IMG/VR virus record: IMGVR_UViG_2778260992_000001
Length of the DNA stretch: 64,000 nt
Direction: 5' to 3' (one strand)
Source of the DNA: a virus
Lineage: Duplodnaviria; Heunggongvirae; Uroviricota; Caudoviricetes
Shown: piece after piece, positions 1 to 64,000 of the stretch
How the letters are laid out: each line of letters opens with the position of its first letter
Position numbering within the stretch: the stretch's first letter is position 1
Program-made: the position numbers and the translations under genes
The notes under the pieces: generated by a model
Told to the model about the DNA's origin: nothing
The model's database searches: none
The model's input: the letters and a program-made list of their open reading frames with translations, nothing else

Positions 1-26
1 CTGTACTGACAGCATCATAAACAGTA

Positions 27-248
27 TTGCATCAGGCGTTTTCACCAAAGAGGGTTAGCATGATGAGAACAGTAGAAGTTCGCGCTGAAGATGTAATCCC
101 AGGTGATGTGGTCATAACATCTAAAGGCAAACGATGTGCGGTTAAATCTTTCTGGATGGAAGGTGACAAAGTGACTCTGTTCGGTACGGATGGTTCCGAA
201 ACGGATTATGACTACGACGAATTGCTTGTTGTTGAGAGAGCTGCCTAA
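27..248 (+). CDS. hypothetical protein (prophage-like small ORF)
   Basis: ORF track; stop overlaps start of next ORF (coupled); start uncertain, alternative ATG near 61. Confidence 0.4.
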   Translation: MHQAFSPKRVSMMRTVEVRAEDVIPGDVVITSKGKRCAVKSFWMEGDKVTLFGTDGSETDYDYDELLVVERAA

Positions 249-952
249 TGACCACCTTTACCAAAGAACAGTTAATCTCCCATGCACGCGAAAGCGTTAG
301 TTATCTGGAAAACTTGAAAGGACGTGTTAGCAAAGAAGGTGCGGACTGCAAAGTTGTTCTTGAGATGGTTGAACGAGATCTAGAACTGGCACGAATTGCA
401 CTGGCCTCGCTTGAGGCAAAACCAATAGGTGCATTCCACATTGCAGAACAGCAAGTTGACGGCACAAGTGACTACCTCAAGGATGGAGAATGGCCTATTG
501 ATAATGGAATTATTGAGGTCTACGCCGCCCCACCCATTCCAGTAGTACCTGAAGAAAAACCAATGCCTAACCCTCTTAAAATGTACGCGGTCGATGCTGT
601 TGCCGCTATTGCAGAGGTGAGAGGCTGGAACGCCTGTCGTGCCGCCATGCTTCAGAGTCAAGATAGTGGCATTAAGGATAGCTGGATAAGCTGTAGTGAG
701 CGAATGCCTGTAATCGGCGAGCTAAATTGGAGAACTGGTTTTCCTTTGCTGATTACGTGTGAGATCGGCGTTATACCAGCTTATTACGGCTTTGTGAGCG
801 TTAATGGGGGTAAGCATTATGGTTTTATGGAAAGTTTTAAATACGGAGACGATCGCGGCGGCCATCCTCAAACTAATGAATATGGACTGATTAGCAACGT
901 AACCCATTGGATGCCGCTACCAGAACCTCCGCAGGAGTCGCAGAGTGAATAA
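248..952 (+). CDS. hypothetical prophage protein, possible DUF551-like C-terminus
   Basis: C-terminal W-I-S-x-S-E-R-M-P segment recalled as typical of enterobacterial prophage DUF551 proteins; unverified. Confidence 0.45.
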   Translation: MTTFTKEQLISHARESVSYLENLKGRVSKEGADCKVVLEMVERDLELARIALASLEAKPIGAFHIAEQQVDGTSDYLKDGEWPIDNGIIEVYAAPPIPVVPEEKPMPNPLKMYAVDAVAAIAEVRGWNACRAAMLQSQDSGIKDSWISCSERMPVIGELNWRTGFPLLITCEIGVIPAYYGFVSVNGGKHYGFMESFKYGDDRGGHPQTNEYGLISNVTHWMPLPEPPQESQSE

Positions 953-1151
953 AGCAGAGTTATTTCAGAAAATATCGGCTCTCGCGACTGAATGTCACGC
1001 TATAGCATCTGAGCTTGATGTTGGCGGTGAACGAACCGAGATGTTCGAAATATACAGTGTGCTGCGCAATCTCTGTCGGCGTGGCTACGCTACTCAGGTA
1101 GGGCGAATGACTAACCCACTACTTTCATTCTGTGATGAGGATGACGAATGA
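945..1151 (+). CDS. hypothetical protein
   Basis: Short ORF overlapping neighbours by a few nt in a coupled operon. Confidence 0.35.
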   Translation: MNKAELFQKISALATECHAIASELDVGGERTEMFEIYSVLRNLCRRGYATQVGRMTNPLLSFCDEDDE

Positions 1152-1531
1152 TGCATAAATCAGTAGCCGGTGAGCTTCAGAAGGAAGTCGATAATACCAC
1201 TGATCTATTGGACGATATTTTAAGCATTCTCGCGCTGCTTGAGGCTGGCGATTGGTCAGAACATTGCACTAAAACAGAGCTAGGCGGTCGGCTTGAAAGA
1301 GAGATTACACGACTGATTAGCGATGCCCAAAATGATTTGTCACCTGAGCATCTCCCCTGCGATGTAGTTCTTGTGCCAGGGATGAGGATACACGAAGGCG
1401 TCAGAACGAAAACATTATTAACCGCATTACAGAGAAGAGCCGAACTAAGCTCGCGGATAAAGTTGATGCCATCCAAAATATTTGATGTCGTCAAATTTAC
1501 GCCATCGCAACATACTGAGAGAGATAAATGA
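1148..1531 (+). CDS. hypothetical protein
   Basis: ORF with ATGA-type overlap to flanking ORFs. Confidence 0.4.
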   Translation: MMHKSVAGELQKEVDNTTDLLDDILSILALLEAGDWSEHCTKTELGGRLEREITRLISDAQNDLSPEHLPCDVVLVPGMRIHEGVRTKTLLTALQRRAELSSRIKLMPSKIFDVVKFTPSQHTERDK

Positions 1532-2154
1532 GCACGGTAGCGAAAGATCTCACAGAAGATATTCTCAATGAAATTATTGCTGGTGCAAATACCTCGCTTG
1601 AGCAACTTCTTGCGTTAGCACTGAGAGCCGAACGTCGAGACAGAAATCGTTTTTATGAGCGATTACCAGGGAAGCGACCAGATAGATCGGATGAAGAAGG
1701 TTGCGATATAGACTACATGGAGCCTTCAGAGATTTATCAACTTGGTAAAGATGACGGCTGGAACGCTTATCACGATGCTGTGATGAAGTTGGATGAAAAA
1801 GTTAAACCTCTTTCTCGACCGGTAGATCACGGTTTCCGCGATAACTGCGAATGCTCTAGTTGCCAGACCACGGCCCGTATTTGTTCCGAATTGACAGATA
1901 AGTCCAGCCTAATCTACGAAGTTAATGTAGGCGGTAATACATGGGTCGAATGCACAAGAGCTGCATACGTAAGAGCAAAAGACAAGGGTGAATTAACCAG
2001 AGTTGTTACCCATCACCCAAATAATGAGCTTAAAGATCACCAGATTAGAGAACTGGTGAACGAGTTGCGGGATATTGCGGTTCAGTACCACGGAGCGCAG
2101 CAATTGCGGGAGAAAATTGCCAGAGCAGTGAACAACTCAGTCCGTAAAAAATAA
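1528..2154 (+). CDS. hypothetical protein (Cys-containing, 208 aa)
   Basis: ORF, last gene of coupled operon; hairpin follows. Confidence 0.45.
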   Translation: MSTVAKDLTEDILNEIIAGANTSLEQLLALALRAERRDRNRFYERLPGKRPDRSDEEGCDIDYMEPSEIYQLGKDDGWNAYHDAVMKLDEKVKPLSRPVDHGFRDNCECSSCQTTARICSELTDKSSLIYEVNVGGNTWVECTRAAYVRAKDKGELTRVVTHHPNNELKDHQIRELVNELRDIAVQYHGAQQLREKIARAVNNSVRKK

Positions 2155-2170
2155 GCAATAGTACGATAAA

Positions 2171-2196
2171 GAGGCCCCATGCTCTTGATGGGGCCT
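2171..2196. terminator. GC hairpin (AGGCCCCAT / ATGGGGCCT) after left operon
   Basis: 9-bp perfect stem, 7-nt loop; no clean U-tract on plus strand. Confidence 0.35.
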
Positions 2197-2263
2197 GTAG
2201 CAACTAGCGTTATGGACGCTGGTTTACGTACTCAATGATCGCTTTGATAATCGCGAACATCGG

Positions 2264-2565
2264 CGGCACGATTTTGAACAGTAAGTTAACCATAACAGGC
2301 CTCACTTAGTTTTATCGCGCCTAGCTGCAAATACCTTTGGGCTTGCCTTTGCAGTTGCAATATCTGTAGTCGCCAGATACTTACGGCACGATTTCGAGTT
2401 AAGGTAAGGTTTTAGAGTCACCAAAAACCTGGACTTAAATCTTCTTTGAGAACAACGATGTTTGGTAAATGGTCATTATTACCTAGCATGACGGCTCAAC
2501 GTTTCTTGATGAATCCAGTACATTCGGTTAATCTTAGCTCAGTCGCCAGATACTTATGGCTCAGG
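2264..2565. repeat. direct repeats (CGGCACGATTTYGA..TAAG and AGTCGCCAGATACTTAYGGC), two copies each
   Basis: Copies at 2264-2291/2384-2409 and 2367-2393/2540-2565 in a noncoding stretch. Confidence 0.4.
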
Positions 2566-2597
2566 AACAGAGGCGCAAACTCTGTTTCCTTTTAAAA

Positions 2598-2630
2598 AGC
2601 CCAGCCTAGTCAACTGGGCTTTTTAATGTC
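2598..2630. terminator. rho-independent terminator (GCCCAG..CTGGGC + T-run)
   Basis: Stem-loop followed by TTTTT; reads as terminator on both strands. Confidence 0.55.
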
Positions 2631-2919
2631 CGTTTTTAACCAAATGTACCCACAATACCGCAACATCAGTGTCTTGCGAATTAAGATAGGATTTATAGAG
2701 ACTATGTGCAAGTGCATAACTTTGTGGATAACTCGTAAAGGAAAAAGTGGTTTCCGCGGACATTAGTTCAGACAAGGAGTCTGGGAAAGTCAATGGGAAG
2801 TAAAAATTTGTTAAAAATAACGTTTGTTGGAATTGTATATATTTATGCCTTTCAATAGTTAGCATCTTATTAACATCTTTTTTAAGAGATAGAGTTCAAA
2901 AATATATAGCTTCAACATA

Positions 2920-2939
2920 TACTGTATGCATATACAGTA
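2920..2939. promoter_or_regulatory. LexA (SOS) box TACTGTATGCATATACAGTA
   Basis: Matches CTGT-N8-ACAG consensus; lies 17 nt upstream of the umuD'-like start, after an AAGAGG Shine-Dalgarno. Confidence 0.75.
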
Positions 2940-2955
2940 TTAAGAGGCGAGTATT

Positions 2956-3345
2956 ATGGGCTTCCCTTCTCCTGCGGCGGATTATGCTGAGAGCCGTATT
3001 TCTCTTGATCAGCAGATAATTAGACATCCTTCAGCGACCTACTTCATGAGGGCAGCTGATAGTCATCATCGTGAGGGAATATTACAGGGTGCATTGCTGG
3101 TGGTCGATTCCTCACTTACCCCGGTTGATGGTTCTCTGCTTGTATGCGCTCTGGATGGGGAATATCGCGTAAAAAGATACCGGAAGTATCCACGTCAGCA
3201 TCTGGAGGATTTAAGAACCGGTAAGAAGGAAGCATTGCCAAAGGATGACGATGGATGCACGGGCAGCAATGCCGTGTTTGGTGTGATCACTCACATTATC
3301 AACGACGCAAGAAGTGGCGAGTTTGATGATTGTCCCGTGATGTAG
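2956..3345 (+). CDS. UmuD'-like S24 peptidase-family protein (orphan, no umuC)
   Basis: N-terminus MGFPSPAADY aligns to E. coli UmuD immediately after its Cys24-Gly25 cleavage site; Ser and Lys of the catalytic dyad retained; no stop-free extension upstream. Confidence 0.75.
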   Translation: MGFPSPAADYAESRISLDQQIIRHPSATYFMRAADSHHREGILQGALLVVDSSLTPVDGSLLVCALDGEYRVKRYRKYPRQHLEDLRTGKKEALPKDDDGCTGSNAVFGVITHIINDARSGEFDDCPVM

Positions 3346-3356
3346 GAGAACTGATT

Positions 3357-3382
3357 AGGCGGTGCAATGCACCGCCTTTTTA
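3357..3382. terminator. bidirectional terminator between umuD'-like gene and apbC
   Basis: AGGCGGTGCAATGCACCGCCT hairpin plus T-run. Confidence 0.6.
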
Positions 3383-4483
3383 TCACACTGCGCGGAATGC
3401 GATTTCGCCAGGTATTACTTCACCTTGCCAATACATTTGGGCAGCAACGCGATCTGCGAGGTCACGATAAATAGCCGTAAATTCGCTATCTGGACGACTA
3501 ATAACGGTTGGTGTTCCGTTATCCAGATCTTCACGAAGAGAGATATGAAGTGGCATTTGGCCTAACAACTGCGTGTTGTATTTCTCGGCCAGTTTCTGTG
3601 CGCCACCGGTGCCAAAAATTGGCTCGTGATGACCGCAGTTACTGCAAATATGCACACTCATGTTTTCAACGATACCCAGTACCGGCACTTCGACTTTTTC
3701 GAACATCACAATGCCTTTCTTCGCATCGATCAGCGCGATGTCTTGCGGCGTAGTTACCACAACCGCACCAGTTACAGGAATGTTCTGCGCCAGCGTCAAC
3801 TGAATATCACCAGTGCCCGGCGGCATATCGAGAACGAGATAGTCCAGATCAGGCCACAGTGTTTCCTGCAACATCTGCATCAGCGCCTTGCTGGCCATCG
3901 GTCCACGCCACACCATTGCATTGTCGTCGGTGACCAGATAACCAATAGAGTTGGTTGCCAGGCCATGAGACATGATAGGTGCCATGTGAGTACCGTCAGG
4001 TGAGGTTGGACGTTGGTTTTCCGAGCCCAGCATGGTTGGAATTGATGGACCATAGATATCGGCATCCAAAATACCAACTTTCGCACCTTCAGCAGCCAAC
4101 GCCAGTGCCAGGTTTACCGCCGTGGAGGATTTACCCACGCCGCCCTTGCCTGAGCTGACGGCGATAATGTTCTTCACGCCATTAATGCCTGGTTGGTTTT
4201 TGACGCGCTTAAGCGTGGCAATGTTGTACGACAGCTTCCAGTCAATAGCCTTTGCGCCAGTGATACGGAGCAGATCACCACTACATTGCTCTTTCAGGTC
4301 TTCAAAAGGCTTATTCCACACGAAAGGCATGATTAGTTCGACATGCAGTGTGTCATCCATCAACGCAACATGGTGTAACGCTTTAAGCGTAGTCAGGTTG
4401 TGTTTCAGGGTTGGGTGCTGAAAATTAGCCAGCGTACCGGCTACCATTGCTCTCAGGGCATCCGGCGATTTGGACTCGCTCAT
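3383..4483 (-). CDS. apbC: iron-sulfur cluster carrier ATPase ApbC/Mrp
   Basis: Walker A GKGGVGKSS, C-terminal CSNCGHHEP motif; near-identical to E. coli Mrp as recalled; divergent from metG. Confidence 0.92.
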   Translation of the reverse strand: MSESKSPDALRAMVAGTLANFQHPTLKHNLTTLKALHHVALMDDTLHVELIMPFVWNKPFEDLKEQCSGDLLRITGAKAIDWKLSYNIATLKRVKNQPGINGVKNIIAVSSGKGGVGKSSTAVNLALALAAEGAKVGILDADIYGPSIPTMLGSENQRPTSPDGTHMAPIMSHGLATNSIGYLVTDDNAMVWRGPMASKALMQMLQETLWPDLDYLVLDMPPGTGDIQLTLAQNIPVTGAVVVTTPQDIALIDAKKGIVMFEKVEVPVLGIVENMSVHICSNCGHHEPIFGTGGAQKLAEKYNTQLLGQMPLHISLREDLDNGTPTVISRPDSEFTAIYRDLADRVAAQMYWQGEVIPGEIAFRAV

Positions 4484-4640
4484 CCCGTCTCCTTTATTTT
4501 AATTTGCGCAATTGTCGCCTTGTAGTGTACTCCAGCTACGACATTTAATCATTTATGAGAAATGCTGTTATCACATGGCAGACATAAGGCCATTTTGTTA
4601 CTATCAAGCCCCTTTTCACTACAAAGAAGTAATGCCTACT

Positions 4641-6674
4641 ATGACCCAAGTCGCGAAGAAAATTCTGGTGACGTGCGCGCTGCCGTACGCTAACGGCTCA
4701 ATCCACCTCGGCCATATGCTGGAGCACATCCAGGCTGATGTCTGGGTTCGTTACCAGCGAATGCGCGGCCACGAGGTTAATTTCATCTGTGCCGACGATG
4801 CCCACGGTACGCCGATCATGCTGAAAGCACAGCAGCTTGGTATCACACCGGAACAGATGATTGGCGAAATGAGTCAGGAACACCAGACTGATTTTGCAGG
4901 CTTTAACATCAGCTATGACAACTATCACTCGACGCACAGCGAAGAGAACCGTCAGTTGTCCGAGCTTATCTATACTCGCCTGAAAGAGAACGGTTTTATT
5001 AAAAACCGCACCATCTCTCAGCTGTACGATCCGGAAAAAGGCATGTTCCTGCCGGACCGTTTTGTGAAAGGCACCTGCCCGAAATGTAAAGCACCGGATC
5101 AATACGGCGATAACTGTGAAGTCTGCGGCGCTACTTACAGCCCGACTGAACTGATCGAGCCGAAATCGGTAGTTTCTGGTGCTACGCCGGTAATGCGTGA
5201 TTCCGAACACTTCTTCTTTGATCTGCCTTCTTTCAGCGAAATGTTGCAGGCATGGACCCGCAGCGGTGCGTTGCAGGAGCAGGTGGCAAACAAAATGCAG
5301 GAGTGGTTTGAATCTGGCCTGCAACAGTGGGATATCTCCCGCGATGCGCCGTACTTCGGTTTTGAAATTCCGAACGCACCGGGCAAATATTTCTACGTCT
5401 GGCTGGACGCGCCGATTGGCTACATGGGTTCCTTCAAGAATCTGTGCGACAAACGCGGCGACACTACCAGCTTCGACGAATACTGGAAGAAAGACTCCAC
5501 CGCCGAGCTGTACCACTTCATCGGTAAAGATATCGTTTACTTCCACAGCCTGTTCTGGCCTGCCATGCTGGAAGGCAGCAATTTCCGCAAGCCGACCAAC
5601 CTGTTTGTTCATGGCTATGTGACGGTGAACGGTGCGAAGATGTCCAAGTCTCGCGGCACCTTTATTAAAGCCAGCACCTGGCTGAATCATTTTGACGCTG
5701 ACAGCCTGCGTTACTACTACACTGCGAAACTCTCTTCGCGCATTGATGATATCGATCTCAACCTGGAGGATTTCGTTCAGCGCGTGAATGCCGATATCGT
5801 GAACAAAGTGGTTAACCTGGCCTCCCGTAATGCAGGCTTTATCAACAAGCGTTTTGACGGCGTGCTGGCAAGCGAACTGGCTGACCCGCAACTGTACAAA
5901 ACCTTTACTGATGCTGCTGAAGTGATTGGTGAAGCATGGGAAAGCCGCGAATTTGGTAAAGCGATTCGTGAAATCATGGCGCTGGCTGATCTGGCTAACC
6001 GCTATGTCGATGAACAGGCTCCGTGGGTGGTGGCGAAGCAGGAAGGGCGCGATGCCGATCTGCAGGCGATTTGCTCTATGGGCATTAACCTGTTCCGCGT
6101 GCTGATGACGTACCTGAAACCGGTACTGCCGAAACTGACTGAACGTGCAGAAGCATTCCTGAATACAGAACTGACCTGGGATGGTATCCAGCAACCGCTG
6201 CTGGGCCATAAAGTGAATCCGTTCAAGGCACTGTATAACCGCATCGACATGAAGCAGGTTGAAGCACTGGTGGAAGCATCCAAAGAGGAAGTAAAAGCCG
6301 CTGCCGCGCCAGTAACTGGCCCACTGGCAGATGATCCGATTCAGGAAACCATCACCTTTGACGACTTCGCCAAAGTTGACCTGCGCGTGGCTCTGATTGA
6401 AAACGCGGAGTTTGTCGAAGGTTCTGACAAACTGCTTCGCCTGACGCTGGATCTCGGTGGCGAAAAACGTAATGTCTTCTCCGGCATTCGTTCCGCTTAT
6501 CCAGATCCACAGGCACTGATTGGTCGTCACACCATTATGGTGGCCAACCTGGCTCCGCGTAAAATGCGCTTCGGTATCTCCGAAGGCATGGTGATGGCTG
6601 CTGGCCCCGGCGGGAAAGATATCTTCCTGTTAAGCCCGGATGCTGGTGCTAAACCAGGCCACCAGGTTAAGTAA
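4641..6674 (+). CDS. metG: methionine--tRNA ligase
   Basis: 677 aa from ATG at 4641 (track start 4512 is TTG); HIGH-like ANGSIHLGH and KMSKS motifs; matches E. coli MetG as recalled. Confidence 0.95.
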
Positions 6675-6694
6675 TTAAGCAACCATTCTTCACA

Positions 6695-6721
6695 ATGCCC
6701 GGCAATACGCTGGGCATTTTC
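6695..6721 (+). terminator. putative metG terminator
   Basis: ATGCCC..GGGCAT stem followed by TTTTC. Confidence 0.45.
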
Positions 6722-6756
6722 ATTTAGACACAATCCCTTCTGATTTACACATACCC

Positions 6757-6773
6757 TAAAACAATTTGTTTTC
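6757..6773. promoter_or_regulatory. class-1 palindrome AAAACAA-N-TTGTTTT (operator-like)
   Basis: TAAAACAATTTGTTTTC; first of more than 10 copies. Confidence 0.6.
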
Positions 6774-6806
6774 TGCCTTTTGTTGATTGAGATAATAAAC
6801 CACATA

Positions 6807-6823
6807 AGAAAACAACTTGTTTT
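6807..6823. promoter_or_regulatory. class-1 palindrome
   Basis: AGAAAACAACTTGTTTT, 13 nt upstream of ORF 6836. Confidence 0.6.
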
Positions 6824-6835
6824 GGAGTGGTTTAA

Positions 6836-7135
6836 ATGTTGAACATTACCCAAGCCTACCAGGTGGCATTGATCAGCTCATCTCATACATCAGAGGAAGA
6901 TGCTCGCCGATTCATGATCGCAAGCAATGAGCTGGATTGGGTTTCACAAATTGAGTACGGTTGCATTGTCCACGCCGGGTTACAGGATGATGTCTGGAAA
7001 GACAACTTGCGTCGATATGGTATATCCGAGGGCGCGATTTCGAACATTCAGAAGGTACTTGATGTAGGCTTCGACTCTGTACATTTCGATTGTGGCGCAC
7101 CGGTCGTTGAAGGGCTTGAGTGCTGGCAATGGTAA
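6836..7135 (+). CDS. hypothetical protein
   Basis: ATG with GGAGTGG Shine-Dalgarno; first ORF after class-1 motifs. Confidence 0.5.
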   Translation: MLNITQAYQVALISSSHTSEEDARRFMIASNELDWVSQIEYGCIVHAGLQDDVWKDNLRRYGISEGAISNIQKVLDVGFDSVHFDCGAPVVEGLECWQW

Positions 7136-7171
7136 TCCGGCAATCGCTTCATACTAGATAACGGAGAATTT

Positions 7172-7357
7172 ATGCTTAAAGAAGACTCATATCTACTAAA
7201 GGCGCTTGAAATGCGTGGCGTTGAACCTACAGTGAAAAACGCCCACGATATCTACCTTCAGTTTTCACCGGAGCTGAAACGGCTCATAAATCAATACGGG
7301 GTTAATGACTCAAGTGTTAAAGCGATGATAGATGATGAATTAGACCATCTCATCTAA
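7172..7357 (+). CDS. hypothetical small protein
   Basis: ORF with Shine-Dalgarno. Confidence 0.4.
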   Translation: MLKEDSYLLKALEMRGVEPTVKNAHDIYLQFSPELKRLINQYGVNDSSVKAMIDDELDHLI

Positions 7358-7509
7358 TCGTTATCCTATGATAATGGTTTCACTTTGAGATTGTCATTTT
7401 TCATAGCCAAAGCTGATGTTTGTGGAAGGTGGATTGATAAACGGATGCGTATTTAGGTTATACAAGTGAGAAAATTGATAATATATAAAAGCGATTTTTA
7501 TGTGATGGA

Positions 7510-8079
7510 ATGGATGTGATGGAAACCCAGAACCAACAAACAAAACCTCTGAATAACATTTATGCGTGGATTCTAGCGTTCATGCCTTTCTTCTTTGGAG
7601 TATTGCCGGAAGAGTATACCAATTACGCTATTATAATTGGGGGTGTAACTACCATCGGTTTGTTAGTAGCTGACAGAATGGCTCTATCGGAGTCTGGCTG
7701 TGAACCACCTTCAATTCTATGGGGGGTATTCCTCCTGCCTGTCTATCTCTGGAAGCGCGCGACTATTACAAAAGGCAGCAGAGTGCCATTTATCATAATC
7801 GTTGCGTCGCTGGCTTGGATTATCTTCATCGGCATCCCACACAAGGACGAGGTTGCTCTTGAAGAAGCAGCCTGCCCTCTCGTGACAACTATTCTGAAAG
7901 AGAATAACGGTTCGACTGCACCAAAATGTATGAAGGTGACAATAGAGGACAAGGTGACGGATAAGTTCTATAGAGCAACGGCTACACTAGACAATGGTAA
8001 TGACATTAACATTACTCTGGAACTTACCGGTGACAGGAACTTCTACGTCCGTGTTCCAAATGTTTATCTGAACAACTAA
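7510..8079 (+). CDS. hypothetical integral membrane protein
   Basis: Several hydrophobic helices in translation (AWILAFMPFFFGVL, FIIIVASLAWIIFIGI). Confidence 0.5.
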   Translation: MDVMETQNQQTKPLNNIYAWILAFMPFFFGVLPEEYTNYAIIIGGVTTIGLLVADRMALSESGCEPPSILWGVFLLPVYLWKRATITKGSRVPFIIIVASLAWIIFIGIPHKDEVALEEAACPLVTTILKENNGSTAPKCMKVTIEDKVTDKFYRATATLDNGNDINITLELTGDRNFYVRVPNVYLNN

Positions 8080-8225
8080 CGGTTGCAACTTATTGATAAT
8101 GGCGGTCACAATTTGATTCTTTTCTATAAGAATCCGTTGATCGCCACTACTCCCCTTCCATACCTGCAATCATACCCTTAAATATCAATAGGTTATGGTT
8201 GTTTATACAAATAAGAAAACAACTA

Positions 8226-8945
8226 AATAACAGATCAACGAAACGTCAACGCTTTCACCCGATTTGGTCTAAAAAATTGACGTTTTCACACATCACTTCT
8301 TATACCCGTAACTCTACGCAGCAGACAGCGCCACAGCGTCCAATTTTCACCACAGACGACCCAACACACTACCAACAAAAACACACGCTCAAAATCGCTC
8401 CCGTTGCGTTACGCAACCATATAAACAACTTATTTTCAGGCATAACAAAACAACTAAATAACACACATGCCATTCCCAAAAACAACCAACCTCTTTATGG
8501 CAGGCTACCGAAAAGACCCACCTCTTCTCCCCAGGCTACCGGACAACCAACCTAACTTTCACAGGCAATCCGAAAACATTCATACGCGCGATACCCACGA
8601 CACGCCATTACCCAAACAGCGAAGAAATACCAGACTCACTGAAACCCCAACGAAGCCTGTTACCGCAAGGATTCTCTCAATCCCAAAAGACACGAAACAG
8701 AACAATCACGGGAAACGCCATTACCCAATACACGAATAACTACAAAAGCCTTTCAGGCACTCCAGACAAACAACTCAAACACAATAACGAAAGCAATCGC
8801 CCACCTGCCATTACTCCATACACGGAGAAGAACAATCACCAAAACGACGAGAACACCCCATAGAAGAACCACCGCAAAACGAACGAAACCACATACACCG
8901 ACAGAGAAAACAACACACCCAATTCACCAACAGAAATAGTCGCCG
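8226..8945. other. noncoding A+C-rich (G-poor) strand-skewed region
   Basis: About 0.7 kb without credible ORF; plus strand dominated by CAAC/ACAA/AAC runs. Confidence 0.55.
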
Positions 8946-9140
8946 TATAGGACATTCTGGAAGGAGTGAGCATTAACGCCTATAGAGAGGTTGAGACAGA
9001 TAAAACACAACATGTATAGCGAAGAAGCCAGGTATGTATAAGTGGGGATGGAAGGAGGGGTGTCGCCTCCTTTTTCGTATTTATTCAACTCCTGATTTTA
9101 TCCCCCGTAACACCCCTACGGTCAGCCTTCGGTCCATACA

Positions 9141-9271
9141 GGGGAAAGGCTGCATCCCGCTACAGAAACGGCTGGGTTGCCTTTGGGAACGGCTGGAGGT
9201 TTTCAGGGAAACGGTCGAGTTGCCTGTGTGGATTTCGGGAAAAGGCTCGATGCCGGTTCAGGAACGGTGGC
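9141..9271. repeat. iteron array 1: six GRAAACGGC-like repeats at about 21-bp spacing
   Basis: Copies starting near 9144, 9164, 9187, 9208, 9239, 9261 in a G-rich noncoding stretch. Confidence 0.6.
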
Positions 9272-9600
9272 GTACCGGTATAGCGAGAGGGAGAGTTGCG
9301 GCTACCCACCTGTAATGTGCGGGAAGAAGAGAGGCGCTCACGTAGGCGGACTTGCTTACCGCTGGATTCCCTCTGAATGCCCAGCTACAGCGTAATTGTG
9401 CCAGACAGCCAACGGGTCACAATCGATTTCAGTAGGTTTTTGGGGAGAGGATTACTCTGCCACCAGCCACTTTCGGCCACTAAATCAGAATAATGTAAAA
9501 AGTGTACTCGGTACTGAACCTGAAAACTCACTGCCAAAACCACATTCACCGGAACAAAATCCTTTTTCGCCTGTGCGTTATTGCGATAATAACACCATCA

Positions 9601-9617
9601 AGAAAACATGTTGTTTA
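9601..9617. promoter_or_regulatory. class-1 palindrome
   Basis: AGAAAACATGTTGTTTA; the track ATG at 9608 lies inside it. Confidence 0.55.
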
Positions 9618-9628
9618 AGGATTGCTTT

Positions 9629-9958
9629 ATGTTTACAAATATCGACATCAACCAAATCAAGAAATTAACTCAAAAAGAGTTTGATCAGTTTTATGAGTTA
9701 GAAGGTTGGTCTTCCACTCTGATCAATTCAAGATGGGTGCTGGAACTGATGACTCGTGATGACGCACCTGCTTTGATGATCAGCGACCTGGGTGAAGATG
9801 CTGACTTTATGGATATGAGCGAATTTTGTGTGGACACATACAACCGCAGCCAGAAGTACTACTTCACATGCGATAGCGAAAATGACGTGATTTCTAAGGT
9901 CTATCTTCACCTCGTCCAGCATTGGGACGTTCAGGAGTTTCTTGAAGTATTCGAGTAA
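9629..9958 (+). CDS. acidic small early protein (hypothetical)
   Basis: ATG at 9629 after AAGGA; product strongly acidic (about 22 D/E vs 8 K/R). Confidence 0.5.
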   Translation: MFTNIDINQIKKLTQKEFDQFYELEGWSSTLINSRWVLELMTRDDAPALMISDLGEDADFMDMSEFCVDTYNRSQKYYFTCDSENDVISKVYLHLVQHWDVQEFLEVFE

Positions 9959-9967
9959 CCCCAACCA

Positions 9968-9990
9968 AAGCCAGCATTGCTGGCTTAATT
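9968..9990 (+). terminator. hairpin AAGCCAGCATTGCTGGCTT
   Basis: Perfect stem immediately after stop. Confidence 0.5.
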
Positions 9991-10083
9991 TCTCTATAGC
10001 CGCAGGGAAGAACCTGCATATAGCTCATGCACCTGATCAATATGCTTTGTAGCCGTTTTCTTACTGGTATTATTTACGCCATT

Positions 10084-10101
10084 GAGAAAACAAGTTGTTT
10101 A
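10084..10101. promoter_or_regulatory. class-1 palindrome
   Basis: GAGAAAACAAGTTGTTTA; track TTG start 10082 overlaps it. Confidence 0.55.
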
Positions 10102-10111
10102 CGGAGTTGTG

Positions 10112-10423
10112 ATGAAAAAATCATTGGTTCTTGGTCTGGACAAAGACCAGAAGAGAAAAGAGAAGCCTGCGCTGGTTGCTCAATTAACTTTGCTGGACAT
10201 CGTTGCCAATGGAACCTCTATTCGTCTGTTCCGTGAAACAGCGGTGTCTTTCGATAAAAACACCTTTACTCGTTATGTAATGAATGTTCGTCGCCAGCGT
10301 GGAAAAGGCTGGGTGGCATTTCAAAGAATGTGGCCGGAACATCAGCTCGAACTGGCTTTGATGGAAGTTAACCGCGTGGCCCAGCAAGAGATTCAGAGAG
10401 CATCAGTGATGGCAATAGCCTGA
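10112..10423 (+). CDS. hypothetical basic small protein
   Basis: ATG at 10112 after ACGGAG; in frame with track ORF 10082. Confidence 0.5.
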   Translation: MKKSLVLGLDKDQKRKEKPALVAQLTLLDIVANGTSIRLFRETAVSFDKNTFTRYVMNVRRQRGKGWVAFQRMWPEHQLELALMEVNRVAQQEIQRASVMAIA

Positions 10424-10457
10424 TAATGTGCAAGTGGTAATTAGTCGACCGTACGAC

Positions 10458-10487
10458 AGCCCCGCCATCCTTACGGGGCTTTTTTGT
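10458..10487 (+). terminator. rho-independent terminator
   Basis: GCCCCG..CGGGGC stem plus TTTTTT. Confidence 0.65.
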
Positions 10488-10549
10488 ATTGTAAGTACAT
10501 ACTTACGATCATAGAATATAAAAATAACCAAAACACTACGGAGAGTGAA

Positions 10550-10945
10550 ATGACCGTTAAACGCGAAAAACTGACAGTTGATGTTTACTATGCCTCTGAA
10601 ACCGCCGAAGGTAAGAATGTGGCAAAAATCACCGTTGTTACGTACAACACCGAAACTGGTGCCGAAGTCCAGGCCAGTACGATCGTGCGTAAAGGTGATG
10701 CCTCCGGCGGCGAGTACGCGACTCAATACCAGTCCATTCTCGATGCAACTGACCCGCTGCTGCTGAAAATCGAGAACTACTTCCGCCAGGTTAATGAAGA
10801 GGTGTTTGAAACCATGATGAATATGGTTAACACCGTATTCGCCTCCAGCCTGAATACCAACACTACCTGGATTGGTCAGTACGGCCTGCGCATTACCTCT
10901 GGCATTCCTGCCGACACCTTAATCCCTGAAAGCGTATTCGCTTAA
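10550..10945 (+). CDS. hypothetical protein
   Basis: ATG at 10550 after GGAGAGTG; in frame with track ORF 10484. Confidence 0.5.
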   Translation: MTVKREKLTVDVYYASETAEGKNVAKITVVTYNTETGAEVQASTIVRKGDASGGEYATQYQSILDATDPLLLKIENYFRQVNEEVFETMMNMVNTVFASSLNTNTTWIGQYGLRITSGIPADTLIPESVFA

Positions 10946-10954
10946 TCCTCTTTA

Positions 10955-10982
10955 AATGGCGCGTAAACCGCGCCATTTTATT
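10955..10982 (+). terminator. rho-independent terminator
   Basis: ATGGCGCG-TAAAC-CGCGCCAT plus TTTTATT. Confidence 0.65.
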
Positions 10983-10989
10983 ATGCCCG

Positions 10990-11005
10990 ATAACAATTTG
11001 TTTTC
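10990..11005. promoter_or_regulatory. class-1 palindrome (variant)
   Basis: ATAACAATTTGTTTTC with the same CTGCCTT tail as the 6757 copy. Confidence 0.5.
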
Positions 11006-11062
11006 TGCCTTATCTGATTTGTGAAAATGATTTCACTGAAGCAACTTAATAAGGAAACCATC

Positions 11063-11437
11063 ATGGGACTTGATATCTATATCGAGACGCAGCCTAAAAA
11101 CGATCTGAATAACGAGGCATCCAGAAAGCAGGTTGCTTACTTCCGTAAGTTCAATGCGCTCGTTGGGTGGATGGAGCGCAACGTAGGTGAAGTCGAAAAT
11201 TGTGAGCTTTTAGAATTAACGATGAATGACATTTGTTTTCTGAAGGCTCATTTGATGCACATAAACGAAAGTAATTGCGAAGAGTACTTGCCTACCCGGG
11301 AAGGTTTTTTCTTCGGCAGTCAGGAGTACGATGAAGGTTACTGGCATGATGTGGGGCAGTTGAAAGAGCTTGTGGAAGATCTGATTAAGAACCACGACTT
11401 TCACAATAACAGACTGACCTTCTGCGCCTGGTGGTAA
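11063..11437 (+). CDS. acidic small early protein (hypothetical)
   Basis: ATG at 11063 after AAGGAAACC. Confidence 0.5.
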   Translation: MGLDIYIETQPKNDLNNEASRKQVAYFRKFNALVGWMERNVGEVENCELLELTMNDICFLKAHLMHINESNCEEYLPTREGFFFGSQEYDEGYWHDVGQLKELVEDLIKNHDFHNNRLTFCAWW

Positions 11438-11439
11438 AT

Positions 11440-11583
11440 ATGGGCGATTTCAAGAAACGCCTGAAGGAAAGAGCCGAGATGGTCAGAAAGCAAAACGCCT
11501 CTTCTGTCATCAGATACGCAAGGCAGTTTAGTCGCAACAACAAATCAGTTGAGGAAAAGATCCTTAGCGTAATCGGGCGATAA
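11440..11583 (+). CDS. hypothetical small basic protein (47 aa)
   Basis: Short ORF read manually between stop at 11437 and hairpin at 11590; not in track. Confidence 0.3.
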   Translation: MGDFKKRLKERAEMVRKQNASSVIRYARQFSRNNKSVEEKILSVIGR

Positions 11584-11589
11584 TTATTA

Positions 11590-11612
11590 AGGCCACCAGC
11601 ATTGGTGGTCTT
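11590..11612 (+). terminator. hairpin GGCCACCAGCATTGGTGGTC (copy 1)
   Basis: Near-identical copy at 12062; no strong U-tract. Confidence 0.45.
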
Positions 11613-11737
11613 AAATGACTTTTAATAACCGAAGGTTAGTTTGAAACCTGGCTATCAACTTCCATAACCTTTCTTGTGTATTCAGCCTGTATTAACTTCT
11701 TTTATGCCTTATCTACACTGCGATAATTACACCAACA

Positions 11738-11754
11738 AGAAAACAACATGTTTA
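11738..11754. promoter_or_regulatory. class-1 palindrome
   Basis: AGAAAACAACATGTTTA preceded by shared CGATAATTACACCAACA box. Confidence 0.55.
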
Positions 11755-11772
11755 CGCAGTTAGGATATGCTC

Positions 11773-12054
11773 ATGACTGATTTCACCATTACCCCTAAAG
11801 CACAAAATGTATTTCTTGAATCATGGCTGGACTTGCCGGAAACAGAACAGCAAGAAATGGATCATGTGGATTATGACGAGCAGGTAAGCACGCGATTCTT
11901 CCACTTTGAGGGATGCGTTTACGACATTGTCGACTTCATGCGAGATGACCGCTTCCCTGAATGGCACGCAAGCTATCCACTAAACGCCTTTGCCATGCTG
12001 ATGATCCGTGTGGATGATTCAGGGGATACCATCGACATCGGTCTGCTCCACTAA
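11773..12054 (+). CDS. acidic small early protein (hypothetical)
   Basis: ATG at 11773 after AGGA; about 19 D/E vs 4 K/R. Confidence 0.5.
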   Translation: MTDFTITPKAQNVFLESWLDLPETEQQEMDHVDYDEQVSTRFFHFEGCVYDIVDFMRDDRFPEWHASYPLNAFAMLMIRVDDSGDTIDIGLLH

Positions 12055-12061
12055 AGGCTAA

Positions 12062-12081
12062 GGCCACCAGCATTGGTGGCC
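12062..12081 (+). terminator. hairpin GGCCACCAGCATTGGTGGCC (copy 2)
   Basis: Perfect 8-bp stem, 4-nt loop; same flanks AAGG..TTAAATGAC as copy 1. Confidence 0.45.
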
Positions 12082-12222
12082 TTAAATGACTATCTTGTTT
12101 CCCGCAGGCTAAAAACACCAACCTCTTACCTCCAGGCAACCGACAAACCCACCTGTTCCCGTCCGGCTACCGTAACTTTCCACTTTGACGCCTTATTCGT
12201 ACAACGATAATTAACACCAACA

Positions 12223-12239
12223 AGAAAACAATTTGTTAT
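12223..12239. promoter_or_regulatory. class-1 palindrome
   Basis: AGAAAACAATTTGTTAT preceded by shared ACGATAATTAACACCAACA box. Confidence 0.55.
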
Positions 12240-12258
12240 TTACGATAAGGAATTAATC

Positions 12259-12741
12259 ATGAATTTTATCGCTACTGTAAACGCACCCGCACATGGCAAT
12301 ATCGCTGTAACGTTCTCTGACATTGAAAAACGAGTACTTGGTGCATGGCGCGACAATGAGACGGTAGAACTGTCAGCACAAGAAAAATGCATTATTGCAC
12401 GCGACATCATTGGCAATCGTCGTTACTCGCGGGTATTTGAAAAAGCGTATGTGGTAAATTCTGGATTCGGAACGTTCGTCTTTCCGGTGCGCTCCGGGCG
12501 ATTCTGCCAGTCCAAGCTGATTGAGTTCGCTACGCAGATTTCTGTCTGGATTAAAACTCAATCGTCGTTCAAATTTTCCGACGATGAAGCAGTATCGCAG
12601 GGGATGCGGATCGCCAACAATGCAATTAAATGCAAAAACATTACGTATACCGCTGGCGTTGATACATGGAAACTGTTTTGCGCTAACTTTATGCTGAATG
12701 TATACGCAAGCAACCGCATCCACATCCTTGATGGCGTGTAA
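12259..12741 (+). CDS. hypothetical protein
   Basis: ATG after TAAGGAATT; last rightward early gene. Confidence 0.5.
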   Translation: MNFIATVNAPAHGNIAVTFSDIEKRVLGAWRDNETVELSAQEKCIIARDIIGNRRYSRVFEKAYVVNSGFGTFVFPVRSGRFCQSKLIEFATQISVWIKTQSSFKFSDDEAVSQGMRIANNAIKCKNITYTAGVDTWKLFCANFMLNVYASNRIHILDGV

Positions 12742-12748
12742 CTGAGAA

Positions 12749-12772
12749 GAGGGCCAGAAACGGCCCTTTCTC
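12749..12772 (+). terminator. rho-independent terminator
   Basis: GGGCC-AGAAAC-GGCCC plus TTTCTCT. Confidence 0.6.
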
Positions 12773-12790
12773 TATAGCCACCAGCTGCCG

Positions 12791-12909
12791 CAGGGAAATT
12801 TTCAGAAACGGCGAGGAACGTATTCATGAGCCGACGGGAAACGGCCAGGATTTTTTCGGGAAACGGCTGCATTCGCCTTTATGTAGAAAAAACATCGGGA
12901 AGCTGGTGG
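12791..12909. repeat. iteron array 2: GGAAACGGC-like repeats
   Basis: Strong copies near 12805, 12839, 12861 plus degenerate ones; convergent intergenic region. Confidence 0.55.
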
Positions 12910-13287
12910 AATCCAACCAGCGGTTGTCGGACAGGTGAGCGGGGAAAATTATGATGACTTTCGTCACCTGAGACATCCAGATTTCTTTCGTAGCATAATC
13001 ACATACGTGATTAAGTGGTGTGATTATGTGAAAAATCACGCGCACATAATACGCGAGCGGATACAGAACAAAACAAAATGCCGATCCGCACCGACAAATA
13101 AACGCGGATCACATAGCAAGACTAAAAGCCAATGATTAACCATACTCTATAGCGCAATATAACGCGTTTTAAGCGCGTTAATGTGTTAAGTAATGGGTAT
13201 GTACTGGCAAGGATATAAAAGCGCGTCTATGGCGTTATTTTGGTGCTTATTTTTATGTTGTTGGAGTGAGTTAAAGACAATAAAAAA

Positions 13288-13310
13288 CGCGCCATTGATG
13301 GCGCGTTATT
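13288..13310 (-). terminator. rho-independent terminator (minus strand)
   Basis: GCGCCATTGATGGCGC hairpin with T6 on minus strand. Confidence 0.6.
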
Positions 13311-13330
13311 GTGGAAGTATTGGAAACGAA

Positions 13331-13350
13331 AAAAGCGCCCATAGTGGGCG
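13331..13350 (-). terminator. rho-independent terminator (minus strand), GCGCCCATAGTGGGCGC
   Basis: Hairpin plus T-run on minus strand, just past stop of ORF 13358..13588; identical hairpin at 13831. Confidence 0.65.
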
Positions 13351-13357
13351 CTCGATT

Positions 13358-13588
13358 TTATTTATGTAAACTGATTTCAAATCCCATTTCTACAAACGCT
13401 TTCAGCATTAAAAATATATCAGCGTCGTTCACGTCTGCTTTTTTTCGCTCCTGGTCGCTCAATAAGTCAATTTTGCGCGTCGTTTCATCTATAAGCTCGA
13501 CTGCGCGCCCAGCGTAACCAGCGATCCCAGCGATGCGATTAACATAATATTCGTTATGGACGTTAACGCCAGCGATAAGAACAAACAT
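13358..13588 (-). CDS. hypothetical protein (AT-rich accessory gene)
   Basis: ORF track; AT-rich codon usage; own terminator. Confidence 0.45.
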   Translation of the reverse strand: MFVLIAGVNVHNEYYVNRIAGIAGYAGRAVELIDETTRKIDLLSDQERKKADVNDADIFLMLKAFVEMGFEISLHK

Positions 13589-13608
13589 GATTAAGCTCCT
13601 TAAAAAAA

Positions 13609-13812
13609 TTAAATAGAATTTTGAAGTTTTCCAATTAATGCGCTTAAACGTAAGTATTCACGTTTGCGCTTGCAATCTCGCTTGCTGTTAAGCAAATCAG
13701 AAAACGTAAAATTTAATTGGTCGCGTTGCGCGATTAAATCATCGATTAATTCTAGTTTATAAGCGCGATACTTTGCGCGATATTCCGCGCGGATCTTGTC
13801 ATAGCTGACCAT
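13609..13812 (-). CDS. hypothetical basic protein
   Basis: Track ORF 13609..13857 trimmed to internal Met so the start is not inside the 13831 hairpin. Confidence 0.4.
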   Translation of the reverse strand: MVSYDKIRAEYRAKYRAYKLELIDDLIAQRDQLNFTFSDLLNSKRDCKRKREYLRLSALIGKLQNSI

Positions 13813-13830
13813 TTTCAAAGCTCCTTTAAA

Positions 13831-13850
13831 GCGCCCATAGTGGGCGCTTG
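13831..13850 (-). terminator. hairpin GCGCCCATAGTGGGCGC (second copy)
   Basis: Identical to 13331 hairpin; directly past stop of ORF 13861..14511. Confidence 0.5.
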
Positions 13851-13860
13851 ATTCCATTAA

Positions 13861-14511
13861 TTACGCTTTGAAAGCATCAGCTAAATAATTGTAGAAATCA
13901 TTTTTAATGAAGCGATATTGCTGAGTACCAGCTTTCGCGCTCCCAGCTCCTTTGACTTTTTCAACAAGTCCAAGACGTTCGCAAAGATTGATCAACTGGT
14001 TGGCTTGAGTATAACCAGCGTCCAATTTAATTTCACACGCTTTTTTAGCTTCATTCATTAAATCGAAAACAGCGCCATTAGTGAACGTGTCGATCTCGTC
14101 GTTAATCATATCGATTAAAGCGAATACACGAGATCCAGACATATCAGCGATGGAATAAACGCATTTACCAGATTTAATTGATTTAACCAGATAAACCAGT
14201 TTTTCCAGAGAATAACTATTAGTCATTGCATCACGGAAAAATACTTCTGGCGCTTGTTTGCTTGCTTTAATCGCATAGTAGAAAACAGAGCATAATTTTT
14301 CGTCTTCTACTGCGTTTACGACGTTGTTGATGAAGTAAGCAAGTTTAGTGGTCGCAGCTTGCATATTTGCTTTGTCTGCTTTAGTGTGCGTACCATTTTT
14401 ATAATGTTCGTTATATGTTTGAGTTGCCAGATCTGCTTTTTCGCGCAGTTCATCGGATACAATGGAAGCAGCTTCAATGATGGATTTTTTAGAAATGATA
14501 ATGTTAGCCAT
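13861..14511 (-). CDS. hypothetical protein, possible winged-helix C-terminus
   Basis: 216 aa; C-terminal LINLCERLGLVEK..QQYRF resembles a winged-helix DNA-binding segment (weak); monocistronic, AT-rich. Confidence 0.45.
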   Translation of the reverse strand: MANIIISKKSIIEAASIVSDELREKADLATQTYNEHYKNGTHTKADKANMQAATTKLAYFINNVVNAVEDEKLCSVFYYAIKASKQAPEVFFRDAMTNSYSLEKLVYLVKSIKSGKCVYSIADMSGSRVFALIDMINDEIDTFTNGAVFDLMNEAKKACEIKLDAGYTQANQLINLCERLGLVEKVKGAGSAKAGTQQYRFIKNDFYNYLADAFKA

Positions 14512-14756
14512 GATAATTTTTCCTTATGTAAATTTAAAATTTATTGTCGTTAGCGTCTTCGCTTTCGACGAGTTCAATTATCGATATGCGAAAAAAGATT
14601 GCAAGTGTTTTTTTTAAATTTTTTGCAGGGATGAAAGTCCTAGAAATAAAAGCGAGATCGTCGAAGGTGTTCCCTAAATAAATAATCGATTGCGGCTTTA
14701 GACCTTATATATATTTAGGTTATTTGATTTGTAGATATAAAGAAGTGATGTGAAAA

Positions 14757-14782
14757 ATAATAACCGGACTTAGCCGGTTATT
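14757..14782 (-). terminator. rho-independent terminator (minus strand)
   Basis: TAACCGG..CCGGTTA hairpin plus T-run on minus strand past stop at 14795. Confidence 0.6.
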
Positions 14783-14794
14783 AACCTTATAGAT

Positions 14795-15103
14795 TTATTG
14801 AACAGAATCTACAGCCTTACGATTGGTGTCAAATAGCGCATCAACGAACTGTGCCGATGACTCGCTAGATTCGCAATCCAACATTGCCCGTTCTTCATTT
14901 GCCACTTTCTTACACAGTTCTACATTCTCACCTATCGCTTTTCCTGCTTTTACGGCTGCCGAAAATTGATACATGCAAACTGATACATTCTGAGACGTTG
15001 AGCACACGTCATTCATCAGCGACTGAATGACAGGCTTATAGTCCATTGCATTTGCCGCAACTGAGCAAAGTAAAAATAATGGTGGTAACAATATCGATTT
15101 CAT
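14795..15103 (-). CDS. secreted Cys-containing small protein
   Basis: N-terminal signal peptide MKSILLPPLFLLCSVAANA; several Cys in the mature part. Confidence 0.55.
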   Translation of the reverse strand: MKSILLPPLFLLCSVAANAMDYKPVIQSLMNDVCSTSQNVSVCMYQFSAAVKAGKAIGENVELCKKVANEERAMLDCESSESSAQFVDALFDTNRKAVDSVQ

Positions 15104-15106
15104 AAC

Positions 15107-15631
15107 TCAAAAAGGCAAAATTCGTTCAACCCAATCGAACAAAACAACTATTTTTCTACCGTTCTCGACACGTAGTGTAACCTGACAAGCATCTGCGCCT
15201 GCTGACACCCCCTCAATTTCACGGCCATCCGCCATGTACACCCTTATAGATTTGTTTGCTTTGTAGGCTTGGTTGCAAATTGCAAAAAAATCGCGGCGTG
15301 ATGGCCGATTATCGACATAATCAGGGTGAACTGTTAGTCGACCTTTGAAATCGTGAGCGATACTGTCAACCACACCTGATTCAATTGTACTAATGCGTTC
15401 AAGTGGGAGCCTTATACGATTTTCTTTGTCAAAAGGGGCTGGGCAAAGGTCAACTTTGTTACGAGATGGCATGAGGCCATAAACGTACATGCAAAACGCC
15501 TGGCCATCTTCGAGAGTGACCCTTACAGGAATTTGTTCTCTGCGCCAGAACATCAGTAGTTTTTCAACGTTAGTGTAATCTCGCGGCCAGAGTTCAGCTT
15601 GGATACCGTAGGTAATATCTTTGGTTGTCAT
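15107..15631 (-). CDS. hypothetical protein
   Basis: Track ORF 15107..15709 trimmed to internal Met (MTTKDITYG) to avoid overlap with the lipoprotein gene. Confidence 0.45.
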   Translation of the reverse strand: MTTKDITYGIQAELWPRDYTNVEKLLMFWRREQIPVRVTLEDGQAFCMYVYGLMPSRNKVDLCPAPFDKENRIRLPLERISTIESGVVDSIAHDFKGRLTVHPDYVDNRPSRRDFFAICNQAYKANKSIRVYMADGREIEGVSAGADACQVTLRVENGRKIVVLFDWVERILPF

Positions 15632-15635
15632 GTCA

Positions 15636-16058
15636 TCACAGAGTTGTTGGCAGAATGTCGATGTCACCAGAATTGCTGGTGAACACCCTGAACGCTTTTG
15701 TGTCTCCATTCTTCAGAGTCGTTTCTCGCTCTTGACGAGCGGGGTTTAGAGCACATAAACCTGCACCTTCAAGAGATGCACCCACAATTAATTCTCCGGC
15801 ATTTAAATGAAAAGTCGCTTTTTCGCCTGTAGCCAGTTTTGCGACAGTTTCGCCATTGATGAAAATGGAAGCATCACATCCAGCTCCTACAAAACCTGTG
15901 TCTCTCATTACCACCAACGTAGCTGGCGCTGCGCTTTGATACTTGAACACTTTGGCCTGCGGTGCTGGTTTGGCGTCATGGATTGATATTGGACGTGATT
16001 GGCACGCGGTAAGCATCAACACTGGTAACGTTAGTAGAGGGAGAAGCGAGTATTTCAT
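15636..16058 (-). CDS. putative lipoprotein
   Basis: Signal peptide with lipobox LTAC (MKYSLLPLLTLPVLMLTAC); start moved to this Met. Confidence 0.55.
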   Translation of the reverse strand: MKYSLLPLLTLPVLMLTACQSRPISIHDAKPAPQAKVFKYQSAAPATLVVMRDTGFVGAGCDASIFINGETVAKLATGEKATFHLNAGELIVGASLEGAGLCALNPARQERETTLKNGDTKAFRVFTSNSGDIDILPTTL

Positions 16059-16126
16059 GTTAGTTTTAGAACAGAAAGTGAACAGTATGGGAGACTTCAT
16101 CTTTGTCTCCCTAATTGATAGCGTGA

Positions 16127-16405
16127 TTATTTTAATCTGCTTAATAGCGTTTCAAGATCTTCCTTTGTCATATTAGAGTTCTCATAGATACGCATGATTT
16201 TCTCACGAGTCTTAGCGGAAGCCCCGACAGAAGATATAACCTTGTCAAAGTCGGCCATTGTCAATTGTTCCAGAATGGTATTTATGACTTCAGCCTTAGA
16301 CATTTTGATATTTTTTTCTTTTAGTTTCACTTGAAACTTTCCAAGTTTGTCATTGGCCTTATCAGACAATGCTACCTGACAGTAAGTTGTTTTCTTTTCA
16401 CTCAT
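16127..16405 (-). CDS. hypothetical small protein
   Basis: ORF directly downstream of the helicase gene, same strand. Confidence 0.45.
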   Translation of the reverse strand: MSEKKTTYCQVALSDKANDKLGKFQVKLKEKNIKMSKAEVINTILEQLTMADFDKVISSVGASAKTREKIMRIYENSNMTKEDLETLLSRLK

Positions 16406-16407
16406 AA

Positions 16408-17967
16408 CTAATCTCGTTTCAGAACTCCAAAATCGAATGCTCCATCAATAGGCAATACACCTTCTGCAAAGCCAGGTGTGGTGTCGATGATGTGTTTTCG
16501 CTCATAAGAGTGAGACAACAGGTATTTGTTGCTAATGTCAATGAAATCAGTGATAAAACACACGTTTGCCTGATTTTTTTTGGCTCGTAAGCCACGACCG
16601 ACACGCTGTCTCATTTCAACTTCTGCTTTCCCACCACCAGCAAGAATGACCGCACCAACGCTTGGCACATCAACACCAACATCCAGAATAGTCGAGCCTA
16701 TTAAAACATCTATTTCACCAGACGCTAAACTATTCAGCTTTGCTTGCCTTGTCGTCTGGTTAGATTCCCCATAGATGAAATCAACTTTAAGACCTGACTC
16801 CTTCATCATCTCCATCAGGATTTGCCCGTGGCGTTTAAGACGAACCAGAGTCATGCAGTTGAGTGAATGTTGCTTATAAAGCAATGCCTCGCGCACTATG
16901 GCCTCGTTACGTCCCAAATTATACACGATCCCCAACTGATAAGCCTTTTGGTAGGCGGTGCTCATACCAACTCTAAAATTAAGGTGTTTGTTGGCAAGTT
17001 CCGCCTTGATTCTGACCTCGTCTGGCTTGTAAGCAACTTTATGATAAAGGAAGTACGGTTTTGCCAGAATGCCTCGATCAATCAGGTACTTTTCTGTGAC
17101 TTTAATTTCAATTCGACCGGCCACAGCCATCAGACGCATGTTGGCTTCTGTAGAATCCTTCATGAACGGCGTGGCCGTAAGCGCCAGACGATAGTCTGCG
17201 TTCACACATAATCTGGCAATGTCATAGAAATTAGAGCCTGAAGACTCATGCGCTTCTTCCAGAATAAGCAGAGACACACTTGAAAGGAAGCGTTTCACTA
17301 GCTCCCGACGTTTGAGGTGGTAGCTCTTTTTATCTGGTGTTGCATCGCGTGGTGGTTCTTCAAGGAAACTTGCCAGAGTTTGAACTGTAGCGACGTTGAT
17401 ATGTCGTGATACCTGGAACTCACCCGAGCCAATGACTCCAACCTTTTGGTCTTTTAACCACGGTTCGCCATTTTCGGCGCGGTAGTCGATGGATCTCTGG
17501 AAGTTTTCGGCCATTTGAAACATCAGAACAGAGCGGGTTGTTAAAAATAATGTCATTCGACCGATACGTGCAGCTGCTTTGCAGGCAACGTTAGATTTCC
17601 CGCCACCAGTAGCGATCTGCGCAATCATCATTCCCTCTCGAACCAGTGTTTCCACAGTCTGATCCTGATATGCATAATCAGGATTGTATGGGAATGGGTT
17701 AACCGCCGGATTTGGTTTACCAAGCGCCGGGGCTTTGTCTTTGCGGATATGAACACATTTGATGCCCGCCTTGTTCAAGTTCGCCGCTACAGGCTTGGCA
17801 AAGCCAGCAGGGAACGAGTTTTTACTCCAGTTGAACATCGTGCTTGTGCCCTTCCAGTCGCCAGTCTCGACTTCGTAGCTCAACATTTGCTGCACCAGTT
17901 GCTTTACCTTGTCATCTGCGCCAGAAATAAGCGCATTTACTGCGTTAGATACAATCCGAACAGTCAT
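16408..17967 (-). CDS. SF2 DEAH-type helicase
   Basis: Motif I ATGGGKS, motif II LEEAH, motif III TATP, motif VI QRVGRGLR. Confidence 0.8.
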   Translation of the reverse strand: MTVRIVSNAVNALISGADDKVKQLVQQMLSYEVETGDWKGTSTMFNWSKNSFPAGFAKPVAANLNKAGIKCVHIRKDKAPALGKPNPAVNPFPYNPDYAYQDQTVETLVREGMMIAQIATGGGKSNVACKAAARIGRMTLFLTTRSVLMFQMAENFQRSIDYRAENGEPWLKDQKVGVIGSGEFQVSRHINVATVQTLASFLEEPPRDATPDKKSYHLKRRELVKRFLSSVSLLILEEAHESSGSNFYDIARLCVNADYRLALTATPFMKDSTEANMRLMAVAGRIEIKVTEKYLIDRGILAKPYFLYHKVAYKPDEVRIKAELANKHLNFRVGMSTAYQKAYQLGIVYNLGRNEAIVREALLYKQHSLNCMTLVRLKRHGQILMEMMKESGLKVDFIYGESNQTTRQAKLNSLASGEIDVLIGSTILDVGVDVPSVGAVILAGGGKAEVEMRQRVGRGLRAKKNQANVCFITDFIDISNKYLLSHSYERKHIIDTTPGFAEGVLPIDGAFDFGVLKRD

Positions 17968-18010
17968 AAACCTCTTTCCTTAGTGCCTTTTGTATGTTAT
18001 TTGGCTATTA

Positions 18011-18032
18011 TAATAAGTAAGTGATTACTTAG
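18011..18032. promoter_or_regulatory. class-2 element TAAGTAAGT..TTACTTA
   Basis: TAATAAGTAAGTGATTACTTAG in divergent region between helicase and ParB-like genes. Confidence 0.5.
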
Positions 18033-18049
18033 TGGATTGTAGCAATAAA

Positions 18050-18730
18050 ATGGATGTAAAAATCACGATTTTGCAGGTTGATGTTGCCAACCTTCGCCCG
18101 AATACCTGGAACACCAATTCGGTTGGTGCGCAGAATTTTGAAAAACTGAAAGGTTCTATCGAAAAATTGGGCTTTTTTAAGCCAATTTTGGCTCGTGAAC
18201 TTGAAGATGGATTTTTTGAAATCCTCGGCGGTGAACATCGCTGGCGTGCTGCTATTGAGCAAGGAATTTCAACGGTTCCGGTGCTTTCTGTGGGCAAAAT
18301 TAGCGATGTCGTAGCTAAACAGATGTCACTGGTGGACAACGAGCGATACGGTGAAGACGACCAAATCGCATTGCAACGCTTCATTGAAGAAATTCAGTCA
18401 GAACTTGACTATCAACTGTTTGAAATCGCTCCGTATGACGACGAAATCTCGATGGTTTTAGCAAAAGAGGCGGCAATCGACCTTGAAGCACTGGAGGCGT
18501 TGTCTCGTGGTAGTGATGAGCCTGTCGATACCGACAAACGAGAGAAAACCGAACGTGTGGGTGCGGAACATCAGACCATGCGCTTCAAAGTAACTTTCGA
18601 TGCGTCAGATCGTGTTGCAGAAACCATAAAAAACATCATCAAAGAGCAGGCTATTAACACCGGTAATGAAATGGAGAACGCTGGTGAGGCTCTGGTGTGG
18701 CTGGTCGACTACTACAAGGAGCGTATGTAA
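18050..18730 (+). CDS. ParB/Srx-fold N-terminal domain protein 1
   Basis: GGEHRWRAA arginine-rich motif resembling ParB GERRxRAA box; start moved to ATG 18050. Confidence 0.6.
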   Translation: MDVKITILQVDVANLRPNTWNTNSVGAQNFEKLKGSIEKLGFFKPILARELEDGFFEILGGEHRWRAAIEQGISTVPVLSVGKISDVVAKQMSLVDNERYGEDDQIALQRFIEEIQSELDYQLFEIAPYDDEISMVLAKEAAIDLEALEALSRGSDEPVDTDKREKTERVGAEHQTMRFKVTFDASDRVAETIKNIIKEQAINTGNEMENAGEALVWLVDYYKERM

Positions 18731-19398
18731 TGACCAAAAAGTTTGAAATCGTATATCGCGACCCGGCAGATCTTATTCCCTATGAGATGAATGCCAAAAA
18801 GCATGATGAACAGCAGATCAGAGATCTGGCCGCAGCCATTAAAAAGCGCGGATTTGACCAGCCAATTACGGTCGATAAGAACGACGTAATTATTACTGGC
18901 CACGGCCGCCGTGAGGCTGCAATTTTTGCTGGACTTGAGCGCGTACCGGTTATTGTTCGCGATGATCTCAGTGATGACGAGGTTCGTGCGAAGCGCCTTG
19001 AAGATAACCGACTTGCCAGCATTGATTACGATGCAATTAAGCTACAGAAAGAGCTTGAGTCGCTTGTTCTGGACGATATCGAGGTTTTCGGCTTTGAAGA
19101 GCGTGAGTTGAATGTTCTCGTTGGCAGTATGACAGAAGAAATGGACACCGACTCGCTAGTTATCGATCTTGGCGAAGAAACTAAACGACAGAAGGATGAA
19201 CACACCGAGATCAGTCGTGAAGTTGCAGCGGAAGAAGTACGTGTTGTCGACGTATTGGGCTTTAAAACGCTCCCTGCTGGCTCTGCCATTGTTGTTGGTG
19301 ATTTGCTTGCCCATATGGAAGAAATGACGGGAGAAAGCGGGGTAGACGCATTTGTGGCATATGCGGAGAAGATCTCTTCCGGGGAGATGGCTGCATGA
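18730..19398 (+). CDS. ParB/Srx-fold N-terminal domain protein 2
   Basis: TGHGRREAA motif; start ATG overlaps previous stop (TAATG). Confidence 0.55.
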   Translation: MTKKFEIVYRDPADLIPYEMNAKKHDEQQIRDLAAAIKKRGFDQPITVDKNDVIITGHGRREAAIFAGLERVPVIVRDDLSDDEVRAKRLEDNRLASIDYDAIKLQKELESLVLDDIEVFGFEERELNVLVGSMTEEMDTDSLVIDLGEETKRQKDEHTEISREVAAEEVRVVDVLGFKTLPAGSAIVVGDLLAHMEEMTGESGVDAFVAYAEKISSGEMAA

Positions 19399-20060
19399 GC
19401 AAATACATCATCAACGTATCGTTTCAGACACGCGTAAATAAAACCACGCGCACGTTGGAAATCGCTGAGTCGTTCGGGCTTGGCCTGGACGAAAAAGAGT
19501 GGACGCTTTACGACAATCTGGAGCTGGAAGTGAAGCAGGGCGATGTGGTGTACATCACCGGCCAATCCGGTTCCGGCAAATCCGTTGTGCTGCGCGAGTT
19601 GCAACGACAGATGAAGGATGAAGGGCTGTCTGTAGCCTCCATCGATGATTTTACCTTCGATAATGAGGTTAACGTCATCGATCAGTTGGGCAAAACGACC
19701 AGTGATGCGCTTGGGTTGTTATCTATGGCTGGTCTGAACGATGCATATCTGTTTGTTCGCAAGCCTTCTGAAATGTCAGACGGCCAGAAATATCGTCTCA
19801 AGATTGCCAAACTGATTGAGTCAGGCGCTAAAGTATGGGCTGCTGACGAGTTCGGCGCTGTTCTCGACCGTGTAACCGCTCAGGTTGTGGCGTCTAACCT
19901 CCAGCGTGCCGCTCGAAAGGTTGGTGCGACGGTAATGGTGGCGACGACTCACGAAGACCTGAAGAACGCGCTGCGCCCTGATATGCAGATCACCAAGCAC
20001 TACAAAGAACGCGTGAAGGTGGAATATCACAATGGTAGTCATGATGAGGTCCATTCATGA
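19395..20060 (+). CDS. ABC-type ATPase (soluble, 221 aa)
   Basis: Walker A GQSGSGKS, signature-like SDGQKYR, Walker B VWAADEFG, H-loop ATTHED. Confidence 0.65.
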   Translation: MSKYIINVSFQTRVNKTTRTLEIAESFGLGLDEKEWTLYDNLELEVKQGDVVYITGQSGSGKSVVLRELQRQMKDEGLSVASIDDFTFDNEVNVIDQLGKTTSDALGLLSMAGLNDAYLFVRKPSEMSDGQKYRLKIAKLIESGAKVWAADEFGAVLDRVTAQVVASNLQRAARKVGATVMVATTHEDLKNALRPDMQITKHYKERVKVEYHNGSHDEVHS

Positions 20061-20947
20061 CGGACATCATCATTAAACGCTACCGCCCTGAAGAGTTTCC
20101 GCGTCATCTGGACTTTCTGGAGCGAATGACTGTTACAAAGGGAACTGTAGAGGACTGGCACGCTCTTAAGTCGCTTCACTACAAAACAGACGGCAAACCT
20201 TTCGCGCCAACTTACTATCGCTGCGAACTTGATGACCGTCTGGTGGGCGTCGTGGTTATGGCTTACCCGAAACTACTGTTGGCACCTCGCCACCGCATGT
20301 TTCCTAAGTTGAAACCAACCACTAATACCACCGTGGCTAACCAGTACTGGGGTCGGTACGTGAATAACAACTTTGCGGTGATCAGTCGCTCAGTTGTGGA
20401 TACTCAGTATCGTGGCGTAGGCGTCTCTTATAGAATGATTAACCTGGTTAGCAGGATGCATGACCGGCCAATCATTGAGATCCAGTCCTCGATGAGCAAA
20501 TACAATCCCTTCGCCATGAAAGCAGGGTTTAAGTTCATCCGCCCTGAGCGACCGAAGAGCTATGAAAGTGCACTGCGTGTGTTCCAGCGCCATTTCCGCT
20601 CCGACCCGGGTGATAACGAGGCGATCGTCAAAGAGTTGTTCGCTATGAGCGAGTCTCGTCGTCGCCGTGCGCTGCGCGATTTGGTGGCGGACTACCATAA
20701 GAACAGTTCCCTGGCAAAAGCTGGGCGGAATCGTGGCACGACGATTCAGGACATTGCCGACAGTCTGGTGGACGAGGCCAGCATTGTGAAGCTGCTCAAG
20801 GACATTCACAACCTGAGCTTTACGTCTCCGTTGTATGGTGTGTACCGAAACCCTGACTTTGGCCGTCGACTGCCTGACACGCTGCCACTGCTGGCATTCG
20901 ACAAACAACCTTTGGATAAACCGTTAGAAATTGCTTTACCGGCATAA
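20057..20947 (+). CDS. hypothetical protein, weak acyltransferase-like motif
   Basis: YRGVGVS segment reminiscent of GNAT motif A; weak. Confidence 0.4.
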   Translation: MTDIIIKRYRPEEFPRHLDFLERMTVTKGTVEDWHALKSLHYKTDGKPFAPTYYRCELDDRLVGVVVMAYPKLLLAPRHRMFPKLKPTTNTTVANQYWGRYVNNNFAVISRSVVDTQYRGVGVSYRMINLVSRMHDRPIIEIQSSMSKYNPFAMKAGFKFIRPERPKSYESALRVFQRHFRSDPGDNEAIVKELFAMSESRRRRALRDLVADYHKNSSLAKAGRNRGTTIQDIADSLVDEASIVKLLKDIHNLSFTSPLYGVYRNPDFGRRLPDTLPLLAFDKQPLDKPLEIALPA

Positions 20948-20956
20948 GGATTTGCC

Positions 20957-21223
20957 ATGACGTTAACCGATAAACAAAAGGACATCATCAAAACGCTCAA
21001 TCTCGGTTATGAGCGAGGTCATCTACTTGACCTGGACGAATTGCTTGAAGTTTTGCCGTACAAGACAACCAAGCAAAGTATCCAGTTCTCAATTCGCGCT
21101 CTGATAAAAAAGGGGCTGGTGGAGAAAGGGCATACGCGCCAACGCAGTGACAATCGCTATCACCGCCGGACTCTTGGGTTAACCACTTTAGGTCGAGCCA
21201 AAGCGAAGTTACTGGTGATGTAA
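20957..21223 (+). CDS. small putative DNA-binding protein
   Basis: 88 aa, basic C-terminus; helix-turn-helix-like segment. Confidence 0.4.
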   Translation: MTLTDKQKDIIKTLNLGYERGHLLDLDELLEVLPYKTTKQSIQFSIRALIKKGLVEKGHTRQRSDNRYHRRTLGLTTLGRAKAKLLVM

Positions 21224-21247
21224 TCGGTCTGGGAGCTTATTTAAAGA

Positions 21248-21302
21248 CCTGCATCTGTATATATAAATAATAAGTAACTTATTAAATATATACGGAAGCA
21301 GG
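21248..21302. repeat. 55-bp near-palindromic element, copy A
   Basis: CCTGCATCTGTATATATAAATAATAAGTAACTTATTAAATATATACGGAAGCAGG; reverse complement matches copy B at 52919 in 53/55 positions. Confidence 0.8.
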
Positions 21303-21337
21303 CTTCGTAAGACATGCCAGACCTAATTAAACACCCC

Positions 21338-21354
21338 AGAAAACAAGTTGGTTA
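21338..21354. promoter_or_regulatory. class-1 palindrome (variant)
   Basis: AGAAAACAAGTTGGTTA. Confidence 0.5.
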
Positions 21355-21363
21355 GCAGATGCA

Positions 21364-21380
21364 GTAAACAAGTTGTTTTA
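21364..21380. promoter_or_regulatory. class-1 palindrome
   Basis: GTAAACAAGTTGTTTTA, about 40 nt upstream of the terminase small subunit candidate. Confidence 0.55.
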
Positions 21381-21418
21381 GAGCGCATGGACGCGCTCTG
21401 TGTGTTTTAGAGGGATCT

Positions 21419-22051
21419 ATGACGGTCGAAAAAGACGAGGTAAAAACTCGCCTGACACCAGCGGAGTGGGCCGAAGCTGAAGCCAAATGGACGTCAGGCG
21501 AATATACACTCTCAAAGCTGGAGGAAGAGTACGGCATTCGTCGTGAAACACTCTCCAGACATTTCAAAAAGCGAGGATTAGAGAAAGGCGCGGACTCTGT
21601 TGGGAAGATGGTTCGTGAGTCTCTTAAATCTGACGCAGAGCTTCGCGCTAAAGCCCGTGCGGAAAAGATAGAAGAACGTCGTACACGTTATGACGGCTGG
21701 GCGTATGCGTTGGGGCAGATGGTGATGGTCGAAGTCACTACGGCCAAACGTGAGGGTAAGCCTTTAGGGGCGATTGAGGATTCTCTCAAGAGCTTACAGA
21801 GAGCCAGTAATACCCTTGCAAAATGCTTTGAAGTTTCGTCCAAAGCATTGGGCATGGATCATGCGGAAAATGACGAGGAAGAAATTCCGAACCTGGTATT
21901 TGGTGAGCTTACGCCTTCCCAGGTGGCGAAATTACGTCAGGAAGACGACGAGCCTGAAATCATCGATGACGAATTGCTTGAGACGTTGGAAGAAGAAGCT
22001 CTAAGCGAATTTGATGCGACAGATGATGGAAGTGAAGGGGAGGACGAATAA
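21419..22051 (+). CDS. terminase small subunit (putative)
   Basis: N-terminal HTH-like segment, acidic C-terminus, immediately upstream of and overlapping terminase large subunit. Confidence 0.6.
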   Translation: MTVEKDEVKTRLTPAEWAEAEAKWTSGEYTLSKLEEEYGIRRETLSRHFKKRGLEKGADSVGKMVRESLKSDAELRAKARAEKIEERRTRYDGWAYALGQMVMVEVTTAKREGKPLGAIEDSLKSLQRASNTLAKCFEVSSKALGMDHAENDEEEIPNLVFGELTPSQVAKLRQEDDEPEIIDDELLETLEEEALSEFDATDDGSEGEDE

Positions 22052-23307
22052 TGGCAATCCCGTCCTCGCTCAGTCTTGTGCAACTGCATTCTGGACAGAT
22101 GAAAGTCTTCCAGTCTCCGCATCGATTTAAAGTTGTTTGTGCTGGTCGACGCTGGGGAAAATCCCGGTTGTCGATCTCCACTATTATTCGTGCGGCGGCA
22201 AAGGAAAAAAAGCAAAGGGTCTGGTATGTCGCTCCTACATACCAGATGGCTCGCCAGATTTTGTGGGACGATCTACAGGAAGTTCTGCCTCGTAAGTGGG
22301 TTAGGAAAAAGAACGACACCACGATGACAATCGTGTTGAAGAACGGTTCGGAGATCGCCCTCAAAGGTGCTGATAAGCCTGACACTCTGCGCGGCGTAGC
22401 GTTGCATTTTGTAGTGCTTGATGAATTTCAGGATATGAAGGCTGACACCTGGTACAAGGTGTTACGACCTACTCTTTCATCGACACGCGGCGGTGCACTG
22501 ATCATTGGTACGCCAAAAGGCTTCTCGGAATTTCACAAACTGTGGACTATAGGCCAGAACGTAGAGCTGCAAAGAAAGGGACAGTGGAAGAGCTGGCAGT
22601 TTGTAACTGCCGATTCTCCGTTTGTACCTACGGCGGAAATTGAAGCTGCTAAGAACGATATGGACCCGAAATCGTTCGCTCAGGAGTACCTGGCGAGCTT
22701 TGAGAACATGTCCGGGCGCGTTTACTACCCGTTCGATCGTAACGTGCATGTAAAACCGCTTCAGTTCAACCCTCGGTTGCCTATATGGGTAGGGCAGGAC
22801 TTCAACATTGACCCGATGTCTTCAGTAATTTTGCAACCTCAGCCAAATGGTGAGCTATGGGCAATTGATGAATTGGTGCTCTTTTCCTCTAACACGGCAG
22901 AGGTTTGTGATGAGCTTGAGAGACGCTTCTGGCGCTGGAAATCACAGATAACGGTATTTCCAGATCCGGCAGGTGCTTATCGCCAACATGCTCGCGGGGA
23001 GTCTGACGTCGACATATTCAAAGAGAAGGGATTCTTACGTGTCGATTATTCGAAAAAGCACCCGCCAATTGCGGATCGTGTTAATGCTGTTAACCGAATG
23101 CTGATGACCGCATCTGGAGATATCCGGCTGTATATCGATCCGAAGTGCAAGCATTTGATTGATTCACTGGAAAAAGTCATCTACAAGCCTGGAACACGAG
23201 ATATGGATAAGACAGGTGGCATTGAGCATAGTGCAGACGCATTGGGCTATCCAGTACATCGTAGGTATCCAGTCAAAAACCGTGTTATTCTTGGTGGTTC
23301 TCGATAG
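22051..23307 (+). CDS. terminase large subunit
   Basis: Walker A-like CAGRRWGKS, Walker B VVLDEF, C-terminal nuclease-like region; followed by portal. Confidence 0.85.
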   Translation: MAIPSSLSLVQLHSGQMKVFQSPHRFKVVCAGRRWGKSRLSISTIIRAAAKEKKQRVWYVAPTYQMARQILWDDLQEVLPRKWVRKKNDTTMTIVLKNGSEIALKGADKPDTLRGVALHFVVLDEFQDMKADTWYKVLRPTLSSTRGGALIIGTPKGFSEFHKLWTIGQNVELQRKGQWKSWQFVTADSPFVPTAEIEAAKNDMDPKSFAQEYLASFENMSGRVYYPFDRNVHVKPLQFNPRLPIWVGQDFNIDPMSSVILQPQPNGELWAIDELVLFSSNTAEVCDELERRFWRWKSQITVFPDPAGAYRQHARGESDVDIFKEKGFLRVDYSKKHPPIADRVNAVNRMLMTASGDIRLYIDPKCKHLIDSLEKVIYKPGTRDMDKTGGIEHSADALGYPVHRRYPVKNRVILGGSR

Positions 23308-23325
23308 GTAAGTAATTATCTAAGG
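23303..23325. promoter_or_regulatory. class-2 element (imperfect)
   Basis: GATAGGTAAGTAATTATCTAAGG before portal gene. Confidence 0.4.
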
Positions 23326-23333
23326 TTATTCAA

Positions 23334-24908
23334 ATGGAATTGAACGACAAACAAATTAAGGATCTGGTGGCGCGACGCCACCCGGAATACGAAAAGAAAA
23401 AAGAACATTGGGACTTCCTCGCCAGCACTTACGCTGGCGGGCGTGGTTGGTTTACAGACAATATCTTTCGTTACTTTAAAGAGGGAGATCAGGAGTTTAA
23501 GGAGCGAGTTGAGCGTGCTTATCGCTTCAACCACACTCGTGAGGTGGTAAACCTCATCAACAAATATCTCTTTAAAGAAGACATTCATAGAAATATCGAA
23601 GAGGCACCAGAGCAGATCCGCAATTTCTGGAAACGTGCGACCCGCCAGAATGCCTCTATTGACTCATTTATGGCCGCTATTGATTTGCAGTCGTCTATTT
23701 ACGGTCGCATATGGGTTGTTGTCGATAGCACGATGAGTGGTGATGTTGAGTCAGTAGCTGACGAGAAAAAGAAAGATGCTCGCGCCTACGCCTACTGGAT
23801 TTCACCTCAGCAAATGCTGGATGTGGCATGGGACGACGACGGGAATATGTTGTGGGCGTTAATTGTGGAAGTCGCTCGTGATGACGCAGATCCTTTTACT
23901 TCTACAGGTCAGGAATACCAACGTTATCGTCTGTGGACACAAAACGAGTGGTATCTGTTCCGTGAGGAAGTGAAGAAGGGCGCTGGTGGAGCAGGTCGCC
24001 GTCAGGCAAAAGTTATTTTAGAGGATAGCGGTGCGCATAATCTCGGCGTAGTTCCTGTGTTTCCTGTTGATTGTATTGGAGAAAGTGAATCACCGTATTT
24101 CAGCCCATCGTTGATCGATGATATCGCTTATCTTGATCGTGCGGTTGCAAACTATCTGTCAAACCTTGATGCCATTATTCAGGATCAGACATTTAGCCAG
24201 TTGGCTATACCGGTACAGTCGCTTTTACCTGGTGATGAAAACCACACTAAAGTGCTTGAAATGGGCACAAAGCGAGTCTTCACCTACGATTCTGAAGGTG
24301 GAAACCAGCCGTTTTATCTGTCACCAGACCCGAAACAAGCTCAGATGATCATCACTACGATTAAGACGGTGATTAACGAAATCTACCATTCAGTTGGTGT
24401 AGCTGGTGAGCGAACGAAGCAGGACAACGCACAGGGAATCGATAACTCATCTGGTGCCGCAAAAATGTATGACTTCCAGCGTGTAAATAGCTTGCTTGTC
24501 ACAAAAGCAGAGCGTCTGGAAAGGGCTGAACGCCAAATCATGCTACTGGTTGCGAAATGGATGGGGGTAGATCTGGACGAAGACCACTCTTTAATTGCGT
24601 ATCCAGAAAGTTTCGATATTCGTGGCCTTACTGATGAATTTTCTGTTGCCGAGAAACTGTCGTTACTTCAGGCACCGGACTCTGTACGTCGTCACCAGAT
24701 GGAAATGCTGATTGAGAAGATTTTCCCGAACATCACTGAGGCGATGAAGAAGGAATTTGATAAAGATCTCTTGAATTTTCCGCCAAAAAATGATCTAAAT
24801 ACCCTTGAAAATAAGTCAGTACTTACTTATGATCAAGGCACAGCCCAAGAAAGCGGGCAAGATCAACCCCGAGGGAATGGGGACTCATCTACTCAAGAGA
24901 ACGAGTGA
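23334..24908 (+). CDS. portal protein
   Basis: 524 aa immediately after terminase large subunit. Confidence 0.7.
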   Translation: MELNDKQIKDLVARRHPEYEKKKEHWDFLASTYAGGRGWFTDNIFRYFKEGDQEFKERVERAYRFNHTREVVNLINKYLFKEDIHRNIEEAPEQIRNFWKRATRQNASIDSFMAAIDLQSSIYGRIWVVVDSTMSGDVESVADEKKKDARAYAYWISPQQMLDVAWDDDGNMLWALIVEVARDDADPFTSTGQEYQRYRLWTQNEWYLFREEVKKGAGGAGRRQAKVILEDSGAHNLGVVPVFPVDCIGESESPYFSPSLIDDIAYLDRAVANYLSNLDAIIQDQTFSQLAIPVQSLLPGDENHTKVLEMGTKRVFTYDSEGGNQPFYLSPDPKQAQMIITTIKTVINEIYHSVGVAGERTKQDNAQGIDNSSGAAKMYDFQRVNSLLVTKAERLERAERQIMLLVAKWMGVDLDEDHSLIAYPESFDIRGLTDEFSVAEKLSLLQAPDSVRRHQMEMLIEKIFPNITEAMKKEFDKDLLNFPPKNDLNTLENKSVLTYDQGTAQESGQDQPRGNGDSSTQENE

Positions 24909-24929
24909 TAAGTAACAAAGGGAATTTTT

Positions 24930-25817
24930 ATGAAACTGTGGCAAATGCTTTTGGCCCGTCGTGGTCTGATGGATGTTGCTGAAGCGCATGAGCGTGGAGG
25001 CGCTGGCGGTGTAGCTGCTGATAATGAGCAGAGTACACAAAATCCTGACAAACAGGGTGAACAAAAAGAGCAGCCGAAGGGTGATGACGAATACGCTGGC
25101 ATGACTCATGAAGAGTTACTGGCCGAACTTCGTAAAACCAAGAAAGCTGGTGCTGAACTGCTGAAAGAGAACATGAAGCGCAAAGAGAAAGAGCGCACAT
25201 TGGCCGATCAGCTTGCTCAGTACGGTGATATCGACCCGGCGCGTGCTCGCCAGCTTTTAGAAGCTGAACAGGCCGCAGAAAATGCACGTCGTGAGGCGGA
25301 GCAAGCTGAACTGGAGCGTCGTGGTGAGTTCGATGCTGTTAAAAAACAGATGATCGAAGCACACCAGGCAGAGCTGGCACAGCGTGACGAACGTTATGCA
25401 GCACTGGAAAGTGAAAACGCATCACTGAAATCTCAATTAGTCGAGATGACCGTGGGCGCTTCCTTCAGTAACTCTCTCTTCCTACGTGACAAAGTTCTGA
25501 TGACTCCGGCAAAAGCCCGCGTGATCTACGGTTCTCATTTTGAAGTGGGTGAAGACGGTAGCGTAGTGGGTTATGACAAACCGGCAGGTCATAAAGAACG
25601 AGCTGTTCTGGTTGACGGTGAAGGTAAGCCGTTGCCGTTTGAATCCGCGATTGAACGCATTGTGCGGGCAGATCCGGAAGCTGACGCATTGATGCGTAGC
25701 GAAGCCAAGCAGGGTGTAGGCTCACATTCCAAATCGACCTACACAATATCCCAACCGAAGAACAAGTCGACTATGGATAAGTTGGCCTCCGGTCTGGGGA
25801 AAATTGGACTTAAGTAA
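24930..25817 (+). CDS. head scaffolding protein (putative)
   Basis: Charged coiled-coil-like E/K/A/R-rich sequence between portal and capsid genes. Confidence 0.55.
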   Translation: MKLWQMLLARRGLMDVAEAHERGGAGGVAADNEQSTQNPDKQGEQKEQPKGDDEYAGMTHEELLAELRKTKKAGAELLKENMKRKEKERTLADQLAQYGDIDPARARQLLEAEQAAENARREAEQAELERRGEFDAVKKQMIEAHQAELAQRDERYAALESENASLKSQLVEMTVGASFSNSLFLRDKVLMTPAKARVIYGSHFEVGEDGSVVGYDKPAGHKERAVLVDGEGKPLPFESAIERIVRADPEADALMRSEAKQGVGSHSKSTYTISQPKNKSTMDKLASGLGKIGLK

Positions 25818-25842
25818 CATCTAAATCAAAGGGAATTGATAG

Positions 25843-26718
25843 ATGCCATTACTGCGTGAAGAAGCTGAAAAGCTGTCTAACAACGAACTTGAACAGGGTG
25901 TGATCGAAACTATCATCGATCGCGATGACCTGTTTGCCATCTTGCCTTTTATGAAAATTAATTCAAAGGCATATCTGTACAACCGTGAAAAAACGCTGAG
26001 TGAAGCTACCTTCATCGACGTTAACGACACCATCCCTGAAGGTGCAGCAACCTTCGAAGAATGCGTTGCGAAACTGCGTATTCTGGCTGGTGACGTAGAC
26101 GTTGATAAATTCCTGGCAACCACTATGGCCGACACCAATAACCAGTTGGCTATTCAGGTTCGTCAGAAAGTTAAAGGTCTGGCTCGTGCGTTCCGCCGCA
26201 ACCTGATTTTGGGTGACTCCAGCTCCAACAACAAAGCGTTCGACGGTATTCCACGCCTGATGCATGAAGATCAGAAGATCGACATCGCAGGTGCATCTAT
26301 GACTTTCTCCATGTTCGACGAACTGGTCGATGCGGTGAAAGATCTTGGTGCTGACTGCATCATGATGCGTTCAGAGCACCTGCGTGCTTACCGTGCGCTG
26401 CTGCGTACAGTAAACGTAGGCCCGTCTGAAATCATGATGGAGAACTTCGGTCGTCCGATGCTGTGTCATAACGGCGTTCCGTTCATTATCAACGACTTCA
26501 TCCCGACCGATTCTGGCAAAGCAAGCATCTACTGCCTGCATCTGTCAGAAGAGAACGGCGTTACTGGTCTGTATGGCGGCGACAACGCAGGTATCGTTGT
26601 TGAAAACATTGGTACTGTACAGAACAAAGACGCAGTACGTACCCGTGTGAAGTGGTACTGCTCTCTGGCGAATAAGCACGATAAGGCTATCGCTGCACTG
26701 ACCAATGTAAAAATTTAA
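25843..26718 (+). CDS. major capsid protein
   Basis: 291 aa after scaffold, followed by strong terminator; same CAAAGGGAATT ribosome-binding region as scaffold gene. Confidence 0.7.
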   Translation: MPLLREEAEKLSNNELEQGVIETIIDRDDLFAILPFMKINSKAYLYNREKTLSEATFIDVNDTIPEGAATFEECVAKLRILAGDVDVDKFLATTMADTNNQLAIQVRQKVKGLARAFRRNLILGDSSSNNKAFDGIPRLMHEDQKIDIAGASMTFSMFDELVDAVKDLGADCIMMRSEHLRAYRALLRTVNVGPSEIMMENFGRPMLCHNGVPFIINDFIPTDSGKASIYCLHLSEENGVTGLYGGDNAGIVVENIGTVQNKDAVRTRVKWYCSLANKHDKAIAALTNVKI

Positions 26719-26752
26719 TCAGTGTAGTAGATAAGCAGTTATCTATGTTAAA

Positions 26753-26778
26753 GGGTGGGCTATACGCCCACCCTTTTT
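26753..26778 (+). terminator. rho-independent terminator after capsid gene
   Basis: GGGTGGGC-TATAC-GCCCACCC plus TTTTT. Confidence 0.75.
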
Positions 26779-26791
26779 GTAGGAGCGAGAA

Positions 26792-27712
26792 ATGCCAGAA
26801 CAAAAGATGAAGATTACGGAAGAGGCATTTTCGGATTTTACGGGGCATATGTGCCGTGCCGGATTTACCAATTCTATCTCCGATGAACCTTTAACCGAGC
26901 GGCAACAAAGTCAGCTATCTGCTTGTTTGCAGGCGGTTCCCTTCTCCCAATCCGTAAACATAACTCCGGCTTCACCATCAGTTTTGGTTGGGAAAACTGT
27001 TCAACTTAGTGCAGGTATTAGTATGGGTAAGAGTGCCAGTTCATTCACCTGGAAGTCAGCCAATGATCAAATTGCAACCGTTAACGGCACTGGATTAGTA
27101 ACTGGCGTAGCCCCAGGCAAAGTAAAAATTACTGCAACTGATCAGGAAACCCAGCTTTCCGCTTCAGTGGAAGTCACCGTAAATCCGGTAGCCGTTCAAT
27201 CCGTAACGGTAACGCCAGACTCAACCTCTGTTGAGAAAGGAAAATCAGTCAGTCTGAAAGCGAATGTTCAGCCGTCAAATGCGACGAATAAGGCTGTTAC
27301 CTGGTCTTCCAAAAATGAAGATAAGGCAACGGTAGACCAGAGCGGGAACGTAACTGGTGTAGAAGTTGGCACTGCGACGATTGAGATCGTTTCCCAAGAT
27401 GGCAGCAAAAAGGCAACTGCAACGGTGGAAGTAACTGCGCCTGTTGTGGCTGTTACTGGTGTCGAAATCGACCCAAATAGCACAACCGTTGAGGCAAACA
27501 AAACTGTTCAGCTGATCGCAAATGTCGAGCCGGTAGGAGCCACAAATAAAACCGTTACTTGGGAATCCAAAAATACCGAGTTTGCAACGGTGGACAGCGA
27601 AACCGGTGTTGTAACTGGTGTTGCGGCTGGCACTGCCACAATCGAGGTTACTACACAAGATGGTAGCCACAAAGCGACAGCGACCGTAGAGGTCACTGCC
27701 GCACAGGAATAA
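26792..27712 (+). CDS. Ig-like (Big_2-type) repeat protein, probable capsid decoration
   Basis: Three repeats of about 90 aa with pattern VTVxP..KAVTWSS..ATVDxxGxVTGV..GTATI. Confidence 0.6.
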   Translation: MPEQKMKITEEAFSDFTGHMCRAGFTNSISDEPLTERQQSQLSACLQAVPFSQSVNITPASPSVLVGKTVQLSAGISMGKSASSFTWKSANDQIATVNGTGLVTGVAPGKVKITATDQETQLSASVEVTVNPVAVQSVTVTPDSTSVEKGKSVSLKANVQPSNATNKAVTWSSKNEDKATVDQSGNVTGVEVGTATIEIVSQDGSKKATATVEVTAPVVAVTGVEIDPNSTTVEANKTVQLIANVEPVGATNKTVTWESKNTEFATVDSETGVVTGVAAGTATIEVTTQDGSHKATATVEVTAAQE

Positions 27713-27718
27713 CCGATA

Positions 27719-27740
27719 TTGGGCGGCGAAAGCCGCCCAA
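27719..27740. terminator. strong hairpin TTGGGCGGC-GAAA-GCCGCCCAA
   Basis: 9-bp stem with GAAA loop; no U-tract, so may be a processing or stability element. Confidence 0.4.
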
Positions 27741-27756
27741 GTGGAGAGAAAGCGTT

Positions 27757-28191
27757 ATGAAACCAGCAAAAATTGTTTTATTAGAACCGCAATTTTCCGG
27801 TTATTCGGGAATGCTGTGCGGCGTTCAGTTCGAGAACGGGGTATCCGTAGCGGAGTTGCCTTTTATCGATCAGCAGAGAATTTGTGCATCAATGCGAGCG
27901 TCAACAGTAGAGGGAAAAAATGTTTCCCCATCTGCCGCATACAGTGATCGTGGTGAATTGGCCGCAGACCTGATTACAGAGCCAGTAGCGCCTGACATTG
28001 TGCCAATGAAACGTGGGACACCAGATGAACCGGCCAAACAGATCCAGACTTTCACACGAGAAGAGCTGGAGTCCATTGCAGACAACGAAGGTATTGCCGG
28101 TCTACGAGTTATTGGTAATCAGGTTGGTGTTAAAGCGAAAGGAATTGTCGAGATGATTGAAGGCATCCTGAAAGCACAAGGCGGTGAGTAA
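27757..28191 (+). CDS. hypothetical head protein
   Basis: Position within head module. Confidence 0.45.
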   Translation: MKPAKIVLLEPQFSGYSGMLCGVQFENGVSVAELPFIDQQRICASMRASTVEGKNVSPSAAYSDRGELAADLITEPVAPDIVPMKRGTPDEPAKQIQTFTREELESIADNEGIAGLRVIGNQVGVKAKGIVEMIEGILKAQGGE

Positions 28192-29024
28192 TGGCGCAGA
28201 TCGACTCGTATCGTAGCGGTGAAGCTGTTTCTCTTTCATTTGCCTTCAACGTGCTGGATATCGAATCTGCCACCTACACAGTAAAGGACAGCACCGGGGC
28301 TATTCTCGTTGATGGCGAGCCGCTAGAAATTACCAGCGGGCAAATGTCGATTCCGGTTGTCGTGTCGGCTGAATATAACCTGCTCTCTGAGAAAGAACGC
28401 GATCTGCGGTACGTCATTGTGAAGGCTGTTGCATCGGGTCTGACGCATGAAGGGCGGCAAATGTATGTTCTGCTGAATAGTTTTGAACTGTCGATACCAG
28501 AACAGTCGTTTGCAACTGTCGCTGATGCTCAAATGCAGGCGATCGATATGCTGAATGGGGACACTTTGCTGTCGGATGGTGAAGGCTTAATGCGCAAGCG
28601 TCTCATTGAGGCTACCAGACGAATTAAAACTTTACCGTTCTCAATCCGCAAAATTCTACGTATCGACTTTGACCGATACGATCGCCCTCAAAATATGCTG
28701 AATGTGTATGACATTCCGTGGGGAGCAGACGGAGCGTACCGGCATGATTTAGTCGATTGGGAAAAGATGACGCAGGAGAAGTTTGAAGAGTTCCCTGACT
28801 ACTTCAAAGAAGCGTTGATGCTTGCCGTTGTCAACGAAGCGTGTGAGATCGCAAATGGCAATGATGTTGCCGCAGCACGAGAAGATGGCATTTTGTCAGA
28901 GTCCATCGGTGAAACAACCAACATGTACCGTACCGGTAAAGCTGCAAACGTGCATGTGGCTCGCAGTACCTGGCGCTTGCTGGTCAGTTACATTAACAAC
29001 CGTATGATTGTTCGCCGTGCGTAA
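28191..29024 (+). CDS. head completion/connector protein (putative)
   Basis: Position; coupled start. Confidence 0.45.
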   Translation: MAQIDSYRSGEAVSLSFAFNVLDIESATYTVKDSTGAILVDGEPLEITSGQMSIPVVVSAEYNLLSEKERDLRYVIVKAVASGLTHEGRQMYVLLNSFELSIPEQSFATVADAQMQAIDMLNGDTLLSDGEGLMRKRLIEATRRIKTLPFSIRKILRIDFDRYDRPQNMLNVYDIPWGADGAYRHDLVDWEKMTQEKFEEFPDYFKEALMLAVVNEACEIANGNDVAAAREDGILSESIGETTNMYRTGKAANVHVARSTWRLLVSYINNRMIVRRA

Positions 29025-29103
29025 CGCTAGTCGCATTATTTACTTTTGGTCGAAATGGTTTTTGGCCAGTAATGAGAGCGACCGACAACAACAGGGAGAG
29101 AGC

Positions 29104-29448
29104 ATGAATATTTCATGGCAAACAGAAATTGCGATCTACCGCTTTGGCGCAAAGAACGTTTACGGCGAGGCGCAATTGCAATTCGTCAGGAAGACGAATG
29201 TCGGCGTGGTTAAGTTCGAACAGAGTAATGAGAAATCGTCAGTTCGTGCTGATAGCTCTGGTAGCCGTGGTAAGGCGAGTCTGGAGTTGTTTGATGCTGT
29301 GTTAGTTGTCCCTTTAGAAGCGGCTGTACAACTTGATGATGTGCTGATCCTTGAAGGTCAAAAATTAAAGGTGTCCAGTGTTCATCGCCGCTGGGGGCTA
29401 CGAGGAAGACCTGGGCATCTTGAAGTGGGGGCGAATATATGGGTCTGA
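29104..29448 (+). CDS. head-tail adaptor (putative)
   Basis: ATG 29104 after GGGAGAGAG; track start 29008 unlikely. Confidence 0.45.
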   Translation: MNISWQTEIAIYRFGAKNVYGEAQLQFVRKTNVGVVKFEQSNEKSSVRADSSGSRGKASLELFDAVLVVPLEAAVQLDDVLILEGQKLKVSSVHRRWGLRGRPGHLEVGANIWV

Positions 29449-29912
29449 AATACGATGCGCATCAGTTCAAACGTGCGGGGAATAGACTCAACAACAGCCA
29501 GAAAGCATTTAAGCGATATCTTATTCGGGACATGGAAAAGCTGGCGCGTTTGGTTGAGCGTCTCAGCCGTGCAATGGCTCCGCTGGAAACCGGATCTCTG
29601 GAGACAGCTATCTTTGCCAGGGTGATTAAAGAAGGTTATTCAGGGCTGCGCATTGAGCTTTCTGTGTCTGGAGCAAAACCACGTCAGGGGCATCCGGGCG
29701 TAGAAGTCGGTGACTATGCTAAGTACATGGAGCTGGGTAAATATCGACTCGGTTATCTTTCTCGAATGAAGAACGTGACAAACCCACCAATTGCCGGTGT
29801 TAAACCTCGTGTTGGGCCACACTTTCTGGAAAGAGCGGTGGAAATTAGCGAGAAGCAGTTCTCAGAAGCGATTCTTGAGGCTGCCAGAAAAGCCGGTTTT
29901 ACGAGAGGTTAA
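29439..29912 (+). CDS. tail completion protein (putative)
   Basis: Position; overlapping start. Confidence 0.45.
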   Translation: MGLKYDAHQFKRAGNRLNNSQKAFKRYLIRDMEKLARLVERLSRAMAPLETGSLETAIFARVIKEGYSGLRIELSVSGAKPRQGHPGVEVGDYAKYMELGKYRLGYLSRMKNVTNPPIAGVKPRVGPHFLERAVEISEKQFSEAILEAARKAGFTRG

Positions 29913-29913
29913 T

Positions 29914-30297
29914 GTGTTTATCGAAGCGTTTGCAAGTTTGATGCAGAAGGCAAAGATTGGCACGGTCGGGACTGACATTTTCTGTCACTACTTGCCTGCC
30001 AATGTGAAATCTGGCGTCCTGCTTATTAACCCAAATACCGGCATCAGCATCGATCATGAGCTACAGGGCTTTTATCACGAATCATTCACAATCATTGTGC
30101 GTGGTTCGTCAATTACTACGACGGTTGAGAAAGCCAATAAAATCATTGAGATGTTTCCAGTAGAGGAAACGGAATCTGGTGGTGTTTATTTTCGACTTGT
30201 ACGACCGATGGCGATGCCAATCATTTATCCCAAAAATGATGGGGCATTAATAGAAGCAGGCATTCCTGTTGAATTTGCTGGCTATTTATTGAATTAA
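29914..30297 (+). CDS. tail terminator-like protein (putative)
   Basis: GTG at 29914 right after previous stop; alternative ATG 29941. Confidence 0.4.
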   Translation: MFIEAFASLMQKAKIGTVGTDIFCHYLPANVKSGVLLINPNTGISIDHELQGFYHESFTIIVRGSSITTTVEKANKIIEMFPVEETESGGVYFRLVRPMAMPIIYPKNDGALIEAGIPVEFAGYLLN

Positions 30298-30304
30298 GTT
30301 AATT

Positions 30305-30322
30305 GGTAAGTATATACTTACC
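30305..30322. promoter_or_regulatory. class-2 palindrome GGTAAGTATATACTTACC
   Basis: Perfect 18-bp palindrome 50 nt upstream of major tail gene. Confidence 0.6.
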
Positions 30323-30371
30323 ATTAGCGCAATGAATGCGTAGAATTAACGGAAAAAGGAGTTTTCCATCA

Positions 30372-31118
30372 ATGTCTAATACCCATGTAAAAAACATCAA
30401 ACTTGGTGCCTGTAAGGTGTCGTTTGGTGGTGTGGATTTGGGTTACACCAAAGGTGGTGTTCAGGTTGAAGTAGCCACTGAAACGCTGAAAGTCACCGTC
30501 GATCAGTTGGGGCAGACCGTAATTTCCGAATTAGTTCAGGGGCGCAACATTACCATCACCGCGCCTCTGGCTGAGTCTGTACTCCAAAACATGGTTGACC
30601 TGATGCCCGGTTCTACTCTGAGCGAAGATGACAACTCTGTCACGATCACATCTGCACAGGGCGTCAACCTGATCGATGTGGCGAAGGAGCTGGTTCTGAC
30701 TCCGCAGGACACCACCGACTATGTGTTGACCATTCCGAAAGCGGCAACCGCGGGCAACTTCACTATGACCTACCAGTCTGATGATGTTCGTGTGTTCTCT
30801 GTTCAGTTCAGCGCATACCCGGATGATGAAGGCGTTCTGGGCAAAATGAGCGGTCCCAAACCGGTAAAAACTGTGTCGATCACACCGGAATCTCCAACCG
30901 TAAAAGCTGGAGAAACTGTGCAACTGACAGCCGAAATCACTCCAGCTGATGCCGCAGACAAAACCGGTGTTTGGGAATCTGAAGACCAGGAAAAGGCCAC
31001 GGTAGATCAAACGGGTCTTGTGCGTGGTGTGGCGCAGGGTACTGCAAACATCTCCTTCACCAGCAATAGCGGTGCTAAGAAGGCAACTAAGTCAGTAACG
31101 ATTAACTCCGCAGATTAA
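30372..31118 (+). CDS. major tail protein with C-terminal Ig-like domain
   Basis: ATG 30372 after AAAAAGGAG; C-terminal Big_2-like segment; position before chaperone and tape measure genes. Confidence 0.7.
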   Translation: MSNTHVKNIKLGACKVSFGGVDLGYTKGGVQVEVATETLKVTVDQLGQTVISELVQGRNITITAPLAESVLQNMVDLMPGSTLSEDDNSVTITSAQGVNLIDVAKELVLTPQDTTDYVLTIPKAATAGNFTMTYQSDDVRVFSVQFSAYPDDEGVLGKMSGPKPVKTVSITPESPTVKAGETVQLTAEITPADAADKTGVWESEDQEKATVDQTGLVRGVAQGTANISFTSNSGAKKATKSVTINSAD

Positions 31119-31131
31119 TCAGTAATTAAGC

Positions 31132-31157
31132 AGAGGCTCAGGATGAGCCTCTCTTTT
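31132..31157 (+). terminator. rho-independent terminator after major tail gene
   Basis: AGAGGCTCAGGATGAGCCTCT plus TTTTAAAA. Confidence 0.7.
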
Positions 31158-31173
31158 AAAAGGATTTTAACCA

Positions 31174-31491
31174 ATGACCAAATTACTCGATCTCGATTCC
31201 ATTCTGCCTCCGAAGAAAAGTATCAAATTTGGCGGTCAGGAATATCCCATCGTTGAAATGACGGTTGGTTTGTTCGTTTCCATCAAGCAGATGGAAGGCA
31301 AAGATCTCATGAACATGTCCCCTGTTGAGCAAGTGACAGCTTATGCAGATCTGGTTCGTAAGGTTATCCCTTCAGTACCTGACGAAGTTCTTGAAAAACT
31401 GACTGTTCCGCAACTCCAGCAGATCTTCACCTTCGCTATGGAAGTGATTGATGAAGAAAACGAAAAAGCGGCTGGCGAAGGGGCAAAGTAA
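31174..31491 (+). CDS. tail assembly chaperone (G-like)
   Basis: Small acidic protein directly upstream of tape measure gene. Confidence 0.6.
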   Translation: MTKLLDLDSILPPKKSIKFGGQEYPIVEMTVGLFVSIKQMEGKDLMNMSPVEQVTAYADLVRKVIPSVPDEVLEKLTVPQLQQIFTFAMEVIDEENEKAAGEGAK

Positions 31492-31841
31492 TTTCCCGCG
31501 ATGAATCCGGGACAAGGACCGTTTCAATAGATCTCGGATTCTATTTCAGTCGTGTAGTTGCTCACTACGCTGTGTCGCCATTAGAGCTATTGAACATCCC
31601 TCTCACGATGTTCTGGATGCTCAGTCGCAATATAGACCGTCTGCGTGCGGAAGAGGATGTCCGCAACTTACAAGTCGCTCGTGCGTCCCAGGCGGATGGC
31701 GAGGCTGTGAAGGCGTTCATGGAGGGTTTGCAACTCAGGATTGGAAGACCAGTCGTAACAGATAAAGTCTACGATCCAAGCCAGGATAAGGCAGACCCTG
31801 ACGCCAAAGAGCAACTGATGCAAATATTTGGCAGAGGATGA
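31455..31841 (+). CDS. T-like extension ORF, probably expressed as G-T fusion by -1 frameshift
   Basis: -1 frame is open for 129 codons with no ATG, overlapping the last 12 codons of G; A-run GAAAAAG at 31462-31468 is a possible slip site. Confidence 0.45.
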   Translation, partial: RKRKSGWRRGKVISRDESGTRTVSIDLGFYFSRVVAHYAVSPLELLNIPLTMFWMLSRNIDRLRAEEDVRNLQVARASQADGEAVKAFMEGLQLRIGRPVVTDKVYDPSQDKADPDAKEQLMQIFGRG

Positions 31842-31848
31842 CAAGGGA

Positions 31849-34800
31849 ATGTCACAAAACGTAGAGTTTATCCTGTCGCTGGAAGACAAACAGTTTACAG
31901 CGTCAATCGATCGTGCGGGGAAACTGCTTACTCGATTTGGTGAGCAGGTAACAAAGCCTGCTCAAAAAATCCAAACCTTTGAACGCTCTTTGGGTTCGGT
32001 CGCCCGTATCATTGGCGTTCTGGAAAGCAAGCTCGATTCTACGGCAGATAAACTACAGGATGTAGCTGCCGGTTTTGAGCTTGCTTCAGATGCTACGCGT
32101 AAAATGCGTGGCAACATCACCAGCCTCAATTCTGGTCTTAAAGCCCTGATTGAGCGCGTCGATACGACAACTTCTTCAGTAGATAAACTCACCGCGTCAT
32201 TACGTAAAGTGCAATCAGAGCTAAATGATTTCTCTGATTGGGCGACCTATGCAAGCAAAAGCGCAAGCCGCTTTGGTACTGAGGTCAAAGAAGCCTCTGC
32301 GTCCGTGAGTGGCATGAATACGCGCCTTAATACCACGACGAAGCGACTCAGTAATTGGGGTGTCACAACGAGTCAGGCTGCCGAGGGACTGAAAAAGGTT
32401 CGTGAGCAGATGGACGAAGTTATTGGACGTCAGCAACTGATTAGCAAGCCGGTACGCGTTCGTACATCTGGAAGTGGCGATGGTGGTAGCGGGCAGCGTA
32501 GCGGCGCTTCTGGTCACAGCGGTAAAAATAACGAAGGAGGTATGTTCTCTGGCCTTCGTGGCAACATTTTCCTGCTTGGCGAGATCGGAGATGCTGCCAG
32601 AACGGTTACTGACATCATGTTTGGGTGGCAGAAGCCTATTGTTGAAGCTGCGGCCGAAATGGAACGTATGCGGGTGATGCTTCGAGGGTTGAATAAGGAG
32701 AAGTCCAACCCTGGCCAGGCTGCCGCTGATGATATGAAGTACATCGTAGACATGGCTCAAAATGCGCCGTTCGCGATGCAGGCGTTAACAGATTCCTTCG
32801 TGAAGTTTCGTTCTGCTGGCTTAGATCCAACCGATGGTTCTCTGAAGGCGCTGGTGGACTCCGTTGCTCGTTTTGGTGGTGATAGTGAGCTGTTGAAACG
32901 TGCGGCTGTGGCCGTTCAGCAGATGTCCGGTAAGGGCGTCGTGTCAATGGAAGAGCTACGTCAGCAATTAGGTGAAGCCGTTCCTAACGCGATGCAGGCA
33001 ATGGCAGACGCCGCAGGCATCACTATGGGGGAACTGACTAAAGCCGTTGCCAGCGGTACGGTTGAGGCAAAGCAGGCGTTGTCTCTGATGTTTGTTGGTC
33101 TGCGTGCGGAGAACGAGAACGCAGCGAAAGACATGATGCAAACCTACACAGGTGCGCTGGCGCAACTTCAGACGTCATTCACGTTATTTGCTGATCGAGT
33201 TGGTCAGGCTGGATATCTGGATTCTCTATCAAAGGGGATGAAAGAACTGGCTTCAATCATGAATAGCGCCGAAGGGATTTCGTTTGCCAATTCTTTAGGT
33301 TCGGGGTTAACGACGGCAATCGATGGGTTGCGTCAGCTTGCTCAATGGTTAGCAAAGAACCAAGAGCTGGTAATTAATCTCGGTAAGGTCGTGGCCGCGA
33401 TGGTTGCGTTCAAACTGATGCGAGCAGGGATCATGGGAGTAGTTGGCGCAGGCAGCCAGATGGTTAGCACCTTTGCCACGATGGCGACCGCCATACAGAC
33501 TCCATTTAACCTCGGCGCTACAGCAGTAACTCGATTCAATCGTGCGGCACGTATGGGGTTGGCTCCGATCCCCTCTCTTATTTTCGCCATTCGTGGGGCG
33601 ATTACGGGGCTTAAAGGTGCTTTTGCAGGATTAACGGCGTTCATTGCAGCAAACCCTATAGGGGCAGCATTTACAGTTGCCACTGTAGCTGTTGCTGGCC
33701 TAATCACGTACATGACCATGCTCCGCAGCGAAACTTCAAAGGTCGTTGACGAGATTAGGAAAATACCAGAAGCGATGACAGCGGCCAAACGTGCACAAAT
33801 GGCCGACCGCGCAGAAAAGCTCGAAAAGCAGATTCTTGCTGATCAACGAGCATTAAAAACTGGTGAGGGTGTTAATTACGTATCTAACTCTGCCGGTGTT
33901 ATTACTCACAAAGAGTCGAAGGCTGACATTGAAGCACGCCTGAAAAAAAATCAGGAAGAGTATCAAAAGATAACCGGCACGATAGCTCTTGGTGACGGCG
34001 CTGTAGCAAAGCGTTTGGCTAAAGAGGCTGCCGAATCTCAGATTGAGAAAATTCGAGCGGAAAACCAGATTTTCGCGGCAACATTCGTGAAAGCCCGGCA
34101 GGAGGCTCTGGAGAAGATCCAGAAAATCAATGATGACAGTTCACTTTCAGATGATGAAAAGAACAAGCTATTGGCACCGTTACGTGAAACGGTAAACAAA
34201 AGCTATCTGGAGCCTGCGCAAAAACTGGTTGATTCACTTTCTTCTCGTAAGAATGCGACCGAGAAGCAAATCGCGACTCTTAATGATCAGCTTGAAAAAG
34301 CCAAAAAGGATGGAAATACCGAGCAGATCCAGAAACTTCAAGGCAGTATTCGTGGTTATCAGGAGCATTTGGAAACCGTTGCTCAGGAACTGACTCAGGC
34401 AGAGTTCGAGAGAGATAACGCGGCCAAAACTGGTAAGGGCGTGATGTCAAACCAGGGGACTGTTCTTGGGTTAGGTACAACTGATAAAGCTGCTCAGAAG
34501 GCGCTGGCGCAATATATGCGAAACCAGATGGATTCTGCGACTTATCAGCGTACTTTGCCTGACGGCACTCCGATGATGGACTTCGAAGGTAAGCCTATTA
34601 TTGGGCCTAAACAACTCAAGACGCAGCTTAATTTGCAGAAAGCATCCAGTGCCAGCTCTCTGGAGAAAATGAGCGATGAAGAGCGTGCCGCAGCCATTGC
34701 TGCACTGACTAAAGCTCGTGAACAGGATGCCGCAGCTGCCGAGAAAGCCGCCCAACGATCAGCTAACGCCTCGCAGCGTGCGGCCAAGAAGGAGCAGGCA

Positions 34801-36420
34801 GCGCAACAGAAACTGGCAGCCGGATACCAGAAGGCTCTGGATAAAGCCGATCAGCTTATGGGGCAAATGGGTGAAAGCTCTAAGGCTACGGTATCGTTTG
34901 ATCAGTCTCTTCGCGATACAACGAAATCGCTGACAGATTTGGCTAATGCGGTTCCTAACGAGTTCATCACTCAAGAGATGATCGACAAGGCGAAAAAACG
35001 TCTTGAAGACCTCAAAAATGCGACACCTGAATATCGCGAGATGTTTAATCGCCGCAATGTTGAGCAGATGATCTCCACTTGGGCACCGGAGGCGGATTCC
35101 ATTATTAGTGCTGGCTATACGCCGTCTCGCGAAGAGAAAGTTGCTGATTTCGAAGACACCTACAACCGCAATCTCAAAGCGTTGATAGAACTTCGTGATA
35201 AGGCGTCTGATCCTAAAGTTGTGGCGCTTTATACAAAGAAAATCAATCAACTGATTGCTGCTGGCAATACCGCGCTTATTAAAGAGACGGGGACTGCGAC
35301 GCAGAAGTTGGCACTGGAATACGAAAACTTGGCAGAGCAGATCGAAAGCACCTGGACTGATTTGTTTAGTGGCTTAACTGATGTCCTGACTGATTTCGTT
35401 ATTAACGGGAAGATGAGCTTCTCCAGCCTATCTCAGTCCATTTTGAAAGATATCACCAATATGGTCGTGAAGTCGCAAATCACGCTGCCTCTAATGAACA
35501 TGTTGGGGATGGGAACCACCGCAGCTGGTAGTTCACAGAGTGGCAATTTGCTCACTGGAGTTGCTTCTGCCGTTGCCAATCAAGGTGTACGAATGGGCAA
35601 CACTGTTAATGGCGACAAGTCGGTAGGAGAAGCCACGAAGGAGACGTCCAGTTCGGTAACTGGATTGGGGCAAACAACACAGCAGACCACCAGCGCAATT
35701 GGCACAGCAACAAATGCGATTGGTAGCTGGGTATCGGGGCTATTTGATAGCACCGAAGCCAAAGATGCTGAGACAAAAGCAGTGAAGGACTCCATCTTCT
35801 CGATGCAGAACCTCAGCTCTGTTACCGGCGCTCTGTCTGCCGCGTTTGCAATGCTTGGAGCTAATGCTTCCGGCTCTGGTAATAAGTGGTTGAATTTCGG
35901 CGCGACAGTTGCATCTGGTTTGGTTTCAGTATGGGCTGGTGGTGGATTTGATGGATTGATGTCCGGTTCTTCTGGCTCAACTTCCGGGTTCAACAATCTG
36001 ACCAGTTCTGCTGCCGATGGCACGAATGGTATTCCTGCAATTCCGAAGTTTGCAAATGGTGGCATATTCGGAAAAGACGGCGTGATCCCGCTCCGGGCAT
36101 ACCAGAAAGGCGGTATCGCCAACTCACCTCAATTGGCGTTGTTTGGGGAAGGCGATATGAATGAGGCGTATGTTCCATTGCCTGATGGTCGAACAATCCC
36201 TGTAACGCTCAGTACCGATGGTATGAGTGGAGGAGGAAATGTTCTTTCTCCGGTATCAATTGAGATCAACGTCCATAGTGACGGTAGCACAACTGAATCC
36301 GGCGATACAGAAAGCATATGGAACAATGCCGCTCAACGGATGAAAGCAATCGCGCTTGAGACTATCGCTCAAGAGAAACGCCCTGGCGGATCACTCAACC
36401 CAAACACTCAACGTAACTAA
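31849..36420 (+). CDS. tail tape measure protein
   Basis: About 1520 aa, coiled-coil-rich with Gly-rich hydrophobic central segment; start ATG 31849 (track TTG 31828). Confidence 0.85.
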   Translation: MSQNVEFILSLEDKQFTASIDRAGKLLTRFGEQVTKPAQKIQTFERSLGSVARIIGVLESKLDSTADKLQDVAAGFELASDATRKMRGNITSLNSGLKALIERVDTTTSSVDKLTASLRKVQSELNDFSDWATYASKSASRFGTEVKEASASVSGMNTRLNTTTKRLSNWGVTTSQAAEGLKKVREQMDEVIGRQQLISKPVRVRTSGSGDGGSGQRSGASGHSGKNNEGGMFSGLRGNIFLLGEIGDAARTVTDIMFGWQKPIVEAAAEMERMRVMLRGLNKEKSNPGQAAADDMKYIVDMAQNAPFAMQALTDSFVKFRSAGLDPTDGSLKALVDSVARFGGDSELLKRAAVAVQQMSGKGVVSMEELRQQLGEAVPNAMQAMADAAGITMGELTKAVASGTVEAKQALSLMFVGLRAENENAAKDMMQTYTGALAQLQTSFTLFADRVGQAGYLDSLSKGMKELASIMNSAEGISFANSLGSGLTTAIDGLRQLAQWLAKNQELVINLGKVVAAMVAFKLMRAGIMGVVGAGSQMVSTFATMATAIQTPFNLGATAVTRFNRAARMGLAPIPSLIFAIRGAITGLKGAFAGLTAFIAANPIGAAFTVATVAVAGLITYMTMLRSETSKVVDEIRKIPEAMTAAKRAQMADRAEKLEKQILADQRALKTGEGVNYVSNSAGVITHKESKADIEARLKKNQEEYQKITGTIALGDGAVAKRLAKEAAESQIEKIRAENQIFAATFVKARQEALEKIQKINDDSSLSDDEKNKLLAPLRETVNKSYLEPAQKLVDSLSSRKNATEKQIATLNDQLEKAKKDGNTEQIQKLQGSIRGYQEHLETVAQELTQAEFERDNAAKTGKGVMSNQGTVLGLGTTDKAAQKALAQYMRNQMDSATYQRTLPDGTPMMDFEGKPIIGPKQLKTQLNLQKASSASSLEKMSDEERAAAIAALTKAREQDAAAAEKAAQRSANASQRAAKKEQAAQQKLAAGYQKALDKADQLMGQMGESSKATVSFDQSLRDTTKSLTDLANAVPNEFITQEMIDKAKKRLEDLKNATPEYREMFNRRNVEQMISTWAPEADSIISAGYTPSREEKVADFEDTYNRNLKALIELRDKASDPKVVALYTKKINQLIAAGNTALIKETGTATQKLALEYENLAEQIESTWTDLFSGLTDVLTDFVINGKMSFSSLSQSILKDITNMVVKSQITLPLMNMLGMGTTAAGSSQSGNLLTGVASAVANQGVRMGNTVNGDKSVGEATKETSSSVTGLGQTTQQTTSAIGTATNAIGSWVSGLFDSTEAKDAETKAVKDSIFSMQNLSSVTGALSAAFAMLGANASGSGNKWLNFGATVASGLVSVWAGGGFDGLMSGSSGSTSGFNNLTSSAADGTNGIPAIPKFANGGIFGKDGVIPLRAYQKGGIANSPQLALFGEGDMNEAYVPLPDGRTIPVTLSTDGMSGGGNVLSPVSIEINVHSDGSTTESGDTESIWNNAAQRMKAIALETIAQEKRPGGSLNPNTQRN

Positions 36421-36425
36421 CTATC

Positions 36426-36447
36426 GACTGCCCCGACGGGGGCAGTC
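36426..36447. terminator. hairpin GACTGCCCCGACGGGGGCAGTC
   Basis: Long GC stem; no U-tract. Confidence 0.4.
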
Positions 36448-36462
36448 TCACAAGGATGTGAG

Positions 36463-36798
36463 ATGGAAAGACAAACGTTTAATTGGTATCCAGATTACGA
36501 ATCTGAAAAAAGCGTAAAACCGAATGTAACGGTACTTAATTTTGGTGATGACTACGAGCAGCGACAGGCTCAAGGTCTTAATCGTATTAAAGAAGAATGG
36601 TCGTTAACCTTTACAAGATCATACAACGAAATTAATGCAATCGATGACTTCCTGACTGAGCGATCAGGCGTTGAATCGTTCTATTGGGTTAATCCAAGAG
36701 GCAAGCAGATTGTAGTTGTATGTGACAGTCATACGGTCAAGCGATATCAGGGGTACTGTGTCTTAACTGCTACATTCAGACAAGTATTTGAGGCTTAA
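36463..36798 (+). CDS. minor tail protein (lambda M-like)
   Basis: 111 aa, position after tape measure; similar to lambda gpM as recalled. Confidence 0.65.
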   Translation: MERQTFNWYPDYESEKSVKPNVTVLNFGDDYEQRQAQGLNRIKEEWSLTFTRSYNEINAIDDFLTERSGVESFYWVNPRGKQIVVVCDSHTVKRYQGYCVLTATFRQVFEA

Positions 36799-36804
36799 GT
36801 ATCT

Positions 36805-36827
36805 GGATAAGTAAGTACTAATTTACT
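36805..36827. promoter_or_regulatory. class-2 element
   Basis: GGATAAGTAAGTACTAATTTACT. Confidence 0.45.
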
Positions 36828-36880
36828 ATCATTGTGGCGCTGACAGGATGTTAGCGCCTACTTATTTCAAGGATGAAACA

Positions 36881-37579
36881 ATGGGAATTAAAGCTGATAT
36901 TCAGAGCTTATCTCCCTCTGCACTCATTGAGTTGTTCGTACTGGATATGTCGAACACAACTTCAGGGGGGAAGCTATTCTTCCACGCCGGAACAAACGAA
37001 CTGATGCAACCGGTCGTCTGGCAAGGAGTGACATACGAGCCGTGGCCAATCAAAGCATCAGGTTTTGACAAAACGGGCCAGGGAACGTTGCCACGTCCAA
37101 AAATTCAGGTATCGAACTTTGCCGGAACCGTCTCTGCGGAAGTTCAGGCGAACGACGATCTTGTTGGCTGCCGCATTATTCGCAAGATGACGCTGGCTCG
37201 CTTCCTCGATGCCGTTAATTTTAAAGACGGCAACCCAACAGCAGATCCAAACCAACATTTCCCGGATGAAATGTGGTTTATCGAACAGAAAACTCTCGAA
37301 ACTCATCAGGTTGTCGAGTTTGAATTGTCCAGTGTGTTCGATTTGATGGGGGTGCAACTGCCGTATCGTCAGATCATTAAAAACACCTGCCCGTGGAAAT
37401 ACCGAGGGCCAGAATGCGGCTATACCGGTCCATATTTCGACAAAAATAACCAGCAGACGTCTATGTCTGGTGCTGATTACTGCACAAAACGTTATGACGC
37501 CTGTAATGCGCGTCGGAATTATTTTGCCAACGGAGTGATCCATTTTGGCGGGTTTATTGGAGCTACGCGATATGGGTAA
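36881..37579 (+). CDS. minor tail protein (lambda L-like)
   Basis: Conserved C-terminal Cys cluster CPWKYRGPECGY...YCTKRYDAC as in lambda gpL. Confidence 0.8.
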   Translation: MGIKADIQSLSPSALIELFVLDMSNTTSGGKLFFHAGTNELMQPVVWQGVTYEPWPIKASGFDKTGQGTLPRPKIQVSNFAGTVSAEVQANDDLVGCRIIRKMTLARFLDAVNFKDGNPTADPNQHFPDEMWFIEQKTLETHQVVEFELSSVFDLMGVQLPYRQIIKNTCPWKYRGPECGYTGPYFDKNNQQTSMSGADYCTKRYDACNARRNYFANGVIHFGGFIGATRYG

Positions 37580-38369
37580 TAAAGCAATCCCTGAGCTTGG
37601 CTCTGATGTTATGCAGCAAATCTATCTCTGCGCCATAAATCGCTACCCTAATGAAGCGTGTGGCTTTCTGGTGAGAACTAATGGCGACAAATATCGCTTT
37701 ATGGAAGCGCGAAATGTTTCGGAGAACCCGCAGAACACTTTTGTAATGCACGTTGACGACATTATGGCGGCAGAGGATGCAGGTGACGTAATCGCAATCT
37801 GGCATTCACATACTGATGAATCAGCAGAAGCATCTGATGCCGATCGTGCAGGCTGTGAAGCGACGGAAGTTCCGTGGATGATTCTGGCTATTCGCAAGAA
37901 TGTTGAGGGAGATGCCCCTTTCCATTTTAGCGAGATGAATGTGATCACACCTGATGGTTTCGAAATGCCATACCTGGGTAGACCGTATGTATTTGGCGTA
38001 TTCGATTGCTGGATGTTGTGTCGGGACTATTTGAAGCGTGAGTTTAACGTCGAGCTTAACCCGAACGCACACCTGCATATTCCATCGTGGTACACCGGCG
38101 ATAACGACATTCTCGACCAGAACTACCGAAACGAGGGATTGGTACGGCTTGCGCCTGGAACAGAGCCTCAACGTGGGGACGTCTTCTTTATTCAATACGG
38201 GAAAATGCCAGATCACTGCGCGGTTTATATCGGCGATGGAATGATTCTTCATCACCAGATCGACCGTCTTAGTTGTCGTGCTTATTACGGCGGAATGTAT
38301 CAGAAACATACGACGCATCACTTGCGTCACAGAGACTTGCTCAAGGGAGATGAGACGTGTCTGAGTTAG
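37572..38369 (+). CDS. tail assembly protein (lambda K-like), JAB/MPN plus NlpC/P60
   Basis: JAMM motif HSHTDESAEASDAD (HxH-x7-S-x2-D), downstream Cys/His region; overlaps L end. Confidence 0.8.
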   Translation: MGNKAIPELGSDVMQQIYLCAINRYPNEACGFLVRTNGDKYRFMEARNVSENPQNTFVMHVDDIMAAEDAGDVIAIWHSHTDESAEASDADRAGCEATEVPWMILAIRKNVEGDAPFHFSEMNVITPDGFEMPYLGRPYVFGVFDCWMLCRDYLKREFNVELNPNAHLHIPSWYTGDNDILDQNYRNEGLVRLAPGTEPQRGDVFFIQYGKMPDHCAVYIGDGMILHHQIDRLSCRAYYGGMYQKHTTHHLRHRDLLKGDETCLS

Positions 38370-38950
38370 TTCATGTGCAGCTTGGCGGCCCTATGGCCAA
38401 ACATTTTGGCCGCCACTGGCATCTAAAGGTGCGCAATGCAAAACAGGCTCTGGATTTAATTGAGGCCAACAAGCCTGGGTTTAAAGCATGGATGAAGCGC
38501 AATATCAAAACCTATGACCGTTACCACATCCAGATCACCAATAAACAGGGCCACAAGTGGTCTGTTGACGAAAGTGAATATCAGATGATGGGGCAGTCTG
38601 ACAACATTGCCAAAATCCGCATTACACCTGTTCCGCGAGGAAGCGGTGGATCTGCTTTTGGGTGGTTTCAGACGGTAGTAGGGGCCGCTTTGTTGGTTGT
38701 ATCGGCGGTAGTGATGCCTGCTTTAGCACCTCTCGGTTTGTCACTGATGATGGGCGGCATATCACAAATCATATCGCCGCAAGCCACTAACGAAAGTGTG
38801 AGACAGGCAGATAACTCGAACTCTTATTATTTCGACGGCCCTCAAAATACAGAAAACCAGGGCAACCCAGTACAACTTATCTATGGCGAGGAAATTCTGG
38901 TTGGCTCACAGGTTGTGAGTTCTTCAATCACGATTGACCAGCTAATGTAA
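38357..38950 (+). CDS. tail assembly protein (lambda I-like)
   Basis: GTG start with GGGAGA Shine-Dalgarno; C-terminal hydrophobic Gly-rich segment like gpI. Confidence 0.65.
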   Translation: MSELVHVQLGGPMAKHFGRHWHLKVRNAKQALDLIEANKPGFKAWMKRNIKTYDRYHIQITNKQGHKWSVDESEYQMMGQSDNIAKIRITPVPRGSGGSAFGWFQTVVGAALLVVSAVVMPALAPLGLSLMMGGISQIISPQATNESVRQADNSNSYYFDGPQNTENQGNPVQLIYGEEILVGSQVVSSSITIDQLM

Positions 38951-38967
38951 ACAAGGATTTTTTGAAC

Positions 38968-41900
38968 ATGGAACAGTTCAAGAAGAAAAAGCTACCGCTG
39001 TTTATTGCCGGTGCGGGTGGTAAAAAAAGCAGCAAAAGCTCCAGCCGTACACCGGTTGAAGCCGACGATACCGTAAATTCTCGTGCAATGGCCGCTATCC
39101 TCGATCTTCTTGGGGAAGGGGTAATTGGCGGCTTAGTAAATGGCGCAAGATCTATTTTTATCGACGATCTGCCGATTGTAAATGAAGACGGTTCCTCCAA
39201 CTTCAGCGGAATCACATGGGATTTTCGCGACGGTTCACAAGACCAGACTCCAATGTCTGGCTTTGATTTCGTTGAAACGCCTAAATCCGTCAATATCCAG
39301 TTAAAAAAAACACATTATGTAACGGTTTCAATCGATAACGATGAAGCTGATCGGGTTCGTGTCATCATGAAGTTTCCTTCTTTGCGAAGCATAGATAAAA
39401 AAACTGGTGACACGAACGGTACGACTGTTGAGTACAAGTTCCAGATAGCAAATGGCGACTCAACATTTGTAGATGTGGTCGCTGAAGGTGAAAAAAGCGT
39501 TGGCATTAAGCTAACAGCAAAGAAGACCGGCGTTTATTACCGTAGCTATGAGCTGAAGCTGCCTAAGCCTGGACGAGCATACAAGGTTCGTGTGGTCCGT
39601 ATTACCGATGATAACAGTAGCCAGTATCTCTATAACGATACATGGGTGGATTCAATCGGGGAAATTGTCGATACACCGATGAACTATCCAAACTCTGTTT
39701 TGGTTGGATTGAAGGTAAACTCTGAGCAATTCGGCAGCACCATGCCATCTCGCTCTTATCTGGTGCGTGGCCTAAAAATTCGAGTACCTTCAAACTATAA
39801 CGAGTCCAGTAACACTTACGCTGGGGTATGGGATGGCACTTTTAAGCTGTTGTCTTCTTCGAACCCCGCGTGGATTCTCTTTGATTTGCTGACCAATGCT
39901 CGATATGGCCTTGGTCAGTATGTGTCGGAATCTATGATTGACCTTGGCCAGTTGTACCAGATTGGTCGATATTGTGACGAAGAGGTCGATGATGGCTTTG
40001 GTGGCAAAGAGAAACGCTTTGCAATCAATACGCAGATCACCAGTCGACAGGACGCATACCGGCTAATTCAGGATATTGCCGGAGCATTCCGCGGCATGGT
40101 GTTTTGGGCTGGTGGGATGGTTAACATCATGCAGGATAGCCCATCAGATCCGGTAATGATGTTTACCAACTCTAACGTCAAAGATGGATTGTTTACCTAT
40201 AAAGGTTCTGCGCGTAAAGATCGCCCATCCGTTGCGCTCGTAACCTACAACAACAAGGAGGACGGTTATAAGCAAAACATCGAGTACGTCGAAGATCAGG
40301 ACGCAATGCGCCGTTATGGTGAGCGTAAAACAGAAGTCGTAGCATTTGGCTGTACAAGCCGAGGGCAGGCTCACCGAGTTGGTTTGTGGCTTTTATATAC
40401 CTCCAGAATGGAGTCGGATGTAATTACATTTACTGCCGGCTTAGACGCGTCATTTCTGATGCCTGGTGAAACCGTTCTGATTCAGAACAAATATCGCGCA
40501 GGCAAACGTAACTCAGGTCGAATTGTGGCGTTTACCAAAAACAGCGTCACACTCGATGCGCCTGTGTCGTTAGCCAAAGGCGGCTGCTTTATTCGAATAC
40601 TGAATCAGGAAGGCAAAATCGTTGAACGCGATGTTCTTGAAACTGGCGAAAATATAACAAAAGTTACGTTTTCAAAAGCCCTGTCTTCGGCTGAAACGCC
40701 TGTTTTGAACGGCGTCTGGACTATTACAGAACCAGACCTCGAACCTATGCGCGTTCGCATCGTTAACATCGCGCAGGGGGAAACGCCGGGTAGCTTTGAC
40801 ATCACCGCTGTTGAGAACAATCCGTCTAAATATGAGGCAATCGACAATGGTGCAACGCTGATCCCGCAGAATACGACGGTATTGGACCCAACTTACTCCA
40901 AGCCATCTAATCTGCAAATCACTGAAGGGACTTATCTCTCAAGCCCGGGCAACCTGTCAGTAAAACTGACTGCAACATGGGAAGGGAAATCTCCAGAGTA
41001 TTGGATCAGTTGGCGACGTTCTGATGAAAACAATGTATCGAACTGGCAATCGGCGCGTGTAACCGAAGAGCAATACGAAATCGTTAATGTCGCGGAGAAT
41101 GGACGCTACGACTTCCAGCTGTATGCGGTTTCATTCAACGGTAAAAAAACAGAGATTATCAGTACCGTTTATCAGGTGTTGGGCACAATGACACCGCCGG
41201 ATTCCCCAACGTCATTAACGGCCGTTGGAGACTATCGTAATGTGATACTGAATTGGGTTAATCCAGATTCGGTAGACCTTGATCACATTAATGTTTACGC
41301 ATCCCAGACCAACAATCTGGATACGGCGAAACTGATCGCAGAGTCTGCAAGCACCACCTTTACACATGCTGGTCTTGGGGATAGCGAAACGTGGTATTAC
41401 TGGGTTCGAGCATCGAACAAGCGAGGTATGTTAAGTCCTCCGAACTCAAACTTGGGTACAGAGGCGACAACTCGCGATGTACTGTCGTTCCTGACTGGCA
41501 AAATTACATCTTCCGAGCTTGGTCAGGCTCTGCTTGAGGACATCAACAGCAAAGCCTCTCAAGAAGCAGTTGACGAGTTAAATGAGCATATCAACCAGAG
41601 CGTCGAATCTTTGGAGGGGGCGGTAAACGACGTTAAGGAAGATATAGCTGAATTAGATAAGCAGTTCAGCGATAACCTCGCGGATTTTGAAATAAAATTC
41701 AACGAGCGTAGCGATGCTTTGGAGAACGCACAAACCGAGCTTAAAGGTGAGGTTTCGGCAACGATCGACAAGGTCAATGAAGCGTTTGAAAAAATTGATG
41801 CTACTGATGCTGCAATTGTTGAAATCGAAAACACCGTATCTGAACACGATAAAGCTCTCGCTAATACAGTCGAGGCAATAAAGGCTGCAAGAGATGAAGC

Positions 41901-43695
41901 GGCGGCTCTTATTGCTAAGGAAAGCGAGGCTCGTGTTGAAGGCGATGCTGCAAACGCTAAACAACTGGAAGTGTTGCAGTCAACGGTAGAGGAAAGCTCC
42001 GCTGCCGTTGAAGAAATGAAAAAGACGGTTGCAGAGGTCGATCGTGCCAGTGCAGAACTGACTACGAACATTGAGGCGTTAGCCAAAACAAATATTGACC
42101 TGGCTCTTCGTCAAGATGAAGACCAGCACAAGCAGATGGTCAATAACGCGAAGATCGCAACAACACAGAAAACCTTTGCTGATGATATGTCTGCAATGGC
42201 CACGAAGGTTGAGGAAATTCGCGTAGAAATTGGCGAAGACATTAAGGCCAGTATTCTGGAAGAGTCCACCGCTCGTGCCGATGGCGATGAAGCGTTGGCA
42301 AAGCGTGTCACTCAGCTGCAATCTAAGTTTGAAGGAGATATCAGCGCGGCGATTAGTACAGAGCAGGAGGCTCGTACATCTGCCGATGAAGCTCTGACGA
42401 CACAGATCACTCAGCTTGAGTCGAAAGTAAGCAACGATATCGTCGCAGCTATTAAGGAAGAGCAAGAAGCCCGAGCAACGGAAGATTCGGCTCTGGCAAG
42501 CCAGATCACCCAACTTCAGGCAAAGGTTGATGATGATATTTCTGCTGCAATACGTAGTGAGCAGGAGGCCCGAGCAAGCGGGGACTCTGCGTTAGCCAAA
42601 CAAATAAACCAGCTTCAGTCAAAGGTTGACGGTGATATATCCGCTGCCATCACTCAGGAGCAGGAGGCCAGAGCAAGTGCTGACCAGGCGCTCTCACGAG
42701 AAATTAACAGCCTGCGAGCACAAACCGGAACTGATATTGCCGCAGCGGTTGCTGTAGAGACAAAAGCAAGGACTGATGCCGATAGTGCATTGTCTACCCA
42801 GATTACGTCTCTTACAGCAAAAGCTAATGATCTCGAGGCGTCTCTTGCCAGAGAAACAACGGCTCGTGCAGATGGTGATACCGCTTTAACAAAAGAGGTT
42901 TCAAGTTTAAAAGCACAGACAGCGAAAGATATTAGTGCGGCCGTTGCAGTTGAAACGCAGGCTCGAACTGATGCTGACTCGGCGTTGTCGTCTCAGATCA
43001 CCAAGCTGACCTCTCAATACAAAGAGGATATTAAAGCGGCTGTAGCAACCGAAACGAAAACGCGTACAGAGCAAGATGCGGCATTGGCGACTCAAATCAC
43101 AAACTTAGAGTCTCAAACAGCAGCCAACATTTCTGCGGCGGTCACAACTGAAACGACAGCGAGAACGCAGGCAGATAATGCTCTGAGTGGGCGAATCGAT
43201 ACTCTGAAAGCAGAGGTGGATGGAAATACCGCGACAATTCAACAGCAGGCAACAGCTATTGCTGATACCAACAAAAAAGTGTCAACCGCGTGGACGTTGA
43301 AAATGGAGACTTCAACGAGCGGAGGGCAGAAGTATGTTGCCGGTATTGCGCTTGGTATTGACACCACTGGGCTATCTCAGTTTTTGGTTCAGGCGGACAG
43401 GTTTGGTTTGGTCAACTCTGTCAACGGGAAGATCACCACGCCATTTGTTATCGAAAACAGTATTGCCTATATGAATGGTGCTTATATCAAGGATGGCACA
43501 ATCACCAATGCAAAGGTAGGCGATCTGCAATCTACCAATTTTGTTAGCGGTAGATCTGGATGGCGATTCGGTAAAAATGGAACGCTTGAAATAAACGGTA
43601 ATAGCGGCGGCAATGGGCGATTGGTCATTAATGGTCAGCGGATTGACGTTTATGACGATAACAACGTCCTACGAGTAAGAATTGGCCGTCTGTGA
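38968..43695 (+). CDS. central tail fibre / host specificity protein (lambda J-like)
   Basis: About 1575 aa after M-L-K-I; fibronectin-III-like middle, ten tandem coiled-coil repeats, distinct C-terminal domain. Confidence 0.85.
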   Translation: MEQFKKKKLPLFIAGAGGKKSSKSSSRTPVEADDTVNSRAMAAILDLLGEGVIGGLVNGARSIFIDDLPIVNEDGSSNFSGITWDFRDGSQDQTPMSGFDFVETPKSVNIQLKKTHYVTVSIDNDEADRVRVIMKFPSLRSIDKKTGDTNGTTVEYKFQIANGDSTFVDVVAEGEKSVGIKLTAKKTGVYYRSYELKLPKPGRAYKVRVVRITDDNSSQYLYNDTWVDSIGEIVDTPMNYPNSVLVGLKVNSEQFGSTMPSRSYLVRGLKIRVPSNYNESSNTYAGVWDGTFKLLSSSNPAWILFDLLTNARYGLGQYVSESMIDLGQLYQIGRYCDEEVDDGFGGKEKRFAINTQITSRQDAYRLIQDIAGAFRGMVFWAGGMVNIMQDSPSDPVMMFTNSNVKDGLFTYKGSARKDRPSVALVTYNNKEDGYKQNIEYVEDQDAMRRYGERKTEVVAFGCTSRGQAHRVGLWLLYTSRMESDVITFTAGLDASFLMPGETVLIQNKYRAGKRNSGRIVAFTKNSVTLDAPVSLAKGGCFIRILNQEGKIVERDVLETGENITKVTFSKALSSAETPVLNGVWTITEPDLEPMRVRIVNIAQGETPGSFDITAVENNPSKYEAIDNGATLIPQNTTVLDPTYSKPSNLQITEGTYLSSPGNLSVKLTATWEGKSPEYWISWRRSDENNVSNWQSARVTEEQYEIVNVAENGRYDFQLYAVSFNGKKTEIISTVYQVLGTMTPPDSPTSLTAVGDYRNVILNWVNPDSVDLDHINVYASQTNNLDTAKLIAESASTTFTHAGLGDSETWYYWVRASNKRGMLSPPNSNLGTEATTRDVLSFLTGKITSSELGQALLEDINSKASQEAVDELNEHINQSVESLEGAVNDVKEDIAELDKQFSDNLADFEIKFNERSDALENAQTELKGEVSATIDKVNEAFEKIDATDAAIVEIENTVSEHDKALANTVEAIKAARDEAAALIAKESEARVEGDAANAKQLEVLQSTVEESSAAVEEMKKTVAEVDRASAELTTNIEALAKTNIDLALRQDEDQHKQMVNNAKIATTQKTFADDMSAMATKVEEIRVEIGEDIKASILEESTARADGDEALAKRVTQLQSKFEGDISAAISTEQEARTSADEALTTQITQLESKVSNDIVAAIKEEQEARATEDSALASQITQLQAKVDDDISAAIRSEQEARASGDSALAKQINQLQSKVDGDISAAITQEQEARASADQALSREINSLRAQTGTDIAAAVAVETKARTDADSALSTQITSLTAKANDLEASLARETTARADGDTALTKEVSSLKAQTAKDISAAVAVETQARTDADSALSSQITKLTSQYKEDIKAAVATETKTRTEQDAALATQITNLESQTAANISAAVTTETTARTQADNALSGRIDTLKAEVDGNTATIQQQATAIADTNKKVSTAWTLKMETSTSGGQKYVAGIALGIDTTGLSQFLVQADRFGLVNSVNGKITTPFVIENSIAYMNGAYIKDGTITNAKVGDLQSTNFVSGRSGWRFGKNGTLEINGNSGGNGRLVINGQRIDVYDDNNVLRVRIGRL
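42250..43240 (+). repeat. ten tandem repeats of about 96 nt (32 aa) inside J-like gene
   Basis: Units like EEQEARATEDSALASQITQLQAKVDDDISAAIR repeated with variation. Confidence 0.8.
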
Positions 43696-43725
43696 TGGTG
43701 GAAAAAAAATTTTATATCGGTAAGA

Positions 43726-43745
43726 ATAGGTAAGTACTTACTTAA
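43726..43745. promoter_or_regulatory. class-2 palindrome (core GTAAGTACTTAC)
   Basis: ATAGGTAAGTACTTACTTAA upstream of side tail fibre gene. Confidence 0.55.
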
Positions 43746-43788
43746 TGGCGGGCAAGGATAGCCCGCCAAATCAAGGAGCATATTCAAC

Positions 43789-46700
43789 ATGTGGTACAGG
43801 GAAGGTACTATCACATTTACACAGGGTAGCAATACTCTGGTTGGGGCAGGGACAGCCTGGAACGTAACAGCTAATGGTGTGTTGCCTGGGATGATCGTCA
43901 TTGGCCCCGACAACAAGCTGTATGAGATCAAGCGCGTAACCAGTGATACGAACATTGTTCTCTCAGAACCTTATACCGGCGAAACTCAGTCTGAAGTTCC
44001 GTGCCGAATCATTACGACCTATGAAGGCGACTTAACACAGTTTAGCGCGCGCTTTACTGCACTAATGTCGCGTATGTCGGCTGATTCAAAGTCCATGCGC
44101 AGTTGGTTGACTGCTCTGGATGAGGTGACAATCGAGCGTGAAGACGGTACAGAAGTGACCGTTAAGCCGCTAATGCAGATCGTCAACGAGCACAACGAAA
44201 ACGTTGAGTGGTATAAAAATAACACTGACGCGATTGATGCTGCTGGCGACAAAGCTCGTGAGGCGGCGGCCAGTGCTGCCGCAGCAGCAGAAAGCGCCAA
44301 TACCGCTGGAGAAAAAGCCTCTCAAGCGTCTCAAAGTGCATCCGCTGCGGCATCCTCACAAAGTGCTGCAAGTGCGAGCGCAACTGCTGCGAAAAAATCT
44401 GAAACGAACGCACAAGCCGCAAAAGAAGCGGCAGCAGAATCAGCATCTGTAGCGTCGGCCAAAGCATCGGAGGCAGCAACATCTGCGTCCAGTGCCTCTG
44501 CATCTAAGGATGCAGCCAAAGCATCAGAGACTAACGCTTCATCGAGCGCAAACGCGGCAGCATCATCGGCAACAGAAGCTGCAAATTCGTCTAAGGCAGC
44601 AAAAACGTCAGAGGCAAACGCAAAAGCATCTGAAACGGCAGCCGAACAGAGTGCATCGTCTGCAAACAGTTCGAAATCTGCGGCAGAAGCGTCAGCAAGC
44701 GCAGCCTCAGCAAGTGCGGATAGTGCTTCATCAAGTGCAACAGCGGCAGGAAAATCTGCGGATAGCGCATTGTCATCAGCGACAACAGCTACCACAAAAG
44801 CGACAGAGGCGACGAGTCAGGCTACAGCTGCTAAAAATTCAGCATCTGCAGCAAAAACCTCTGAAACAAATGCAAAGACTTCAGAAGACAATGCTGCTTC
44901 CTCTAAGGCGGCAGCTGCTGAATCTGCAAGTTCTGCGTCTGCATCAGCCTCCTCAGCATCCGCTTCAAAAGATGAGGCTACCAAGCAGGCATCAGAAGCG
45001 AAGGGCAGTGCTTCAACGGCATCCACGAAAGCAACAGAGGCGGCAGGCAGTGCGACGGCTGCATCTCAGAGCAAAACTGCTGCTGAATCCGCTGCGACCC
45101 GTGCGGAAGCTGCTGCTGATCGTGCTGAAGAGATTGCCGGTGCGGTTGCGATGGAAGACGCAAGCCTTACAACTAAAGGTGTTGTGAAACTTAGCAGTGC
45201 TGTCGATAGCACCAGTGAATCGCTGGCCGCAACGCCAAAAGCAGTTAAAGCAGCCAATGACAATGCGAATAGCAGGGTGCCATCTAACCGAAAAATTAAC
45301 GGAAAAGCACTGACTGCGGATATAACATTAACGCCGAAAGATATTGGTACTTTAAATTCAGTAACGATGTCTTTCTCTGGCGGGGCTGGGTGGTTCAAAC
45401 TGGCTACGGTTACCATGCCACAAGCGAGTTCCATCGTTTACATCACATTGATTGGTGGTGCTGGATATAATGTTAACTCCCCTATGCAGGCTGGTATATC
45501 TGAACTTGTTCTTCGTGCGGGAAATGGAAATCCAAAAGGTCTTACTGGTGCGTTATGGCGAAGGACATCGGTTGGATTTACTAATTTTGCATGGGTGAAT
45601 ACATCCGGCGATACATATGATATTTATGTTGAGATTGGCAATTATGCGACGAGTGTAAATGTCCACTGGGATTGTACTGCAAATGCGTCAGTTTCTATTT
45701 ATACATCGCCAACATATTCAGCGAGTAAGCCTGCCAGCGTTACCGATGGTGTTGTTTATACGATGTATAGCTCACATCAGAAACCTACGCCATCAGATAT
45801 TGGAGCACTGCCAACAACCGGAGGAACAGTTTCTGGTCCGTTGTCTGTTACAGGCGGATTAACTGGTTCATTGAATGGTAATGCAAGTACAGCAACGAAA
45901 TTACAGACGACAAGAACTATCGGTGGAGTTGGTTTCGACGGTTCTGCCAATATTAATCTTCCAGGTGTAAACACTACGGGTAATCAGAACACCACTGGTA
46001 ATGCCGCAACTGCTACAAAACTACAGACGGCAAGAACTATCGGCGGCGTGAGCTTTGATGGTACTGCAAATATTAATTTGCCAGGTGTTAATACGACTGG
46101 TAATCAGAATACAACAGGTAATGCGGCTACTGCTACGAAGTTGCAGACTGCGCGTACTATTAATGGGGTGTCGTTTGACGGTTCGGCAAATATTTCCTTG
46201 TCACCAGCAAATATAGGTTGCCCGGCATCTCCTACTGGTTGGTTAACTACAGGAAGTAATGGCGGAGCAATAACAACAGCCCAGTTAGTGACGTTATTGC
46301 AAAATAATGGAGCCTTTAACACAAAGGCATGGATTGCTCGATGTGCGTGGGCCTATGCCAATAGCGCAACCATACCAAATAGTGAAACTGGTTGTGGCGT
46401 TATTCCATTGGCAGGAGCTGTTATAGAAGTATTTAATAACGGTAGTAGTTCAAATAATTATACGATCCGCATAACAACGGCCACAACGACAAGTGTTTCC
46501 GGTGCTCTCACTAATGCGGAGTTTATCTATGTATTTAATGGCACAGATTATTCTCCAGGATGGCGAAGAGTATATAACACGAAAAACAAACCAACTGCAT
46601 CTGACGTTGGTGCATTACCTCTTACCGGTGGTACATTATCTGGAGGTTTGACATCTTCTGGTGAGATCGTTTCAAAATATGCAAATGGTTTCCGCATTGC

Positions 46701-47817
46701 TTACGGTAGCTTTGGGTTCTTTATCCGTAATGACGGCGGCAGCACATATTTCATGCTAACAGCATCAGGAGATACGTTAGGTTCATGGAACGGCTTGCGA
46801 CCGATTACAATTAATAATACTAGCGGTGTTGTGTCTATTGGTAATGGACTAAATGTTACTGGTGGCGTAAATGGTAGTTTGAACGGTAATGCTTCAACAG
46901 CTACGAAGTTGCAAACAGCGAGAAACATCAATGGTGTTAAGTTTGATGGCTCAGGCGATATCAACATTAATACATTGGTATCTCGTGGCCGAGTTACGGC
47001 GTTAAGCGGCTCTACTCAAGGCACTGCTGGCATTCAAATGTACGAGGCGTACAACAATAGCTATCCGACCACGTATGGCAACGTATTGCACATGAAAGGT
47101 GCGAGTGCTGCTGGCGAGGGTGAGTTGCTTATTGGCTGGAGTGGTACGAGCGGTGCACATGCGCCGGTTTTCATTCGCTCCCGAAGAGATACCACTGATG
47201 CAGCATGGTCAGCGTGGGCACAGGTATATACCGCTAAGGATTCAATCCCTGGTGTGAATACAACCGGTAATCAGAACACTACTGGTAATGCTGCCACCGC
47301 CACAAAATTGCAGACAGCAAGGAAAATTGCTGGTGTGGCGTTTGATGGCTCTGCCGATATTACTTTGACTGCGGCTAACCTTAATGCCTATACGAAAACA
47401 GAGGTAACAAACCTTCTAAGTTCCTATGTGAAGAGCAGTTCTCTTCCAAGCATGACTGTGCGAACTTCCTCTGTTTCAGGTGGGGATATGGGCATGAGTT
47501 TGTCCGCATTCATTAGCCACCTTAAATCAAATGGGGCGTTTAGCAAAAGTTATTGGATTGGCTTTGGCGATGCTATGGGATTCAATGCTGGCAGTATCAA
47601 CAATATAACGGGATTTGGTGCTGTAGAATTAGCAGAATCCATAATCGAAGTTTTTAATCTACCTAATGGTGATTATACAATTCGTTTAACGACGTCACAC
47701 AAAGCTGACTACGGTGGGATTACAAACGCAATCCTCGTTTATCACTACCGCAGTAATAGAAACCCGGCAGGTCAATGGCTTAAATTTGCCGGTACTCTTG
47801 GGGCTACAAACAACTGA
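43789..47817 (+). CDS. side tail fibre protein
   Basis: 1342 aa; Ala/Ser-rich low-complexity region, repeated GNQNTTGNAATATKLQTARTIGGVSFDG units, distinct C-terminal domain. Confidence 0.8.
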   Translation: MWYREGTITFTQGSNTLVGAGTAWNVTANGVLPGMIVIGPDNKLYEIKRVTSDTNIVLSEPYTGETQSEVPCRIITTYEGDLTQFSARFTALMSRMSADSKSMRSWLTALDEVTIEREDGTEVTVKPLMQIVNEHNENVEWYKNNTDAIDAAGDKAREAAASAAAAAESANTAGEKASQASQSASAAASSQSAASASATAAKKSETNAQAAKEAAAESASVASAKASEAATSASSASASKDAAKASETNASSSANAAASSATEAANSSKAAKTSEANAKASETAAEQSASSANSSKSAAEASASAASASADSASSSATAAGKSADSALSSATTATTKATEATSQATAAKNSASAAKTSETNAKTSEDNAASSKAAAAESASSASASASSASASKDEATKQASEAKGSASTASTKATEAAGSATAASQSKTAAESAATRAEAAADRAEEIAGAVAMEDASLTTKGVVKLSSAVDSTSESLAATPKAVKAANDNANSRVPSNRKINGKALTADITLTPKDIGTLNSVTMSFSGGAGWFKLATVTMPQASSIVYITLIGGAGYNVNSPMQAGISELVLRAGNGNPKGLTGALWRRTSVGFTNFAWVNTSGDTYDIYVEIGNYATSVNVHWDCTANASVSIYTSPTYSASKPASVTDGVVYTMYSSHQKPTPSDIGALPTTGGTVSGPLSVTGGLTGSLNGNASTATKLQTTRTIGGVGFDGSANINLPGVNTTGNQNTTGNAATATKLQTARTIGGVSFDGTANINLPGVNTTGNQNTTGNAATATKLQTARTINGVSFDGSANISLSPANIGCPASPTGWLTTGSNGGAITTAQLVTLLQNNGAFNTKAWIARCAWAYANSATIPNSETGCGVIPLAGAVIEVFNNGSSSNNYTIRITTATTTSVSGALTNAEFIYVFNGTDYSPGWRRVYNTKNKPTASDVGALPLTGGTLSGGLTSSGEIVSKYANGFRIAYGSFGFFIRNDGGSTYFMLTASGDTLGSWNGLRPITINNTSGVVSIGNGLNVTGGVNGSLNGNASTATKLQTARNINGVKFDGSGDININTLVSRGRVTALSGSTQGTAGIQMYEAYNNSYPTTYGNVLHMKGASAAGEGELLIGWSGTSGAHAPVFIRSRRDTTDAAWSAWAQVYTAKDSIPGVNTTGNQNTTGNAATATKLQTARKIAGVAFDGSADITLTAANLNAYTKTEVTNLLSSYVKSSSLPSMTVRTSSVSGGDMGMSLSAFISHLKSNGAFSKSYWIGFGDAMGFNAGSINNITGFGAVELAESIIEVFNLPNGDYTIRLTTSHKADYGGITNAILVYHYRSNRNPAGQWLKFAGTLGATNN
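44220..45160 (+). repeat. Ala/Ser/Thr/Lys/Glu low-complexity coding region in tail fibre
   Basis: GCN-rich codon repeats; spawns spurious ORFs in other frames. Confidence 0.75.
45870..46200 (+). repeat. tandem tail-fibre repeat units (coding), further copies near 46875 and 47250
   Basis: Three consecutive copies of about 120 nt with near-identical protein sequence. Confidence 0.75.
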
Positions 47818-47935
47818 TTTAGGGATTATTTATATGGCTGTGTGGTTTAAAAATGCGATTTCACAGCCGCAATCATAGGGATATATTAGTGAGTTACTAG
47901 ATGCGAATATGAACAACCGTTAAACGGTATATGTA

Positions 47936-47958
47936 TAGGTAGGTAAGTATATACCTAC
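47936..47958. promoter_or_regulatory. class-2 palindrome
   Basis: TAGGTAGGTAAGTATATACCTAC upstream of lysis cassette. Confidence 0.55.
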
Positions 47959-48020
47959 AATTAAAAGGAGAAGTGTGATATAAATCCGCCATCCCGATTT
48001 GACTTTTCACGGAGGAAAAC

Positions 48021-48344
48021 ATGTCGAACGAGATGGCGGGCGTTACAACAGAGCAAGTTGAGCGTATTGCCGCGATCGTTGCTCGGGAGGTTGTTGGCAA
48101 ATTAGGCAAAGAGCTACGTGAAGAAATTGGCCAGGAGGTCAATGATCAGCTGAAAACCTACTTTGGTGATATGACCCCGGCGCAACATAGTATTCAACAC
48201 TCCAACCTGGACAAGCTCCTTAACCGGTTAGATTCCATCTCCAGTGGGTTCTTTGGCGGCATTGTTTCTAAAATAACGTCGTTCATTATTACTGCACTGC
48301 TTTTGGGGTTAGCCGCGTATGGCGTAAAAAATGGACTGCAATAA
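48021..48344 (+). CDS. holin-like membrane protein (single C-terminal TM)
   Basis: First gene of lysis cassette; one hydrophobic helix ITSFIITALLLGLAAYGV near C-terminus; function inferred from position. Confidence 0.35.
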   Translation: MSNEMAGVTTEQVERIAAIVAREVVGKLGKELREEIGQEVNDQLKTYFGDMTPAQHSIQHSNLDKLLNRLDSISSGFFGGIVSKITSFIITALLLGLAAYGVKNGLQ

Positions 48345-48357
48345 CAGGAGATCAAGG

Positions 48358-49050
48358 ATGAAGACTCCGAGAGGCATTCGTAATAATAACCCCGGTAATC
48401 TTGATAAAGGATCACCGTGGCAAGGTCTGGTTGCGAATCCAGATGAACCGCGCTTTTGCACGTTTAAAGACCCTGTTTGGGGGATTCGTGCGTTGGCGGT
48501 GACTCTAATTACCTACCACGACAAACGTCGCGCAAAAGACGGCTCAAGTATCGATACCATTCGTGAAGTTATTGAACGTTGGGCACCGCCGAATGAAAAC
48601 AACACTGACGCCTACATTAATGAGGTGTCTAAAGCCGTTGGTGTAACCGCAGACATGATCATCGATCTGCATGATTACGACATTCTTCGACCTTTGGTTG
48701 AGGCAATCATTCGCCATGAGAATGGGCGAGGTCCGCTAAAAACGCTGAACACCTGGTATGCGGCAGAAGTTATTGAGGAAGGTCTGCGTCGAGCTGGCGT
48801 CGTTAAGCCGGTGAAAACCGTGAAGGCTGTTCCTGTAACTAAAGAAACAGCAGGCGCAACTGTCACAGCAGGTATTGGTCTGGCGCAGCTGGCCGATGTT
48901 ATGCCGCAGGTTTCCGCTGCTATGGATAAAGCACAAGGTCATATCTCTAGCGGGGATACAGTACGCATCATCTTCGGTATTGCCACTATTGTTGTGGCTG
49001 GATTTATCGCCTGGTCGCAGGTAAGAAGACACCAGAAAGGGATGGTCTAA
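48358..49050 (+). CDS. putative endolysin with C-terminal membrane anchor
   Basis: Sits between holin-like gene and spanins; N-terminal RNNNPGN motif; C-terminal hydrophobic helix IIFGIATIVVAGFIAW. Confidence 0.5.
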   Translation: MKTPRGIRNNNPGNLDKGSPWQGLVANPDEPRFCTFKDPVWGIRALAVTLITYHDKRRAKDGSSIDTIREVIERWAPPNENNTDAYINEVSKAVGVTADMIIDLHDYDILRPLVEAIIRHENGRGPLKTLNTWYAAEVIEEGLRRAGVVKPVKTVKAVPVTKETAGATVTAGIGLAQLADVMPQVSAAMDKAQGHISSGDTVRIIFGIATIVVAGFIAWSQVRRHQKGMV

Positions 49051-49051
49051 T

Positions 49052-49303
49052 ATGCTAGGCAGCCTGATGACAAAGCTAAAAGTTGCTTTGATTACGCTGG
49101 CTGCCGTTCTTTTCGTTCTGGTCGGCGCTTACACGATGGGCGGAAATGCGGCGCGACGAGCAATGGAAGAGAAGGCAAAACAGGAAGACAGGAAACGACT
49201 TCAAAGCACAGTGGACGTCAAAAATGAAACACTTGATGAGTTACGGAGCAAGGATGCTTCTACTGTTCATCATGAGTTGCACAATAAGTGGTTGCGTGAT
49301 TAA
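49052..49303 (+). CDS. i-spanin (Rz-like)
   Basis: N-terminal TM LKVALITLAAVLFVLVGAY then charged helical region; overlapped by lipoprotein ORF. Confidence 0.65.
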   Translation: MLGSLMTKLKVALITLAAVLFVLVGAYTMGGNAARRAMEEKAKQEDRKRLQSTVDVKNETLDELRSKDASTVHHELHNKWLRD

Positions 49304-49454
49304 GCCTCAACCCGATGGGGTGCTTTTCTGCGATGCGGCTACACCGCTATACATCAGCCGTGATGATCTCATGACCGAAGAGACTGAAAGAGAGGTGCTT
49401 TTTCACAATATGATTGGGGAGCGATTGTGTGGATGGGGCAGAAAAGTGCCATAA
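49224..49454 (+). CDS. o-spanin (Rz1-like lipoprotein), overlapping i-spanin in another frame
   Basis: Signal peptide with lipobox ISGC; starts inside the i-spanin gene and extends beyond it. Confidence 0.6.
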   Translation: MKHLMSYGARMLLLFIMSCTISGCVIKPQPDGVLFCDAATPLYISRDDLMTEETEREVLFHNMIGERLCGWGRKVP

Positions 49455-49628
49455 CAAAAGTGGCGTTTTCTAACATAAAATTTGCATATTATTAGAGCAC
49501 AAGGTAGATTTGATGCATGGATGTCAAGTAAATCATACCTTGTTTTAATAAATCGACGCATACTCGTAGCCTCTAAACCGACAAGGTCGCCGCTATGACA
49601 TAAAGTTATTACCGGCTAAGGTGGAAAC

Positions 49629-50027
49629 ATGCATACTGCACTTAACGCATCTCGTTCTATTCAGACGATAAGAGACTGTACCAAGATGATCGCATCGGTT
49701 CCGTTGCGGTATTGGGATGACTCGCTCCAAATTCGTGAAATGAACAAACCAGGTATGCTTAAGGATCAGCGTTTCATCGTTAACCTTAAAAGTGACGTTG
49801 AAGAAGGCAAGTTTACCATCAAATTGTTTGCAGAAATGATGGTGCTCAACAATCGGTTACGTTTCCTTGTTAAGCCAGAAAAACAGTTTCCCGATGTTGT
49901 GCGTTGTGAACCGGATGCTTTCTATGAGATTGAAAGCAAAATAGCTAAATTTATCAAAGATAAATACCGCGTAGATGTTAAAATAGCGAAACTGGATTCA
50001 CCTACGGATATGCGGCTAGCGAACTAA
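49629..50027 (+). CDS. hypothetical protein
   Basis: ATG after AAGGTGGA; first gene of a two-gene unit. Confidence 0.5.
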   Translation: MHTALNASRSIQTIRDCTKMIASVPLRYWDDSLQIREMNKPGMLKDQRFIVNLKSDVEEGKFTIKLFAEMMVLNNRLRFLVKPEKQFPDVVRCEPDAFYEIESKIAKFIKDKYRVDVKIAKLDSPTDMRLAN

Positions 50028-50804
50028 ATGTCACCATCATTCATAGCAGAGTATTCAAAAGTACTGTCTGATTTCCCTGAATGTGAAACAAGAGAAAAAA
50101 TCAGAGTTGGCTACATGGTTAACTCTGATTTTTCTGTTTTACGACTCACAGAATGGTCCTTGACCGGTTCTAATTATGATTACTGTTTGACAGTGTCATT
50201 TGTAGGCGACCCTGATGCAGATTGGCTTCAAGAACATGCAATGGATCTTGACGAGCAGGGGTATTCAGAAGCAGAGATAGTTCATAGTGTTCGTGAGTTA
50301 GTTGGTGATGAGCAAGAAGATGATGACGGCATTCAGATCGCCAGGTTCGTCTACAAACGATTCCAGTTTCGCTCACAAAAAGGCTCTCATCTTGGGGTCC
50401 AGATTAAAGGGGCATTTGTAACCCCTTCAAAGGAACAAAAGGGACTTGCTAGAAGAGTTTACAATTTCCTTCTCAATTGGCATGACCATGTGGTATGTGA
50501 TGACCATCAGACGGTTTACGGTGCCAGAATTTGGGCGGTCGGTATGCTTCTGGTCGGGCGTGTCCAAATCTATGACAATTTAAACAAAGAATTTATAGAT
50601 GTCCTTGTTGAAGGTGGTATTGGGCAGAATGGCGTCAAACCGTGGGACGCGCTGCTATTGAGCAGCGAGGCCCAGTTACGTCACTGGAACCCTATGGCCG
50701 TCAGCATAGACCCATCTAGTCAGATTCTCGCCATCATCTCCAAAGAAGACCGTCACATTGAAGTGGGCGTTACAACTTTTGACGCCAGGTCTACCAACCA
50801 TTAA
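50028..50804 (+). CDS. hypothetical protein (258 aa)
   Basis: Start abuts previous stop; followed by strong terminator. Confidence 0.5.
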   Translation: MSPSFIAEYSKVLSDFPECETREKIRVGYMVNSDFSVLRLTEWSLTGSNYDYCLTVSFVGDPDADWLQEHAMDLDEQGYSEAEIVHSVRELVGDEQEDDDGIQIARFVYKRFQFRSQKGSHLGVQIKGAFVTPSKEQKGLARRVYNFLLNWHDHVVCDDHQTVYGARIWAVGMLLVGRVQIYDNLNKEFIDVLVEGGIGQNGVKPWDALLLSSEAQLRHWNPMAVSIDPSSQILAIISKEDRHIEVGVTTFDARSTNH

Positions 50805-50809
50805 TTCCT

Positions 50810-50831
50810 AAACCCGCTTCGGCGGGTTTTT
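50810..50831 (+). terminator. rho-independent terminator
   Basis: AAACCCGCTTCGGCGGGTTTTT. Confidence 0.8.
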
Positions 50832-50908
50832 GATGTTTCAGTTTCTTTATCAACCTACTAATTAACCTTTACACCGCAGCCGTAGGCATTTAGGCTATAT
50901 CACATATA

Positions 50909-50925
50909 AGAAAACAAGTTGTTTC
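50909..50925. promoter_or_regulatory. class-1 palindrome upstream of parA-like gene
   Basis: AGAAAACAAGTTGTTTC. Confidence 0.6.
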
Positions 50926-50959
50926 AGACGATAATTATATACGCAAAGGGAACTCTCCA

Positions 50960-51628
50960 ATGACCAAGATCTTTGTGGTTGGCGGCACAAAGGGCGGGCC
51001 TGGCAAATCCACCGTTGCCCAGCAAATTGCCGTTTGCCTGAAAGTCAAAAAGAAGAAGAAGGTTTATATCACTGATATAGATATTCAGCGCACGACAACA
51101 AGCTGGTGTGAAGACCGTCGACAGAACGAAGACCTTGAGCTGATTCCTTTTGCATACGTTCAGGATGACATCATTAAGCACCTAAAATCGCTTCAGGGTA
51201 GAGCTGAGTTTGTAGTGGTAGATGCTGGTGGCTTTGACTCCGAAATTCAGCGACAAGCGATGCTGATGGCCGACGTTATCATTATCCCGCTGCGTCCTAA
51301 GCGTCGTGATTTGAAATCTTTACGTGACATCGATCCTATTATCGACAATGTTCGTAATGTAAACGATAAAGTGAAGGTCCGCGCGGTCATGAACCAGTGC
51401 CCGGCTTTGCCATCACAAGTGTCTCGCATTTTGGCGGCTAAAGAGATTGTCGAGACGTTTGGCATCGAGTCTGCGCCAGTCAATTTATATAACCGCAACG
51501 TCTATGATGATGCGGAAGAGTCTGGTCGTTCTATCTTTGAAATGACCGGTAGCGAGCGCGACAAAAAGGCGGAAGCCGAGTTTGAAGAATTTGTAGATTA
51601 TCTGTTGAGTCTGGAGGAAGAAGAATAA
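50960..51628 (+). CDS. ParA/MinD-family partition ATPase
   Basis: Deviant Walker A GGTKGGPGKST; 222 aa; followed by small overlapping gene. Confidence 0.8.
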   Translation: MTKIFVVGGTKGGPGKSTVAQQIAVCLKVKKKKKVYITDIDIQRTTTSWCEDRRQNEDLELIPFAYVQDDIIKHLKSLQGRAEFVVVDAGGFDSEIQRQAMLMADVIIIPLRPKRRDLKSLRDIDPIIDNVRNVNDKVKVRAVMNQCPALPSQVSRILAAKEIVETFGIESAPVNLYNRNVYDDAEESGRSIFEMTGSERDKKAEAEFEEFVDYLLSLEEEE

Positions 51629-51987
51629 TGTCCATGAAAATGGGTGACCTAGCAAAGCGCAAAGAGCCTGATGCACCGGCTAAGAACACAACTCCTTTGC
51701 GCCAACCAGTCAGACCACAGGGACGCCCGACTCGTGGCAAAGAGAAAATTAAAAGCCGCACAATGTCACTGGAGGACGAATACTTCGAACTGCTGGAGAT
51801 GATGAAGTTCATCCCTCGCTTCGAGAAGTTCACTCGTTCTGACGTGATTCGAGCAGCCATTTTCCATCTGGCAGAGAAGTCACCGCAGGAAATCGAGGAC
51901 ATCGTGAAATTGAATGAGGCGATCACCGCTGCCGATGTCACGATGCGTACCGATGAAATCAAACGAGAGTTGATGAAGAAAGGTTAA
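51628..51987 (+). CDS. ParG-like ribbon-helix-helix centromere-binding protein (putative)
   Basis: 119 aa, basic Pro/Arg-rich N-terminal tail, C-terminal RHH-like segment; start overlaps parA stop. Confidence 0.5.
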   Translation: MSMKMGDLAKRKEPDAPAKNTTPLRQPVRPQGRPTRGKEKIKSRTMSLEDEYFELLEMMKFIPRFEKFTRSDVIRAAIFHLAEKSPQEIEDIVKLNEAITAADVTMRTDEIKRELMKKG

Positions 51988-51990
51988 AAA

Positions 51991-52025
51991 TCATGCATTG
52001 GCGCAATGTACGCGCCAATGCATGA
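51991..52025. terminator. perfect 14-bp inverted repeat TCATGCATTGGCGC-N7-GCGCCAATGCATGA
   Basis: Between convergent parG-like and GIY-YIG genes; terminator or protein-binding site. Confidence 0.55.
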
Positions 52026-52039
52026 GTACAATGTCAGTT

Positions 52040-52807
52040 TTATGCCGCGCTAACACTATGTTCAGTCCTAACCACTCCAACCTTCACAAAAGGGCTACCG
52101 TAGCTTGGTGGCTTCTTGATTAATTTGCCAACATACAGTTTTCTAATATGCTCATCGGCTATTCTGCCAACAAATTCATAACGTTTTGTGTCGGGGCCAA
52201 GAGCTATATCCCTTGTAAAGTACTGCTGAGAACCGGCTTTGACCCAGCATTCAATCTGATAAACTTCCATTATCAGCCCACCATATGTAGCGTAGGCATA
52301 TTTGAGATTCTCGTCTCTTGGAACCTTTGCCCATACGCCACGCGTAGCTTCATATAATGCCAGAGCGGACATTCCTGACTTGTAGGTGCTGTTTAGCAGG
52401 AAGGCAAGACCGGCGTGCTCAGGAGCAATTTCAGTTTCCTCTTGCAGCACTAAGTGATGGTAGGCGTCCAGTGATATTCTGCCCATCATGGAACCACTTC
52501 CTCGTACCTTATTCGTAAGCTCTCCGACCCCCATAAGGTCGATGCATGTCGCCTCAACAAGTTTGGCTGTGGTTTCATCCATACCATGACGAAGTATATC
52601 TATGCCTAATTTTTTATTAGCCAAAAGTTCTTTGATCCGCATGGATTTGGGAGAGTCATCGGGATACTTGATGTGATCGAGACAACGAGTCGATTTGCCT
52701 TTTCCTATGTAAAACGGTCTTTTCATCTTGTCTTCTGTATCATAGAGACAGTAAACATAGTATTTAGCCTTATCCAATGATCTCGCGTATACCGATAAAT
52801 CGTCCAT
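52040..52807 (-). CDS. GIY-YIG nuclease-domain protein (possible homing endonuclease)
   Basis: N-terminal YVYCLYD..(11)..PFYIGKGK motif; opposite strand to neighbours. Confidence 0.6.
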   Translation of the reverse strand: MDDLSVYARSLDKAKYYVYCLYDTEDKMKRPFYIGKGKSTRCLDHIKYPDDSPKSMRIKELLANKKLGIDILRHGMDETTAKLVEATCIDLMGVGELTNKVRGSGSMMGRISLDAYHHLVLQEETEIAPEHAGLAFLLNSTYKSGMSALALYEATRGVWAKVPRDENLKYAYATYGGLIMEVYQIECWVKAGSQQYFTRDIALGPDTKRYEFVGRIADEHIRKLYVGKLIKKPPSYGSPFVKVGVVRTEHSVSAA

Positions 52808-52918
52808 TATTGCATCTCTTAGCTACTGACTAATGCGTTCTATTTTACACATAAGTTTTTAATCAATTTAACAGGCTCAAAGTGTAGAGCTTCTGGGCGT
52901 CTAAGACGACAAGTTATG

Positions 52919-52973
52919 CCTGCTTCTGTATATATTTAATAAGTTACTTATTATTTATATATACAGAAGCAGG
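52919..52973. repeat. 55-bp near-palindromic element, copy B (inverted copy of A)
   Basis: CCTGCTTCTGTATATATTTAATAAGTTACTTATTATTTATATATACAGAAGCAGG. Confidence 0.8.
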
Positions 52974-53058
52974 TCTTTTAAAAAGACACCCACCAGAACA
53001 ACTCCCTTCCGTTTCCACTTCCAAAAACTGTCACCAGTCGCTATCATCCGCTCATTGT

Positions 53059-53080
53059 GATAAGTAAGTAACTACCTACC
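53059..53080. promoter_or_regulatory. class-2 element
   Basis: GATAAGTAAGTAACTACCTACC upstream of ORF 53092. Confidence 0.45.
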
Positions 53081-53091
53081 AGGTGAGCCAC

Positions 53092-53832
53092 ATGAGCCAA
53101 ATCTTTTTTGATACCATTGACAACGACCAGTACGACTTCATGACAGAGTGGAATACCGCTGTTATGGACAAGTGGGTCGCTGAAAACATTGGTTTGTCGC
53201 GCTGCAAAGACGAGGCTGAACTCTTCGAGACGAAGTGGTTTGATTACCGCGATATGCATCCTCTCATGGCCACCTGTCTTTTTACGGAGGCATACAAACG
53301 TCAGTACTCAAATATCATGCTGACGCACGGTCGCGAACACTTTGAAACAGCTCCGTTCACCACCGGGTTAAAACGCCTGCCTTATCAGGAGTTGTCGACT
53401 GCCAATAAAACGTCTCTATGGAAAGCACGCCAGTTTGCTGACCGCTATTGCTGCTCATACGACTACTTTATCTCCACCGTTCTTTCCGCAGCTGCACGAC
53501 GGCTGTGGGACAAGCTGCCGCGCCCACAGCATTTATGGCAGCCAGAGCTGATTGAGATATTCGAAGAGAAATTAGCCAGACGCGCAACAACCCGTCTGGA
53601 TGACTCTCTCGTTAGCTTTAAGCATATGGGAGACATGCAGTTCAACCCGATTCAGGAAAGCTATTTTGAGTGGATTCTGGAGCGTTTACGCACCATCCCC
53701 CGCAGCAAGCGCATACGCGCAATTTTCTCCGCTATCTGGCTAATGGAAATCGTTCCAGAGCGCCTTATTTCCGCCCACTTTCCAGAAGAACTGGAAGAAG
53801 CACGGCGGTTTATTGATCCCCTATCTAATTAA
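53092..53832 (+). CDS. hypothetical protein (possible replication initiation or helicase-loading role)
   Basis: ATG 53092; function guessed only from position before DnaB-like helicase. Confidence 0.45.
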   Translation: MSQIFFDTIDNDQYDFMTEWNTAVMDKWVAENIGLSRCKDEAELFETKWFDYRDMHPLMATCLFTEAYKRQYSNIMLTHGREHFETAPFTTGLKRLPYQELSTANKTSLWKARQFADRYCCSYDYFISTVLSAAARRLWDKLPRPQHLWQPELIEIFEEKLARRATTRLDDSLVSFKHMGDMQFNPIQESYFEWILERLRTIPRSKRIRAIFSAIWLMEIVPERLISAHFPEELEEARRFIDPLSN

Positions 53833-53840
53833 CTAATACT

Positions 53841-53857
53841 AGAAAACAATTTGTTTA
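53841..53857. promoter_or_regulatory. class-1 palindrome
   Basis: AGAAAACAATTTGTTTA, 19 nt upstream of helicase start. Confidence 0.6.
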
Positions 53858-53875
53858 AAAAACAAAGGAAAGCAC

Positions 53876-55216
53876 ATGACCGAACTTTGCCATACAGGAC
53901 GCGGGCTGTCCGAAGAGTTTGATGAAGATTTCCAGAACAGACTGACGGCATATTTTTGTCGTGATCACGAGTTTCTTACTCGTGCGGGAGATCTGGTTGT
54001 GCCTAGCCAATTTGCCAATGCGGCCAATGCCATATTGGTTAATATGGTTTCGGGCTATTACCGTATGTACAAGAGCGCGCCCTCTTCATCTGCAATTCTG
54101 GATATGCTTAAGCGTGCGAAACGCGATAAGACTATCCGTGAGGAACTATTCGCCGATGTTGTTGCTGCGTTTAAGCGCATCCTTGCAGAAAAATTGTCCG
54201 ATACCTCGTACATGGTTGACCAGGTATCAACCTTCGCAAAAAGCGTAGCGTTTGATGATGCTCTGATTAAGGCTGCTGAACTGAAAGAGAAGGGCGACTT
54301 TCAGGGGGCGATGGCAATCATGGCCAAGGTTCAGCAGATTGGATCGAATGAAGCGACCGGAATCTATGACTACTACACCTCCGCAAGTGAGCGATTGAAA
54401 GCGCGTGAATATGAGGCTTCAGAGGAGTATGTACCAAACAGTATTACAACTGGACTCCCTCTTCTCGATAGGTTGCTGTACCAAAAAGGCTGGGCAAAGC
54501 GCGAAATGGTGCTCTTCATGGGGTTCGCTAAATCCGGTAAATCGACCGCAATGGGTGAGTTTTCCATAAACGCAACGCTTGCTGGCTACAATGTTCTGTA
54601 TCTCTCGCTGGAGGTTCACACCAACATTTTGTCCGATCGTTTTGATGCAAGATTGTCGGAGACGGAAATGTCCAAGCTGGTGGAACGGCGCGATGAAGTT
54701 CATCGTAAGTTGGCAGAGTTGGGAGCCACGAAGGGGATTGGTAGTTTGTGGGTTGTTGAGCGTCCGTCAGGAAGTATGTCACCGGCAGATCTGGACCGTA
54801 TGCTTAACAGCATGAAAGCCAATGGCATGGTGCCTGACATGGTTGTTGTCGACTACGCAGATTTGATGCGTGCCAGTTATGACCTTCGTGATGATCGCGC
54901 CAATATTCGTAGTATCTACACCGATTTACGTGCTCTTTATGACAAACATAACGTTGCTGGGATCACGGCATCGCAGACAAACCGTGAAGGTGGCGCGTCA
55001 GAAGTTGCCACAATGATGCACGCTGCCGACAACATCGAAAAAGTACGTATTGCTGACCTGGTAATAACGATCAACAAAACCGAAGAAGAAGAAGCGAAAG
55101 GAGAGGCTCGTCTCTACTTTGCTGGTTCGCGTAACCAGCAGGGAGGGATCAGCATTCGCGTTAAACAAAACCTCGAACAAATGCGCTTCATTGAGCGAAT
55201 CTTAGACGTTACCTAA
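53876..55216 (+). CDS. DnaB-like replicative helicase
   Basis: C-terminal RecA-like domain with Walker A GFAKSGKST and DnaB-type downstream motifs; 446 aa. Confidence 0.75.
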   Translation: MTELCHTGRGLSEEFDEDFQNRLTAYFCRDHEFLTRAGDLVVPSQFANAANAILVNMVSGYYRMYKSAPSSSAILDMLKRAKRDKTIREELFADVVAAFKRILAEKLSDTSYMVDQVSTFAKSVAFDDALIKAAELKEKGDFQGAMAIMAKVQQIGSNEATGIYDYYTSASERLKAREYEASEEYVPNSITTGLPLLDRLLYQKGWAKREMVLFMGFAKSGKSTAMGEFSINATLAGYNVLYLSLEVHTNILSDRFDARLSETEMSKLVERRDEVHRKLAELGATKGIGSLWVVERPSGSMSPADLDRMLNSMKANGMVPDMVVVDYADLMRASYDLRDDRANIRSIYTDLRALYDKHNVAGITASQTNREGGASEVATMMHAADNIEKVRIADLVITINKTEEEEAKGEARLYFAGSRNQQGGISIRVKQNLEQMRFIERILDVT

Positions 55217-55220
55217 AAAA

Positions 55221-55247
55221 TAAGCGTGGAGAACACCTCCACGCTTG
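55221..55247 (+). terminator. hairpin AAGCGTGGAG-AACA-CCTCCACGCTT
   Basis: 10-bp stem right after helicase stop; weak U-tract. Confidence 0.5.
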
Positions 55248-55297
55248 ATTCATTGGTGAAACAACTTTTCTTTTGCCAAACCACAAAAGAAAAACAC

Positions 55298-56479
55298 ATG
55301 AGCCTTTATGTTATATCAACATTTAGGTTGGTCACAATATTGCCTGTTAAAAGTGGAATTATCGTGAGCGAGCTGAAAGAGCTAATTACCGAATTAGATT
55401 TTGAACAATGGTTGGATACTGAAGGTATCGTTTATCGACGTGGAGGCGTGAGTGCTCGCGGTCGTGAAGTGAATATCAAGGAGTGTCCGGTATGCGGCAG
55501 CTCCAACTGGAAGGTATATTTCAATCTGACCAGTGGCGTCGGTAAATGCTTCGCTGGTGATCATCCCGAAGAGATTCAGTTCAATAAGCTGGTCTTCCTC
55601 AAGCACTACAGCGGCAAATCACGACGACAGTTCGAGGAATATGTGCAGAACGCTCTTCTTTCCCAGGGGTGGGCACCAAAGAAAGAAGAGATAGTGCTTG
55701 CAAGCACAGTCGAGTTAGAGGGACCACTTGCACTCCCTCGTCATTACGAACTTCCTATAGATGGCCGTCTTCCAGACTATCTGGTTGAACGAAACATATC
55801 GCCTGAAATGGCAAAGTATTTTGACCTACGATACTGCGTCGAAGGCAAGCACGCTTATGTTGATCCGTATACAGATCAGGTTAAAGGACAGATATTCGAT
55901 ATGCGAATACTGATACCGGTTTACGATCTGGATGGGGTAATGAAGACATTTCAGGGGCGAGACATTACCGGTACAGCTGAACGTCGCTACCTCTTTCCTA
56001 TGCAGCTTCCAGCTTCAGGTAAGTTTCTCTACAACGGCCATAATGCGCTCGGCAAACAGACTGTAGTTGTCTGTGAGGGGGCGTTCGATGTTATGGGGGT
56101 TAAACGAGCTATTTTTGATGAAGAAACATTACGTGATTACGTGGAACCGATAGGAACGTTCGGGATGCATCTATCTGGCAACACCACTCAGGATGCAGAA
56201 GATCAGTTGGGCGCGTTCCTGACGCTCAAGGCGCGTGGATTACGTAATGTGATCATGATGTGGGATAGTGAAAAGCAAGCTATACGCAACACGATGGCCG
56301 CAGCCAGGCGATTGACCAGTATTGGTCTTAATGTCAAAGTTGCGTGTTTGGGCGAGGAAGGACTCGACCCCGGCGATGCGACACCGGGGCAGATTATCAA
56401 AGCCTACTATTGCGCAAAACCTTACTCACGACAGCTTGAACTTTTAAGCAAGGTAAAAGGTATAGCAGCATTAGTTTGA
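55298..56479 (+). CDS. DnaG-type DNA primase (zinc ribbon plus TOPRIM)
   Basis: CPVCGSS..(17)..KCFAGDH zinc-binding motif; TOPRIM-like VVVCEGAFDVMG and MMWDSE; start uncertain (ATG 55298 or GTG 55364). Confidence 0.7.
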   Translation: MSLYVISTFRLVTILPVKSGIIVSELKELITELDFEQWLDTEGIVYRRGGVSARGREVNIKECPVCGSSNWKVYFNLTSGVGKCFAGDHPEEIQFNKLVFLKHYSGKSRRQFEEYVQNALLSQGWAPKKEEIVLASTVELEGPLALPRHYELPIDGRLPDYLVERNISPEMAKYFDLRYCVEGKHAYVDPYTDQVKGQIFDMRILIPVYDLDGVMKTFQGRDITGTAERRYLFPMQLPASGKFLYNGHNALGKQTVVVCEGAFDVMGVKRAIFDEETLRDYVEPIGTFGMHLSGNTTQDAEDQLGAFLTLKARGLRNVIMMWDSEKQAIRNTMAAARRLTSIGLNVKVACLGEEGLDPGDATPGQIIKAYYCAKPYSRQLELLSKVKGIAALV

Positions 56480-57508
56480 ACCAGTATTAGTCACGTAAAC
56501 ATTGACCGAAAATGATTTAACTTCTGTGTTGAAGTTGTCAGTCATTACCGCGAGGTAGGCATTCTTGGTATCTCTGAATTGCTTCAGGATGATTTGAACG
56601 TTATCGGTGCAAACAAACGAGGTAGCCAGATTGCCTCCTTTCTCTGAAAAATCCTTTAGGAAAGTGCAGTCAATTTTGCCATCATTAGCGGTGAAGGTGG
56701 CATCATCACCCTGCCAGGTAAATGTTGCGTTAACGCCTTTATCAATGGATTTAGCAATAAGTCGTTGAGTGGAGGATTTTGCTTTAGATCTTGCTGCTGA
56801 TGGTTGGTATTTACCGCTTTCTTTTAGTTCTGCAATGTAATCACAGCCATTTTTATCTTCTTTATCGCAAGCTGCCTGATAAAGCTCAGCTGCTTTTTTA
56901 TAATCTTTTTTAACCCCTTCACCATACTCATACATAATGCCAAGATTCGCCAATGCAGATGCACTGCCTAGTTCGATTCCTTTTTTATAATACTCTATTG
57001 CCTTTTTGTAGCTTTTTGGCACGCCTGCGCCAACATAATATAACTGTCCTAAATATGACGCAGATTCAGGGTCGCCAGCCTCTACTGCAAGTTTGTGATA
57101 TTTCAGGGAAAGTTTTTGGTCTTTCTTACCCGCAAGTCCTTTATGATAAATAACACCCAGATTGTGATAAGAGTTGCCTCCAGCTGCATCACCAGCTTTC
57201 TTAAAGAGTTCCTCTGCCTTTTTGAAATTTTTATCAACCCCATACCCAAGGGCATACATTATACCTAGAGCATTAAACGCTTCTTTGTTCCCCTTAGAAG
57301 TCGCCAGTTCAAGCCATTTTCTGGCTTCATCGTAGTTTTTTTCGACACCATGAATACCTTTCATATAGTCGATACCTAAAGCACTCTGTGACTCAACGTC
57401 GCCTGCTTTTGCCGCATCGATCAGCTTTTGTATTTCATAGGCATGTGCACTCCCCGAAACAAGTAATAGCGACAACATAAAGAAAGATATTGGTTTGAAA
57501 TGTTTCAT
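56471..57508 (-). CDS. secreted Sel1-like repeat (SLR) protein
   Basis: Signal peptide MKHFKPISFFMLSLLLVSGSAHA; repeated A-x-x-LG-x-xY..G-x-GV..K/D..A-x-x-WY-like units; extra C-terminal domain. Confidence 0.7.
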   Translation of the reverse strand: MKHFKPISFFMLSLLLVSGSAHAYEIQKLIDAAKAGDVESQSALGIDYMKGIHGVEKNYDEARKWLELATSKGNKEAFNALGIMYALGYGVDKNFKKAEELFKKAGDAAGGNSYHNLGVIYHKGLAGKKDQKLSLKYHKLAVEAGDPESASYLGQLYYVGAGVPKSYKKAIEYYKKGIELGSASALANLGIMYEYGEGVKKDYKKAAELYQAACDKEDKNGCDYIAELKESGKYQPSAARSKAKSSTQRLIAKSIDKGVNATFTWQGDDATFTANDGKIDCTFLKDFSEKGGNLATSFVCTDNVQIILKQFRDTKNAYLAVMTDNFNTEVKSFSVNVYVTNTGSN

Positions 57509-57627
57509 TTTTGGATTTTCACAAGATGGTTAGGTGGTTGTGGCTACTCGGTGTAAGGCTTTGTAATCACCGATTGGTAAGGTTACTTCAATTTAGCTTA
57601 ACTGTCAGCATACCCAATCGCCGAAAA

Positions 57628-57649
57628 GATAAGTAGATGATTACTTATT
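57628..57649. promoter_or_regulatory. class-2 palindrome
   Basis: GATAAGTAGATGATTACTTATT upstream of ORF 57690. Confidence 0.5.
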
Positions 57650-57689
57650 AGTGTGTAAGAATACTGCCATCTGTTAGCTAGGAGTTGGT

Positions 57690-58472
57690 ATGAAAGACGA
57701 AATTCAGAAATTAGCCTGCGACATCATTGATAAAACTGGTTTAGAAATCAGCGAGAGCAATCGGCTAGACATCATTGAAAAAGCCGTCAATACGGCAATG
57801 GCTCATATCGCCACTCGTTTAGTCGAGATCCCGCTACCGGGGCTACCTTATCTGAAGGTTAAGTTGCGCGTATGGGGCGAACCTGCACATGCACGACGTT
57901 CTGCATTAGTTGTTTTTGTACGCAAAGAAAACTTACGAACTCTAAAAGTGCAGGTTGGGGCGTGGTTTGATGGCAGAGTCATCTATACAGATACCATTAT
58001 CTGTCCTCCAGGTGACGAACATATTGAAGCCGTCATTCGAGAATCAATTCGAGCTATGCGCAGTTTAGCTTTGCTGGAAGACAAGCAAAACTTTGAAGAT
58101 TACTTGCTGTCGGTAAAAGCTGAACCAACATTGTCTCTGAAAGCCGATTTCGTCACCCCGACAAATCTGTTGGAGGTTTTGATTAATAAAGGGGCTAATG
58201 ATGCTGTAAACCTAATCAGGGAGAGCGAATATTCGACTCTTTGCGACATGTGCAAAAGCCAGTTGGATCTTGTGCATATCATTGTTGATGCGGGGAAGGC
58301 GTGTGATGGCGTAATGGCGGAATTTGCTGGGAAGATGGTCAGGATTGCTAACGAATTACCGATGATAGAGCAAGAGGCCAAATCATACGCCACCAATCAT
58401 GTCACAGAGCTTCTTGCCCCCTATCGCTTAGAAAGCGATCAGCGCAAGATGATTAGCTGGGGAAGTTGGTAA
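57690..58472 (+). CDS. hypothetical protein
   Basis: ATG after AGGAG. Confidence 0.5.
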   Translation: MKDEIQKLACDIIDKTGLEISESNRLDIIEKAVNTAMAHIATRLVEIPLPGLPYLKVKLRVWGEPAHARRSALVVFVRKENLRTLKVQVGAWFDGRVIYTDTIICPPGDEHIEAVIRESIRAMRSLALLEDKQNFEDYLLSVKAEPTLSLKADFVTPTNLLEVLINKGANDAVNLIRESEYSTLCDMCKSQLDLVHIIVDAGKACDGVMAEFAGKMVRIANELPMIEQEAKSYATNHVTELLAPYRLESDQRKMISWGSW

Positions 58473-58539
58473 GCTCTCTGTGTGTCGTTTTTTACGCAAA
58501 TAATGATAGGTAAGCACAAGATTATTTCTGGCGGTAATT

Positions 58540-59010
58540 GTGAAAGCTGATTTGTCAAAAATCCCTTCTATTTCAGGAAATAACGGTTATTCACTTCGTT
58601 GTGAGGAAGTAAAGATAAACGGTGAGTCGGCATATTGCAGCTATTCCGTTTGCCAGCACACCATTCTTGCCTTCAAAGAAAACCGTCTTCCTCGAACTTC
58701 TTTCCAGTCGTGCGCAACCGCTATTAAAGCAGGCAAATGTAAGGCGTTAAAAATGATGGTTGAAGAGATTCGTAAAGGAGAATCTCTGTATTTCGCAGAT
58801 ATGACCGCACTCATTAAGGAGGTTGAAGAACGGAATAAACAAGCCAGATCTATAAAACGAAAACGTGACAGTGTAACGATTAATAGCATGGTTAAGAAGA
58901 GCGCCACATCACAAACAGCGATCACTGACGTGTATGCGGCGTTGCTTGAAGAAACAACAAAAGAAACACATGAGCAAATCGATCAACATATGGAGGCAAA
59001 ACAACAATGA
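58540..59010 (+). CDS. hypothetical Cys-rich protein
   Basis: GTG start; N-terminal C-x-x-x-C/C-Q-H cysteines; overlaps ligase start. Confidence 0.4.
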   Translation: MKADLSKIPSISGNNGYSLRCEEVKINGESAYCSYSVCQHTILAFKENRLPRTSFQSCATAIKAGKCKALKMMVEEIRKGESLYFADMTALIKEVEERNKQARSIKRKRDSVTINSMVKKSATSQTAITDVYAALLEETTKETHEQIDQHMEAKQQ

Positions 59011-60329
59011 AAAAGTTGATCGCACTTAAGCATAAGCTGGACGAAATGAAAGCTATGGGAACCAATGCAAAAAAAGAGGCATTGGCCAACATGGATGACT
59101 TTGAACAAAGCATGGTTTCATTGATGCTCAACCCTTTCATCCGTTTTGGGGTAAAGAAATACAAAGTGGCAGAGCCGCTTAGTGAGTCCGTCCCAAGTGA
59201 CGAAAAAGCCATTGATGTACTGAATAAGCTGGCCTCTCGCGAGCTGACGGGGAACGCAGCAATAGCTGCTGTTGAGTCTATCGTGGCGTCAATGTGCGCC
59301 GATGGGCAGGACGTGTTCCGTCGTTTCCTCTTAAAAGACCCGAAAGCGGGTGTTGGGATTAGCCTATGCAACAAGGTTTTTGAAAATCCCATTCCGAAAT
59401 TCGAGGTGCAGCTGGCGTCACCGTATAAAGAAAAAGGCGACAAATACCCCTTCAAGCCAAACCCTAAAGCAAAATGGCCGATGATTGGCAGCCTTAAGCT
59501 CGATGGTTTGCGAGTAATTTGCGAGGTTATTGTTGACGAAGAAGAGGTTAACTTCCTTTCTCGTACTGGTAATCCAATCACGTCTCTCGATCACCTAAAG
59601 CCAGCCATGCTCGAATTAGGCAAACTTTCAGGCCACAAACACATCTTCTTCGATGGTGAAGGCACAGCCGGTTCATTTAACCAGTCCGTATCTGCATTGC
59701 GCAAAAAGAACGTGCAGGCAATTGGCGCTATTTATCATGTTTTCGACTTCTTCCTACCGGAATGGCGAGCACAGGCTAAATCCAAAGAGTATGCAAAGAC
59801 ATGTATGAAGCTGAAAGAGCGCCTGGCTATGCTCGTGGCGTTGTTCAAAAACGATCGCAGTGAAGGCTACGCACAAGACATTCACCTGCATCCGTTCTAC
59901 ATCATCCATAGCCACGAAGACTTCATCGAACGCTTCATGAAACGCCTGGACGATAACGAAGAAGGGGAGATGGGCAAAGATCCGAACTCTGTTTACGAGT
60001 TTAAACGTACCCGCAGCTGGTGGAAGTTAAAAGACGAAGATTCAGAAGATGGTGAAATTATCGATTTTGAGCCGGGCGACCCGGACTCTGGTTTTGCCAA
60101 CACGCTTGGAAAAATTGTTATTCGTCTTGAAAACGGCGTCATCGTTCGTGCGAGCGGCATTAAGCATAAATATCTGGACGAGATCTGGAACAACAAAGAG
60201 AAGTACCGTGGTCGCATTGTCGAGGTTCATTGTCACGAGAAAACACCTGATGGCAGCTTACGCCACCCACGACTGAAATGGCCGCGTTGCTTACGCGATA
60301 CCGAAGATCGAATCGGAGATAAAGAATGA
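59007..60329 (+). CDS. ATP-dependent DNA ligase
   Basis: Adenylation motif I KLDGLR (Lys in KxDG) and downstream nucleotidyltransferase-like motifs; 440 aa. Confidence 0.8.
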   Translation: MKKLIALKHKLDEMKAMGTNAKKEALANMDDFEQSMVSLMLNPFIRFGVKKYKVAEPLSESVPSDEKAIDVLNKLASRELTGNAAIAAVESIVASMCADGQDVFRRFLLKDPKAGVGISLCNKVFENPIPKFEVQLASPYKEKGDKYPFKPNPKAKWPMIGSLKLDGLRVICEVIVDEEEVNFLSRTGNPITSLDHLKPAMLELGKLSGHKHIFFDGEGTAGSFNQSVSALRKKNVQAIGAIYHVFDFFLPEWRAQAKSKEYAKTCMKLKERLAMLVALFKNDRSEGYAQDIHLHPFYIIHSHEDFIERFMKRLDDNEEGEMGKDPNSVYEFKRTRSWWKLKDEDSEDGEIIDFEPGDPDSGFANTLGKIVIRLENGVIVRASGIKHKYLDEIWNNKEKYRGRIVEVHCHEKTPDGSLRHPRLKWPRCLRDTEDRIGDKE

Positions 60330-60541
60330 TCGTATTAAGTAAACGGGAGAAAGAAACGCTTCATGAAATTAGTAAGTGGCCGGAGTTCCCTGAGTACTGG
60401 AAGCCTAAAACGCGAGCTAAGTTAGAGCGTTTAGGGTTGGTTGCAAACGTTTCTGAAACGTGGTGCTCGGCCAACTACCAGTTAACTGATAAAGGGAAAT
60501 TATTGCTACAGCAATTAGTAGAATCAGGAGCCTTTAAATGA
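60326..60541 (+). CDS. hypothetical small protein
   Basis: Coupled start. Confidence 0.4.
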   Translation: MIVLSKREKETLHEISKWPEFPEYWKPKTRAKLERLGLVANVSETWCSANYQLTDKGKLLLQQLVESGAFK

Positions 60542-60690
60542 TTCCATACATCTCATTGGCTTTTATGGCTGGCTTCCTTATCGGCTTCGGCATCTGTCGT
60601 GATTTGATTAAGCAGGAACTTAAAACCAAAACACTGTGCATCGGGAAGCGTGTGTATCGGGTAGTTCATGAAACAAAGGTGAGAACATGA
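60538..60690 (+). CDS. hypothetical small membrane protein (50 aa)
   Basis: Manually read ORF with hydrophobic N-terminus ISLAFMAGFLIGFGI; coupled to neighbours. Confidence 0.3.
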   Translation: MIPYISLAFMAGFLIGFGICRDLIKQELKTKTLCIGKRVYRVVHETKVRT

Positions 60691-60977
60691 GCAATTTAAC
60701 TTCTTGGGACTGGTGGTTGGTACACTATTTCTTAGCGGCCGGAGTCGCATTCGCCTTTTACGTAGGTCAGTTAGTCGTAAAACTGTTGCTGATTAAATTT
60801 GCTAGTCATAAACGTATCGATGATGGTCTGTGGCGTCTTGGCACCCTGGTGGAAACTCGCTACGGGCAACTTAAGGAGAACGAAACCATTACTATCCAAG
60901 CGAAACGATTCACTGCCACCATCACAAGAACACCTAGTCGTAGAGTGGCCTTGATCAAAAAAGTCACAACCGAATAA
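60687..60977 (+). CDS. hypothetical membrane protein
   Basis: N-terminal TM WWLVHYFLAAGVAFAFYVG. Confidence 0.45.
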   Translation: MSNLTSWDWWLVHYFLAAGVAFAFYVGQLVVKLLLIKFASHKRIDDGLWRLGTLVETRYGQLKENETITIQAKRFTATITRTPSRRVALIKKVTTE

Positions 60978-60986
60978 AAACATATC

Positions 60987-61008
60987 GATAAGTATTTACT
61001 TACTTATC
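60987..61008. promoter_or_regulatory. class-2 palindrome
   Basis: GATAAGTATTTACTTACTTATC (8-bp arms). Confidence 0.5.
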
Positions 61009-61152
61009 TTTTGTGTATAAGATGACTTTGTTTTCGTTGAGACGCGACTGTTTGAACTTAAATACAAGTGCAAACGAAGAAGTCTATCTGGCAGTAGCCT
61101 AATAAGCCAAACACCAGCGAGGTCAGTTTCCAGCCTCGTTACCGAAATGGGA

Positions 61153-61500
61153 CACACTGAGCGAGTGTGATTGCAGAACGCAGGAGGGAACATGAGTGTT
61201 CCCTCCGATGAAGTAACAGAATGGGCGGTCGGTATATTTTCAACTCCATATGACTCCCGGATTCTTAGCCACTGACCGCCCATCCTGTTACGTCATTTTG
61301 TTCAATTATGTCGTTTATACTGGGTTAAAAAGCGGCGACGTAGCCCGGCTGGTATGGTTAGCCAGCACACAACGTTGAGGCCATTACATTTTTATCAATT
61401 CTAAGGTTCTATTCACAGAGATACCGGCGAGCGTTGATATGTAACATGTTGGGCAAACATTCAATCGGAGTAGTGGCCTCAACGTTGTGAAGACAGGATT
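61153..61500 (+). ncRNA. candidate structured RNA region (strand and function unknown)
   Basis: Nested perfect stems at 61183-61206, 61215-61230/61274-61289 and 61368-61382/61475-61489 in an ORF-free stretch. Confidence 0.35.
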
Positions 61501-61753
61501 GTTGTGTAGGTTTAACCACTGTTGCCATTGGTGCCTGTTTTCACAACAAATGATTCCATACATCACATTATATAAATTACAAAGTAGGTGCTGTCCTCAG
61601 AAACATCATCTACTTAAAGATTTAGCCTTCTATTGAGCGAAGTCGAAAGCGTCTGGCACTAACGAAAAGTGCAAGTAGCGGTGCGTTTCCTGGCAGAAAC
61701 TAACACCGCCGCGATTGGCACTGTTGAGTAATAAATACTGTCAGTGCTGAATT

Positions 61754-61828
61754 GATGGTGTAGCTCAGCGGTAGAGCAGTTGGCTGTTAACCAACTGGTC
61801 GGTGGTTCGAATCCACCCACCATCGCCA
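61754..61828 (+). tRNA. tRNA-Asn (GUU)
   Basis: Manual cloverleaf: 7-bp acceptor GATGGTG/CACCATC, anticodon loop CTGTTAA, T-loop GGTTCGAATCC, 3' CCA; differs from E. coli tRNA-Asn. Confidence 0.8.
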
Positions 61829-61833
61829 ATTTA

Positions 61834-61920
61834 GGGGAGTTAGTCCGTAGAGGTAGCGGTGTAGACTGTAAATCTACTGTCATGGCGACTCGGGTGGTTC
61901 GACTCCATCACTCCCCACCA
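61834..61920 (+). tRNA. tRNA-Tyr (GUA), class II
   Basis: Acceptor GGGGAGT/ACTCCCC, anticodon stem-loop GTAGA-CTGTAAA-TCTAC, long variable arm, 3' CCA. Confidence 0.75.
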
Positions 61921-61924
61921 AATT

Positions 61925-62000
61925 GCCGGTTTAGCTCAGTTGGTAGAGCAGTCGCTTTGTAAGCGAATGGCCAGCGGTTCGAGTCCGTTAACCGGCACCA
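61925..62000 (+). tRNA. tRNA-Thr (UGU)
   Basis: Acceptor GCCGGTT/AACCGGC, D-arm GCTC..GAGC, anticodon loop TTTGTAA, T-loop TTCGAGT, CCA; one G-A mismatch at top of anticodon stem. Confidence 0.65.
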
Positions 62001-62224
62001 ATACAACGATAAGATCATTACGGTTAATCGTCGTTCATGTGCACAATGACTGGTCGAAAGGTAGTGATCTTACCGTTGTGGTGGATTCGCAGACTGATGC
62101 GATAGCTTTCTTGGATGTTAGGGAAATGCGGCCGCAAATCTTCCCTTTCGCGAGCGGTGATCGTCCGTAGTCCTAATTGGCTGCACCGTATGCCGGAGAT
62201 TCAGTACCGGCCACCACAACGGCC

Positions 62225-62311
62225 GGAGAGTAGGGAGCATGGTGCTCAAGCGGTCTTGAAAACCGTCCCATTGCGCAAGCGATGATGGTTCGATTCCATT
62301 ACTCTCCGCCA
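62225..62311 (+). tRNA. tRNA-Ser (UGA), class II (D-arm irregular)
   Basis: Acceptor GGAGAGT/ACTCTCC, anticodon stem-loop GCGGT-CTTGAAA-ACCGT, long variable arm, T-arm GATGG-TTCGATT-CCATT, CCA. Confidence 0.6.
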
Positions 62312-62313
62312 GA

Positions 62314-62391
62314 CACAGCGTTGAGCGGTTTGGCCTTTTAATCAACTCGATTAAGACTCCGCTAACATAAACCAGACCGCTCAACGCTGTG
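62314..62391. repeat. 16-bp perfect inverted repeat CACAGCGTTGAGCGGT / ACCGCTCAACGCTGTG
   Basis: Starts 3 nt after tRNA-Ser; arm sequence resembles the 61368/61475 inverted repeat. Confidence 0.7.
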
Positions 62392-62465
62392 ATAGACAAT
62401 TACGGCAGACGTTCTTAACCATAGCTTGCTAACATCCTAGCAACACTTTTTTCAGCGCAAAATTC

Positions 62466-62488
62466 AAAGGGGCTTCGGCCCCTTTTTT
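62466..62488. terminator. bidirectional rho-independent terminator GGGGC-TTCG-GCCCC plus T6
   Basis: Terminates rightward tRNA transcript; also lies just past stop of leftward gene 62504..63766. Confidence 0.8.
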
Positions 62489-62503
62489 GTTGAACAGTGC
62501 AAT

Positions 62504-63766
62504 TTACTTTACATAGTCGCCCAGTTTTAATATTTCGCGCTTATATTCTTTAACCATGCTACTGGATTCAGTATAAATTCGATTTAAAAGATTATCGCTA
62601 TCTTTATTCTCATTTATCTTAATGAGTGATAATTTAAATTCATAGTCATCAAATGCCACAATCAAATGGTGGCCTGGGATTATATCTTCGTCACTCTTGA
62701 AGTATATATCTTCAAGTATGTAATCTAGTTGATTATATTTTCTTTTCTCGATGTAATCTTCAGCCATAGCTATTACATCATTCCTGTCATTTAACCTGTT
62801 TTTTTCGGAAGGCACATCTTCGTAATGTTGCACGATTGAACAACCAATAAGGCGTGGGATGTAAACGTCAAAATGAGTAACTCTATCATTCGCGGTTTTA
62901 AGTAGTTCCTCAAAGTAGTTTCTTACATGTAAAGGCAACTTCTCAAAGTAATCATTAATTATAGGAGAACAAGGAGTTTTATAATTCATAAGAACCGACG
63001 GTACGAGCTTTGGGTTTCGAAACATCCAGTCCCTTTTAACGTCCGATGGAACATAATAACTTTTAATGATATTATCAAAATAATTTATCATTCGAGATTT
63101 GAATATTTTGTTGAATCTAAGGTTTATGAATGCATCCAGATAAGGCATATCTGAATAAGCATCATCAAAAAATATTTCATCATTGAAAAAATCATATTTA
63201 TTCAATAAACAACACAGTTTTCCCGAATTAATATGTTCACAATAATCGATTTTTAATCCAAAGATAGCAATGATCAACTTCATCTGAGGTGGGATTTTGA
63301 AAATTAATTGTGACACATACGCTCTTTTTTCCTTTAGACATTCCCCATCAATATAAAATGAACTATCCACATACTCAAAAATATTAATAATATGCTTCAC
63401 ATACTGTATTACCTCATGCTGTTTTACCAATGGGTAATATAGTCTATGTAACTCATCGCTGTTTAAATTAACTTTGCGTTTATCGATAATTTGTTTTGCA
63501 AGAAGACATAGCTCATCATGTTGATTTAATAAGGAATCAAACCATTGTTTAAATGCACTCTTTCGCATTTCGAACAATGATTCTGTTGTTAATTGAAGGG
63601 CTGAAAAAGCTGCTTTTGCACTTTTTCTCGCTTCGTAGGCATTCCATGCTGTTGCTATAAAAGCAAATGCTGTAGCCAATGTTCCAACAATTTGACCATT
63701 TAAAACAACCCAATCCCAAAAAATCACGGTGAGCAGTAGTATAATAATGAAAATTAAAAAAGGCAT
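62504..63766 (-). CDS. AT-rich membrane-anchored protein of unknown function (420 aa)
   Basis: Two N-terminal TM helices then about 340-aa soluble domain; very AT-rich codon usage unlike flanking DNA; no recombinase or NTPase motifs seen. Confidence 0.6.
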   Translation of the reverse strand: MPFLIFIIILLLTVIFWDWVVLNGQIVGTLATAFAFIATAWNAYEARKSAKAAFSALQLTTESLFEMRKSAFKQWFDSLLNQHDELCLLAKQIIDKRKVNLNSDELHRLYYPLVKQHEVIQYVKHIINIFEYVDSSFYIDGECLKEKRAYVSQLIFKIPPQMKLIIAIFGLKIDYCEHINSGKLCCLLNKYDFFNDEIFFDDAYSDMPYLDAFINLRFNKIFKSRMINYFDNIIKSYYVPSDVKRDWMFRNPKLVPSVLMNYKTPCSPIINDYFEKLPLHVRNYFEELLKTANDRVTHFDVYIPRLIGCSIVQHYEDVPSEKNRLNDRNDVIAMAEDYIEKRKYNQLDYILEDIYFKSDEDIIPGHHLIVAFDDYEFKLSLIKINENKDSDNLLNRIYTESSSMVKEYKREILKLGDYVK

Positions 63767-64000
63767 GTATGTATTTCACTCTACTAACTATAAAATATTA
63801 GGGTAATGTTAACCAAACAATGCCTTAATTAATAGATTGATCGAGGCTTTAATAGCTTTATAATGCAGACTGCAATGATAAGTATGCACATACCTATCTT
63901 CTTTGTAAGTAAAGTTGCATATCGGGGGTCTACGCCGGAACCGCCGAAATTTCCGGCCTGTGATTTTTAGTGGTCCTTCGGTACTTCAATAACTCCATCA

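Follow-up and report, generated by a model that had tools for sequence, protein, structure and literature searches.

The short gene at positions 2920–3345 of the 64,000-nt stretch of phage DNA analysed here (the window) raises the question of what a UmuD′-like protein is doing under apparent LexA control, with no umuC beside it and with apbC as its neighbor. The initial annotation had taken it for a stand-alone, pre-processed UmuD′ of the P1 HumD type, possibly carried by a mobile element, and for an orphan beside a chromosomal apbC. This interpretation was found to be essentially right, with the setting misread.

The coding sequence occupies positions 2956..3345 of the plus strand and ends with a TAG stop at 3343–3345; the 129-aa product has a UmuD′-type S24 fold, the residues Ser36 and Lys73 and the tail GEFDDCPVM. 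Its N-terminus, MGFPSPAADYAESRISLDQQ (MGFPSPAADY), lies at the position equivalent to Gly25 of UmuD′ and, when K-12 UmuD was compared with the ORF by tblastn, the alignment started at UmuD residue 25, the first of UmuD′, with 42% identity (UmuD residues 25–139). The start at the mature UmuD′ N-terminus, as originally read, was thereby confirmed. A full-length UmuD made from an upstream start was ruled out: reading upstream from the ATG, the in-frame codons are ATT, AGT, GCG and GAG and then TAA at 2941–2943, five codons before the ATG, so that an N-terminal extension is impossible. Longer database homologues (148–223 aa) were rejected as over-extended gene calls, with unrelated N-termini and the internal Met-Gly still present; the MGFPSP start itself is common to all the close homologues. 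The 24-residue N-terminal arm of UmuD and its Cys/Ala-Gly cleavage site are therefore both missing from the window protein.

The signals around the gene suggest a self-contained transcription unit on the plus strand, composed of promoter and SOS box, ribosome-binding site, coding sequence and terminator. A sigma-70 promoter-like site at 2895..2923 (plus strand) comprises a −35 hexamer TTCAAA (2895–2900), a 17-nt spacer and a −10 hexamer TATACT (2918–2923). With 9/12 consensus matches, and one site against 1.9 expected in the region in a consensus scan, it is weak alone, but is plausible because of its placement relative to the SOS box and the start codon. The predicted LexA operator, TACTGTATGCATATACAGTA, occupies 2920..2939 on the plus strand, overlapping the −10 hexamer and lying 16 nt upstream of the start codon. 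The perfect TACTGT-N8-ACAGTA that had earned it the description of a textbook SOS box occurs exactly once in the 64 kb, at 2920–2939, and none of 100 shuffles gave any occurrence. Looser SOS patterns (two mismatches, or CTGT-N8-ACAG only) were not significantly frequent in the window, and the assignment relies on nothing but the exact match over 12 bases, where it lies and how well it is conserved. The ribosome-binding site AAGAGG, read from the sequence at 2942–2947 (plus strand), lies 8 nt before the ATG and is overlapped by the in-frame TAA. An intrinsic terminator was located by a terminator scan at 3357..3382 (plus strand), where a 9-bp G+C-rich hairpin (AGGCGGTGC-AAT-GCACCGCCT; 3357–3377) is followed by TTTTT, and it sits between the stops of the convergent humD and apbC; the RNA of positions 3340–3395 folds with −22.6 kcal/mol (z = −3.7). 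An Rfam scan of positions 2100–3450 returned sub-threshold matches only (RNAI-like, 21.6 bits against a gathering score of 47, E = 0.26).

The identity of the product was evaluated with family models and by direct comparison. The NCBIfam HumD equivalog NF051876, titled ‘HumD family translesion DNA polymerase’, was matched with 219.8 bits (cutoff 120; E = 8e-66), residues 1–129 aligning with profile positions 1–129 of 129. Against NF007621, which models the UmuD subfamily (Pol V autoproteolytic subunit), the protein scored 87 bits, under the cutoff of 110, and the LexA model TIGR00498 gave 27.2 bits against a cutoff of 110.95, with the match confined to the C-terminal domain region; the N-terminal winged-helix domain of LexA is absent from the window protein. 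Matches were also found to Pfam Peptidase_S24 and to PHROG 811 (UmuD-like protein). In tblastn comparisons, CYRAN_98 of Escherichia phage Cyrano was 100% identical, followed by phage P1 HumD (AAQ14181.1), with 91.5–92% identity over 129/129 residues; the latter is annotated in the P1 record as functionally complementing E. coli UmuD′. On these matches the gene is identified as humD, already known, and its product as a catalogued member of the HumD family. The proposal of a stand-alone, pre-processed UmuD′ of the P1 HumD type on a mobile element was borne out, and the descriptions ‘orphan’ and ‘HumD-like’ fell short of it; proteins at least 95% identical are encoded in about 180 plasmid records. 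The HumD protein family was reportedly described in 1999, and its members now receive their name automatically from the NCBI annotation pipeline.

The fold agrees with this identification. A phmmer (HMMER) search against the PDB matched UmuD′ (1umu) with E = 6.7e-23 over residues 2–118. An AlphaFold2 model built from diverse representatives reached a pLDDT of 74.5, and a model built from close homologues only, with a shallow alignment, was unusable (pLDDT 43.6). The best PDB matches of the former in Foldseek were UmuD′ 1umu and 1ay9 (TM 0.76) and 8gmt, UmuD on the RecA filament, with TM(target) values of 0.76–0.77. Confidence was low in the loop 98–105 and at the C-terminus (pLDDT below 50 for residues 125–129; mean 47 for 121–129). 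The Ser/Lys dyad noted initially is indeed kept, Ser36 and Lys73 aligning with Ser60 and Lys97 of UmuD, in a local motif ADSH instead of GDSM. The statement that the C-terminal third differs from UmuD stood in part: residues 76–105 are divergent, with a small insertion, and the last beta-strand is conserved (VFGVITHII in HumD, VFGVVIHVV in UmuD); the difference lies mainly in a conserved additional tail some 11 residues long (RSGEFDDCPVM; tail peptide ARSGEFDDCPVM). The S24 fold, the dyad positions and the predicted LexA control are shared with E. coli UmuD/UmuD′ (1UMU, 1AY9, 8GMT) and with the plasmid proteins MucA, RumA and ImpA. The window protein differs from UmuD in the features listed above, and its gene lies outside any Y-family polymerase operon.

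The element carrying the gene was determined by comparison with plasmids and phages. The stretches tested between positions 1528 and 4483 were 100% identical to the ~110-kb E. coli plasmid NZ_CP014490.1, and positions 2600–3400 were also 100% identical to NZ_CP195946.1, to which most of the 64-kb window is related with ~96–99.9% identity (plasmid positions 64681 to 1 and 109926 to 109168). Positions 1–25000 were 71–93% covered, at 95.4–97.9% identity, by four records of SSU5-like phages, CMS-2020a (two records), PhiR41_1 and Cyrano; SSU5 matched the same positions with 82% identity over 28%, representing the conserved backbone. Genes for terminase, portal, capsid and tail proteins, for ParB and RepB and for an integrase were noted on the reference plasmid, together with a large DNA-metabolism set of dnaE, recA, DnaB-like helicase, primase, ligase, nrdAB, thymidylate synthase and dfrA51. 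Judged by these identities and gene contents, the window covers about 64 kb of an SSU5-like E. coli phage-plasmid of ~110 kb and is not chromosome.

The next gene after humD, apbC, lies on the minus strand at 3383–4483, and no umuC follows, as had been noted. The apbC-metG block is captured cargo that travels with the phage-plasmid; it is 88.7% identical over 3,298 nt to the mrp-metG locus of K-12 and ends exactly at both stop codons. The reading as a chromosomal island beside apbC was ruled out by the 100% identity to ~110-kb plasmids and by the presence of apbC-metG on the element. A umuC elsewhere on the element was also searched for: neither the window nor the reference plasmid, taken in full (109,926 bp), gave a tblastn match to K-12 UmuC at E ≤ 10, and the annotation of that plasmid lists no umuC or other Y-family polymerase gene. 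Chromosomal umuDC is present in E. coli, and the copy of the host is the expected partner of HumD.

In comparisons of loci, humD behaved as a cassette. With P1-like plasmids and with other SSU5-like plasmids, DNA homology opens 2–10 nt ahead of the SOS box and runs to the stop codon or the terminator; with P1 itself, the similar stretch extends from the SOS box to the end of humD at its stop codon. The left boundary, at window positions 2910–2918, recurs in SSU5-like plasmids with different upstream DNA. In NZ_CP083480.1, for instance, the DNA ahead of humD carries a gene for a theta subunit (hot-like) and one for type I restriction-modification; in the window the upstream stretch is 800 bp long and free of genes. 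The segment from SOS box to stop codon forms a self-contained cassette that P1-like plasmids also carry. The suggested check for an empty locus gave one candidate, which was rejected. In the related plasmid NZ_CP022167.1 apbC-metG is present and humD is absent, but the junction lacking humD is abutted by a ~130-bp sequence that we take to be an IS1 end, and because of this IS1-end-like sequence the arrangement is regarded as a secondary deletion and not as a pristine, ancestral empty site.

The gene is widely distributed. In PLSDB, a protein at least 99% identical was found in 149 plasmids and one 95–99% identical in 33 more (the SSU5 type), followed by 460 plasmids at 90–95% (the P1 type) and 41 at 60–80%. 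Homologues with 62–71% identity are present in N15 (gp26), phiKO2 (Gp23), HK140, HK639 and other lambdoid phages, and phages of Aeromonas and Hafnia encode distant ones with 44–49% identity; HumD homologues were also found in prophages on the chromosomes of Citrobacter, Salmonella, Klebsiella and Enterobacter. In all five neighborhoods examined (N15, phiKO2, HK140, pAEv1818 and yong1), the homologue was solo, without umuC, and, where downstream genes are on record, was located between tail-fibre and partition/integrase genes. In phiKO2 and HK140 it shares its LexA site with an adjacent homologue of dinI, which modulates RecA filaments. An SOS box was found 34–64 nt upstream of the homologue in P1, Cyrano, pElppa10, N15, phiKO2, yong1 and pAEv1818 (in the last with CTG/CAG arms only), and 282 nt upstream in HK140. 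Across the eight homologous loci the box has conserved arms and a spacer that differs from one to another. The LexA site annotated for phiKO2 gene 23 is a 20-mer identical to window positions 2920–2939, the P1 site is likewise annotated as a LexA binding site, and annotated terminators directly follow the N15 and phiKO2 genes.

Of the closest known systems, P1 HumD has the same length, the MGFPSP start, the Ser/Lys pair, the C-terminal tail, a similar spacing between SOS box and start, and a phage-plasmid carrier without umuC. The backbone differs, an SSU5-like siphovirus phage-plasmid in the window as against P1, and so do the neighbors: the P1 gene is flanked by hot-lxr upstream and phd-doc downstream, whereas humD in the window is followed by apbC-metG, and there is no lxr, which in P1 is a divergent partner gene under LexA regulation. 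N15 gp26, phiKO2 Gp23 and the lambdoid UmuD-like morons of HK140 and HK639 are similarly stand-alone, pre-truncated, SOS-box-controlled and terminator-flanked, with the same tail and 64–71% identity; their placement between tail-fibre and partition/integrase genes, often back to back with the dinI homologue, distinguishes those of N15, phiKO2 and HK140 from the window gene. Literature searches for HumD in SSU5-type phage-plasmids returned nothing specific.

A known gene on a known kind of element is in itself of little consequence. Nevertheless, with about 180 plasmid records for the SSU5-type allele (at least 95% protein identity) and about 460 for the P1 type, many clinical and animal Enterobacteriaceae would carry an SOS-inducible, ready-made UmuD′, which may speed error-prone repair when cells are stressed by antibiotics or DNA damage; the practical relevance is considered modest.

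The function that best accommodates these observations, and that is put forward with good confidence, is that of a LexA-controlled cassette on an SSU5-like phage-plasmid, providing a UmuD′ surrogate that would pair with host UmuC. In undamaged cells, host LexA on the operator overlapping the −10 hexamer would keep humD off. Upon DNA damage, RecA-stimulated self-cleavage of LexA would derepress humD along with the host umuDC operon. The protein would be made directly in the UmuD′ form, with neither N-terminal arm nor cleavage site, and would bypass the slow RecA-mediated processing that normally delays the assembly of Pol V. A HumD dimer together with host UmuC and RecA/ATP would then form a Pol V-like translesion polymerase, and damage tolerance and mutagenesis would rise while element and host replicate damaged DNA. 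Dimer formation, binding to UmuC and to the RecA filament, and the restoration of mutagenesis are extended to the window protein from the 92%-identical P1 HumD. McLenigan and co-workers are reported to have demonstrated these in 1999 (J Bacteriol 181:7005) for the P1 allele only, and complementation in that study was reportedly good only at high copy number, the protein being poorly expressed. In a CRISPRi screen, P1 humD was found to be non-essential for lytic growth; its benefit is therefore conditional.

The principal alternative, considered unlikely, is that HumD mainly regulates, or acts as a decoy in, the host's damage response and is not a polymerase subunit, any boost in mutagenesis being a side effect. 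Possible routes are that HumD uses its conserved acidic tail to bind RecA filaments, UmuC or SSB-interacting proteins, that it damps recombination or SOS signalling, or that it redirects repair factors to the element. This idea draws on the tail, which was followed in two sets of sequences. In the close set of 121 aligned sequences (the window protein and 120 cluster representatives, all at least 67% identical), most homologues are 129 aa long, the start position is Met-Gly in 117, and the final eight residues, E-F-D-D-C-P-V-[MIL], hardly vary and have no counterpart in UmuD; among the 120 close homologues the motif E-[FW]-D-D-x-P-x-[MIL] is nearly invariant. For the wider set, a profile search of 1.84 billion representatives clustered at 50% identity gave 4,615 hits, and 80 near-full-length proteins among the best 150 of these were sorted by type. 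The 54 classical UmuD-type proteins, with an N-terminal arm, mostly carry Ala-Gly (40) or Cys-Gly (9) before GFPSPA, and the tail occurs in none of them; 12 of the 26 pre-truncated proteins, which start with Met-Gly and have nothing before GFPSPA, possess it. The tail also survives where neither catalytic residue is left, in proteins of Aeromonas and Hafnia phages (E-W-D-D-L-P-V-I and E-F-D-D-N-P-C-M, respectively). It is predicted to be disordered, in keeping with the pLDDT of residues 121–129 in the model above, and the neighborhood of dinI homologues in phiKO2 and HK140 would likewise suit a regulator, as would the likeness of the tail to the SSB tip described below. On this evidence the tail looks like the feature under selection and, together with the frequent loss of the dyad, is possibly an under-described feature of the pre-truncated homologues. 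As the tail is kept and the dyad is often lost, HumD may act beyond, or other than by, replacing UmuD′, and the restriction of dyad loss and tail gain to pre-truncated forms might reveal a partner beyond UmuC. Against a purely regulatory role stand the reports, as far as the record annotation and the citing literature convey them, that P1 HumD complements UmuD′ and binds UmuC.

A related and more speculative suggestion, on which we would place little weight, is that the phage pre-truncated UmuD′ homologues of the HumD type are not simple copies of UmuD′ and constitute a functionally distinct branch, in which the self-cleavage machinery is decaying and a newly gained, disordered and strongly conserved [DE]-[FW]-D-D-x-P-x-hydrophobic-COOH end acts as a docking peptide or mimic of the SSB tip. 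When aligned from the C-terminus with the SSB tip D-F-D-D-D-I-P-F, the HumD tail matches at four positions (acidic −8, Phe −7, Asp −6 and Asp −5), and two distant family members end in -PF. However, window HumD ends in Met with Pro at −3, and thus has neither the Phe that ends the SSB tip nor its penultimate Pro, the most important SSB-Ct determinants for SSB partners. A tail of this kind could target HumD-UmuC to SSB-interacting or RecA-type partners at stalled forks, or compete for them; the likeness to the SSB tip is a lead and not a finding.

The two catalytic residues gave rise to a further idea, that HumD works as an active S24 serine protease, cutting host UmuD, LexA or the element's own repressor in trans and so operating a damage-linked switch. 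Cleavage of UmuD can happen between subunits, and the window allele keeps Ser36 and Lys73 at the positions of UmuD Ser60 and Lys97. Nevertheless, the nucleophile position among the 121 aligned sequences (at least 67% identical) is occupied by Ser in 76 cases, by Thr in 43 and by Ala in 2, with Lys73 kept in 118, and the GDSM motif has been replaced by ADSH. Both Ser and Lys are present in only 3 of the 26 pre-truncated representatives, compared with 41 of the 54 classical ones, and neither residue is found in the Aeromonas and Hafnia phage homologues. The dyad is probably vestigial in the HumD family and not under family-wide selection, which argues against a role as a trans-acting protease and makes this explanation very improbable.

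The supposition that humD is a decayed umuDC remnant of no present function, left by 5′ truncation of umuD and loss of umuC, could appeal to an ORF shorter than UmuD and without a partner gene, but is hardly credible and effectively refuted by the conservation data, given that the gene has its own operator, ribosome-binding site and terminator, that the length of 129 aa is held in most homologues, and that this architecture is found again among P1-, N15-, SSU5- and lambda-like phages. The comparison of the window humD with the P1 allele (dS 0.77, dN 0.042, dN/dS 0.055) indicates a strongly constrained gene under purifying selection and, because of the high dS, an old allele, neither a remnant nor a recent transfer from P1.

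The C-terminal tail of HumD, the 129-residue UmuD'-like protein of the phage-plasmid, comprises residues that UmuD lacks and was followed through the family among near-full-length representatives of 50%-identity clusters, drawn from the best 150 of 4,615 profile matches. The conserved form of this tail, [DE]-[FW]-D-D-x-P-x-hydrophobic, was found in 12 of the 26 pre-truncated homologues, which start at Met-Gly, versus none of the 54 arm-bearing proteins of the classical UmuD type. In two distant members the last two residues are -PF, as in the SSB tip (D-F-D-D-D-I-P-F). The Ser/Lys dyad was frequently missing from the pre-truncated UmuD' homologues.

The DNA upstream of humD carries a segment of about 125 bp (window 2705-2830) with about 89% identity to the regulatory DNA that precedes nrdA on the chromosome, the ypaB locus, and this segment was matched by 5,423 of 5,426 E. 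coli genomes. It contains a perfect DnaA box (TGTGGATAA, window 2723-2731) and lacks the core nrdA promoter; judging by its orientation, nrdA would fall to its left. P1 has the same segment upstream of its hot gene, and the annotation there assigns DnaA boxes to it. The DNA immediately before the SOS box of humD serves as a variable cargo site among sibling plasmids, as seen in NZ_CP083480.1 and NZ_CP022167.1. The former (276-2930) has a type I restriction-modification methylase gene and a hot-like gene for Pol III theta directly before humD, echoing the hot-lxr-humD order of P1. In NZ_CP022167.1 (3216-3515), humD has been lost and a sequence of about 130 bp, which we take to be an IS1 end, is fused to the terminator region. 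The window has 800 bp without an annotated gene (2155-2955) in an element that is otherwise tightly packed; this stretch holds two overlapping terminator-like hairpins on the plus strand (window 2603-2632) and a sub-threshold RNAI-like Rfam match (window 2538-2627; 21.6 bits against a gathering score of 47, E = 0.26). It could represent a small RNA gene, or a scar left by recombination at a hot spot for cargo.

Downstream of humD, apbC (mrp; window 3383-4483, minus strand) and metG (window 4641-6674, plus strand) form a divergent pair (window 3383-6675) that encodes an Fe-S carrier and methionyl-tRNA synthetase and is collinear with the corresponding locus on the E. coli K-12 chromosome. Identity to that locus was 88.7% over 3,298 nt, with the intergenic promoter region included, and reached 94.5% for the ApbC protein; the homology stops exactly at both stop codons. 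No nucleotide match to the block was found in SSU5 itself. The block looks like host housekeeping genes captured by a temperate phage-plasmid.

A second CTGT-N8-ACAG match (CTGTTCCGTGAAACAG, window 10226-10241) lacks the TA flanks, its spacer is rich in G+C, and it is probably due to chance, since two such matches were found in the window against 0.81 expected. Outside the window, the reference plasmid NZ_CP195946.1 carries, at 94402-95475, 99508-103026 and other positions, its own genes for RecA and DnaE (Pol III alpha) as well as for a DnaB-like helicase, a primase, an ATP-dependent ligase, thymidylate synthase, NrdAB and DfrA51. The element therefore supplies a RecA together with an analogue of UmuD', but it has no UmuC of its own. 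Four tRNA genes (Asn-GTT, Tyr-GTA, Thr-TGT and Ser-TGA) lie on the plus strand at window 61754-62311, and this cluster is annotated on the reference plasmid too.

Follow-up and report, generated by a model that had tools for sequence, protein, structure and literature searches.

The window, by which we mean the whole stretch of 64,000 nucleotides analysed here, is very probably an internal portion of about 64 kb from a circular SSU5-supergroup phage-plasmid of about 110 kb, which carries apbC and metG as cargo and has no prophage-chromosome junction within the window. The lineage is that of Escherichia and Shigella, with phage Cyrano (pLF82), CMS-2020a, PhiR41_1 and the pWPMR2-like plasmids. 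The type of element is already known: it is the SSU5/Cyrano/pWPMR2-type phage-plasmid of E. coli, a free circular plasmid. SSU5-type elements have been classified as phage-plasmids, and their persistent genes include tyrosine recombinases (PMC7969092).

Collinearity with a circular plasmid

Positions 1-63923 are collinear, at 96-99.9% identity, with the circular 109,926-bp plasmid p1 of E. coli strain C6 (NZ_CP195946.1) and likewise with a plasmid of E. coli G749 (NZ_CP014490.1). On the p1 record the match runs from 64681 down to 1 and then from 109926 to 109168, thus crossing the record origin, and within it window positions 1-7500 match at 99.9%. Common to all three are humD, apbC, metG, the virion genes, ParA, the replication genes and four tRNAs. 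Five small replaced segments set the window apart, for instance a GIY-YIG gene against a P-loop NTPase gene and another allele of the FljA region. The first-pass annotation had delimited a complete-looking siphovirus genome at 6757-62488. These are not the bounds of the element, as both flanks run on collinearly in the same circular plasmid, nor is the genome complete, as some 45 kb more of the replicon lies outside the window and encodes, according to the annotation of the relative, RepB, DnaE, NrdAB, ThyA, RecA and a tyrosine recombinase. Judging from its relatives, the present copy would also be circular and extrachromosomal, its ends and closure lying outside the window.

At least 80% of window positions 1-7500 is present in 98 complete E. 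coli records and in 77 PLSDB plasmids; these records are mostly 105-120 kb in size and overwhelmingly predicted to be non-mobilizable. A search of 5,426 complete E. coli genomes finds the virion module in 240 of them, at 250 places, not one of which is chromosomal.

At the right edge all SSU5-like records cease to match at 63923. There the window has a foreign insertion, whereas p1 runs on into grxA and the tyrosine recombinase. The final 77 nt are also found on unrelated plasmids, beside relE and an IS91-family transposase, and probably represent the terminus of a mobile element. It is conceivable that the present copy of the same phage-plasmid is cointegrated beyond the window with another replicon or the chromosome, be it through the mobile element at 63924, the tyrosine recombinase that relatives of the family encode, or RecA recombination at the metG copies. 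The backbone is indeed left at 63924 for sequence found near IS91-family transposases elsewhere, and a few SSU5-like matches belong to records of 139-218 kb, a size suggesting that cointegrates exist. However, IS and cargo insertions are common in otherwise free phage-plasmids (bioRxiv 10.1101/2025.09.12.675607), the 250 places include no chromosomal one, and the window itself bears no sign of a cointegrate. In our view such a cointegrate is quite improbable.

The apbC-metG block

The first-pass annotation took apbC and metG for host chromosome and saw a conflict between this position and a partition system lacking an integrase. The conflict is only apparent, because apbC-metG is cargo of the phage-plasmid itself. 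The block measures 3.29 kb and is trimmed down to the two coding sequences and their shared divergent promoter region. Its left neighbour in the variable early/moron region is a humD-like gene (PGAP name 'HumD family translesion DNA polymerase'), its right neighbour a DUF5983 gene, which also follows metG in p1, Cyrano and PhiR41_1. Block and phage-plasmid flanks on both sides occur together in 209 complete E. coli records, and the deposited genomes of phages Cyrano, CMS-2020a and PhiR41_1 have the block between the same neighbours.

The true start of metG is the ATG at 4641 (the mechanical open reading frame begins with TTG at 4512). The encoded protein has 677 residues, 670 of which are identical to K-12-type MetG (99.0%), and retains the HLGH and KMSKS motifs. 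The gene is intact, with a dN/dS of 0.02. Plasmid and chromosomal metG are 94.5% identical over 2 kb. The apbC copy is 94.5% identical to E. coli apbC in amino acids but only 82% in nucleotides, with a dS of 1.5. The block is a mosaic of an Escherichia-like metG and an apbC at inter-genus distance.

On the E. coli chromosome, too, apbC and metG lie side by side in divergent orientation, arranged as in the window. This arrangement, together with the lack of a recombinase, would speak for a siphovirus prophage that entered beside chromosomal apbC-metG by an unusual, integrase-independent route. Yet the sequence to the left of apbC (1-3382) is that of the phage-plasmid and not the chromosomal yehE/yehD. 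Matches to E. coli chromosomes, of only about 90% identity, are confined to positions 3387-6675, precisely the span from the apbC stop to the metG stop; the homology ends at 6675 with metG, and there is no chromosomal junction at 6.7 kb or at 62.5 kb. Att repeats are absent as well: the longest word common to the supposed junction zones has 10 nt, the modal value in shuffled sequences, in agreement with the earlier statement on direct repeats. Taken with the extrachromosomal location of all 250 virion modules, this leaves integration virtually without credit. For the window an integrated prophage is refuted by the phage-plasmid sequence left of apbC and the confined chromosomal homology; nothing is integrated here that would call for an unusual mechanism.

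The absence of a recombinase was itself noted correctly. None is annotated by PGAP in the part of p1 collinear with the window, none is found among the open reading frames of the non-collinear segments, and the tyrosine recombinase of a relative gives only tblastn matches of E>2 against the window. An integrase past the window had been proposed, and the closest relatives do encode a tyrosine recombinase some 0.5-1.6 kb beyond the right end. It is no sign of chromosomal integration, because it is sited in a free circular plasmid. The suggestion that partition without integrase points to maintenance as a plasmid-prophage was right. A chimeric assembly, favoured by nothing but the apparent oddity of housekeeping genes within a phage, is hardly credible, as identical juxtaposition and flanks recur in these roughly 209 independently assembled, complete records, many of them closed circles, as well as in the three phage genomes and in PLSDB plasmids contributed by several laboratories.

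Gene content of the phage-plasmid

The features are collected in Table 1. The terminase, head, lambda-like tail and lysis genes seen in the first pass are real according to PHROGs and PGAP. The virion region shares 97.5-97.6% identity with that of phages Cyrano and CMS-2020a, and the virion genes are 80.5% identical to those of Salmonella phage SSU5. The tail module comprises the tape measure, M-, L-, K- (C40 peptidase), I- and J-like proteins and a tail fibre of 1342 residues. The lysis cassette has 78.8% nucleotide identity to the holin/endolysin/Rz-like spanin region of SSU5. The four-gene block upstream of the terminase is conserved (SSU5_125-129), and the DEAD/DEAH-box helicase corresponds to SSU5_124.

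Table 1. Features of the window with position, strand and supporting evidence
Feature	Position	Strand	Evidence
Internal slice, very probably of an SSU5-supergroup phage-plasmid (~60% of ~110 kb circle)	1..63923		collinearity with NZ_CP195946.1
DUF551 protein, variable early/moron region	248..952	+	Pfam DUF551 5e-12; same gene in p1
HumD/UmuD-like S24 peptidase, left neighbour of block	2956..3345	+	Pfam Peptidase_S24 1.6e-9
apbC (mrp), cargo copy, iron-sulfur cluster carrier ATPase	3383..4483	-	Pfam ParA/NUBPL 3.7e-102
metG, cargo copy, methionine-tRNA ligase	4641..6674	+	Pfam tRNA-synt_1g 5.4e-166
DUF5983 phage-plasmid gene, right neighbour of block	6836..7135	+	Pfam DUF5983 1.3e-11
FljA-like repressor of phase-1 flagellin, accessory	15107..15709	-	Pfam Flag1_repress 2.5e-84
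DEAD/DEAH-box helicase	16408..17967	-	Pfam ResIII, DEAD, Helicase_C
Four-gene block: two ParB_N proteins, two ABC-type ATPases	18032..20947	+	Pfam ParB_N 3e-13, 1.5e-8; ABC_tran 6e-13; phrog_886
55-bp AT-rich near-palindrome, copy 1, just upstream of small-terminase-like gene	21248..21302
Packaging and head module: DNA-binding small-terminase-like, TerL, portal, scaffold-like DUF6651, major capsid	21419..26718	+	PHROGs, PGAP names
Terminase large subunit	22051-23307	+	PHROGs 6e-64
Portal	23334-24908	+	PHROGs 1e-140
Major head protein	25843-26718	+	PHROGs 1e-105
Lambda-like tail tip module	31828..47817	+	PHROGs, PGAP names in p1
Tape measure	31828-36420	+	PHROGs E=0
Lambda J-like central tail fibre	38962-43695	+	PHROGs E=0
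Tail fibre	43789-47817	+	PHROGs E=0
Lysis cassette: holin-like, endolysin, spanins	48021..49454	+	phrog_873, SSU5 homology
Endolysin	48331-49050	+	phrog_873 9e-89
Partition operon: ParA and overlapping partner	50960..51987	+	Pfam MipZ, AAA_31, CbiA; phrog_164
Short Walker-type ParA, 222 aa	50960-51628	+	Pfam; phrog_164 ParA-like 4e-51
GIY-YIG domain protein, swappable accessory slot	52040..52807	-	Pfam LEM-3_GIY-YIG 5.5e-7
55-bp AT-rich near-palindrome, copy 2, upstream of replication module	52919..52973
Phage-type replication module: conserved protein, DnaB-like helicase, primase, ligase	53083..60329	+	Pfam, PGAP names
DnaB_C helicase	53876-55216	+	Pfam DnaB_C 3e-13
Primase, weak match	55226-56479	+	Pfam, weak DNAG_N/Toprim_2
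ATP-dependent DNA ligase	59007-60329	+	Pfam DNA_ligase_A_M 1.5e-12
tRNA cluster Asn-Tyr-Thr-Ser	61754..62311	+	ARAGORN, n=4
420-aa low-GC accessory ORF	62504..63766	-	phrog_18168 (function unknown) 2.5e-214; GC ~0.33
Start of sequence foreign to SSU5-like backbone	63924..64000		SSU5-like match ends at 63923

Of the partition system announced as ParA/ParG-like, ParA is supported by Pfam and phrog_164, whereas the label 'ParG-like' finds no confirmation for its partner of 119 residues. The family of this partner is confined to SSU5-like replicons of about 105-120 kb, and we regard it as a putative centromere-binding adaptor. The DnaB-like helicase, the ligase and, as a weak match, the primase named earlier are present according to Pfam; a Sel1-repeat protein (Pfam Sel1 1e-37) is encoded on the minus strand within the same span. 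No RepB relative is found in the window; in relatives this initiator is encoded elsewhere on the replicon. The element does have its own tRNAs: the four ARAGORN predictions are also annotated in p1, and Rfam supports the first three (Asn, Tyr, Thr), tRNA-Ser being under its cut-off.

The replaced segment 51986-52914 holds the GIY-YIG gene where p1 has its P-loop NTPase. The 420-aa open reading frame matches no Pfam family. The two near-palindromes are inverted relative to each other, with two mismatches, and the SSU5 and Cyrano records begin inside copy 1 (coordinate 1 is window position 21285/21286).

Comparison with known elements

Cyrano (OV696614; E. coli LF82) shares 97.5% identity with the window both in the virion region and in apbC-metG, which stands between the same neighbouring genes (CYRAN_98-101). 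Its accessory regions differ, and it has KacT, RelE and HicAB toxin-antitoxin modules which are not seen in the window. Cyrano has been shown to be a multicopy plasmid, with about 5.5 copies per cell, that ciprofloxacin induces and that gives rise to siphovirus particles (PMC9928086). By their published description the pWPMR2-like phage-plasmids of Shigella sonnei and E. coli are similar, being SSU5-supergroup members with a second methionine-tRNA ligase gene, and Shigella plasmids do match the cargo region of the window. They are frequent in S. sonnei as well as in E. coli CC131, CC23 and CC73 (bioRxiv 10.1101/2025.09.12.675607).

SSU5 (NC_018843) and pHCM2 are the founders of the supergroup. 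Window and SSU5 agree in gene order, at 67-86% nucleotide identity, between about 8 kb and 61.8 kb of the window, a stretch that takes in the ParB_N/ABC block, the genes from terminase to tail, the lysis genes, ParA with its partner, the DnaB helicase, the primase, the ligase and tRNA-Asn. SSU5 lacks apbC-metG, the humD-like gene, the 420-aa open reading frame, the adjacent tyrosine recombinase region and the other three tRNAs.

The element resembles P1, the archetype of circular phage-plasmids, in having a plasmid replicon and partition in place of integration. P1 is a myovirus, whereas the window element is a siphovirus with a lambda-like tail according to PHROGs; the partition proteins differ too. 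P1-like plasmids of about 90-100 kb share the humD-like S24 peptidase gene at 84-87% identity, and beyond humD no backbone homology to them was seen. Cre, the tyrosine recombinase of P1, serves multimer resolution and not integration (PMC7969092).

Proposed life cycle

Gene content and the literature on relatives, which supplies maintenance, inducibility and the metG phenotype, suggest the following life cycle. During lysogeny the element would remain non-integrated, as a low-copy plasmid replicating from the RepB-family initiator encoded outside the window, and the short ParA with its small adaptor (50960-51987) would secure segregation. Upon induction it could use its own replisome genes, that is, the DnaB-like helicase, primase and ligase of the window and DnaE, NrdAB, ThyA and DHFR encoded outside it. 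TerL and portal would then package the DNA, siphovirus particles with a lambda-like tail tip would be formed and finally the cell would be lysed.

In Tam et al. (doi 10.1101/2024.10.27.24316207, via PMC12452169), a phage-plasmid-borne metG is described as mediating antimicrobial survival in Shigella sonnei, and copy-number variation is reported for that phage-plasmid. The metG of phage-plasmids as a determinant of antimicrobial survival is already published. For the host, carriage of the present element would mean the gain of a second, intact methionine-tRNA ligase gene, which by analogy to these published relatives may be linked to antimicrobial survival.

Identity and extent of the element

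The closest collinear relative of the window is the closed circular plasmid p1 of E. coli strain C6 (NZ_CP195946.1, 109,926 bp). Window positions 1-7500, which comprise apbC, metG and the 3.4 kb to the left of them, match p1 over their full length with 99.9% identity. With BLAST, the whole window is collinear with p1, from p1 position 64681 to 1 and then through the origin of the record to 109168 (window 1-63923); the identity of 96-99.9% is broken by five short replaced segments. The window is therefore an internal slice, roughly 60%, of a replicon of about 110 kb. The first-pass annotation had taken the element for a complete siphovirus genome bounded at 6757 and 62488. Neither boundary could be upheld, as both flanks are phage-plasmid sequence collinear with p1, nor is the genome complete, since about 45 kb of the replicon lie beyond the window in p1. 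This remainder of p1 encodes a RepB-family plasmid initiator, DnaE, NrdAB, thymidylate synthase, DfrA51, RecA and exonucleases, and also a tyrosine recombinase (Pfam Phage_integrase, 4.7e-10) located about 0.5-1.6 kb past the point that matches the right end of the window. The RepB gene of p1 lies outside the matching part, and a tblastn search of the window found no RepB relative (E of at least 0.13).

In the virion region the window is 97.6% identical to CMS-2020a, 97.5% to Cyrano (pLF82, OV696614, a phage-plasmid of E. coli LF82), 93.7% to PhiR41_1 and 80.5% to the Salmonella phage SSU5 (NC_018843). The nucleotide identity to SSU5 covers 87% of window 20001-45000, and synteny with the SSU5 backbone begins at about 8 kb of the window and reaches as far as 61.8 kb. 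Judged by these comparisons, the element is a phage-plasmid of the SSU5 supergroup and belongs to the Escherichia/Shigella Cyrano/pWPMR2-like lineage. This lineage of SSU5-type phage-plasmids is already described. An N15-type linear plasmid prophage and the P1 type were rejected as candidates on the grounds that the backbone is homologous to SSU5 and that the records are circular. In a set of 5,426 complete E. coli genomes, 240 carry the packaging and head segment (21400-27000). It occurs there at 250 places, all of them on plasmids and none chromosomal. From its relatives, the element would be expected to exist in an extrachromosomal state of about 100-120 kb; this copy is seen as 64 kb only.

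Right end of the window and the tyrosine recombinase of the lineage

The last 77 bases of the window differ from every SSU5-like record. On plasmid NZ_CP149566.1 the same bases separate a relE toxin gene from an IS91-family transposase, and they recur on other plasmids and at nine chromosomal places. At 63924 the window departs from the backbone, which in p1 goes on to grxA and the tyrosine recombinase. The 77 bases probably mark the edge of a mobile element that inserted at the position which grxA and the recombinase occupy in the relatives. The end of the backbone and the occurrence of these bases next to a transposase would also fit this copy being part of a cointegrate that extends beyond the window, which we regard as very improbable.

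The E. coli lineage has its tyrosine recombinase together with grxA, an HTH regulator and the low-GC ORF in a region that, in p1, lies between the tRNA cluster and cobT. In SSU5, by contrast, tRNA-Asn is directly followed by a cobT-like gene and there is no recombinase at that position. An islet integrated at tRNA-Ser, consisting of the low-GC region of p1 and the recombinase, was considered and dropped for want of a tRNA-derived repeat: no repeat of tRNA-Ser of at least 12 nt was found in the 9 kb downstream. Most simply, the recombinase of the lineage would be a multimer-resolution enzyme by analogy to Cre, which serves multimer resolution for P1 (PMC7969092).

Gene content

Features of the window and of the relative p1 (window coordinates unless stated; strand in brackets where assigned)
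Feature	Position	Content
apbC	3383-4483 (-)	cargo block
metG	4641-6674 (+)	cargo block
FljA homologue	15107-15709 (-)	repressor of phase-1 flagellin
ParB_N/ATPase block	18032-20947	two ParB_N-domain proteins, two ABC-type ATPases
55-bp near-palindrome, first copy	21248-21302	AT-rich
Packaging/head	21419-26718	small-terminase-like DNA-binding protein, TerL, portal, major capsid protein
Tail	31828-47817	1530-aa tape measure, lambda-like tail tip (M-, L-, K-, I-, J-like), 1342-aa fibre
Lysis	48021-49454	holin-like protein, endolysin, spanins
Partition	50960-51987	short ParA, overlapping 119-aa partner
119-aa partner ORF	51628-51987	
Accessory slot	51986-52914	GIY-YIG (LEM-3-like) protein
Inverted repeat	51991-52025	14 nt, perfect
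55-bp near-palindrome, second copy	52919-52973	AT-rich, inverted
Replication	53876-60329	DnaB-like helicase, primase, ATP-dependent ligase
tRNA cluster	61754-62311	four tRNAs
420-aa ORF	62504-63766 (-)	low GC
Right end	63924-64000	77 bases
RepB of p1	p1 89870-91084	plasmid initiator
Tyrosine recombinase of p1	p1 107590-108693	outside the window

The gene content is based on an ORF listing, a tRNA search, composition, and Pfam and PHROGs scans, and the genes that had been listed in the first reading were borne out by the ORF listing, both scans and the tRNA search. Three of the four tRNAs are confirmed by Rfam, which found nothing else in the window; tRNA-Ser is called only by ARAGORN and, in a relative, by PGAP. 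The statement that the window carries no tyrosine or serine recombinase also holds. The PGAP annotation of the matching part of the collinear plasmid contains none, the ORFs of the non-collinear segments are assigned to other things or to nothing, and tblastn of the window with the tyrosine recombinase of the relative gave no match. Likewise, att-like direct repeats are absent: the longest word common to 6300-7600 and 61600-63000 is 10 nt, which equals the shuffled expectation. Since the genes are confirmed and neither a recombinase nor att-like repeats are found, the earlier observation was correct as to gene content, and the element has no integration apparatus inside the window.

Several further genes were observed. 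The block of ParB_N-domain proteins and ABC-type ATPases directly upstream of the terminase genes is conserved and common to SSU5 (SSU5_125-129); it may not be the partition ParB. With the closest plasmid as reference, the phage-plasmid-borne FljA homologue (Pfam 2.5e-84) sits within a replaced segment. Adjoining the tRNA cluster is the 420-aa ORF, with a GC content of about 0.33, which has no Pfam family and whose sole match is a PHROG of unknown function. In p1 it is annotated as two separate CDS, and SSU5 has no counterpart. An accessory slot separates the par operon from the second palindrome. It is occupied by the GIY-YIG protein in the window, by a 564-aa P-loop NTPase in p1 and by other genes in SSU5, and has the appearance of a site at which defence-like cargo is swapped. 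This exchange, the FljA-like allele and the 420-aa ORF distinguish the accessory slots of the window from those of p1.

Partition system and palindromes

The Walker-box protein ParA has 222 residues and matches Pfam MipZ, AAA_31 and CbiA as well as the ParA-like phrog_164 (4e-51); the parA region is 85% identical to SSU5 at the nucleotide level. Its ATPase domain starts at residue 2-4 without an N-terminal DNA-binding domain, the short form by which a type Ib ParA is recognized. The ORF of the 119-aa partner overlaps the parA stop codon. The N-terminal part of the partner, about 45 residues, is basic and predicted to be disordered, and the C-terminal part is helical; the N-terminal tail carries an invariant basic motif, RPQGRPTRGK. 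The partner family is confined to SSU5-like replicons of about 105-120 kb from Escherichia, Salmonella, Klebsiella and Citrobacter. Searches of the PDB sequences with phmmer and with the family profile gave no relative below E=0.4. An AlphaFold (AF2) model built from a 12-sequence alignment is weak (pLDDT 63), and with this model Foldseek found nothing in the PDB below E=4. Neither the sequence and profile searches nor the fold comparison thus gave a significant PDB relative that would mark the partner as ParG-like, a small ribbon-helix-helix centromere-binding protein. In the region 50700-53150 we found no convincing iterated centromere repeats. This region holds the 14-nt inverted repeat just after the par operon, and its other structure is the second copy of the 55-bp palindrome.

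The two copies of this near-palindrome are in inverted orientation, differ by two mismatches and bracket a 31.6-kb block with the virion and lysis genes and parA. The first copy is located a short distance upstream of the small-terminase-like gene and contains the start of the SSU5 and Cyrano records; the second precedes the replication module. Each also occurs in p1. They might serve as a packaging site, an operator or an origin.

The apbC-metG block

E. coli chromosomes match the window at 3387-6675 only, with an identity of about 90%. Against a K-12-type chromosome the homology begins 4 nt inside the stop end of apbC, ends 1 nt past the metG stop codon and does not reach the chromosomal neighbours yehE and DUF4132. 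The metG gene had initially been regarded as chromosomal. This is contradicted by the match to the chromosome, which ends at both coding sequences, and by the phage-plasmid flanks; it is a second metG embedded within the phage-plasmid backbone between phage-plasmid genes. At least 80% of 2900-7300 is covered by 209 records, so that the flanks on the sides of the humD-like gene and of the DUF5983 gene are present in these records too. PLSDB contains 77 plasmids with at least 80% of window 1-7500, and the carriers of the block listed there are mostly of 105-113 kb; of all PLSDB plasmid matches to window 1-7500, 650 of 710 are predicted to be non-mobilizable. The block is also found between the same neighbours in three deposited phage genomes, and in Cyrano it is annotated as CYRAN_99 'MinD' and CYRAN_100 'MetRS'. 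SSU5, in contrast, lacks the block.

An integrated prophage beside a chromosomal metG is excluded by the phage-plasmid sequence of the flanks and by the count of chromosomal places (none of 250), and the combination that marks a lambda-like integrated prophage, namely an integrase at one end, att direct repeats and chromosomal flanks on both sides, was not found. A chimeric assembly is excluded because the same junctions recur in hundreds of independent closed records.

The metG gene starts with the ATG at 4641; a mechanical ORF from the TTG at 4512 is an artefact. Since the protein of 677 residues has only seven substitutions relative to K-12-type MetG, the HLGH and KMSKS motifs are intact and dN/dS is 0.02, metG is a functional gene under purifying selection.

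The two genes of the block differ in their distance from the chromosome. Compared with E. coli, the dS of metG is 0.27, equal to that between E. coli and Escherichia sp. E1V33 and hence a within-Escherichia distance, whereas the dS of apbC is 1.5, an inter-genus value. The apbC/metG ratio of dS is 5.7 as against 1.6-2.1 in control species pairs. For apbC, dS is about 1.4-1.7 against E. coli, Escherichia sp. E1V33, Citrobacter and Kluyvera and 2.6 against Salmonella arizonae. Within the intergenic region, the better alignment of 4484-4590 is with Citrobacter, and that of the 47 nt next to metG (4594-4640) is with E. coli. Among the matches listed, every enterobacterial chromosome sampled is separated by an inter-genus distance from apbC and from the half of the intergenic region next to apbC, while metG and its proximal promoter are Escherichia-like. 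This pattern suggests a recombination breakpoint between apbC and metG, for example through gene conversion in which an allele of the host replaced that of metG. In a donor scan of genome contigs, just two of the 80 loci listed are Escherichia-type sequences. One is from Escherichia sp. E1V33; the other is filed under the title Enterobacter hormaechei, and both its metG and its apbC show precisely the same match to the window as the K-12-type E. coli locus. No chromosome closer than 88.7% over the block was found among the matches listed.

Discussion

The window combines phage structural, lysis and replication genes with a ParA operon, and its relatives are free circular replicons. From these relatives and the literature we suggest the following life cycle. 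The element would replicate as a plasmid from its RepB initiator and would be segregated by ParA and the 119-aa partner. Upon DNA damage it would be induced, and its own replisome and nucleotide-supply genes could then drive replication. The particles would be of the siphovirus type with a lambda-like tail tip. Cyrano is maintained at about 5.5 copies per cell, is induced by ciprofloxacin and forms siphovirus particles (PMC9928086). The deposited record of PhiR41_1 is that of a phage whose host is given as K-12 MG1655.

The cargo block could have been captured in another genus, with metG subsequently gene-converted from an Escherichia chromosome. The same metG homology could permit occasional RecA-mediated integration at metG. 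That the block records allele exchange between the phage-plasmid metG and the essential chromosomal gene of the host is a tentative proposal, which we consider rather unlikely. Two minor points are the only ones that may be new: the mosaic ancestry of the apbC-metG cargo and the pair of 55-bp palindromes.

The metG cargo of phage-plasmids is already described. According to Tam et al. (doi 10.1101/2024.10.27.24316207; via PMC12452169), a phage-plasmid metG in Shigella sonnei gives rise to a subpopulation that survives antimicrobials better. Phage-plasmids of the pWPMR2-like type are reported to occur frequently in S. sonnei and, within E. coli, in CC131, CC23 and CC73 (bioRxiv 10.1101/2025.09.12.675607).

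In summary, housekeeping-looking genes beside phage genes do not signify a chromosome boundary. SSU5-type phage-plasmids are common, and about 4% of the complete E. coli genomes carry this lineage. The FljA-like repressor could change the expression of the flagellar antigen of the host and, as is already in the literature, the element would spread by infection a second metG, a gene linked to antimicrobial survival, together with other cargo.

Follow-up and report, generated by a model that had tools for sequence, protein, structure and literature searches.

The DNA analysed here (64 000 nucleotides, referred to below as the window) comes from an SSU5-like phage-plasmid with ~96% identity to Escherichia phage Cyrano. 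It carries a 17-base palindrome (class 1), G-W-AAACAA-n-TTGTTT-W-C, in 11 strong copies and one degenerate copy, all of them 20–75 nt upstream of plus-strand gene starts. The core is a perfect 6+1+6 palindrome; in both the window and the distant relative L130 the symmetry reaches 8+1+8 (GWAAACAAnTTGTTTWC). Whole genomes of relatives hold ~18–21 such sites each.

Positions of the palindrome

The exact pattern AGAAAACAANTTGTTT was found five times in the window (0 expected), and the core AAACAANTTGTTT with at most one mismatch 12 times (0.53 expected). Scanning with a 19-nt weight matrix gave 11 matches scoring ≥20, with centres at 6765, 6816, 9610, 10094, 10997, 11747, 12232, 21347, 21372, 50918 and 53850; 200 shuffled sequences gave 0.01 such matches on average and never more than 1. 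The eleven positions listed in a preliminary description of this DNA are all real. Intergenic DNA, delimited by a crude ORF map of the window, makes up 10.4% of the window yet takes 9 of the 11 centres (binomial p = 6 × 10−8), the other two being inside ORFs only because of over-extended ORF starts. Copies are classed below as +13 or −38 type by the offset of their centre from transcription starts inferred from the sequence.

The first two copies, centred at 6765 (6757–6773, minus strand, −38 type) and 6816 (6808–6824, plus strand, +13 type), form an upstream/downstream pair with 51 bp between them and have in common the extended −10 element TGAGATAAT (6788–6796, plus strand), as read from the sequence. 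From the centre of the former, GATAAT with TG begins 26 nt downstream; the latter is followed 21 nt on by the ATG at 6836 (DUF5983 protein). The copy centred at 10997 (10989–11005, minus strand) is likewise of −38 type, relative to TGTGAAAAT (11020–11028), and has a terminator hairpin directly before it. These two minus-strand sites, listed earlier at 6757 and 10990, are genuine but point the other way, and each overlaps the −35 region of the promoter that follows, for the first that of gene 6836. The other copies in this region are on the plus strand: those centred at 9610 (9602–9618, +13 type; TGCGATAAT at 9582–9590 before, ATG at 9629 after), 10094 (10086–10102, +13/+14 type; TGGTATTAT before, ATG at 10112 after), 11747 (11739–11755, +13 type; TGCGATAAT before) and 12232 (12224–12240, +13/+14 type; GATAAT before, ATG at 12259 of a 160-aa protein after). 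The ‘shared flank’ CGATAATTACACCAACA noted previously is made up of the extended −10 element and the discriminator. The supposed half-copies at 8214 and 8447 turned out to be a 17-nt direct repeat, AAAACAACTAAATAACA, whose 8447 copy holds a −10-like TAAATA (8455–8460); the putative −38 operator of the TAAATA promoter is a degenerate full palindrome, ATAAACAACTTATTTTC (8421–8437, minus strand), which the earlier list had missed and whose orthologous sites in SSU5 and pJN2-26 match the palindrome better.

Two plus-strand copies 25 bp apart, centred at 21347 (21339–21355) and 21372 (21364–21380), stand before terS, with which the late operon begins, and the earlier assignment of the palindrome to early, partition and replication genes was therefore too narrow. 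A terminator-like hairpin, GAGCGC-N6-GCGCTC followed by TGTGTGTTTT (21379–21410, plus strand), lies between this pair and the terS ribosome-binding site; its stem, though not its loop, is conserved in SSU5 and pJN2-26. The copy centred at 50918 (50910–50926, plus strand) is upstream of parA (50960–51628, plus strand), which encodes a small ParA ATPase of 222 aa whose MipZ, AAA_31, CbiA and ParA Pfam matches begin at residue 2–6, with no N-terminal DNA-binding domain. The gene for a ParG-like, predicted ribbon-helix-helix protein of 119 aa (51628–51987, plus strand), the leading candidate binder, overlaps the parA stop and is directly downstream. The last copy, centred at 53850 (53842–53858, plus strand), is upstream of a DnaB-like helicase gene (ATG at 53876). 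No short-repeat array was found in 50700–53900, where the single palindromes before parA and dnaB are the only feature also present elsewhere.

Promoter geometry and conservation

The palindrome centre takes only two offsets, near +13 and near −38, from the TGnGATAAT-type −10 element. Among 47 high-scoring cases from nine genomes or loci, it was located 25 or 26 nt after (25 cases) or 26 nt before (22 cases) the first base of the −10-like hexamer, and in either position it overlaps the predicted RNA polymerase footprint (+1 to +20, or the −35 region). The distance of 51 bp would place the two positions on approximately the same helix face. Orthologous promoters carry the palindrome at −38, at +13 or at both; the promoter orthologous to the 12232 site, for example, has it at −38 in L130 and in both places in L133. 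Because orthologous promoters exchange the two positions, the palindrome is better read as a repressor operator than as an activator site. Of the earlier wording, ‘operator or promoter element’, the first half is favoured by geometry, conserved islands, the −38/+13 interchange and silence in the lysogen, and the second half found no support as regards the palindrome as such. On sequence grounds, the promoter parts appear to be the TGnGATAAT flank and, probably, an AAGAAA 5′ extension. The palindrome promoters combine an extended −10 element with a poor −35 element; a sigma-70 consensus scan requiring both hexamers called none of them, and their intrinsic strength without repressor is for this reason presumed.

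About half of all sites, and nearly all of those in L130, are of the −38 type, ahead of the inferred start. Sites of this type fall outside the transcript, which argues against a reading in which the palindrome acts in RNA, as a 5′-leader element through which an FljA-like protein (15107–15709, minus strand) would control translation or stability. Such a reading would suit the 9 of 11 window sites that lie between −10 element and ribosome-binding site in a single orientation, the PF03614 match of the FljA-like protein (E = 2.5 × 10−84, with weak Hfq matches) and Moellerella, which has neither this protein nor the palindrome; the FljA family acts on the fliC mRNA leader. However, Serratia contigs with the palindrome lack an FljA-like gene in its customary position, and the exact two-fold symmetry with its 1-nt centre forms no stable hairpin and would be of no use to an asymmetric RNA binder; altogether an RNA element is extremely unlikely. 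The FljA-like protein itself apparently consists of tandem Sm/Hfq-like domains.

Cyrano, SSU5, Klebsiella pJN2-26 and remoter relatives all retain the palindrome between diverging flanks. At the parA, dnaB and terS promoters it stands as a conserved island in otherwise diverged sequence, and at the parA promoter (site 50918) it is the sole conserved block across six lineages. In Moellerella pW18-2-b, the most distant relative, it is gone from the phage promoters, which still carry the AAGAAA 5′ extension, and the one surviving copy, in degenerate form, is upstream of parA. We give hardly any credence to the view that no dedicated regulator exists and that the palindrome is part of a promoter cassette spread by duplication. 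Several early promoters do have long common flanks (cTTTnnnGCC, TGnGATAAT and ACACCAACA), and AAGAAA outlives the palindrome in Moellerella; but a spreading cassette leaves unexplained why the parA, dnaB and terS promoters conserve the palindrome alone, why it occupies two cassette places in opposite orientations at exact offsets, and why its dyad symmetry is maintained. A host transcription factor common to Escherichia, Salmonella, Klebsiella and Serratia would fit a palindrome that phage-plasmids from several enterobacterial genera share unchanged and that is missing from a Morganellaceae element. We know of no enterobacterial factor with this consensus, however, and phage-encoded candidates with matching conservation exist, so that a host binder is very unlikely. 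A repressor operator is, on this evidence together with the lysogen data below, the probable function of the palindrome.

Lysogen expression and candidate binding proteins

In RNA-seq data of the Cyrano lysogen (PMC9928086, S1 table; lysogen state only), genes behind the palindrome are silent, with values of ~6–25 on a normalised scale with a floor of ~5 and a prophage median of 9.8. In the same table, parA is at 50, the orthologue of the ParG-like protein (CYRAN_29) at 89 and that of a 92-aa protein (CYRAN_117) at 114, the highest among the candidate regulators compared, and the orthologues of three winged-helix proteins are near the floor (CYRAN_113, 216 aa, 5.9; CYRAN_123, 88 aa, 7.8; CYRAN_37, 6.4, 71 aa). 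Three regulators had been suggested previously, namely the 88-aa (20957–21223), 71-aa (60326–60541) and 92-aa (16127–16405) proteins; none of them is the best candidate, and the ParG-like protein fits better. The 71-aa protein was set aside because it is unexpressed in the lysogen; so is the 88-aa protein, whose recognition helix is moreover unchanged in Moellerella, a relative without the palindrome.

Tentatively, the ParG-like protein is proposed to bind the palindrome. Members of its family, tied to the window protein by HMMER with E-values of 1 × 10−13 to 1 × 10−19, match RHH_1 (4 of 10 members, best E = 4 × 10−4) and RHH_8 (E = 1.5 × 10−5); the window protein matches no Pfam family. The predicted DNA-reading strand SRTxS and the motif TRSDVIRAAI of helix B do not vary down to 48% identity, which parallels the invariant palindrome and was counted in favour of this protein, and the promoter of its own par operon carries the palindrome, with no other repeat array nearby. 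Its location behind the small ParA, the expression of its orthologue in the lysogen and, in Moellerella, the retained strand residues alongside the degenerate copy upstream of parA were likewise counted in its favour. An AlphaFold monomer model of only moderate confidence (pLDDT 66) has helices at the expected places of helices A and B; a fold search was uninformative, and a profile comparison with known ribbon-helix-helix proteins was in register and no better than controls. Known type Ib centromere-binding proteins bind short-repeat arrays, not isolated 17-bp palindromes. Further points were counted against the ParG-like protein: if always made, it would have to be removed on induction, and the recognition elements of the 216-aa and 88-aa winged-helix proteins are likewise conserved in palindrome-bearing phages. 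Since the Moellerella protein retains the strand residues while the phage promoters there lack the palindrome, the ParG-like protein alone fails to predict the regulon.

The same repressor operator could instead be bound by the 92-aa protein (16127–16405, minus strand), encoded downstream of a UvsW-like helicase and, by sequence pattern, apparently a ribbon-helix-helix protein with a C-terminal helical extension. Its top expression among the candidates compared in the Cyrano lysogen, its position on the same strand as the lysogeny-expressed genes, its presence in every palindrome-bearing relative examined, Serratia included, and the divergence of its strand region in Moellerella, where the palindrome is absent, would all agree with such a role. 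Its predicted DNA-facing strand positions vary, however (Y/H/S/A/F and A/Q/K/L), though the palindrome is identical, no member of its family matches any Pfam ribbon-helix-helix family and its own promoter region has no copy of the palindrome, which together make it an improbable binder. A conserved winged-helix protein (216 aa, 13861–14511, minus strand; 88 aa, 20957–21223; or 71 aa, 60326–60541) might alternatively bind after induction, its role being that of an early shut-off repressor or else of an activator. This too is unlikely. In the lysogen, whose palindrome promoters are silent, there is essentially no transcription of any of the three genes; the recognition helix of the 88-aa protein does not follow the loss of the palindrome; and activation from +13 is mechanistically unlikely, with orthologous promoters exchanging +13 and −38.

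Proposed mechanism and comparable systems

From the sites, their geometry and conservation and the silence downstream of them in the lysogen of a 96%-identical phage, we infer repression by the ParG-like protein, and the full explanation, in which this repressor silences the viral promoters via the palindrome in the plasmid state, is given a probability of roughly 0.4. The operator would be built into host-type promoters with an extended −10 and a weak −35 element, where a symmetric oligomeric repressor at +13 or −38 would block RNA polymerase; each 17-bp site would probably be bound by a dimer of dimers. In the plasmid-prophage state at least 11 promoters would thereby be off in the window and ~20 per whole genome; the genes so controlled would include dnaB, small cassettes of early genes and the terS operon of the late region. 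The par operon would be under the same control yet partly on, the ParG-like protein autoregulating it via the same palindrome and serving as both partition (centromere-binding) protein and global silencer.

The closest analogues appear to be the operator sets of P1 C1, KorB and omega. In P1, one repressor, C1, acts on many operators scattered over a ~100-kb genome; C1, a monomeric protein of 283 aa, recognises operators that are asymmetric and 17 bp long. P1 resembles the window in being a phage-plasmid with operators at promoters of replication (ban helicase in P1, dnaB here) and late-function genes. In contrast, the window site is a true palindrome of another sequence than the ATTGCTCTAATAAATTT type and the late operon itself has operators; no C1 homologue was annotated or matched among the proteins examined. 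KorB, of the KorB/KorA global regulon of plasmid RK2, is a partition protein that represses many operons through a dozen sites, each a 13-bp 6-1-6 palindrome, some of them immediately upstream of the −35 element (~−39). It belongs to the ParB family, has a helix-turn-helix and acts at a distance as well, whereas the window candidate is of predicted ribbon-helix-helix type, with half of the sites at +13.

Omega of the inc18 plasmids (pSM19035) and ParG (TP228) are similar to the proposed system in that a small ribbon-helix-helix protein is encoded beside a small ParA and represses its own operon, and omega also represses other promoters and so serves both partition and global regulation (for a summary of type Ib partition, see PMC3130281). 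Their sites are arrays of 4–7-bp repeats at a handful of plasmid promoters, whereas the window has single 17-bp palindromes, occasionally in pairs, the ~20 promoters per genome include those of viral lytic and structural genes, and the binder is a predicted one. In the N15 phage-plasmid, scattered partition-protein sites influence phage gene expression (Ravin, Rech and Lane 2008, reference 39 of PMC11652158), and its dispersed IR1–4 sites have been described (PMC7205306). That system is of type Ia (SopB, helix-turn-helix) with four sites, and Sop reportedly facilitates late expression rather than silencing many promoters. The mode of binding proposed here is that of P22 Mnt/Arc, ribbon-helix-helix proteins with a C-terminal oligomerisation helix that bind a symmetric 17–21 bp operator as a tetramer. 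Each of these controls one operator in the immI region, and no sequence similarity to them was detectable in the window ParG-like protein.

A more far-reaching proposal, which we regard as doubtful, is that SSU5-like phage-plasmids also use their partition protein as master silencer and that the ~20 palindromes are both its operators at early, replication and late viral promoters and, collectively, the centromere. The variable CI/Cro-like module beside the integrase would then supply only the induction switch. If this is true, one protein–DNA code would couple plasmid segregation with the maintenance of lysogeny.

Occurrence and promoter geometry of the class-1 palindrome

Megablast identified the window as SSU5-like phage-plasmid DNA; Escherichia phage Cyrano (pLF82) and related E. 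coli elements are 94–98% identical to it across most of its length, and the starts of terS (21419), parA (50960) and the gene for a DnaB-like helicase (53876) were taken from the Cyrano annotation. The low-GC segment 62000–64000 (0.37) contains a 420-aa minus-strand ORF (62504–63766) that is missing from Cyrano there and is probably an inserted accessory or defence gene.

The class-1 palindrome, GAAAACAAGTTGTTTAC in one written-out form, has a symmetric part of 8+1+8 positions (G-W-AAACAA-n-TTGTTT-W-C). The exact 16-mer AGAAAACAANTTGTTT was found in 5 copies (0 expected) and the 13-bp core with at most one mismatch in 12 (0.53 expected), while a 19-nt weight matrix derived from the sites themselves gave 11 matches scoring at least 20, against a mean of 0.01 in 200 shuffles, with a clear score gap below. 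By a crude ORF map 9 of the 11 centres are intergenic (intergenic sequence is 10% of the window; p = 6e-8) and the remaining 2 lie inside ORFs only at over-extended starts; every site is 20–75 nt 5' of a plus-strand gene. The preliminary description, all eleven of whose positions are correct, had set frequency against expectation and bias relative to gene starts as tests, and the motif holds up in both, since the counts lie far above expectation and the sites are fixed upstream of genes. Between 6.8 and 12.7 kb small genes of unknown function stand in a row, each one having a promoter and a terminator to itself; the early region (6690–12750) is built of independent cassettes of promoter plus operator, a single small gene and an intrinsic terminator (terminator-like hairpins at 6694–6718, 9968–9986, 10930–10943 and 11587–11614).

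In the window, three complete relatives and five distant loci, the best -10-like hexamer was located relative to each palindrome centre, and it lay at only two offsets. The hexamer starts either 25 or 26 nt before the centre (25 cases), which would place the centre near +13, or 26 nt after it (22 cases), for a centre near -38. These positions are 51 bp apart, about five helical turns, and both are occupied at the promoter of the gene at 6836 (centres 6765 and 6816); the 'reversed' copies at 6757 and 10990 are of the -38 type. A supposed half-copy at 8447 holds a -10-like hexamer, TAAATA, and the palindrome of this promoter, full in extent and degenerate, lies exactly 26 nt before that hexamer as a twelfth copy (8421–8437). 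A flank thought to be shared among copies, CGATAATTACACCAACA, proved on site alignment to be an extended -10 element (TGnGATAAT) with its discriminator. The motif promoters combine such an extended -10 element with a weak -35 element, none was called by a generic sigma-70 scan demanding both hexamers, and their transcription starts are predicted from sequence. The additional 5' AAG is probably part of the promoter's start region; palindrome-free promoters of a relative from Moellerella wisconsensis still read ..cat(c/t)a(a/t)tAAGAAA.. at this point. Promoters containing AAAACAACTAAATAACA (8214, 8447) precede a C/A-rich, G/T-poor stretch of about 800 nt (~8200–9000; GC skew -0.14, AT skew +0.17), in which GCCATTACCCAA-like units are repeated and no convincing ORF is present, and which may encode a long non-coding RNA or be an array of protein-binding sites.

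Conservation among relatives and mode of action

The motif was found in about 18 copies in Cyrano, 21 in SSU5 and 17 in Klebsiella phage pJN2-26, and also in a 145-kb K. quasipneumoniae element, Serratia contigs, a metagenomic contig and a divergent Klebsiella lineage. Across these motif-bearing relatives it precedes lytic-direction genes (terS, parA, dnaB, cobT, nrdB and many small genes) and never oppositely oriented ones, and when the regions upstream of parA, dnaB and terS were aligned across four to six lineages, the palindrome stood out as conserved amid diverged sequence. The operator of the 160-aa gene is at +13 in the window, SSU5 and pJN2-26, at -38 in the distant locus L130, where this position is used almost exclusively, and at both in another such locus, L133. 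The Moellerella element pW18-2-b (NZ_CP093251), an SSU5-like phage-plasmid of Morganellaceae that also carries umuDC and a fimbrial operon, keeps a class-2-like palindrome and has no class-1 palindrome at its phage promoters; for the regulatory code it is of value as an outgroup.

We read the class-1 palindrome as a repressor operator, with a probability of about three in four. A repressor bound at -38 or +13, on the same helical face, would exclude RNA polymerase; it is because the site works alike at both positions on one face that a repressor is expected and an activator is not. The geometry also argues against the motif acting as an element of an RNA leader, because the -38 sites would fall outside the predicted transcript. 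In RNA-seq of the Cyrano lysogen (PMC9928086, S1 table; normalised scale, floor ~5, prophage median 9.8), the genes that follow the motif read little or no higher than background (terS 7, CYRAN_101 7.5, CYRAN_105 12.8, CYRAN_106 12.2, CYRAN_108 5.7, CYRAN_111 25.5, dnaB 21), and the par operon, which also bears the motif, is moderately on (parA 50, next gene 89). A terminator-like hairpin, GAGCGC-N6-GCGCTC followed by TGTGTGTTTT (21379–21410), separates the terS operators from the ribosome-binding site of the gene, with its stem kept and its loop varying in SSU5 and pJN2-26; the sequence suggests that the late operon would additionally require antitermination.

An unrelated second palindrome, TAGGTAAGTnnTTACCTA, is present at 10 places in the window (0.18 expected): 18014–18031, 23305–23322, 24812–24829, 26728–26745, 30303–30320, 43727–43744, 47940–47957, 53061–53078, 60985–61006 and 63879–63896. 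Most of its sites precede or fall within late and structural operons (portal, tail fibre, holin), and one is directly after TATAAT before a parB-like operon; the palindrome is frequent in Cyrano, SSU5 and pJN2-26 as well and has a variant form in Moellerella. A near-consensus LexA box, TACTGTATGCATATACAGTA (2920–2939), is found 17 nt before a umuD-like gene (2956–3345, 129 aa), whose orthologue in Cyrano shows lysogen expression that increases in macrophages.

Candidate binding proteins

The best-fitting protein, the ParG-like 119-aa product of 51628–51987, was absent from the candidate regulators of the preliminary description, and we put it forward tentatively as the binder of the class-1 palindrome. 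Its gene is directly 3' of that for the 222-aa ParA, and the promoter of its own operon carries the motif; no other repeat array able to act as operator or centromere was found near the par operon. The strand/helix/helix pattern typical of ribbon-helix-helix proteins is seen in the protein's sequence (..KIKSRTMSLEDEYFELLE..FTRSDVIRAAI..), more distant relatives were joined to it at E = 1e-13 to 1e-19 by exhaustive HMMER searching, and Pfam RHH_1 was matched by 4 of 10 family members and RHH_8 by 1 of 10. In the AlphaFold monomer, helices 48–59 and 70–82 and two C-terminal helices follow a disordered basic tail. Every homologue, down to those at 48% identity, has the strand and helix-B motifs unchanged, which parallels the invariance of the class-1 motif. 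A fold search and profile comparisons gave no support either way, and in hhalign against known ribbon-helix-helix sequences the alignment was in register with scores no better than controls. Known type Ib centromere-binding proteins use repeat arrays, not single palindromes. The Cyrano orthologue is expressed in the lysogen (PMC9928086).

In the Moellerella element parA is still preceded, at the same place, by a degenerate copy, AAACAAtATATTT, and the strand residues of the ParG-like protein are kept; the 92-aa and 216-aa proteins discussed below have diverged there in their DNA-binding parts. From this comparison, the par operator seems to be the ancestral copy, which would have spread to the phage promoters of enterobacterial lineages. 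Co-variation of motif and regulator could not be used, the motif core and the candidate DNA-reading residues being invariant in all motif-bearing relatives found; presence and absence outside SSU5-like elements was likewise uninformative, as all homologues of the 216-aa and 119-aa proteins are on SSU5-like contigs or plasmids of ~100–115 kb.

Among the regulators proposed earlier, the 92-aa protein (16127–16405) is well expressed in the lysogen (114), which speaks for it, but its predicted DNA-facing residues vary under an identical motif; it looks like a ribbon-helix-helix protein by eye, and no member of its family matches a Pfam ribbon-helix-helix model. The 88-aa protein (20957–21223), a winged-helix protein by weak LexA, Lrs14 and Sta1 matches, is lysogen-silent, and its recognition helix is unchanged in pW18-2-b, where phage promoters are without the motif. 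The 71-aa protein (60326–60541) is lysogen-silent and less conserved. PDB sequence and profile searches with the 92-, 88-, 119- and 200-aa proteins returned nothing useful. A host factor was weighed against familiar consensus sites, and no enterobacterial factor is known to us to recognise this one.

A 216-aa protein (13861–14511, minus strand), restricted to SSU5-like elements, was modelled with confidence; a long helical hairpin forms its N-terminal part and a winged helix resembling TubR its C-terminal part. Its recognition helix is conserved; the gene is untranscribed in the Cyrano lysogen, which counts against the protein as binder. Although the promoter (~14570–14600, CTTGCA-N17-GATAAT) is free of class-1 sites, the gene is lysogen-silent, and therefore some other control must act on it. 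CYRAN_45, an HTH_XRE 'putative repressor' encoded outside the window, was excluded: it is absent from SSU5, which retains the motif, its versions in Cyrano and pJN2-26 share only 56% identity despite a common motif, and its own promoter has a different palindrome, GGTAAGnnCTTACC. The same promoter carries a core copy of TAGGTAAGTnnTTACCTA. A FljA-family protein (15107–15709, minus strand; PF03614, E = 2.5e-84) has the same position across SSU5-like elements, is weakly expressed in the Cyrano lysogen and is missing from the Moellerella element; it has weak Hfq matches and appears to consist of two tandem Sm/Hfq-like domains.

Relation to known systems and significance

SSU5-like phage-plasmids, which also carry resistance genes, are frequent in clinical Escherichia, Klebsiella, Salmonella and Enterobacter; the par module is present in ~800 plasmid records. 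No description of the class-1 motif or of regulation in SSU5-like elements was found in the searchable literature. The dispersed C1 operators of phage P1 are a functional likeness; should the ParG-like protein be the binder, a further likeness would be to omega of inc18 plasmids and KorB of RK2, each of which serves in partition and as a global regulator. The class-1 set also recalls N15, a phage-plasmid whose dispersed Sop sites are reported to affect late gene expression (reference 39 in PMC11652158; PMC7205306). From all four the class-1 system differs in operator sequence, in its strict two-position geometry, in the number and kind of controlled promoters and in the class of the candidate protein.

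The operator code would bear on how SSU5-like elements stay silent as plasmids or switch to lytic growth. One highly conserved code on ~20 promoters is a direct experimental handle on the master regulator, and the fixed -38/+13 geometry offers ready-made reporter constructs. If the partition protein is the binder, the system would plainly exemplify the recruitment of a plasmid function for virus control and would extend what is known from N15, RK2 and the inc18 plasmids.

Follow-up and report, generated by a model that had tools for sequence, protein, structure and literature searches.

A gene-free module of 1.55 kb (positions 8080-9628) lies in the 64-kb stretch of phage DNA analyzed here (64,000 nucleotides, the window), and its left arm is a tract of about 0.7 kb dominated by A and C on the plus strand. 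No other noncoding DNA found in the element is as well conserved, and the module most likely acts as DNA. Our tentative reading is that it is a cis-acting element, silent in lysogeny, which may serve as the lytic replication origin of the phage or as an enhancer of that origin. A function at the DNA level is favored because the module is silent in lysogens, its repeats are spaced by whole helical turns and change in copy number by whole units, its sites stand in inverted orientation, and two distant 8-mers covary. Among such functions, an origin is favored because the phage brings its own replisome without a known origin, and because the layout of iterons and AT-rich patch, the repressor-type operators, and a partner locus all fit one.

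Host element and distribution

The 1.5 kb around the tract matches plasmids of ~110 kb in 243 of 5426 complete E. coli genomes, at identities of up to 98% and never on a chromosome. It also matches the phages Cyrano, CMS-2020a, and PhiR41_1 and, more distantly, Salmonella phage SSU5. On the basis of these plasmid and phage matches, the window is assigned to an E. coli phage-plasmid of the SSU5/pHCM2 type. The gene content fits (tail, capsid, terminase, DnaB-like helicase, DnaG-like primase, ligase, and type Ib ParA), and a RepB-family plasmid initiator is encoded elsewhere on the circle. A helicase, a primase, a ligase, and Pol III alpha are supplied by the phage itself, together with a 5'-3' exonuclease and an RNase HI, the latter annotated as frameshifted in the E. 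coli record examined. With the same 1.5 kb as the query, blastn returns 839 plasmids from Klebsiella, Escherichia, Enterobacter, Salmonella, Citrobacter, and Cronobacter, mostly at 66-74% identity, and none of the matches listed places the module outside the SSU5 family. The copy in Klebsiella plasmids of 157-260 kb is an IS-truncated remnant and was set aside as uninformative. In the one Yersinia pestis pMT1/pFra record examined, the module is missing and the second locus described below is kept; plasmid maintenance thus seems possible without the module.

No description of this region was found in the searchable literature, and no paper was found that maps a lytic origin for the SSU5/pHCM2/pKpn family. 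These phage-plasmids are common in clinical E. coli, Klebsiella, Enterobacter, and Salmonella, sometimes with resistance genes, and the module offers a concrete candidate for the switch from low-copy plasmid to lytic replication.

Base composition of the tract

The first-pass annotation, made from the sequence alone, had described positions 8226-8945 as a stretch of strong A+C strand skew and had allowed that the composition might prove ordinary once quantified. The base counts bear the skew out: the stretch holds A 0.392, C 0.326, G 0.128, and T 0.154 (A/C/G/T of the whole window, 0.282/0.218/0.244/0.256), and its A+C fraction of 0.718 lies at z = 7.3 relative to all 720-bp windows (mean 0.500, sd 0.030). 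The highest value of any 720-bp window is 0.719, starting at 8221, which the stretch in effect equals. Scanned in 100-bp steps, A+C passes 0.67 at ~8275, reaches its maximum of 0.81 near 8825, and is down to 0.35 by 9175. The onset thus lies near 8275-8300, and the skewed core spans ~8300-8945. The composition flips from the A+C tract to a G-rich iteron array within ~200 bp. The G-rich iteron region that had been noted after the tract is real, with six GGRAAMGGC copies ~22 bp apart. The skew is of the amino/keto and not of the purine/pyrimidine type (A+G 0.52), on which ground an R-loop-prone arm was rejected. Measured as C over G, it forms a bubble of 923 nt (8067-8989), which is the longest on either strand in the window and has an area 4.5-fold that of the next bubble on the plus strand.

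The AAC, ACA, and CAAC runs that had caught the eye at first are present, but no more often than the composition gives under a first-order Markov model. Neither AAC, ACA, and GGA nor A-R-N runs are enriched in the tract against this model, and the only k-mer above expectation is the repeat GCCATTAC (z = 26).

Coding potential and RNA structure

That the tract holds no credible coding frame, as was first proposed, is confirmed from several sides. Its long open frames are explained by the scarcity of stop codons in T-poor DNA, and stop-to-stop frames break at different places even between relatives that are 92-98% identical. No period-3 signal was found in the tract, and start codons are nearly absent from 8300-8950 (2 ATG, 0 GTG, and 1 TTG vs 13, 9, and 13 expected). 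A conserved protein, the finding that would have overturned the first description, was looked for among the relatives and in Pfam and PHROG, and the tract ORFs gave no match. RefSeq annotates nothing at the tract in the E. coli plasmids among the matches listed, and the "hypothetical proteins" placed there stem from isolated calls, in Cyrano and SSU5. Two from Cyrano, the ORFs 8199-8555 and 8467-8739, are unconserved and have neither period-3 signal nor family match; a protein-coding gene was rejected accordingly.

A structured RNA was rejected in turn, since an Rfam 15 covariance-model search of 7000-11000 returned nothing at E <= 1 and folding over 8310-9300 shows no excess (z +0.8 for the plus and +1.0 for the minus strand). 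The speculation that the tract encodes an Hfq-binding RNA rich in A-R-N triplets is not supported by these results, by the near silence of the tract in the LF82/Cyrano RNA-seq data, or by its ARN runs, which stand at chance (at least three triplets, 5 vs 5.2 expected; at least four, 1 vs 1.1 expected). Sponges for CsrA through GGA or for Hfq through ARN sites were rejected, each motif being at chance level. RNA pairing between the M4 and M5 repeats (Table 1) was also rejected: 8 of 10 positions match, the two mismatches are identical across lineages, and the energetics give no signal.

Conservation and layout of the module

For the alignment, 53 copies were collected and dereplicated to 36. 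Column conservation in these 36 is 0.6-0.98 across the block 8085-9620, vs 0.24-0.5 in both flanking genes, the low values of the flanks being due to the different genes that lineages carry there. In every copy, the A+C fraction of the tract is 0.63-0.74. Given that this range is kept in all 36 dereplicated relatives and that the skew is present in the distant pCAV group, the skew is not a chance feature. Polymorphic columns (AC 68, AG 61, CT 62, AT 40, CG 28, and GT 7) match the substitution spectrum of a reversible model at this composition, which indicates that the skew is held and not decaying.

The most stringent test of this conservation is the pCAV group, from Klebsiella oxytoca, which has a neighboring protein only 33% identical; its syntenic gap is again ~1.5 kb, with the elements in the same order. 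From the left, a hairpin, an operator, and a promoter-like element lead into A+C-rich DNA of ~700 bp, in which the AT skew reaches 0.74. The composition then switches sharply to G/T-rich iterons, after which come an AT-rich patch, GGAAACGGG iterons, Chi, and the next promoter. Little of the pCAV tract still aligns convincingly, and iterons in the neighborhood change in copy number by whole units. It is composition and architecture, rather than sequence, that are kept in pCAV. The module provides a clean case in which base composition, not sequence, stays constant across a long divergence.

Table 1. Features of the module and of the second locus (positions in the window)
Feature	Position	Strand	Remarks
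Hairpin, directly after the stop codon of the upstream cargo gene	8100-8146	+	conservation 0.88-0.95
Degenerate operator module TTGTTT..AAGAAAACAAC	8199-8232	+	pCAV counterpart is a perfect palindrome, AAGAAAACAACTTGTTT
Inverted repeat ATCAACGAAACGTCAACG (8234-8251) / TTGACGTTTTC (8277-8287)	8234-8306	+	encloses promoter-like element
Promoter-like element: A-tract, TTGACG, 18-nt spacer, TATACC	8277-8282 (TTGACG); 8301-8306 (TATACC)	+	directed into A+C tract
Left bracket 8-mer CTTATACC	8299-8306		inverted partner of 9035-9042
A+C-rich, G-/T-poor tract	8300-8945	+	no ORF, almost no start codons, no predicted structure
Internal operator-like element AAACAACTTATTTTCAGGCATAACAAAACAAC	8423-8460	+	reads AAACAAGTTGTTTTCAGGCATAAGAAAACAA in relatives; equivalent mid-tract in pCAV
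M4 (GCCATTACCC repeats): four dispersed GCCATT(A)CCC, at 8469, 8604, 8717, and 8807	8469-8835	-	
M3: three tandem 31-bp repeats ACCnACCTCTT-N5-CAGGCTACCG-N5	8480-8571	+	conservation 0.91-0.98
Right bracket 8-mer (T)GTATAAG	9035-9042		
Terminator-like hairpin, G/A-rich vs C/U-rich	9050-9076	+	only terminator-like site found
AT-rich patch CGTATTTATTCAAC..GATTTTAT	9077-9100		between hairpin and iterons
M5: six G-rich iterons GGRAAMGGY	9141-9268	+	spacing about 22 bp (21-31); kept in pCAV
Chi site, GCTGGTGG on the minus strand	9460-9467	-	kept as CCACCAGC in E. coli, Enterobacter, and Klebsiella lineages
Promoter/operator of next gene: GATAAT 9585-9590, AAGAAAACATGTTGTTT 9600-9616, SD AAGGA, ATG 9629	9585-9628	+	
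Second-locus M3 array, 2.5 units	12104-12173	+	directly upstream of promoter of ORF 12259-12741
Second-locus M5 iterons, 12793-12867	12778-12909	+	flanked by Chi(-) 12778 and Chi(+) 12902

The hairpin at the left end consists of an outer stem GGCGGTCA/TGATCGCC, an inner stem GATTCTT/AAGAATC, and a loop TTCTATAAG, and folds as RNA with dG -19.1 (z -5.6; z -3.1 and -1.4 in relatives, -3.3 and -4.0 in pCAV). The loop TTTCTATAAG is conserved and the stems vary by lineage, pCAV included; no U-tract follows on the 3' side. The hairpin always stands behind the upstream stop codon, although the upstream genes vary by lineage. The promoter-like region is nearly invariant in the 36 relatives (conservation 0.85-0.95; TTGACA-17-TTACAC in pCAV), and it fails sigma-70 criteria because the last position of the -10 element is not T. 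The palindrome AAGAAAACAAnnTTGTTT lies just downstream of GATAAT boxes at ~17 places per plasmid, before many small genes and parA, and looks like the operator of a global, probably prophage, repressor, an assignment that we infer from this placement.

On the right, a hairpin equivalent to that at 9050-9076 is present in most lineages (dG -9 to -18), and the AT-rich patch is conserved as CGYATAAATTCAAGC, pCAV included. The M5 direct repeats, spaced by about two helical turns, are conserved in all lineages. The noncoding module ends with the promoter and operator of the next gene, whose real start is ATG 9629; its PHROG match begins at residue 8 of the ORF.

Repeat arrays and the second locus

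The M3 array, with a 31-bp unit equal to three helical turns, is the most conserved part of the module. Three of the M4 copies (8604, 8717, and 8807) are extended by ..ATACACGGAGAAGAAC, and on the minus strand M4 reads GGGTAATGGC, which fits the iteron core GGG(N)AANGGC. This strict core, a pattern defined after both motifs had been seen, has nine matches in 64 kb, which fall on eight distinct sites: three minus-strand sites in the A+C arm (the M4 sites), three plus-strand sites in the G arm, and two sites at the second locus. The chance of an independent repeat fitting the M5 core in either orientation is estimated at ~1e-3. The idea of one protein on inverted arrays is weakened by the fact that M4 always reads GGGTAATGGC and M5 always GGGAAAMGGC, and by the mostly different repeats of the A+C arm in pCAV; that one protein binds in both arms is therefore no more than possible. 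A homolog of FljA is encoded nearby and M4 shares ACCCAATAC with the E. coli fliC 5'UTR, but a FljA-homolog target was rejected: the alignment score of 18 is below scores reached elsewhere in the window (up to 26), and the likeness is thus attributed to chance.

The bracket 8-mers covary in three lineages, as CTTATACC/GGTATAAG, as CTTATATC/GATATAAG in Klebsiella, and as CTTACACC/GTGTAAG in pCAV. An invertible segment between them was considered and rejected, since the orientation relative to an anchor motif is constant in 53 of 53 extracted copies and in three aligned copies of the pCAV group; the shortness of the repeats, only 8 bp, also counted against it.

M3 and M5 recur together at exactly one other place in the 110-kb plasmid, 3.5 kb downstream, and this two-locus arrangement is present in all loci with longer flanks that were examined, in several lineages. 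The second M5 set lies directly 3' of the terminator of ORF 12259-12741, for which no known fold was found. RepA and the GTATGCTGTCAGCGGT iterons that flank repA are ~33 kb from the module, and GTATGCTGTCAGCGGT has no match among the repeat families found in it. Both the difference in iterons and this distance exclude the plasmid replicon, IncFIB(pHCM2), or a copy-control array.

Transcription in lysogens

Expression was taken from RNA-seq of LF82/Cyrano, tabulated as log2(FPKM+5) per annotated CDS (PMC9928086 S1 Table); the table covers annotated CDS only, with none over 8556-9033, and its samples fall short of full lytic induction. The upstream gene CYRAN_102, classed as a moron, stands at 45-590 FPKM and the next gene downstream, CYRAN_105, reaches about 220 FPKM (PMC9928086). 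Between them, CYRAN_103 (8199-8555) is at 0 FPKM in LB and in the other four conditions reaches at most ~14 FPKM, in one macrophage replicate, and otherwise stays under ~8; CYRAN_104 (9034-9440) is at about 1-20 FPKM (PMC9928086). By these values, both measured parts of the module are silent in lysogens and the neighbors are active. In these lysogen data, RNA-seq lends no support to the noncoding RNA of the first-pass annotation.

In the same samples, 45-590 FPKM in CYRAN_102 gives way to 0-2 FPKM in the CDS 120 nt further on (PMC9928086), and upstream transcription ends within ~120 nt of the stop codon. Such a drop is expected if the module is a Rho-dependent transcriptional insulator, with the conserved hairpin as the 3' end of the variable upstream cargo (moron) gene; this is the main rival to an origin, and we regard it as rather unlikely. 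The main predictors of Rho termination are C>G skew and lack of structure (PMC6144790), and the module has the longest C>G bubble of the window, start codons that are nearly absent, no excess structure, and a hairpin that stays behind the stop codon of whichever upstream gene a lineage carries. Such sites are predicted where the non-template strand has a C>G bubble of ~80 nt or more (PMC6144790), and the module has such a bubble. However, ~80 nt are enough for a rut site and the tract has ~700, and spaced YC is not enriched: the bubble holds three [(YC)N9-13]x4 motifs, at 8339, 8517, and 8569, a density of 3.4/kb vs 6.6/kb in the window, and x5 and x6 motifs are absent. Moreover, reads have already dropped fully before the strong skew sets in, and insulation leaves the iterons, M3, M4, the covariation of the brackets, the operators, and the second locus unexplained. 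An insulator and an origin can coexist in one module, and an insulator based on Rho would show how phage-plasmids wall variable cargo genes off from the lytic program.

Other possible roles for the arrays, and a possible lytic transcript

The arrays could also bind protein for another purpose, which we judge unlikely: regulatory looping by phage regulators or their titration, a role as accessory centromere, or recognition for packaging. Several oriented repeat families, operator-like palindromes of a plasmid-wide family inside the module, bracket 8-mers that covary over 730 bp like two sites of one protein, and the position of M3 at the second locus, immediately before a promoter as in an activator array, are all in keeping with such a role. 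Against it, the cassette of ParA (at 50960) and its small partner has its own upstream operator 42 kb away, and the terminase genes are 12 kb off; moreover, no role of this kind explains a composition constraint over 0.7 kb that outlasts sequence divergence. A virion end, one of the first proposals for the region, finds no support: the terminase genes lie at this same distance, and six phage records place the region at unrelated internal positions.

A further alternative, which we hold to be improbable, is a noncoding RNA or leader of the lytic phase, in which TTGACG-N18-TATACC would drive an unstructured A/C-rich RNA of ~750 nt that ends at the 9050-9076 hairpin. This RNA would serve either to draw off, as a decoy, a protein that binds single-stranded RNA (Rho, Hfq, or S1) or to prime or activate the adjacent iteron region. 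The conserved promoter-like element with its A-tract and flanking operator-like sites, and the position of the sole terminator-like hairpin at the far end of the tract, give the module the layout of the neighboring transcription units (promoter/operator, body, hairpin). The composition would leave such an RNA unpaired, and the RNA-seq table covers neither 8556-9033 nor fully induced cells. Nevertheless, the -10 element is poor and fails the sigma-70 scan, and the CDS at 8199-8555 is at 0 FPKM in LB and at most ~14 where CYRAN_105 reaches about 120-220 (PMC9928086). Unenriched ARN and GGA motifs, the lack of an Rfam match, and the lack of covarying structure also speak against it, and an RNA does not account for the two-turn spacing of the iterons or for the inverted sites.

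The module as a candidate lytic origin

The reading that we tentatively prefer, a lytic origin or its enhancer, can be outlined as follows. In the prophage state, a global repressor on AAGAAAACAAnnTTGTTT-type operators would keep the TTGACG-N18-TATACC element shut. After induction, one or more phage proteins would assemble on the ~22-bp iterons and the inverted GCCATTACCC sites, which surround the AT-rich center near 9000-9100, and transcription may enter from the left as well. Once the duplex is opened, the A+C-rich complements would be hairpin-free templates, since an A+C strand cannot pair with itself, and the G/T-rich strands would serve the DnaB-like helicase and DnaG-like primase of the phage. 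The second M3/M5 locus, 3.5 kb to the right, would be the partner site. The skew switch has the polarity of an origin: away from the center, either strand is G/T-rich in the 5'->3' direction. A 5'->3' helicase of the DnaB type would encircle the G/T-rich strands here, and primases would find G/T-rich trinucleotides there. The first-pass proposal of an origin-proximal region is favored by iterons at two-turn spacing beside an AT-rich patch, by silence in lysogens, by absence from the Yersinia record examined, and by this polarity of the skew switch. A phage lytic origin is thus plausible, but not the plasmid replicon, whose RepA iterons are ~33 kb off.

Several observations count against an origin. 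The AT-rich patch is not the least stable duplex and is absent from the six least stable 40-mers of 7900-9700, and helical periodicity was looked for in the tract and not found. Chi polarity flips at the second locus (12.8 kb) and not at the module, and the cumulative GC/keto skew, taken over the whole plasmid, tracks the direction of the genes without pointing to an origin; both were rejected as origin markers. The module has no conserved DnaA box, no Rep-like or initiator gene adjoins it, and it gave no direct sign of initiation. To our knowledge, no origin with an amino/keto-skewed arm of 0.7 kb has been described.

A bolder version, which we consider quite doubtful, is that the module represents a new architecture of phage origins, in which the start zone would be set by a selected amino/keto switch where an A+C arm of 0.7 kb meets a G/T-rich iteron arm, gated by repressor and operators, with a second iteron site 3.5 kb away. 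If true, both unwound templates would be without self-structure, and the strands that load helicase and primase would be G/T-rich.

Comparison with known systems

Iteron origins with a second iteron cluster include the lambda ori, P4 ori and crr, P1 incC/incA, and SPP1 oriL/oriR. Like these, the module has direct repeats spaced by about two turns beside an AT-rich patch, a second cluster a few kb away, and a place among early genes. Unlike them, it has no adjoining initiator gene, its repeats are unrelated to the RepA iterons of the plasmid, it has an A+C-skewed arm of 0.7 kb with a sharp switch in composition, and it is only a candidate start site. With transcript-primed origins of the ColE1 RNA II and T4 oriF type, it shares a promoter (here a promoter-like element) several hundred bp upstream that is aimed at the presumed start region, and an element that encodes RNase HI and a 5'-3' exonuclease. 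ColE1 RNA II is highly structured, and a G-rich segment forms its hybrid. In contrast, an RNA from the module would be unstructured and has no purine skew (A+G 0.52) favoring an R-loop.

Like lambda nutR-tR1 and other Rho-dependent terminators (PMC6144790), the module has, behind a gene, a hairpin whose loop is conserved and then untranslated RNA rich in C and poor in G, and read-through is lost sharply in vivo. The bubble, however, is ~10 times a rut site, spaced YC is unenriched, and neither a boxA nor an antiterminator protein was identified. As in protein-sponge RNAs (CrcZ for Hfq/Crc; Hfq ARN sites, PMC4104026), an RNA from the tract would be A-rich and single-stranded, but its ARN runs are at chance, it is unexpressed in the lysogen data, and it is without repeated motifs presented on hairpins. 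The parts of the module, namely iterons, operators, and hairpins, are familiar ones, and what is unusual is their combination with a long arm conserved only in composition and with a sharp switch in skew.

Chi sites and a recurrent palindrome

The recombination signal Chi (GCTGGTGG) occurs in 16 copies across the 64 kb window, against an expectation of approximately 2. Two of these copies form part of hairpins, of the form GGCCACCAGCATTGGTGGCC, with which small genes terminate. Chi orientation flips at a sandwich in which the iterons are flanked by a minus-strand copy on one side and a plus-strand copy on the other, an arrangement found again in most of the lineages examined. A second recurrent element, the palindrome AAGAAAACAAnnTTGTTT, lies approximately 10 nt 3′ of GATAAT boxes, ahead of many small genes as well as parA. 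Each plasmid has approximately 17 such sites, and the palindrome probably serves as operator for a repressor that acts globally.

Coordinates of the features discussed
Feature	Position	Strand	Record
Chi (positions given)	11590, 12062, 12778, 12902		window
Chi(−)/iterons/Chi(+) sandwich	12778-12909		window
Palindrome	6806, 9600, 11737, 12222, 50908 and others		window
apbC (mrp)/metG pair	3383-6674	divergent	window
FljA homolog, full-length (Pfam Flag1_repress, E = 2.5e-84)	15107-15709	(−)	window
DEAD/DEAH helicase, two tandem ParB-N-domain proteins, ABC-type ATPase	16408-20060		window
Left-module fragment	5985-6730		L081 (Klebsiella pWCGKP294-1)
Split dnaE	11931-16243		L076 (NZ_CP184119.1)

Relatives and neighboring genes

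Klebsiella plasmids of 157-260 kb retain the left 650-750 bp of the noncoding module as a fragment comprising the hairpin, the operator, the promoter-like element, and the 31-bp tandem repeats (M3), together with some of the A+C tract. In L081, the single copy examined, the fragment breaks abruptly at a junction that is read as a putative IS end. In the closest complete plasmid, L076, dnaE (Pol III alpha), which lies outside the window, is annotated in two pieces with an HNH endonuclease gene between them. This split suggests that a homing element or an intein-like sequence has inserted there.

Upstream of the terminase genes, the helicase gene is divergent from the ParB-N-domain pair and the ATPase, and this cluster is kept in both Yersinia pMT1 and the Klebsiella oxytoca group pCAV. 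The FljA homolog is labeled merely as a 'transcriptional regulator' in RefSeq; FljA is a post-transcriptional repressor of phase-1 flagellin, and the prophage may silence host flagellin through this protein. Separately, a 9-nt match between the M4 repeat of the A+C tract and the fliC 5′UTR turned out to be due to chance. The module is preceded by cargo genes, immediately upstream of which lies the apbC/metG pair. The methionyl-tRNA synthetase encoded by metG is full-length; the pair is annotated in this way in both RefSeq and the related phage Cyrano, and the two genes are likewise neighbors on the E. coli chromosome.
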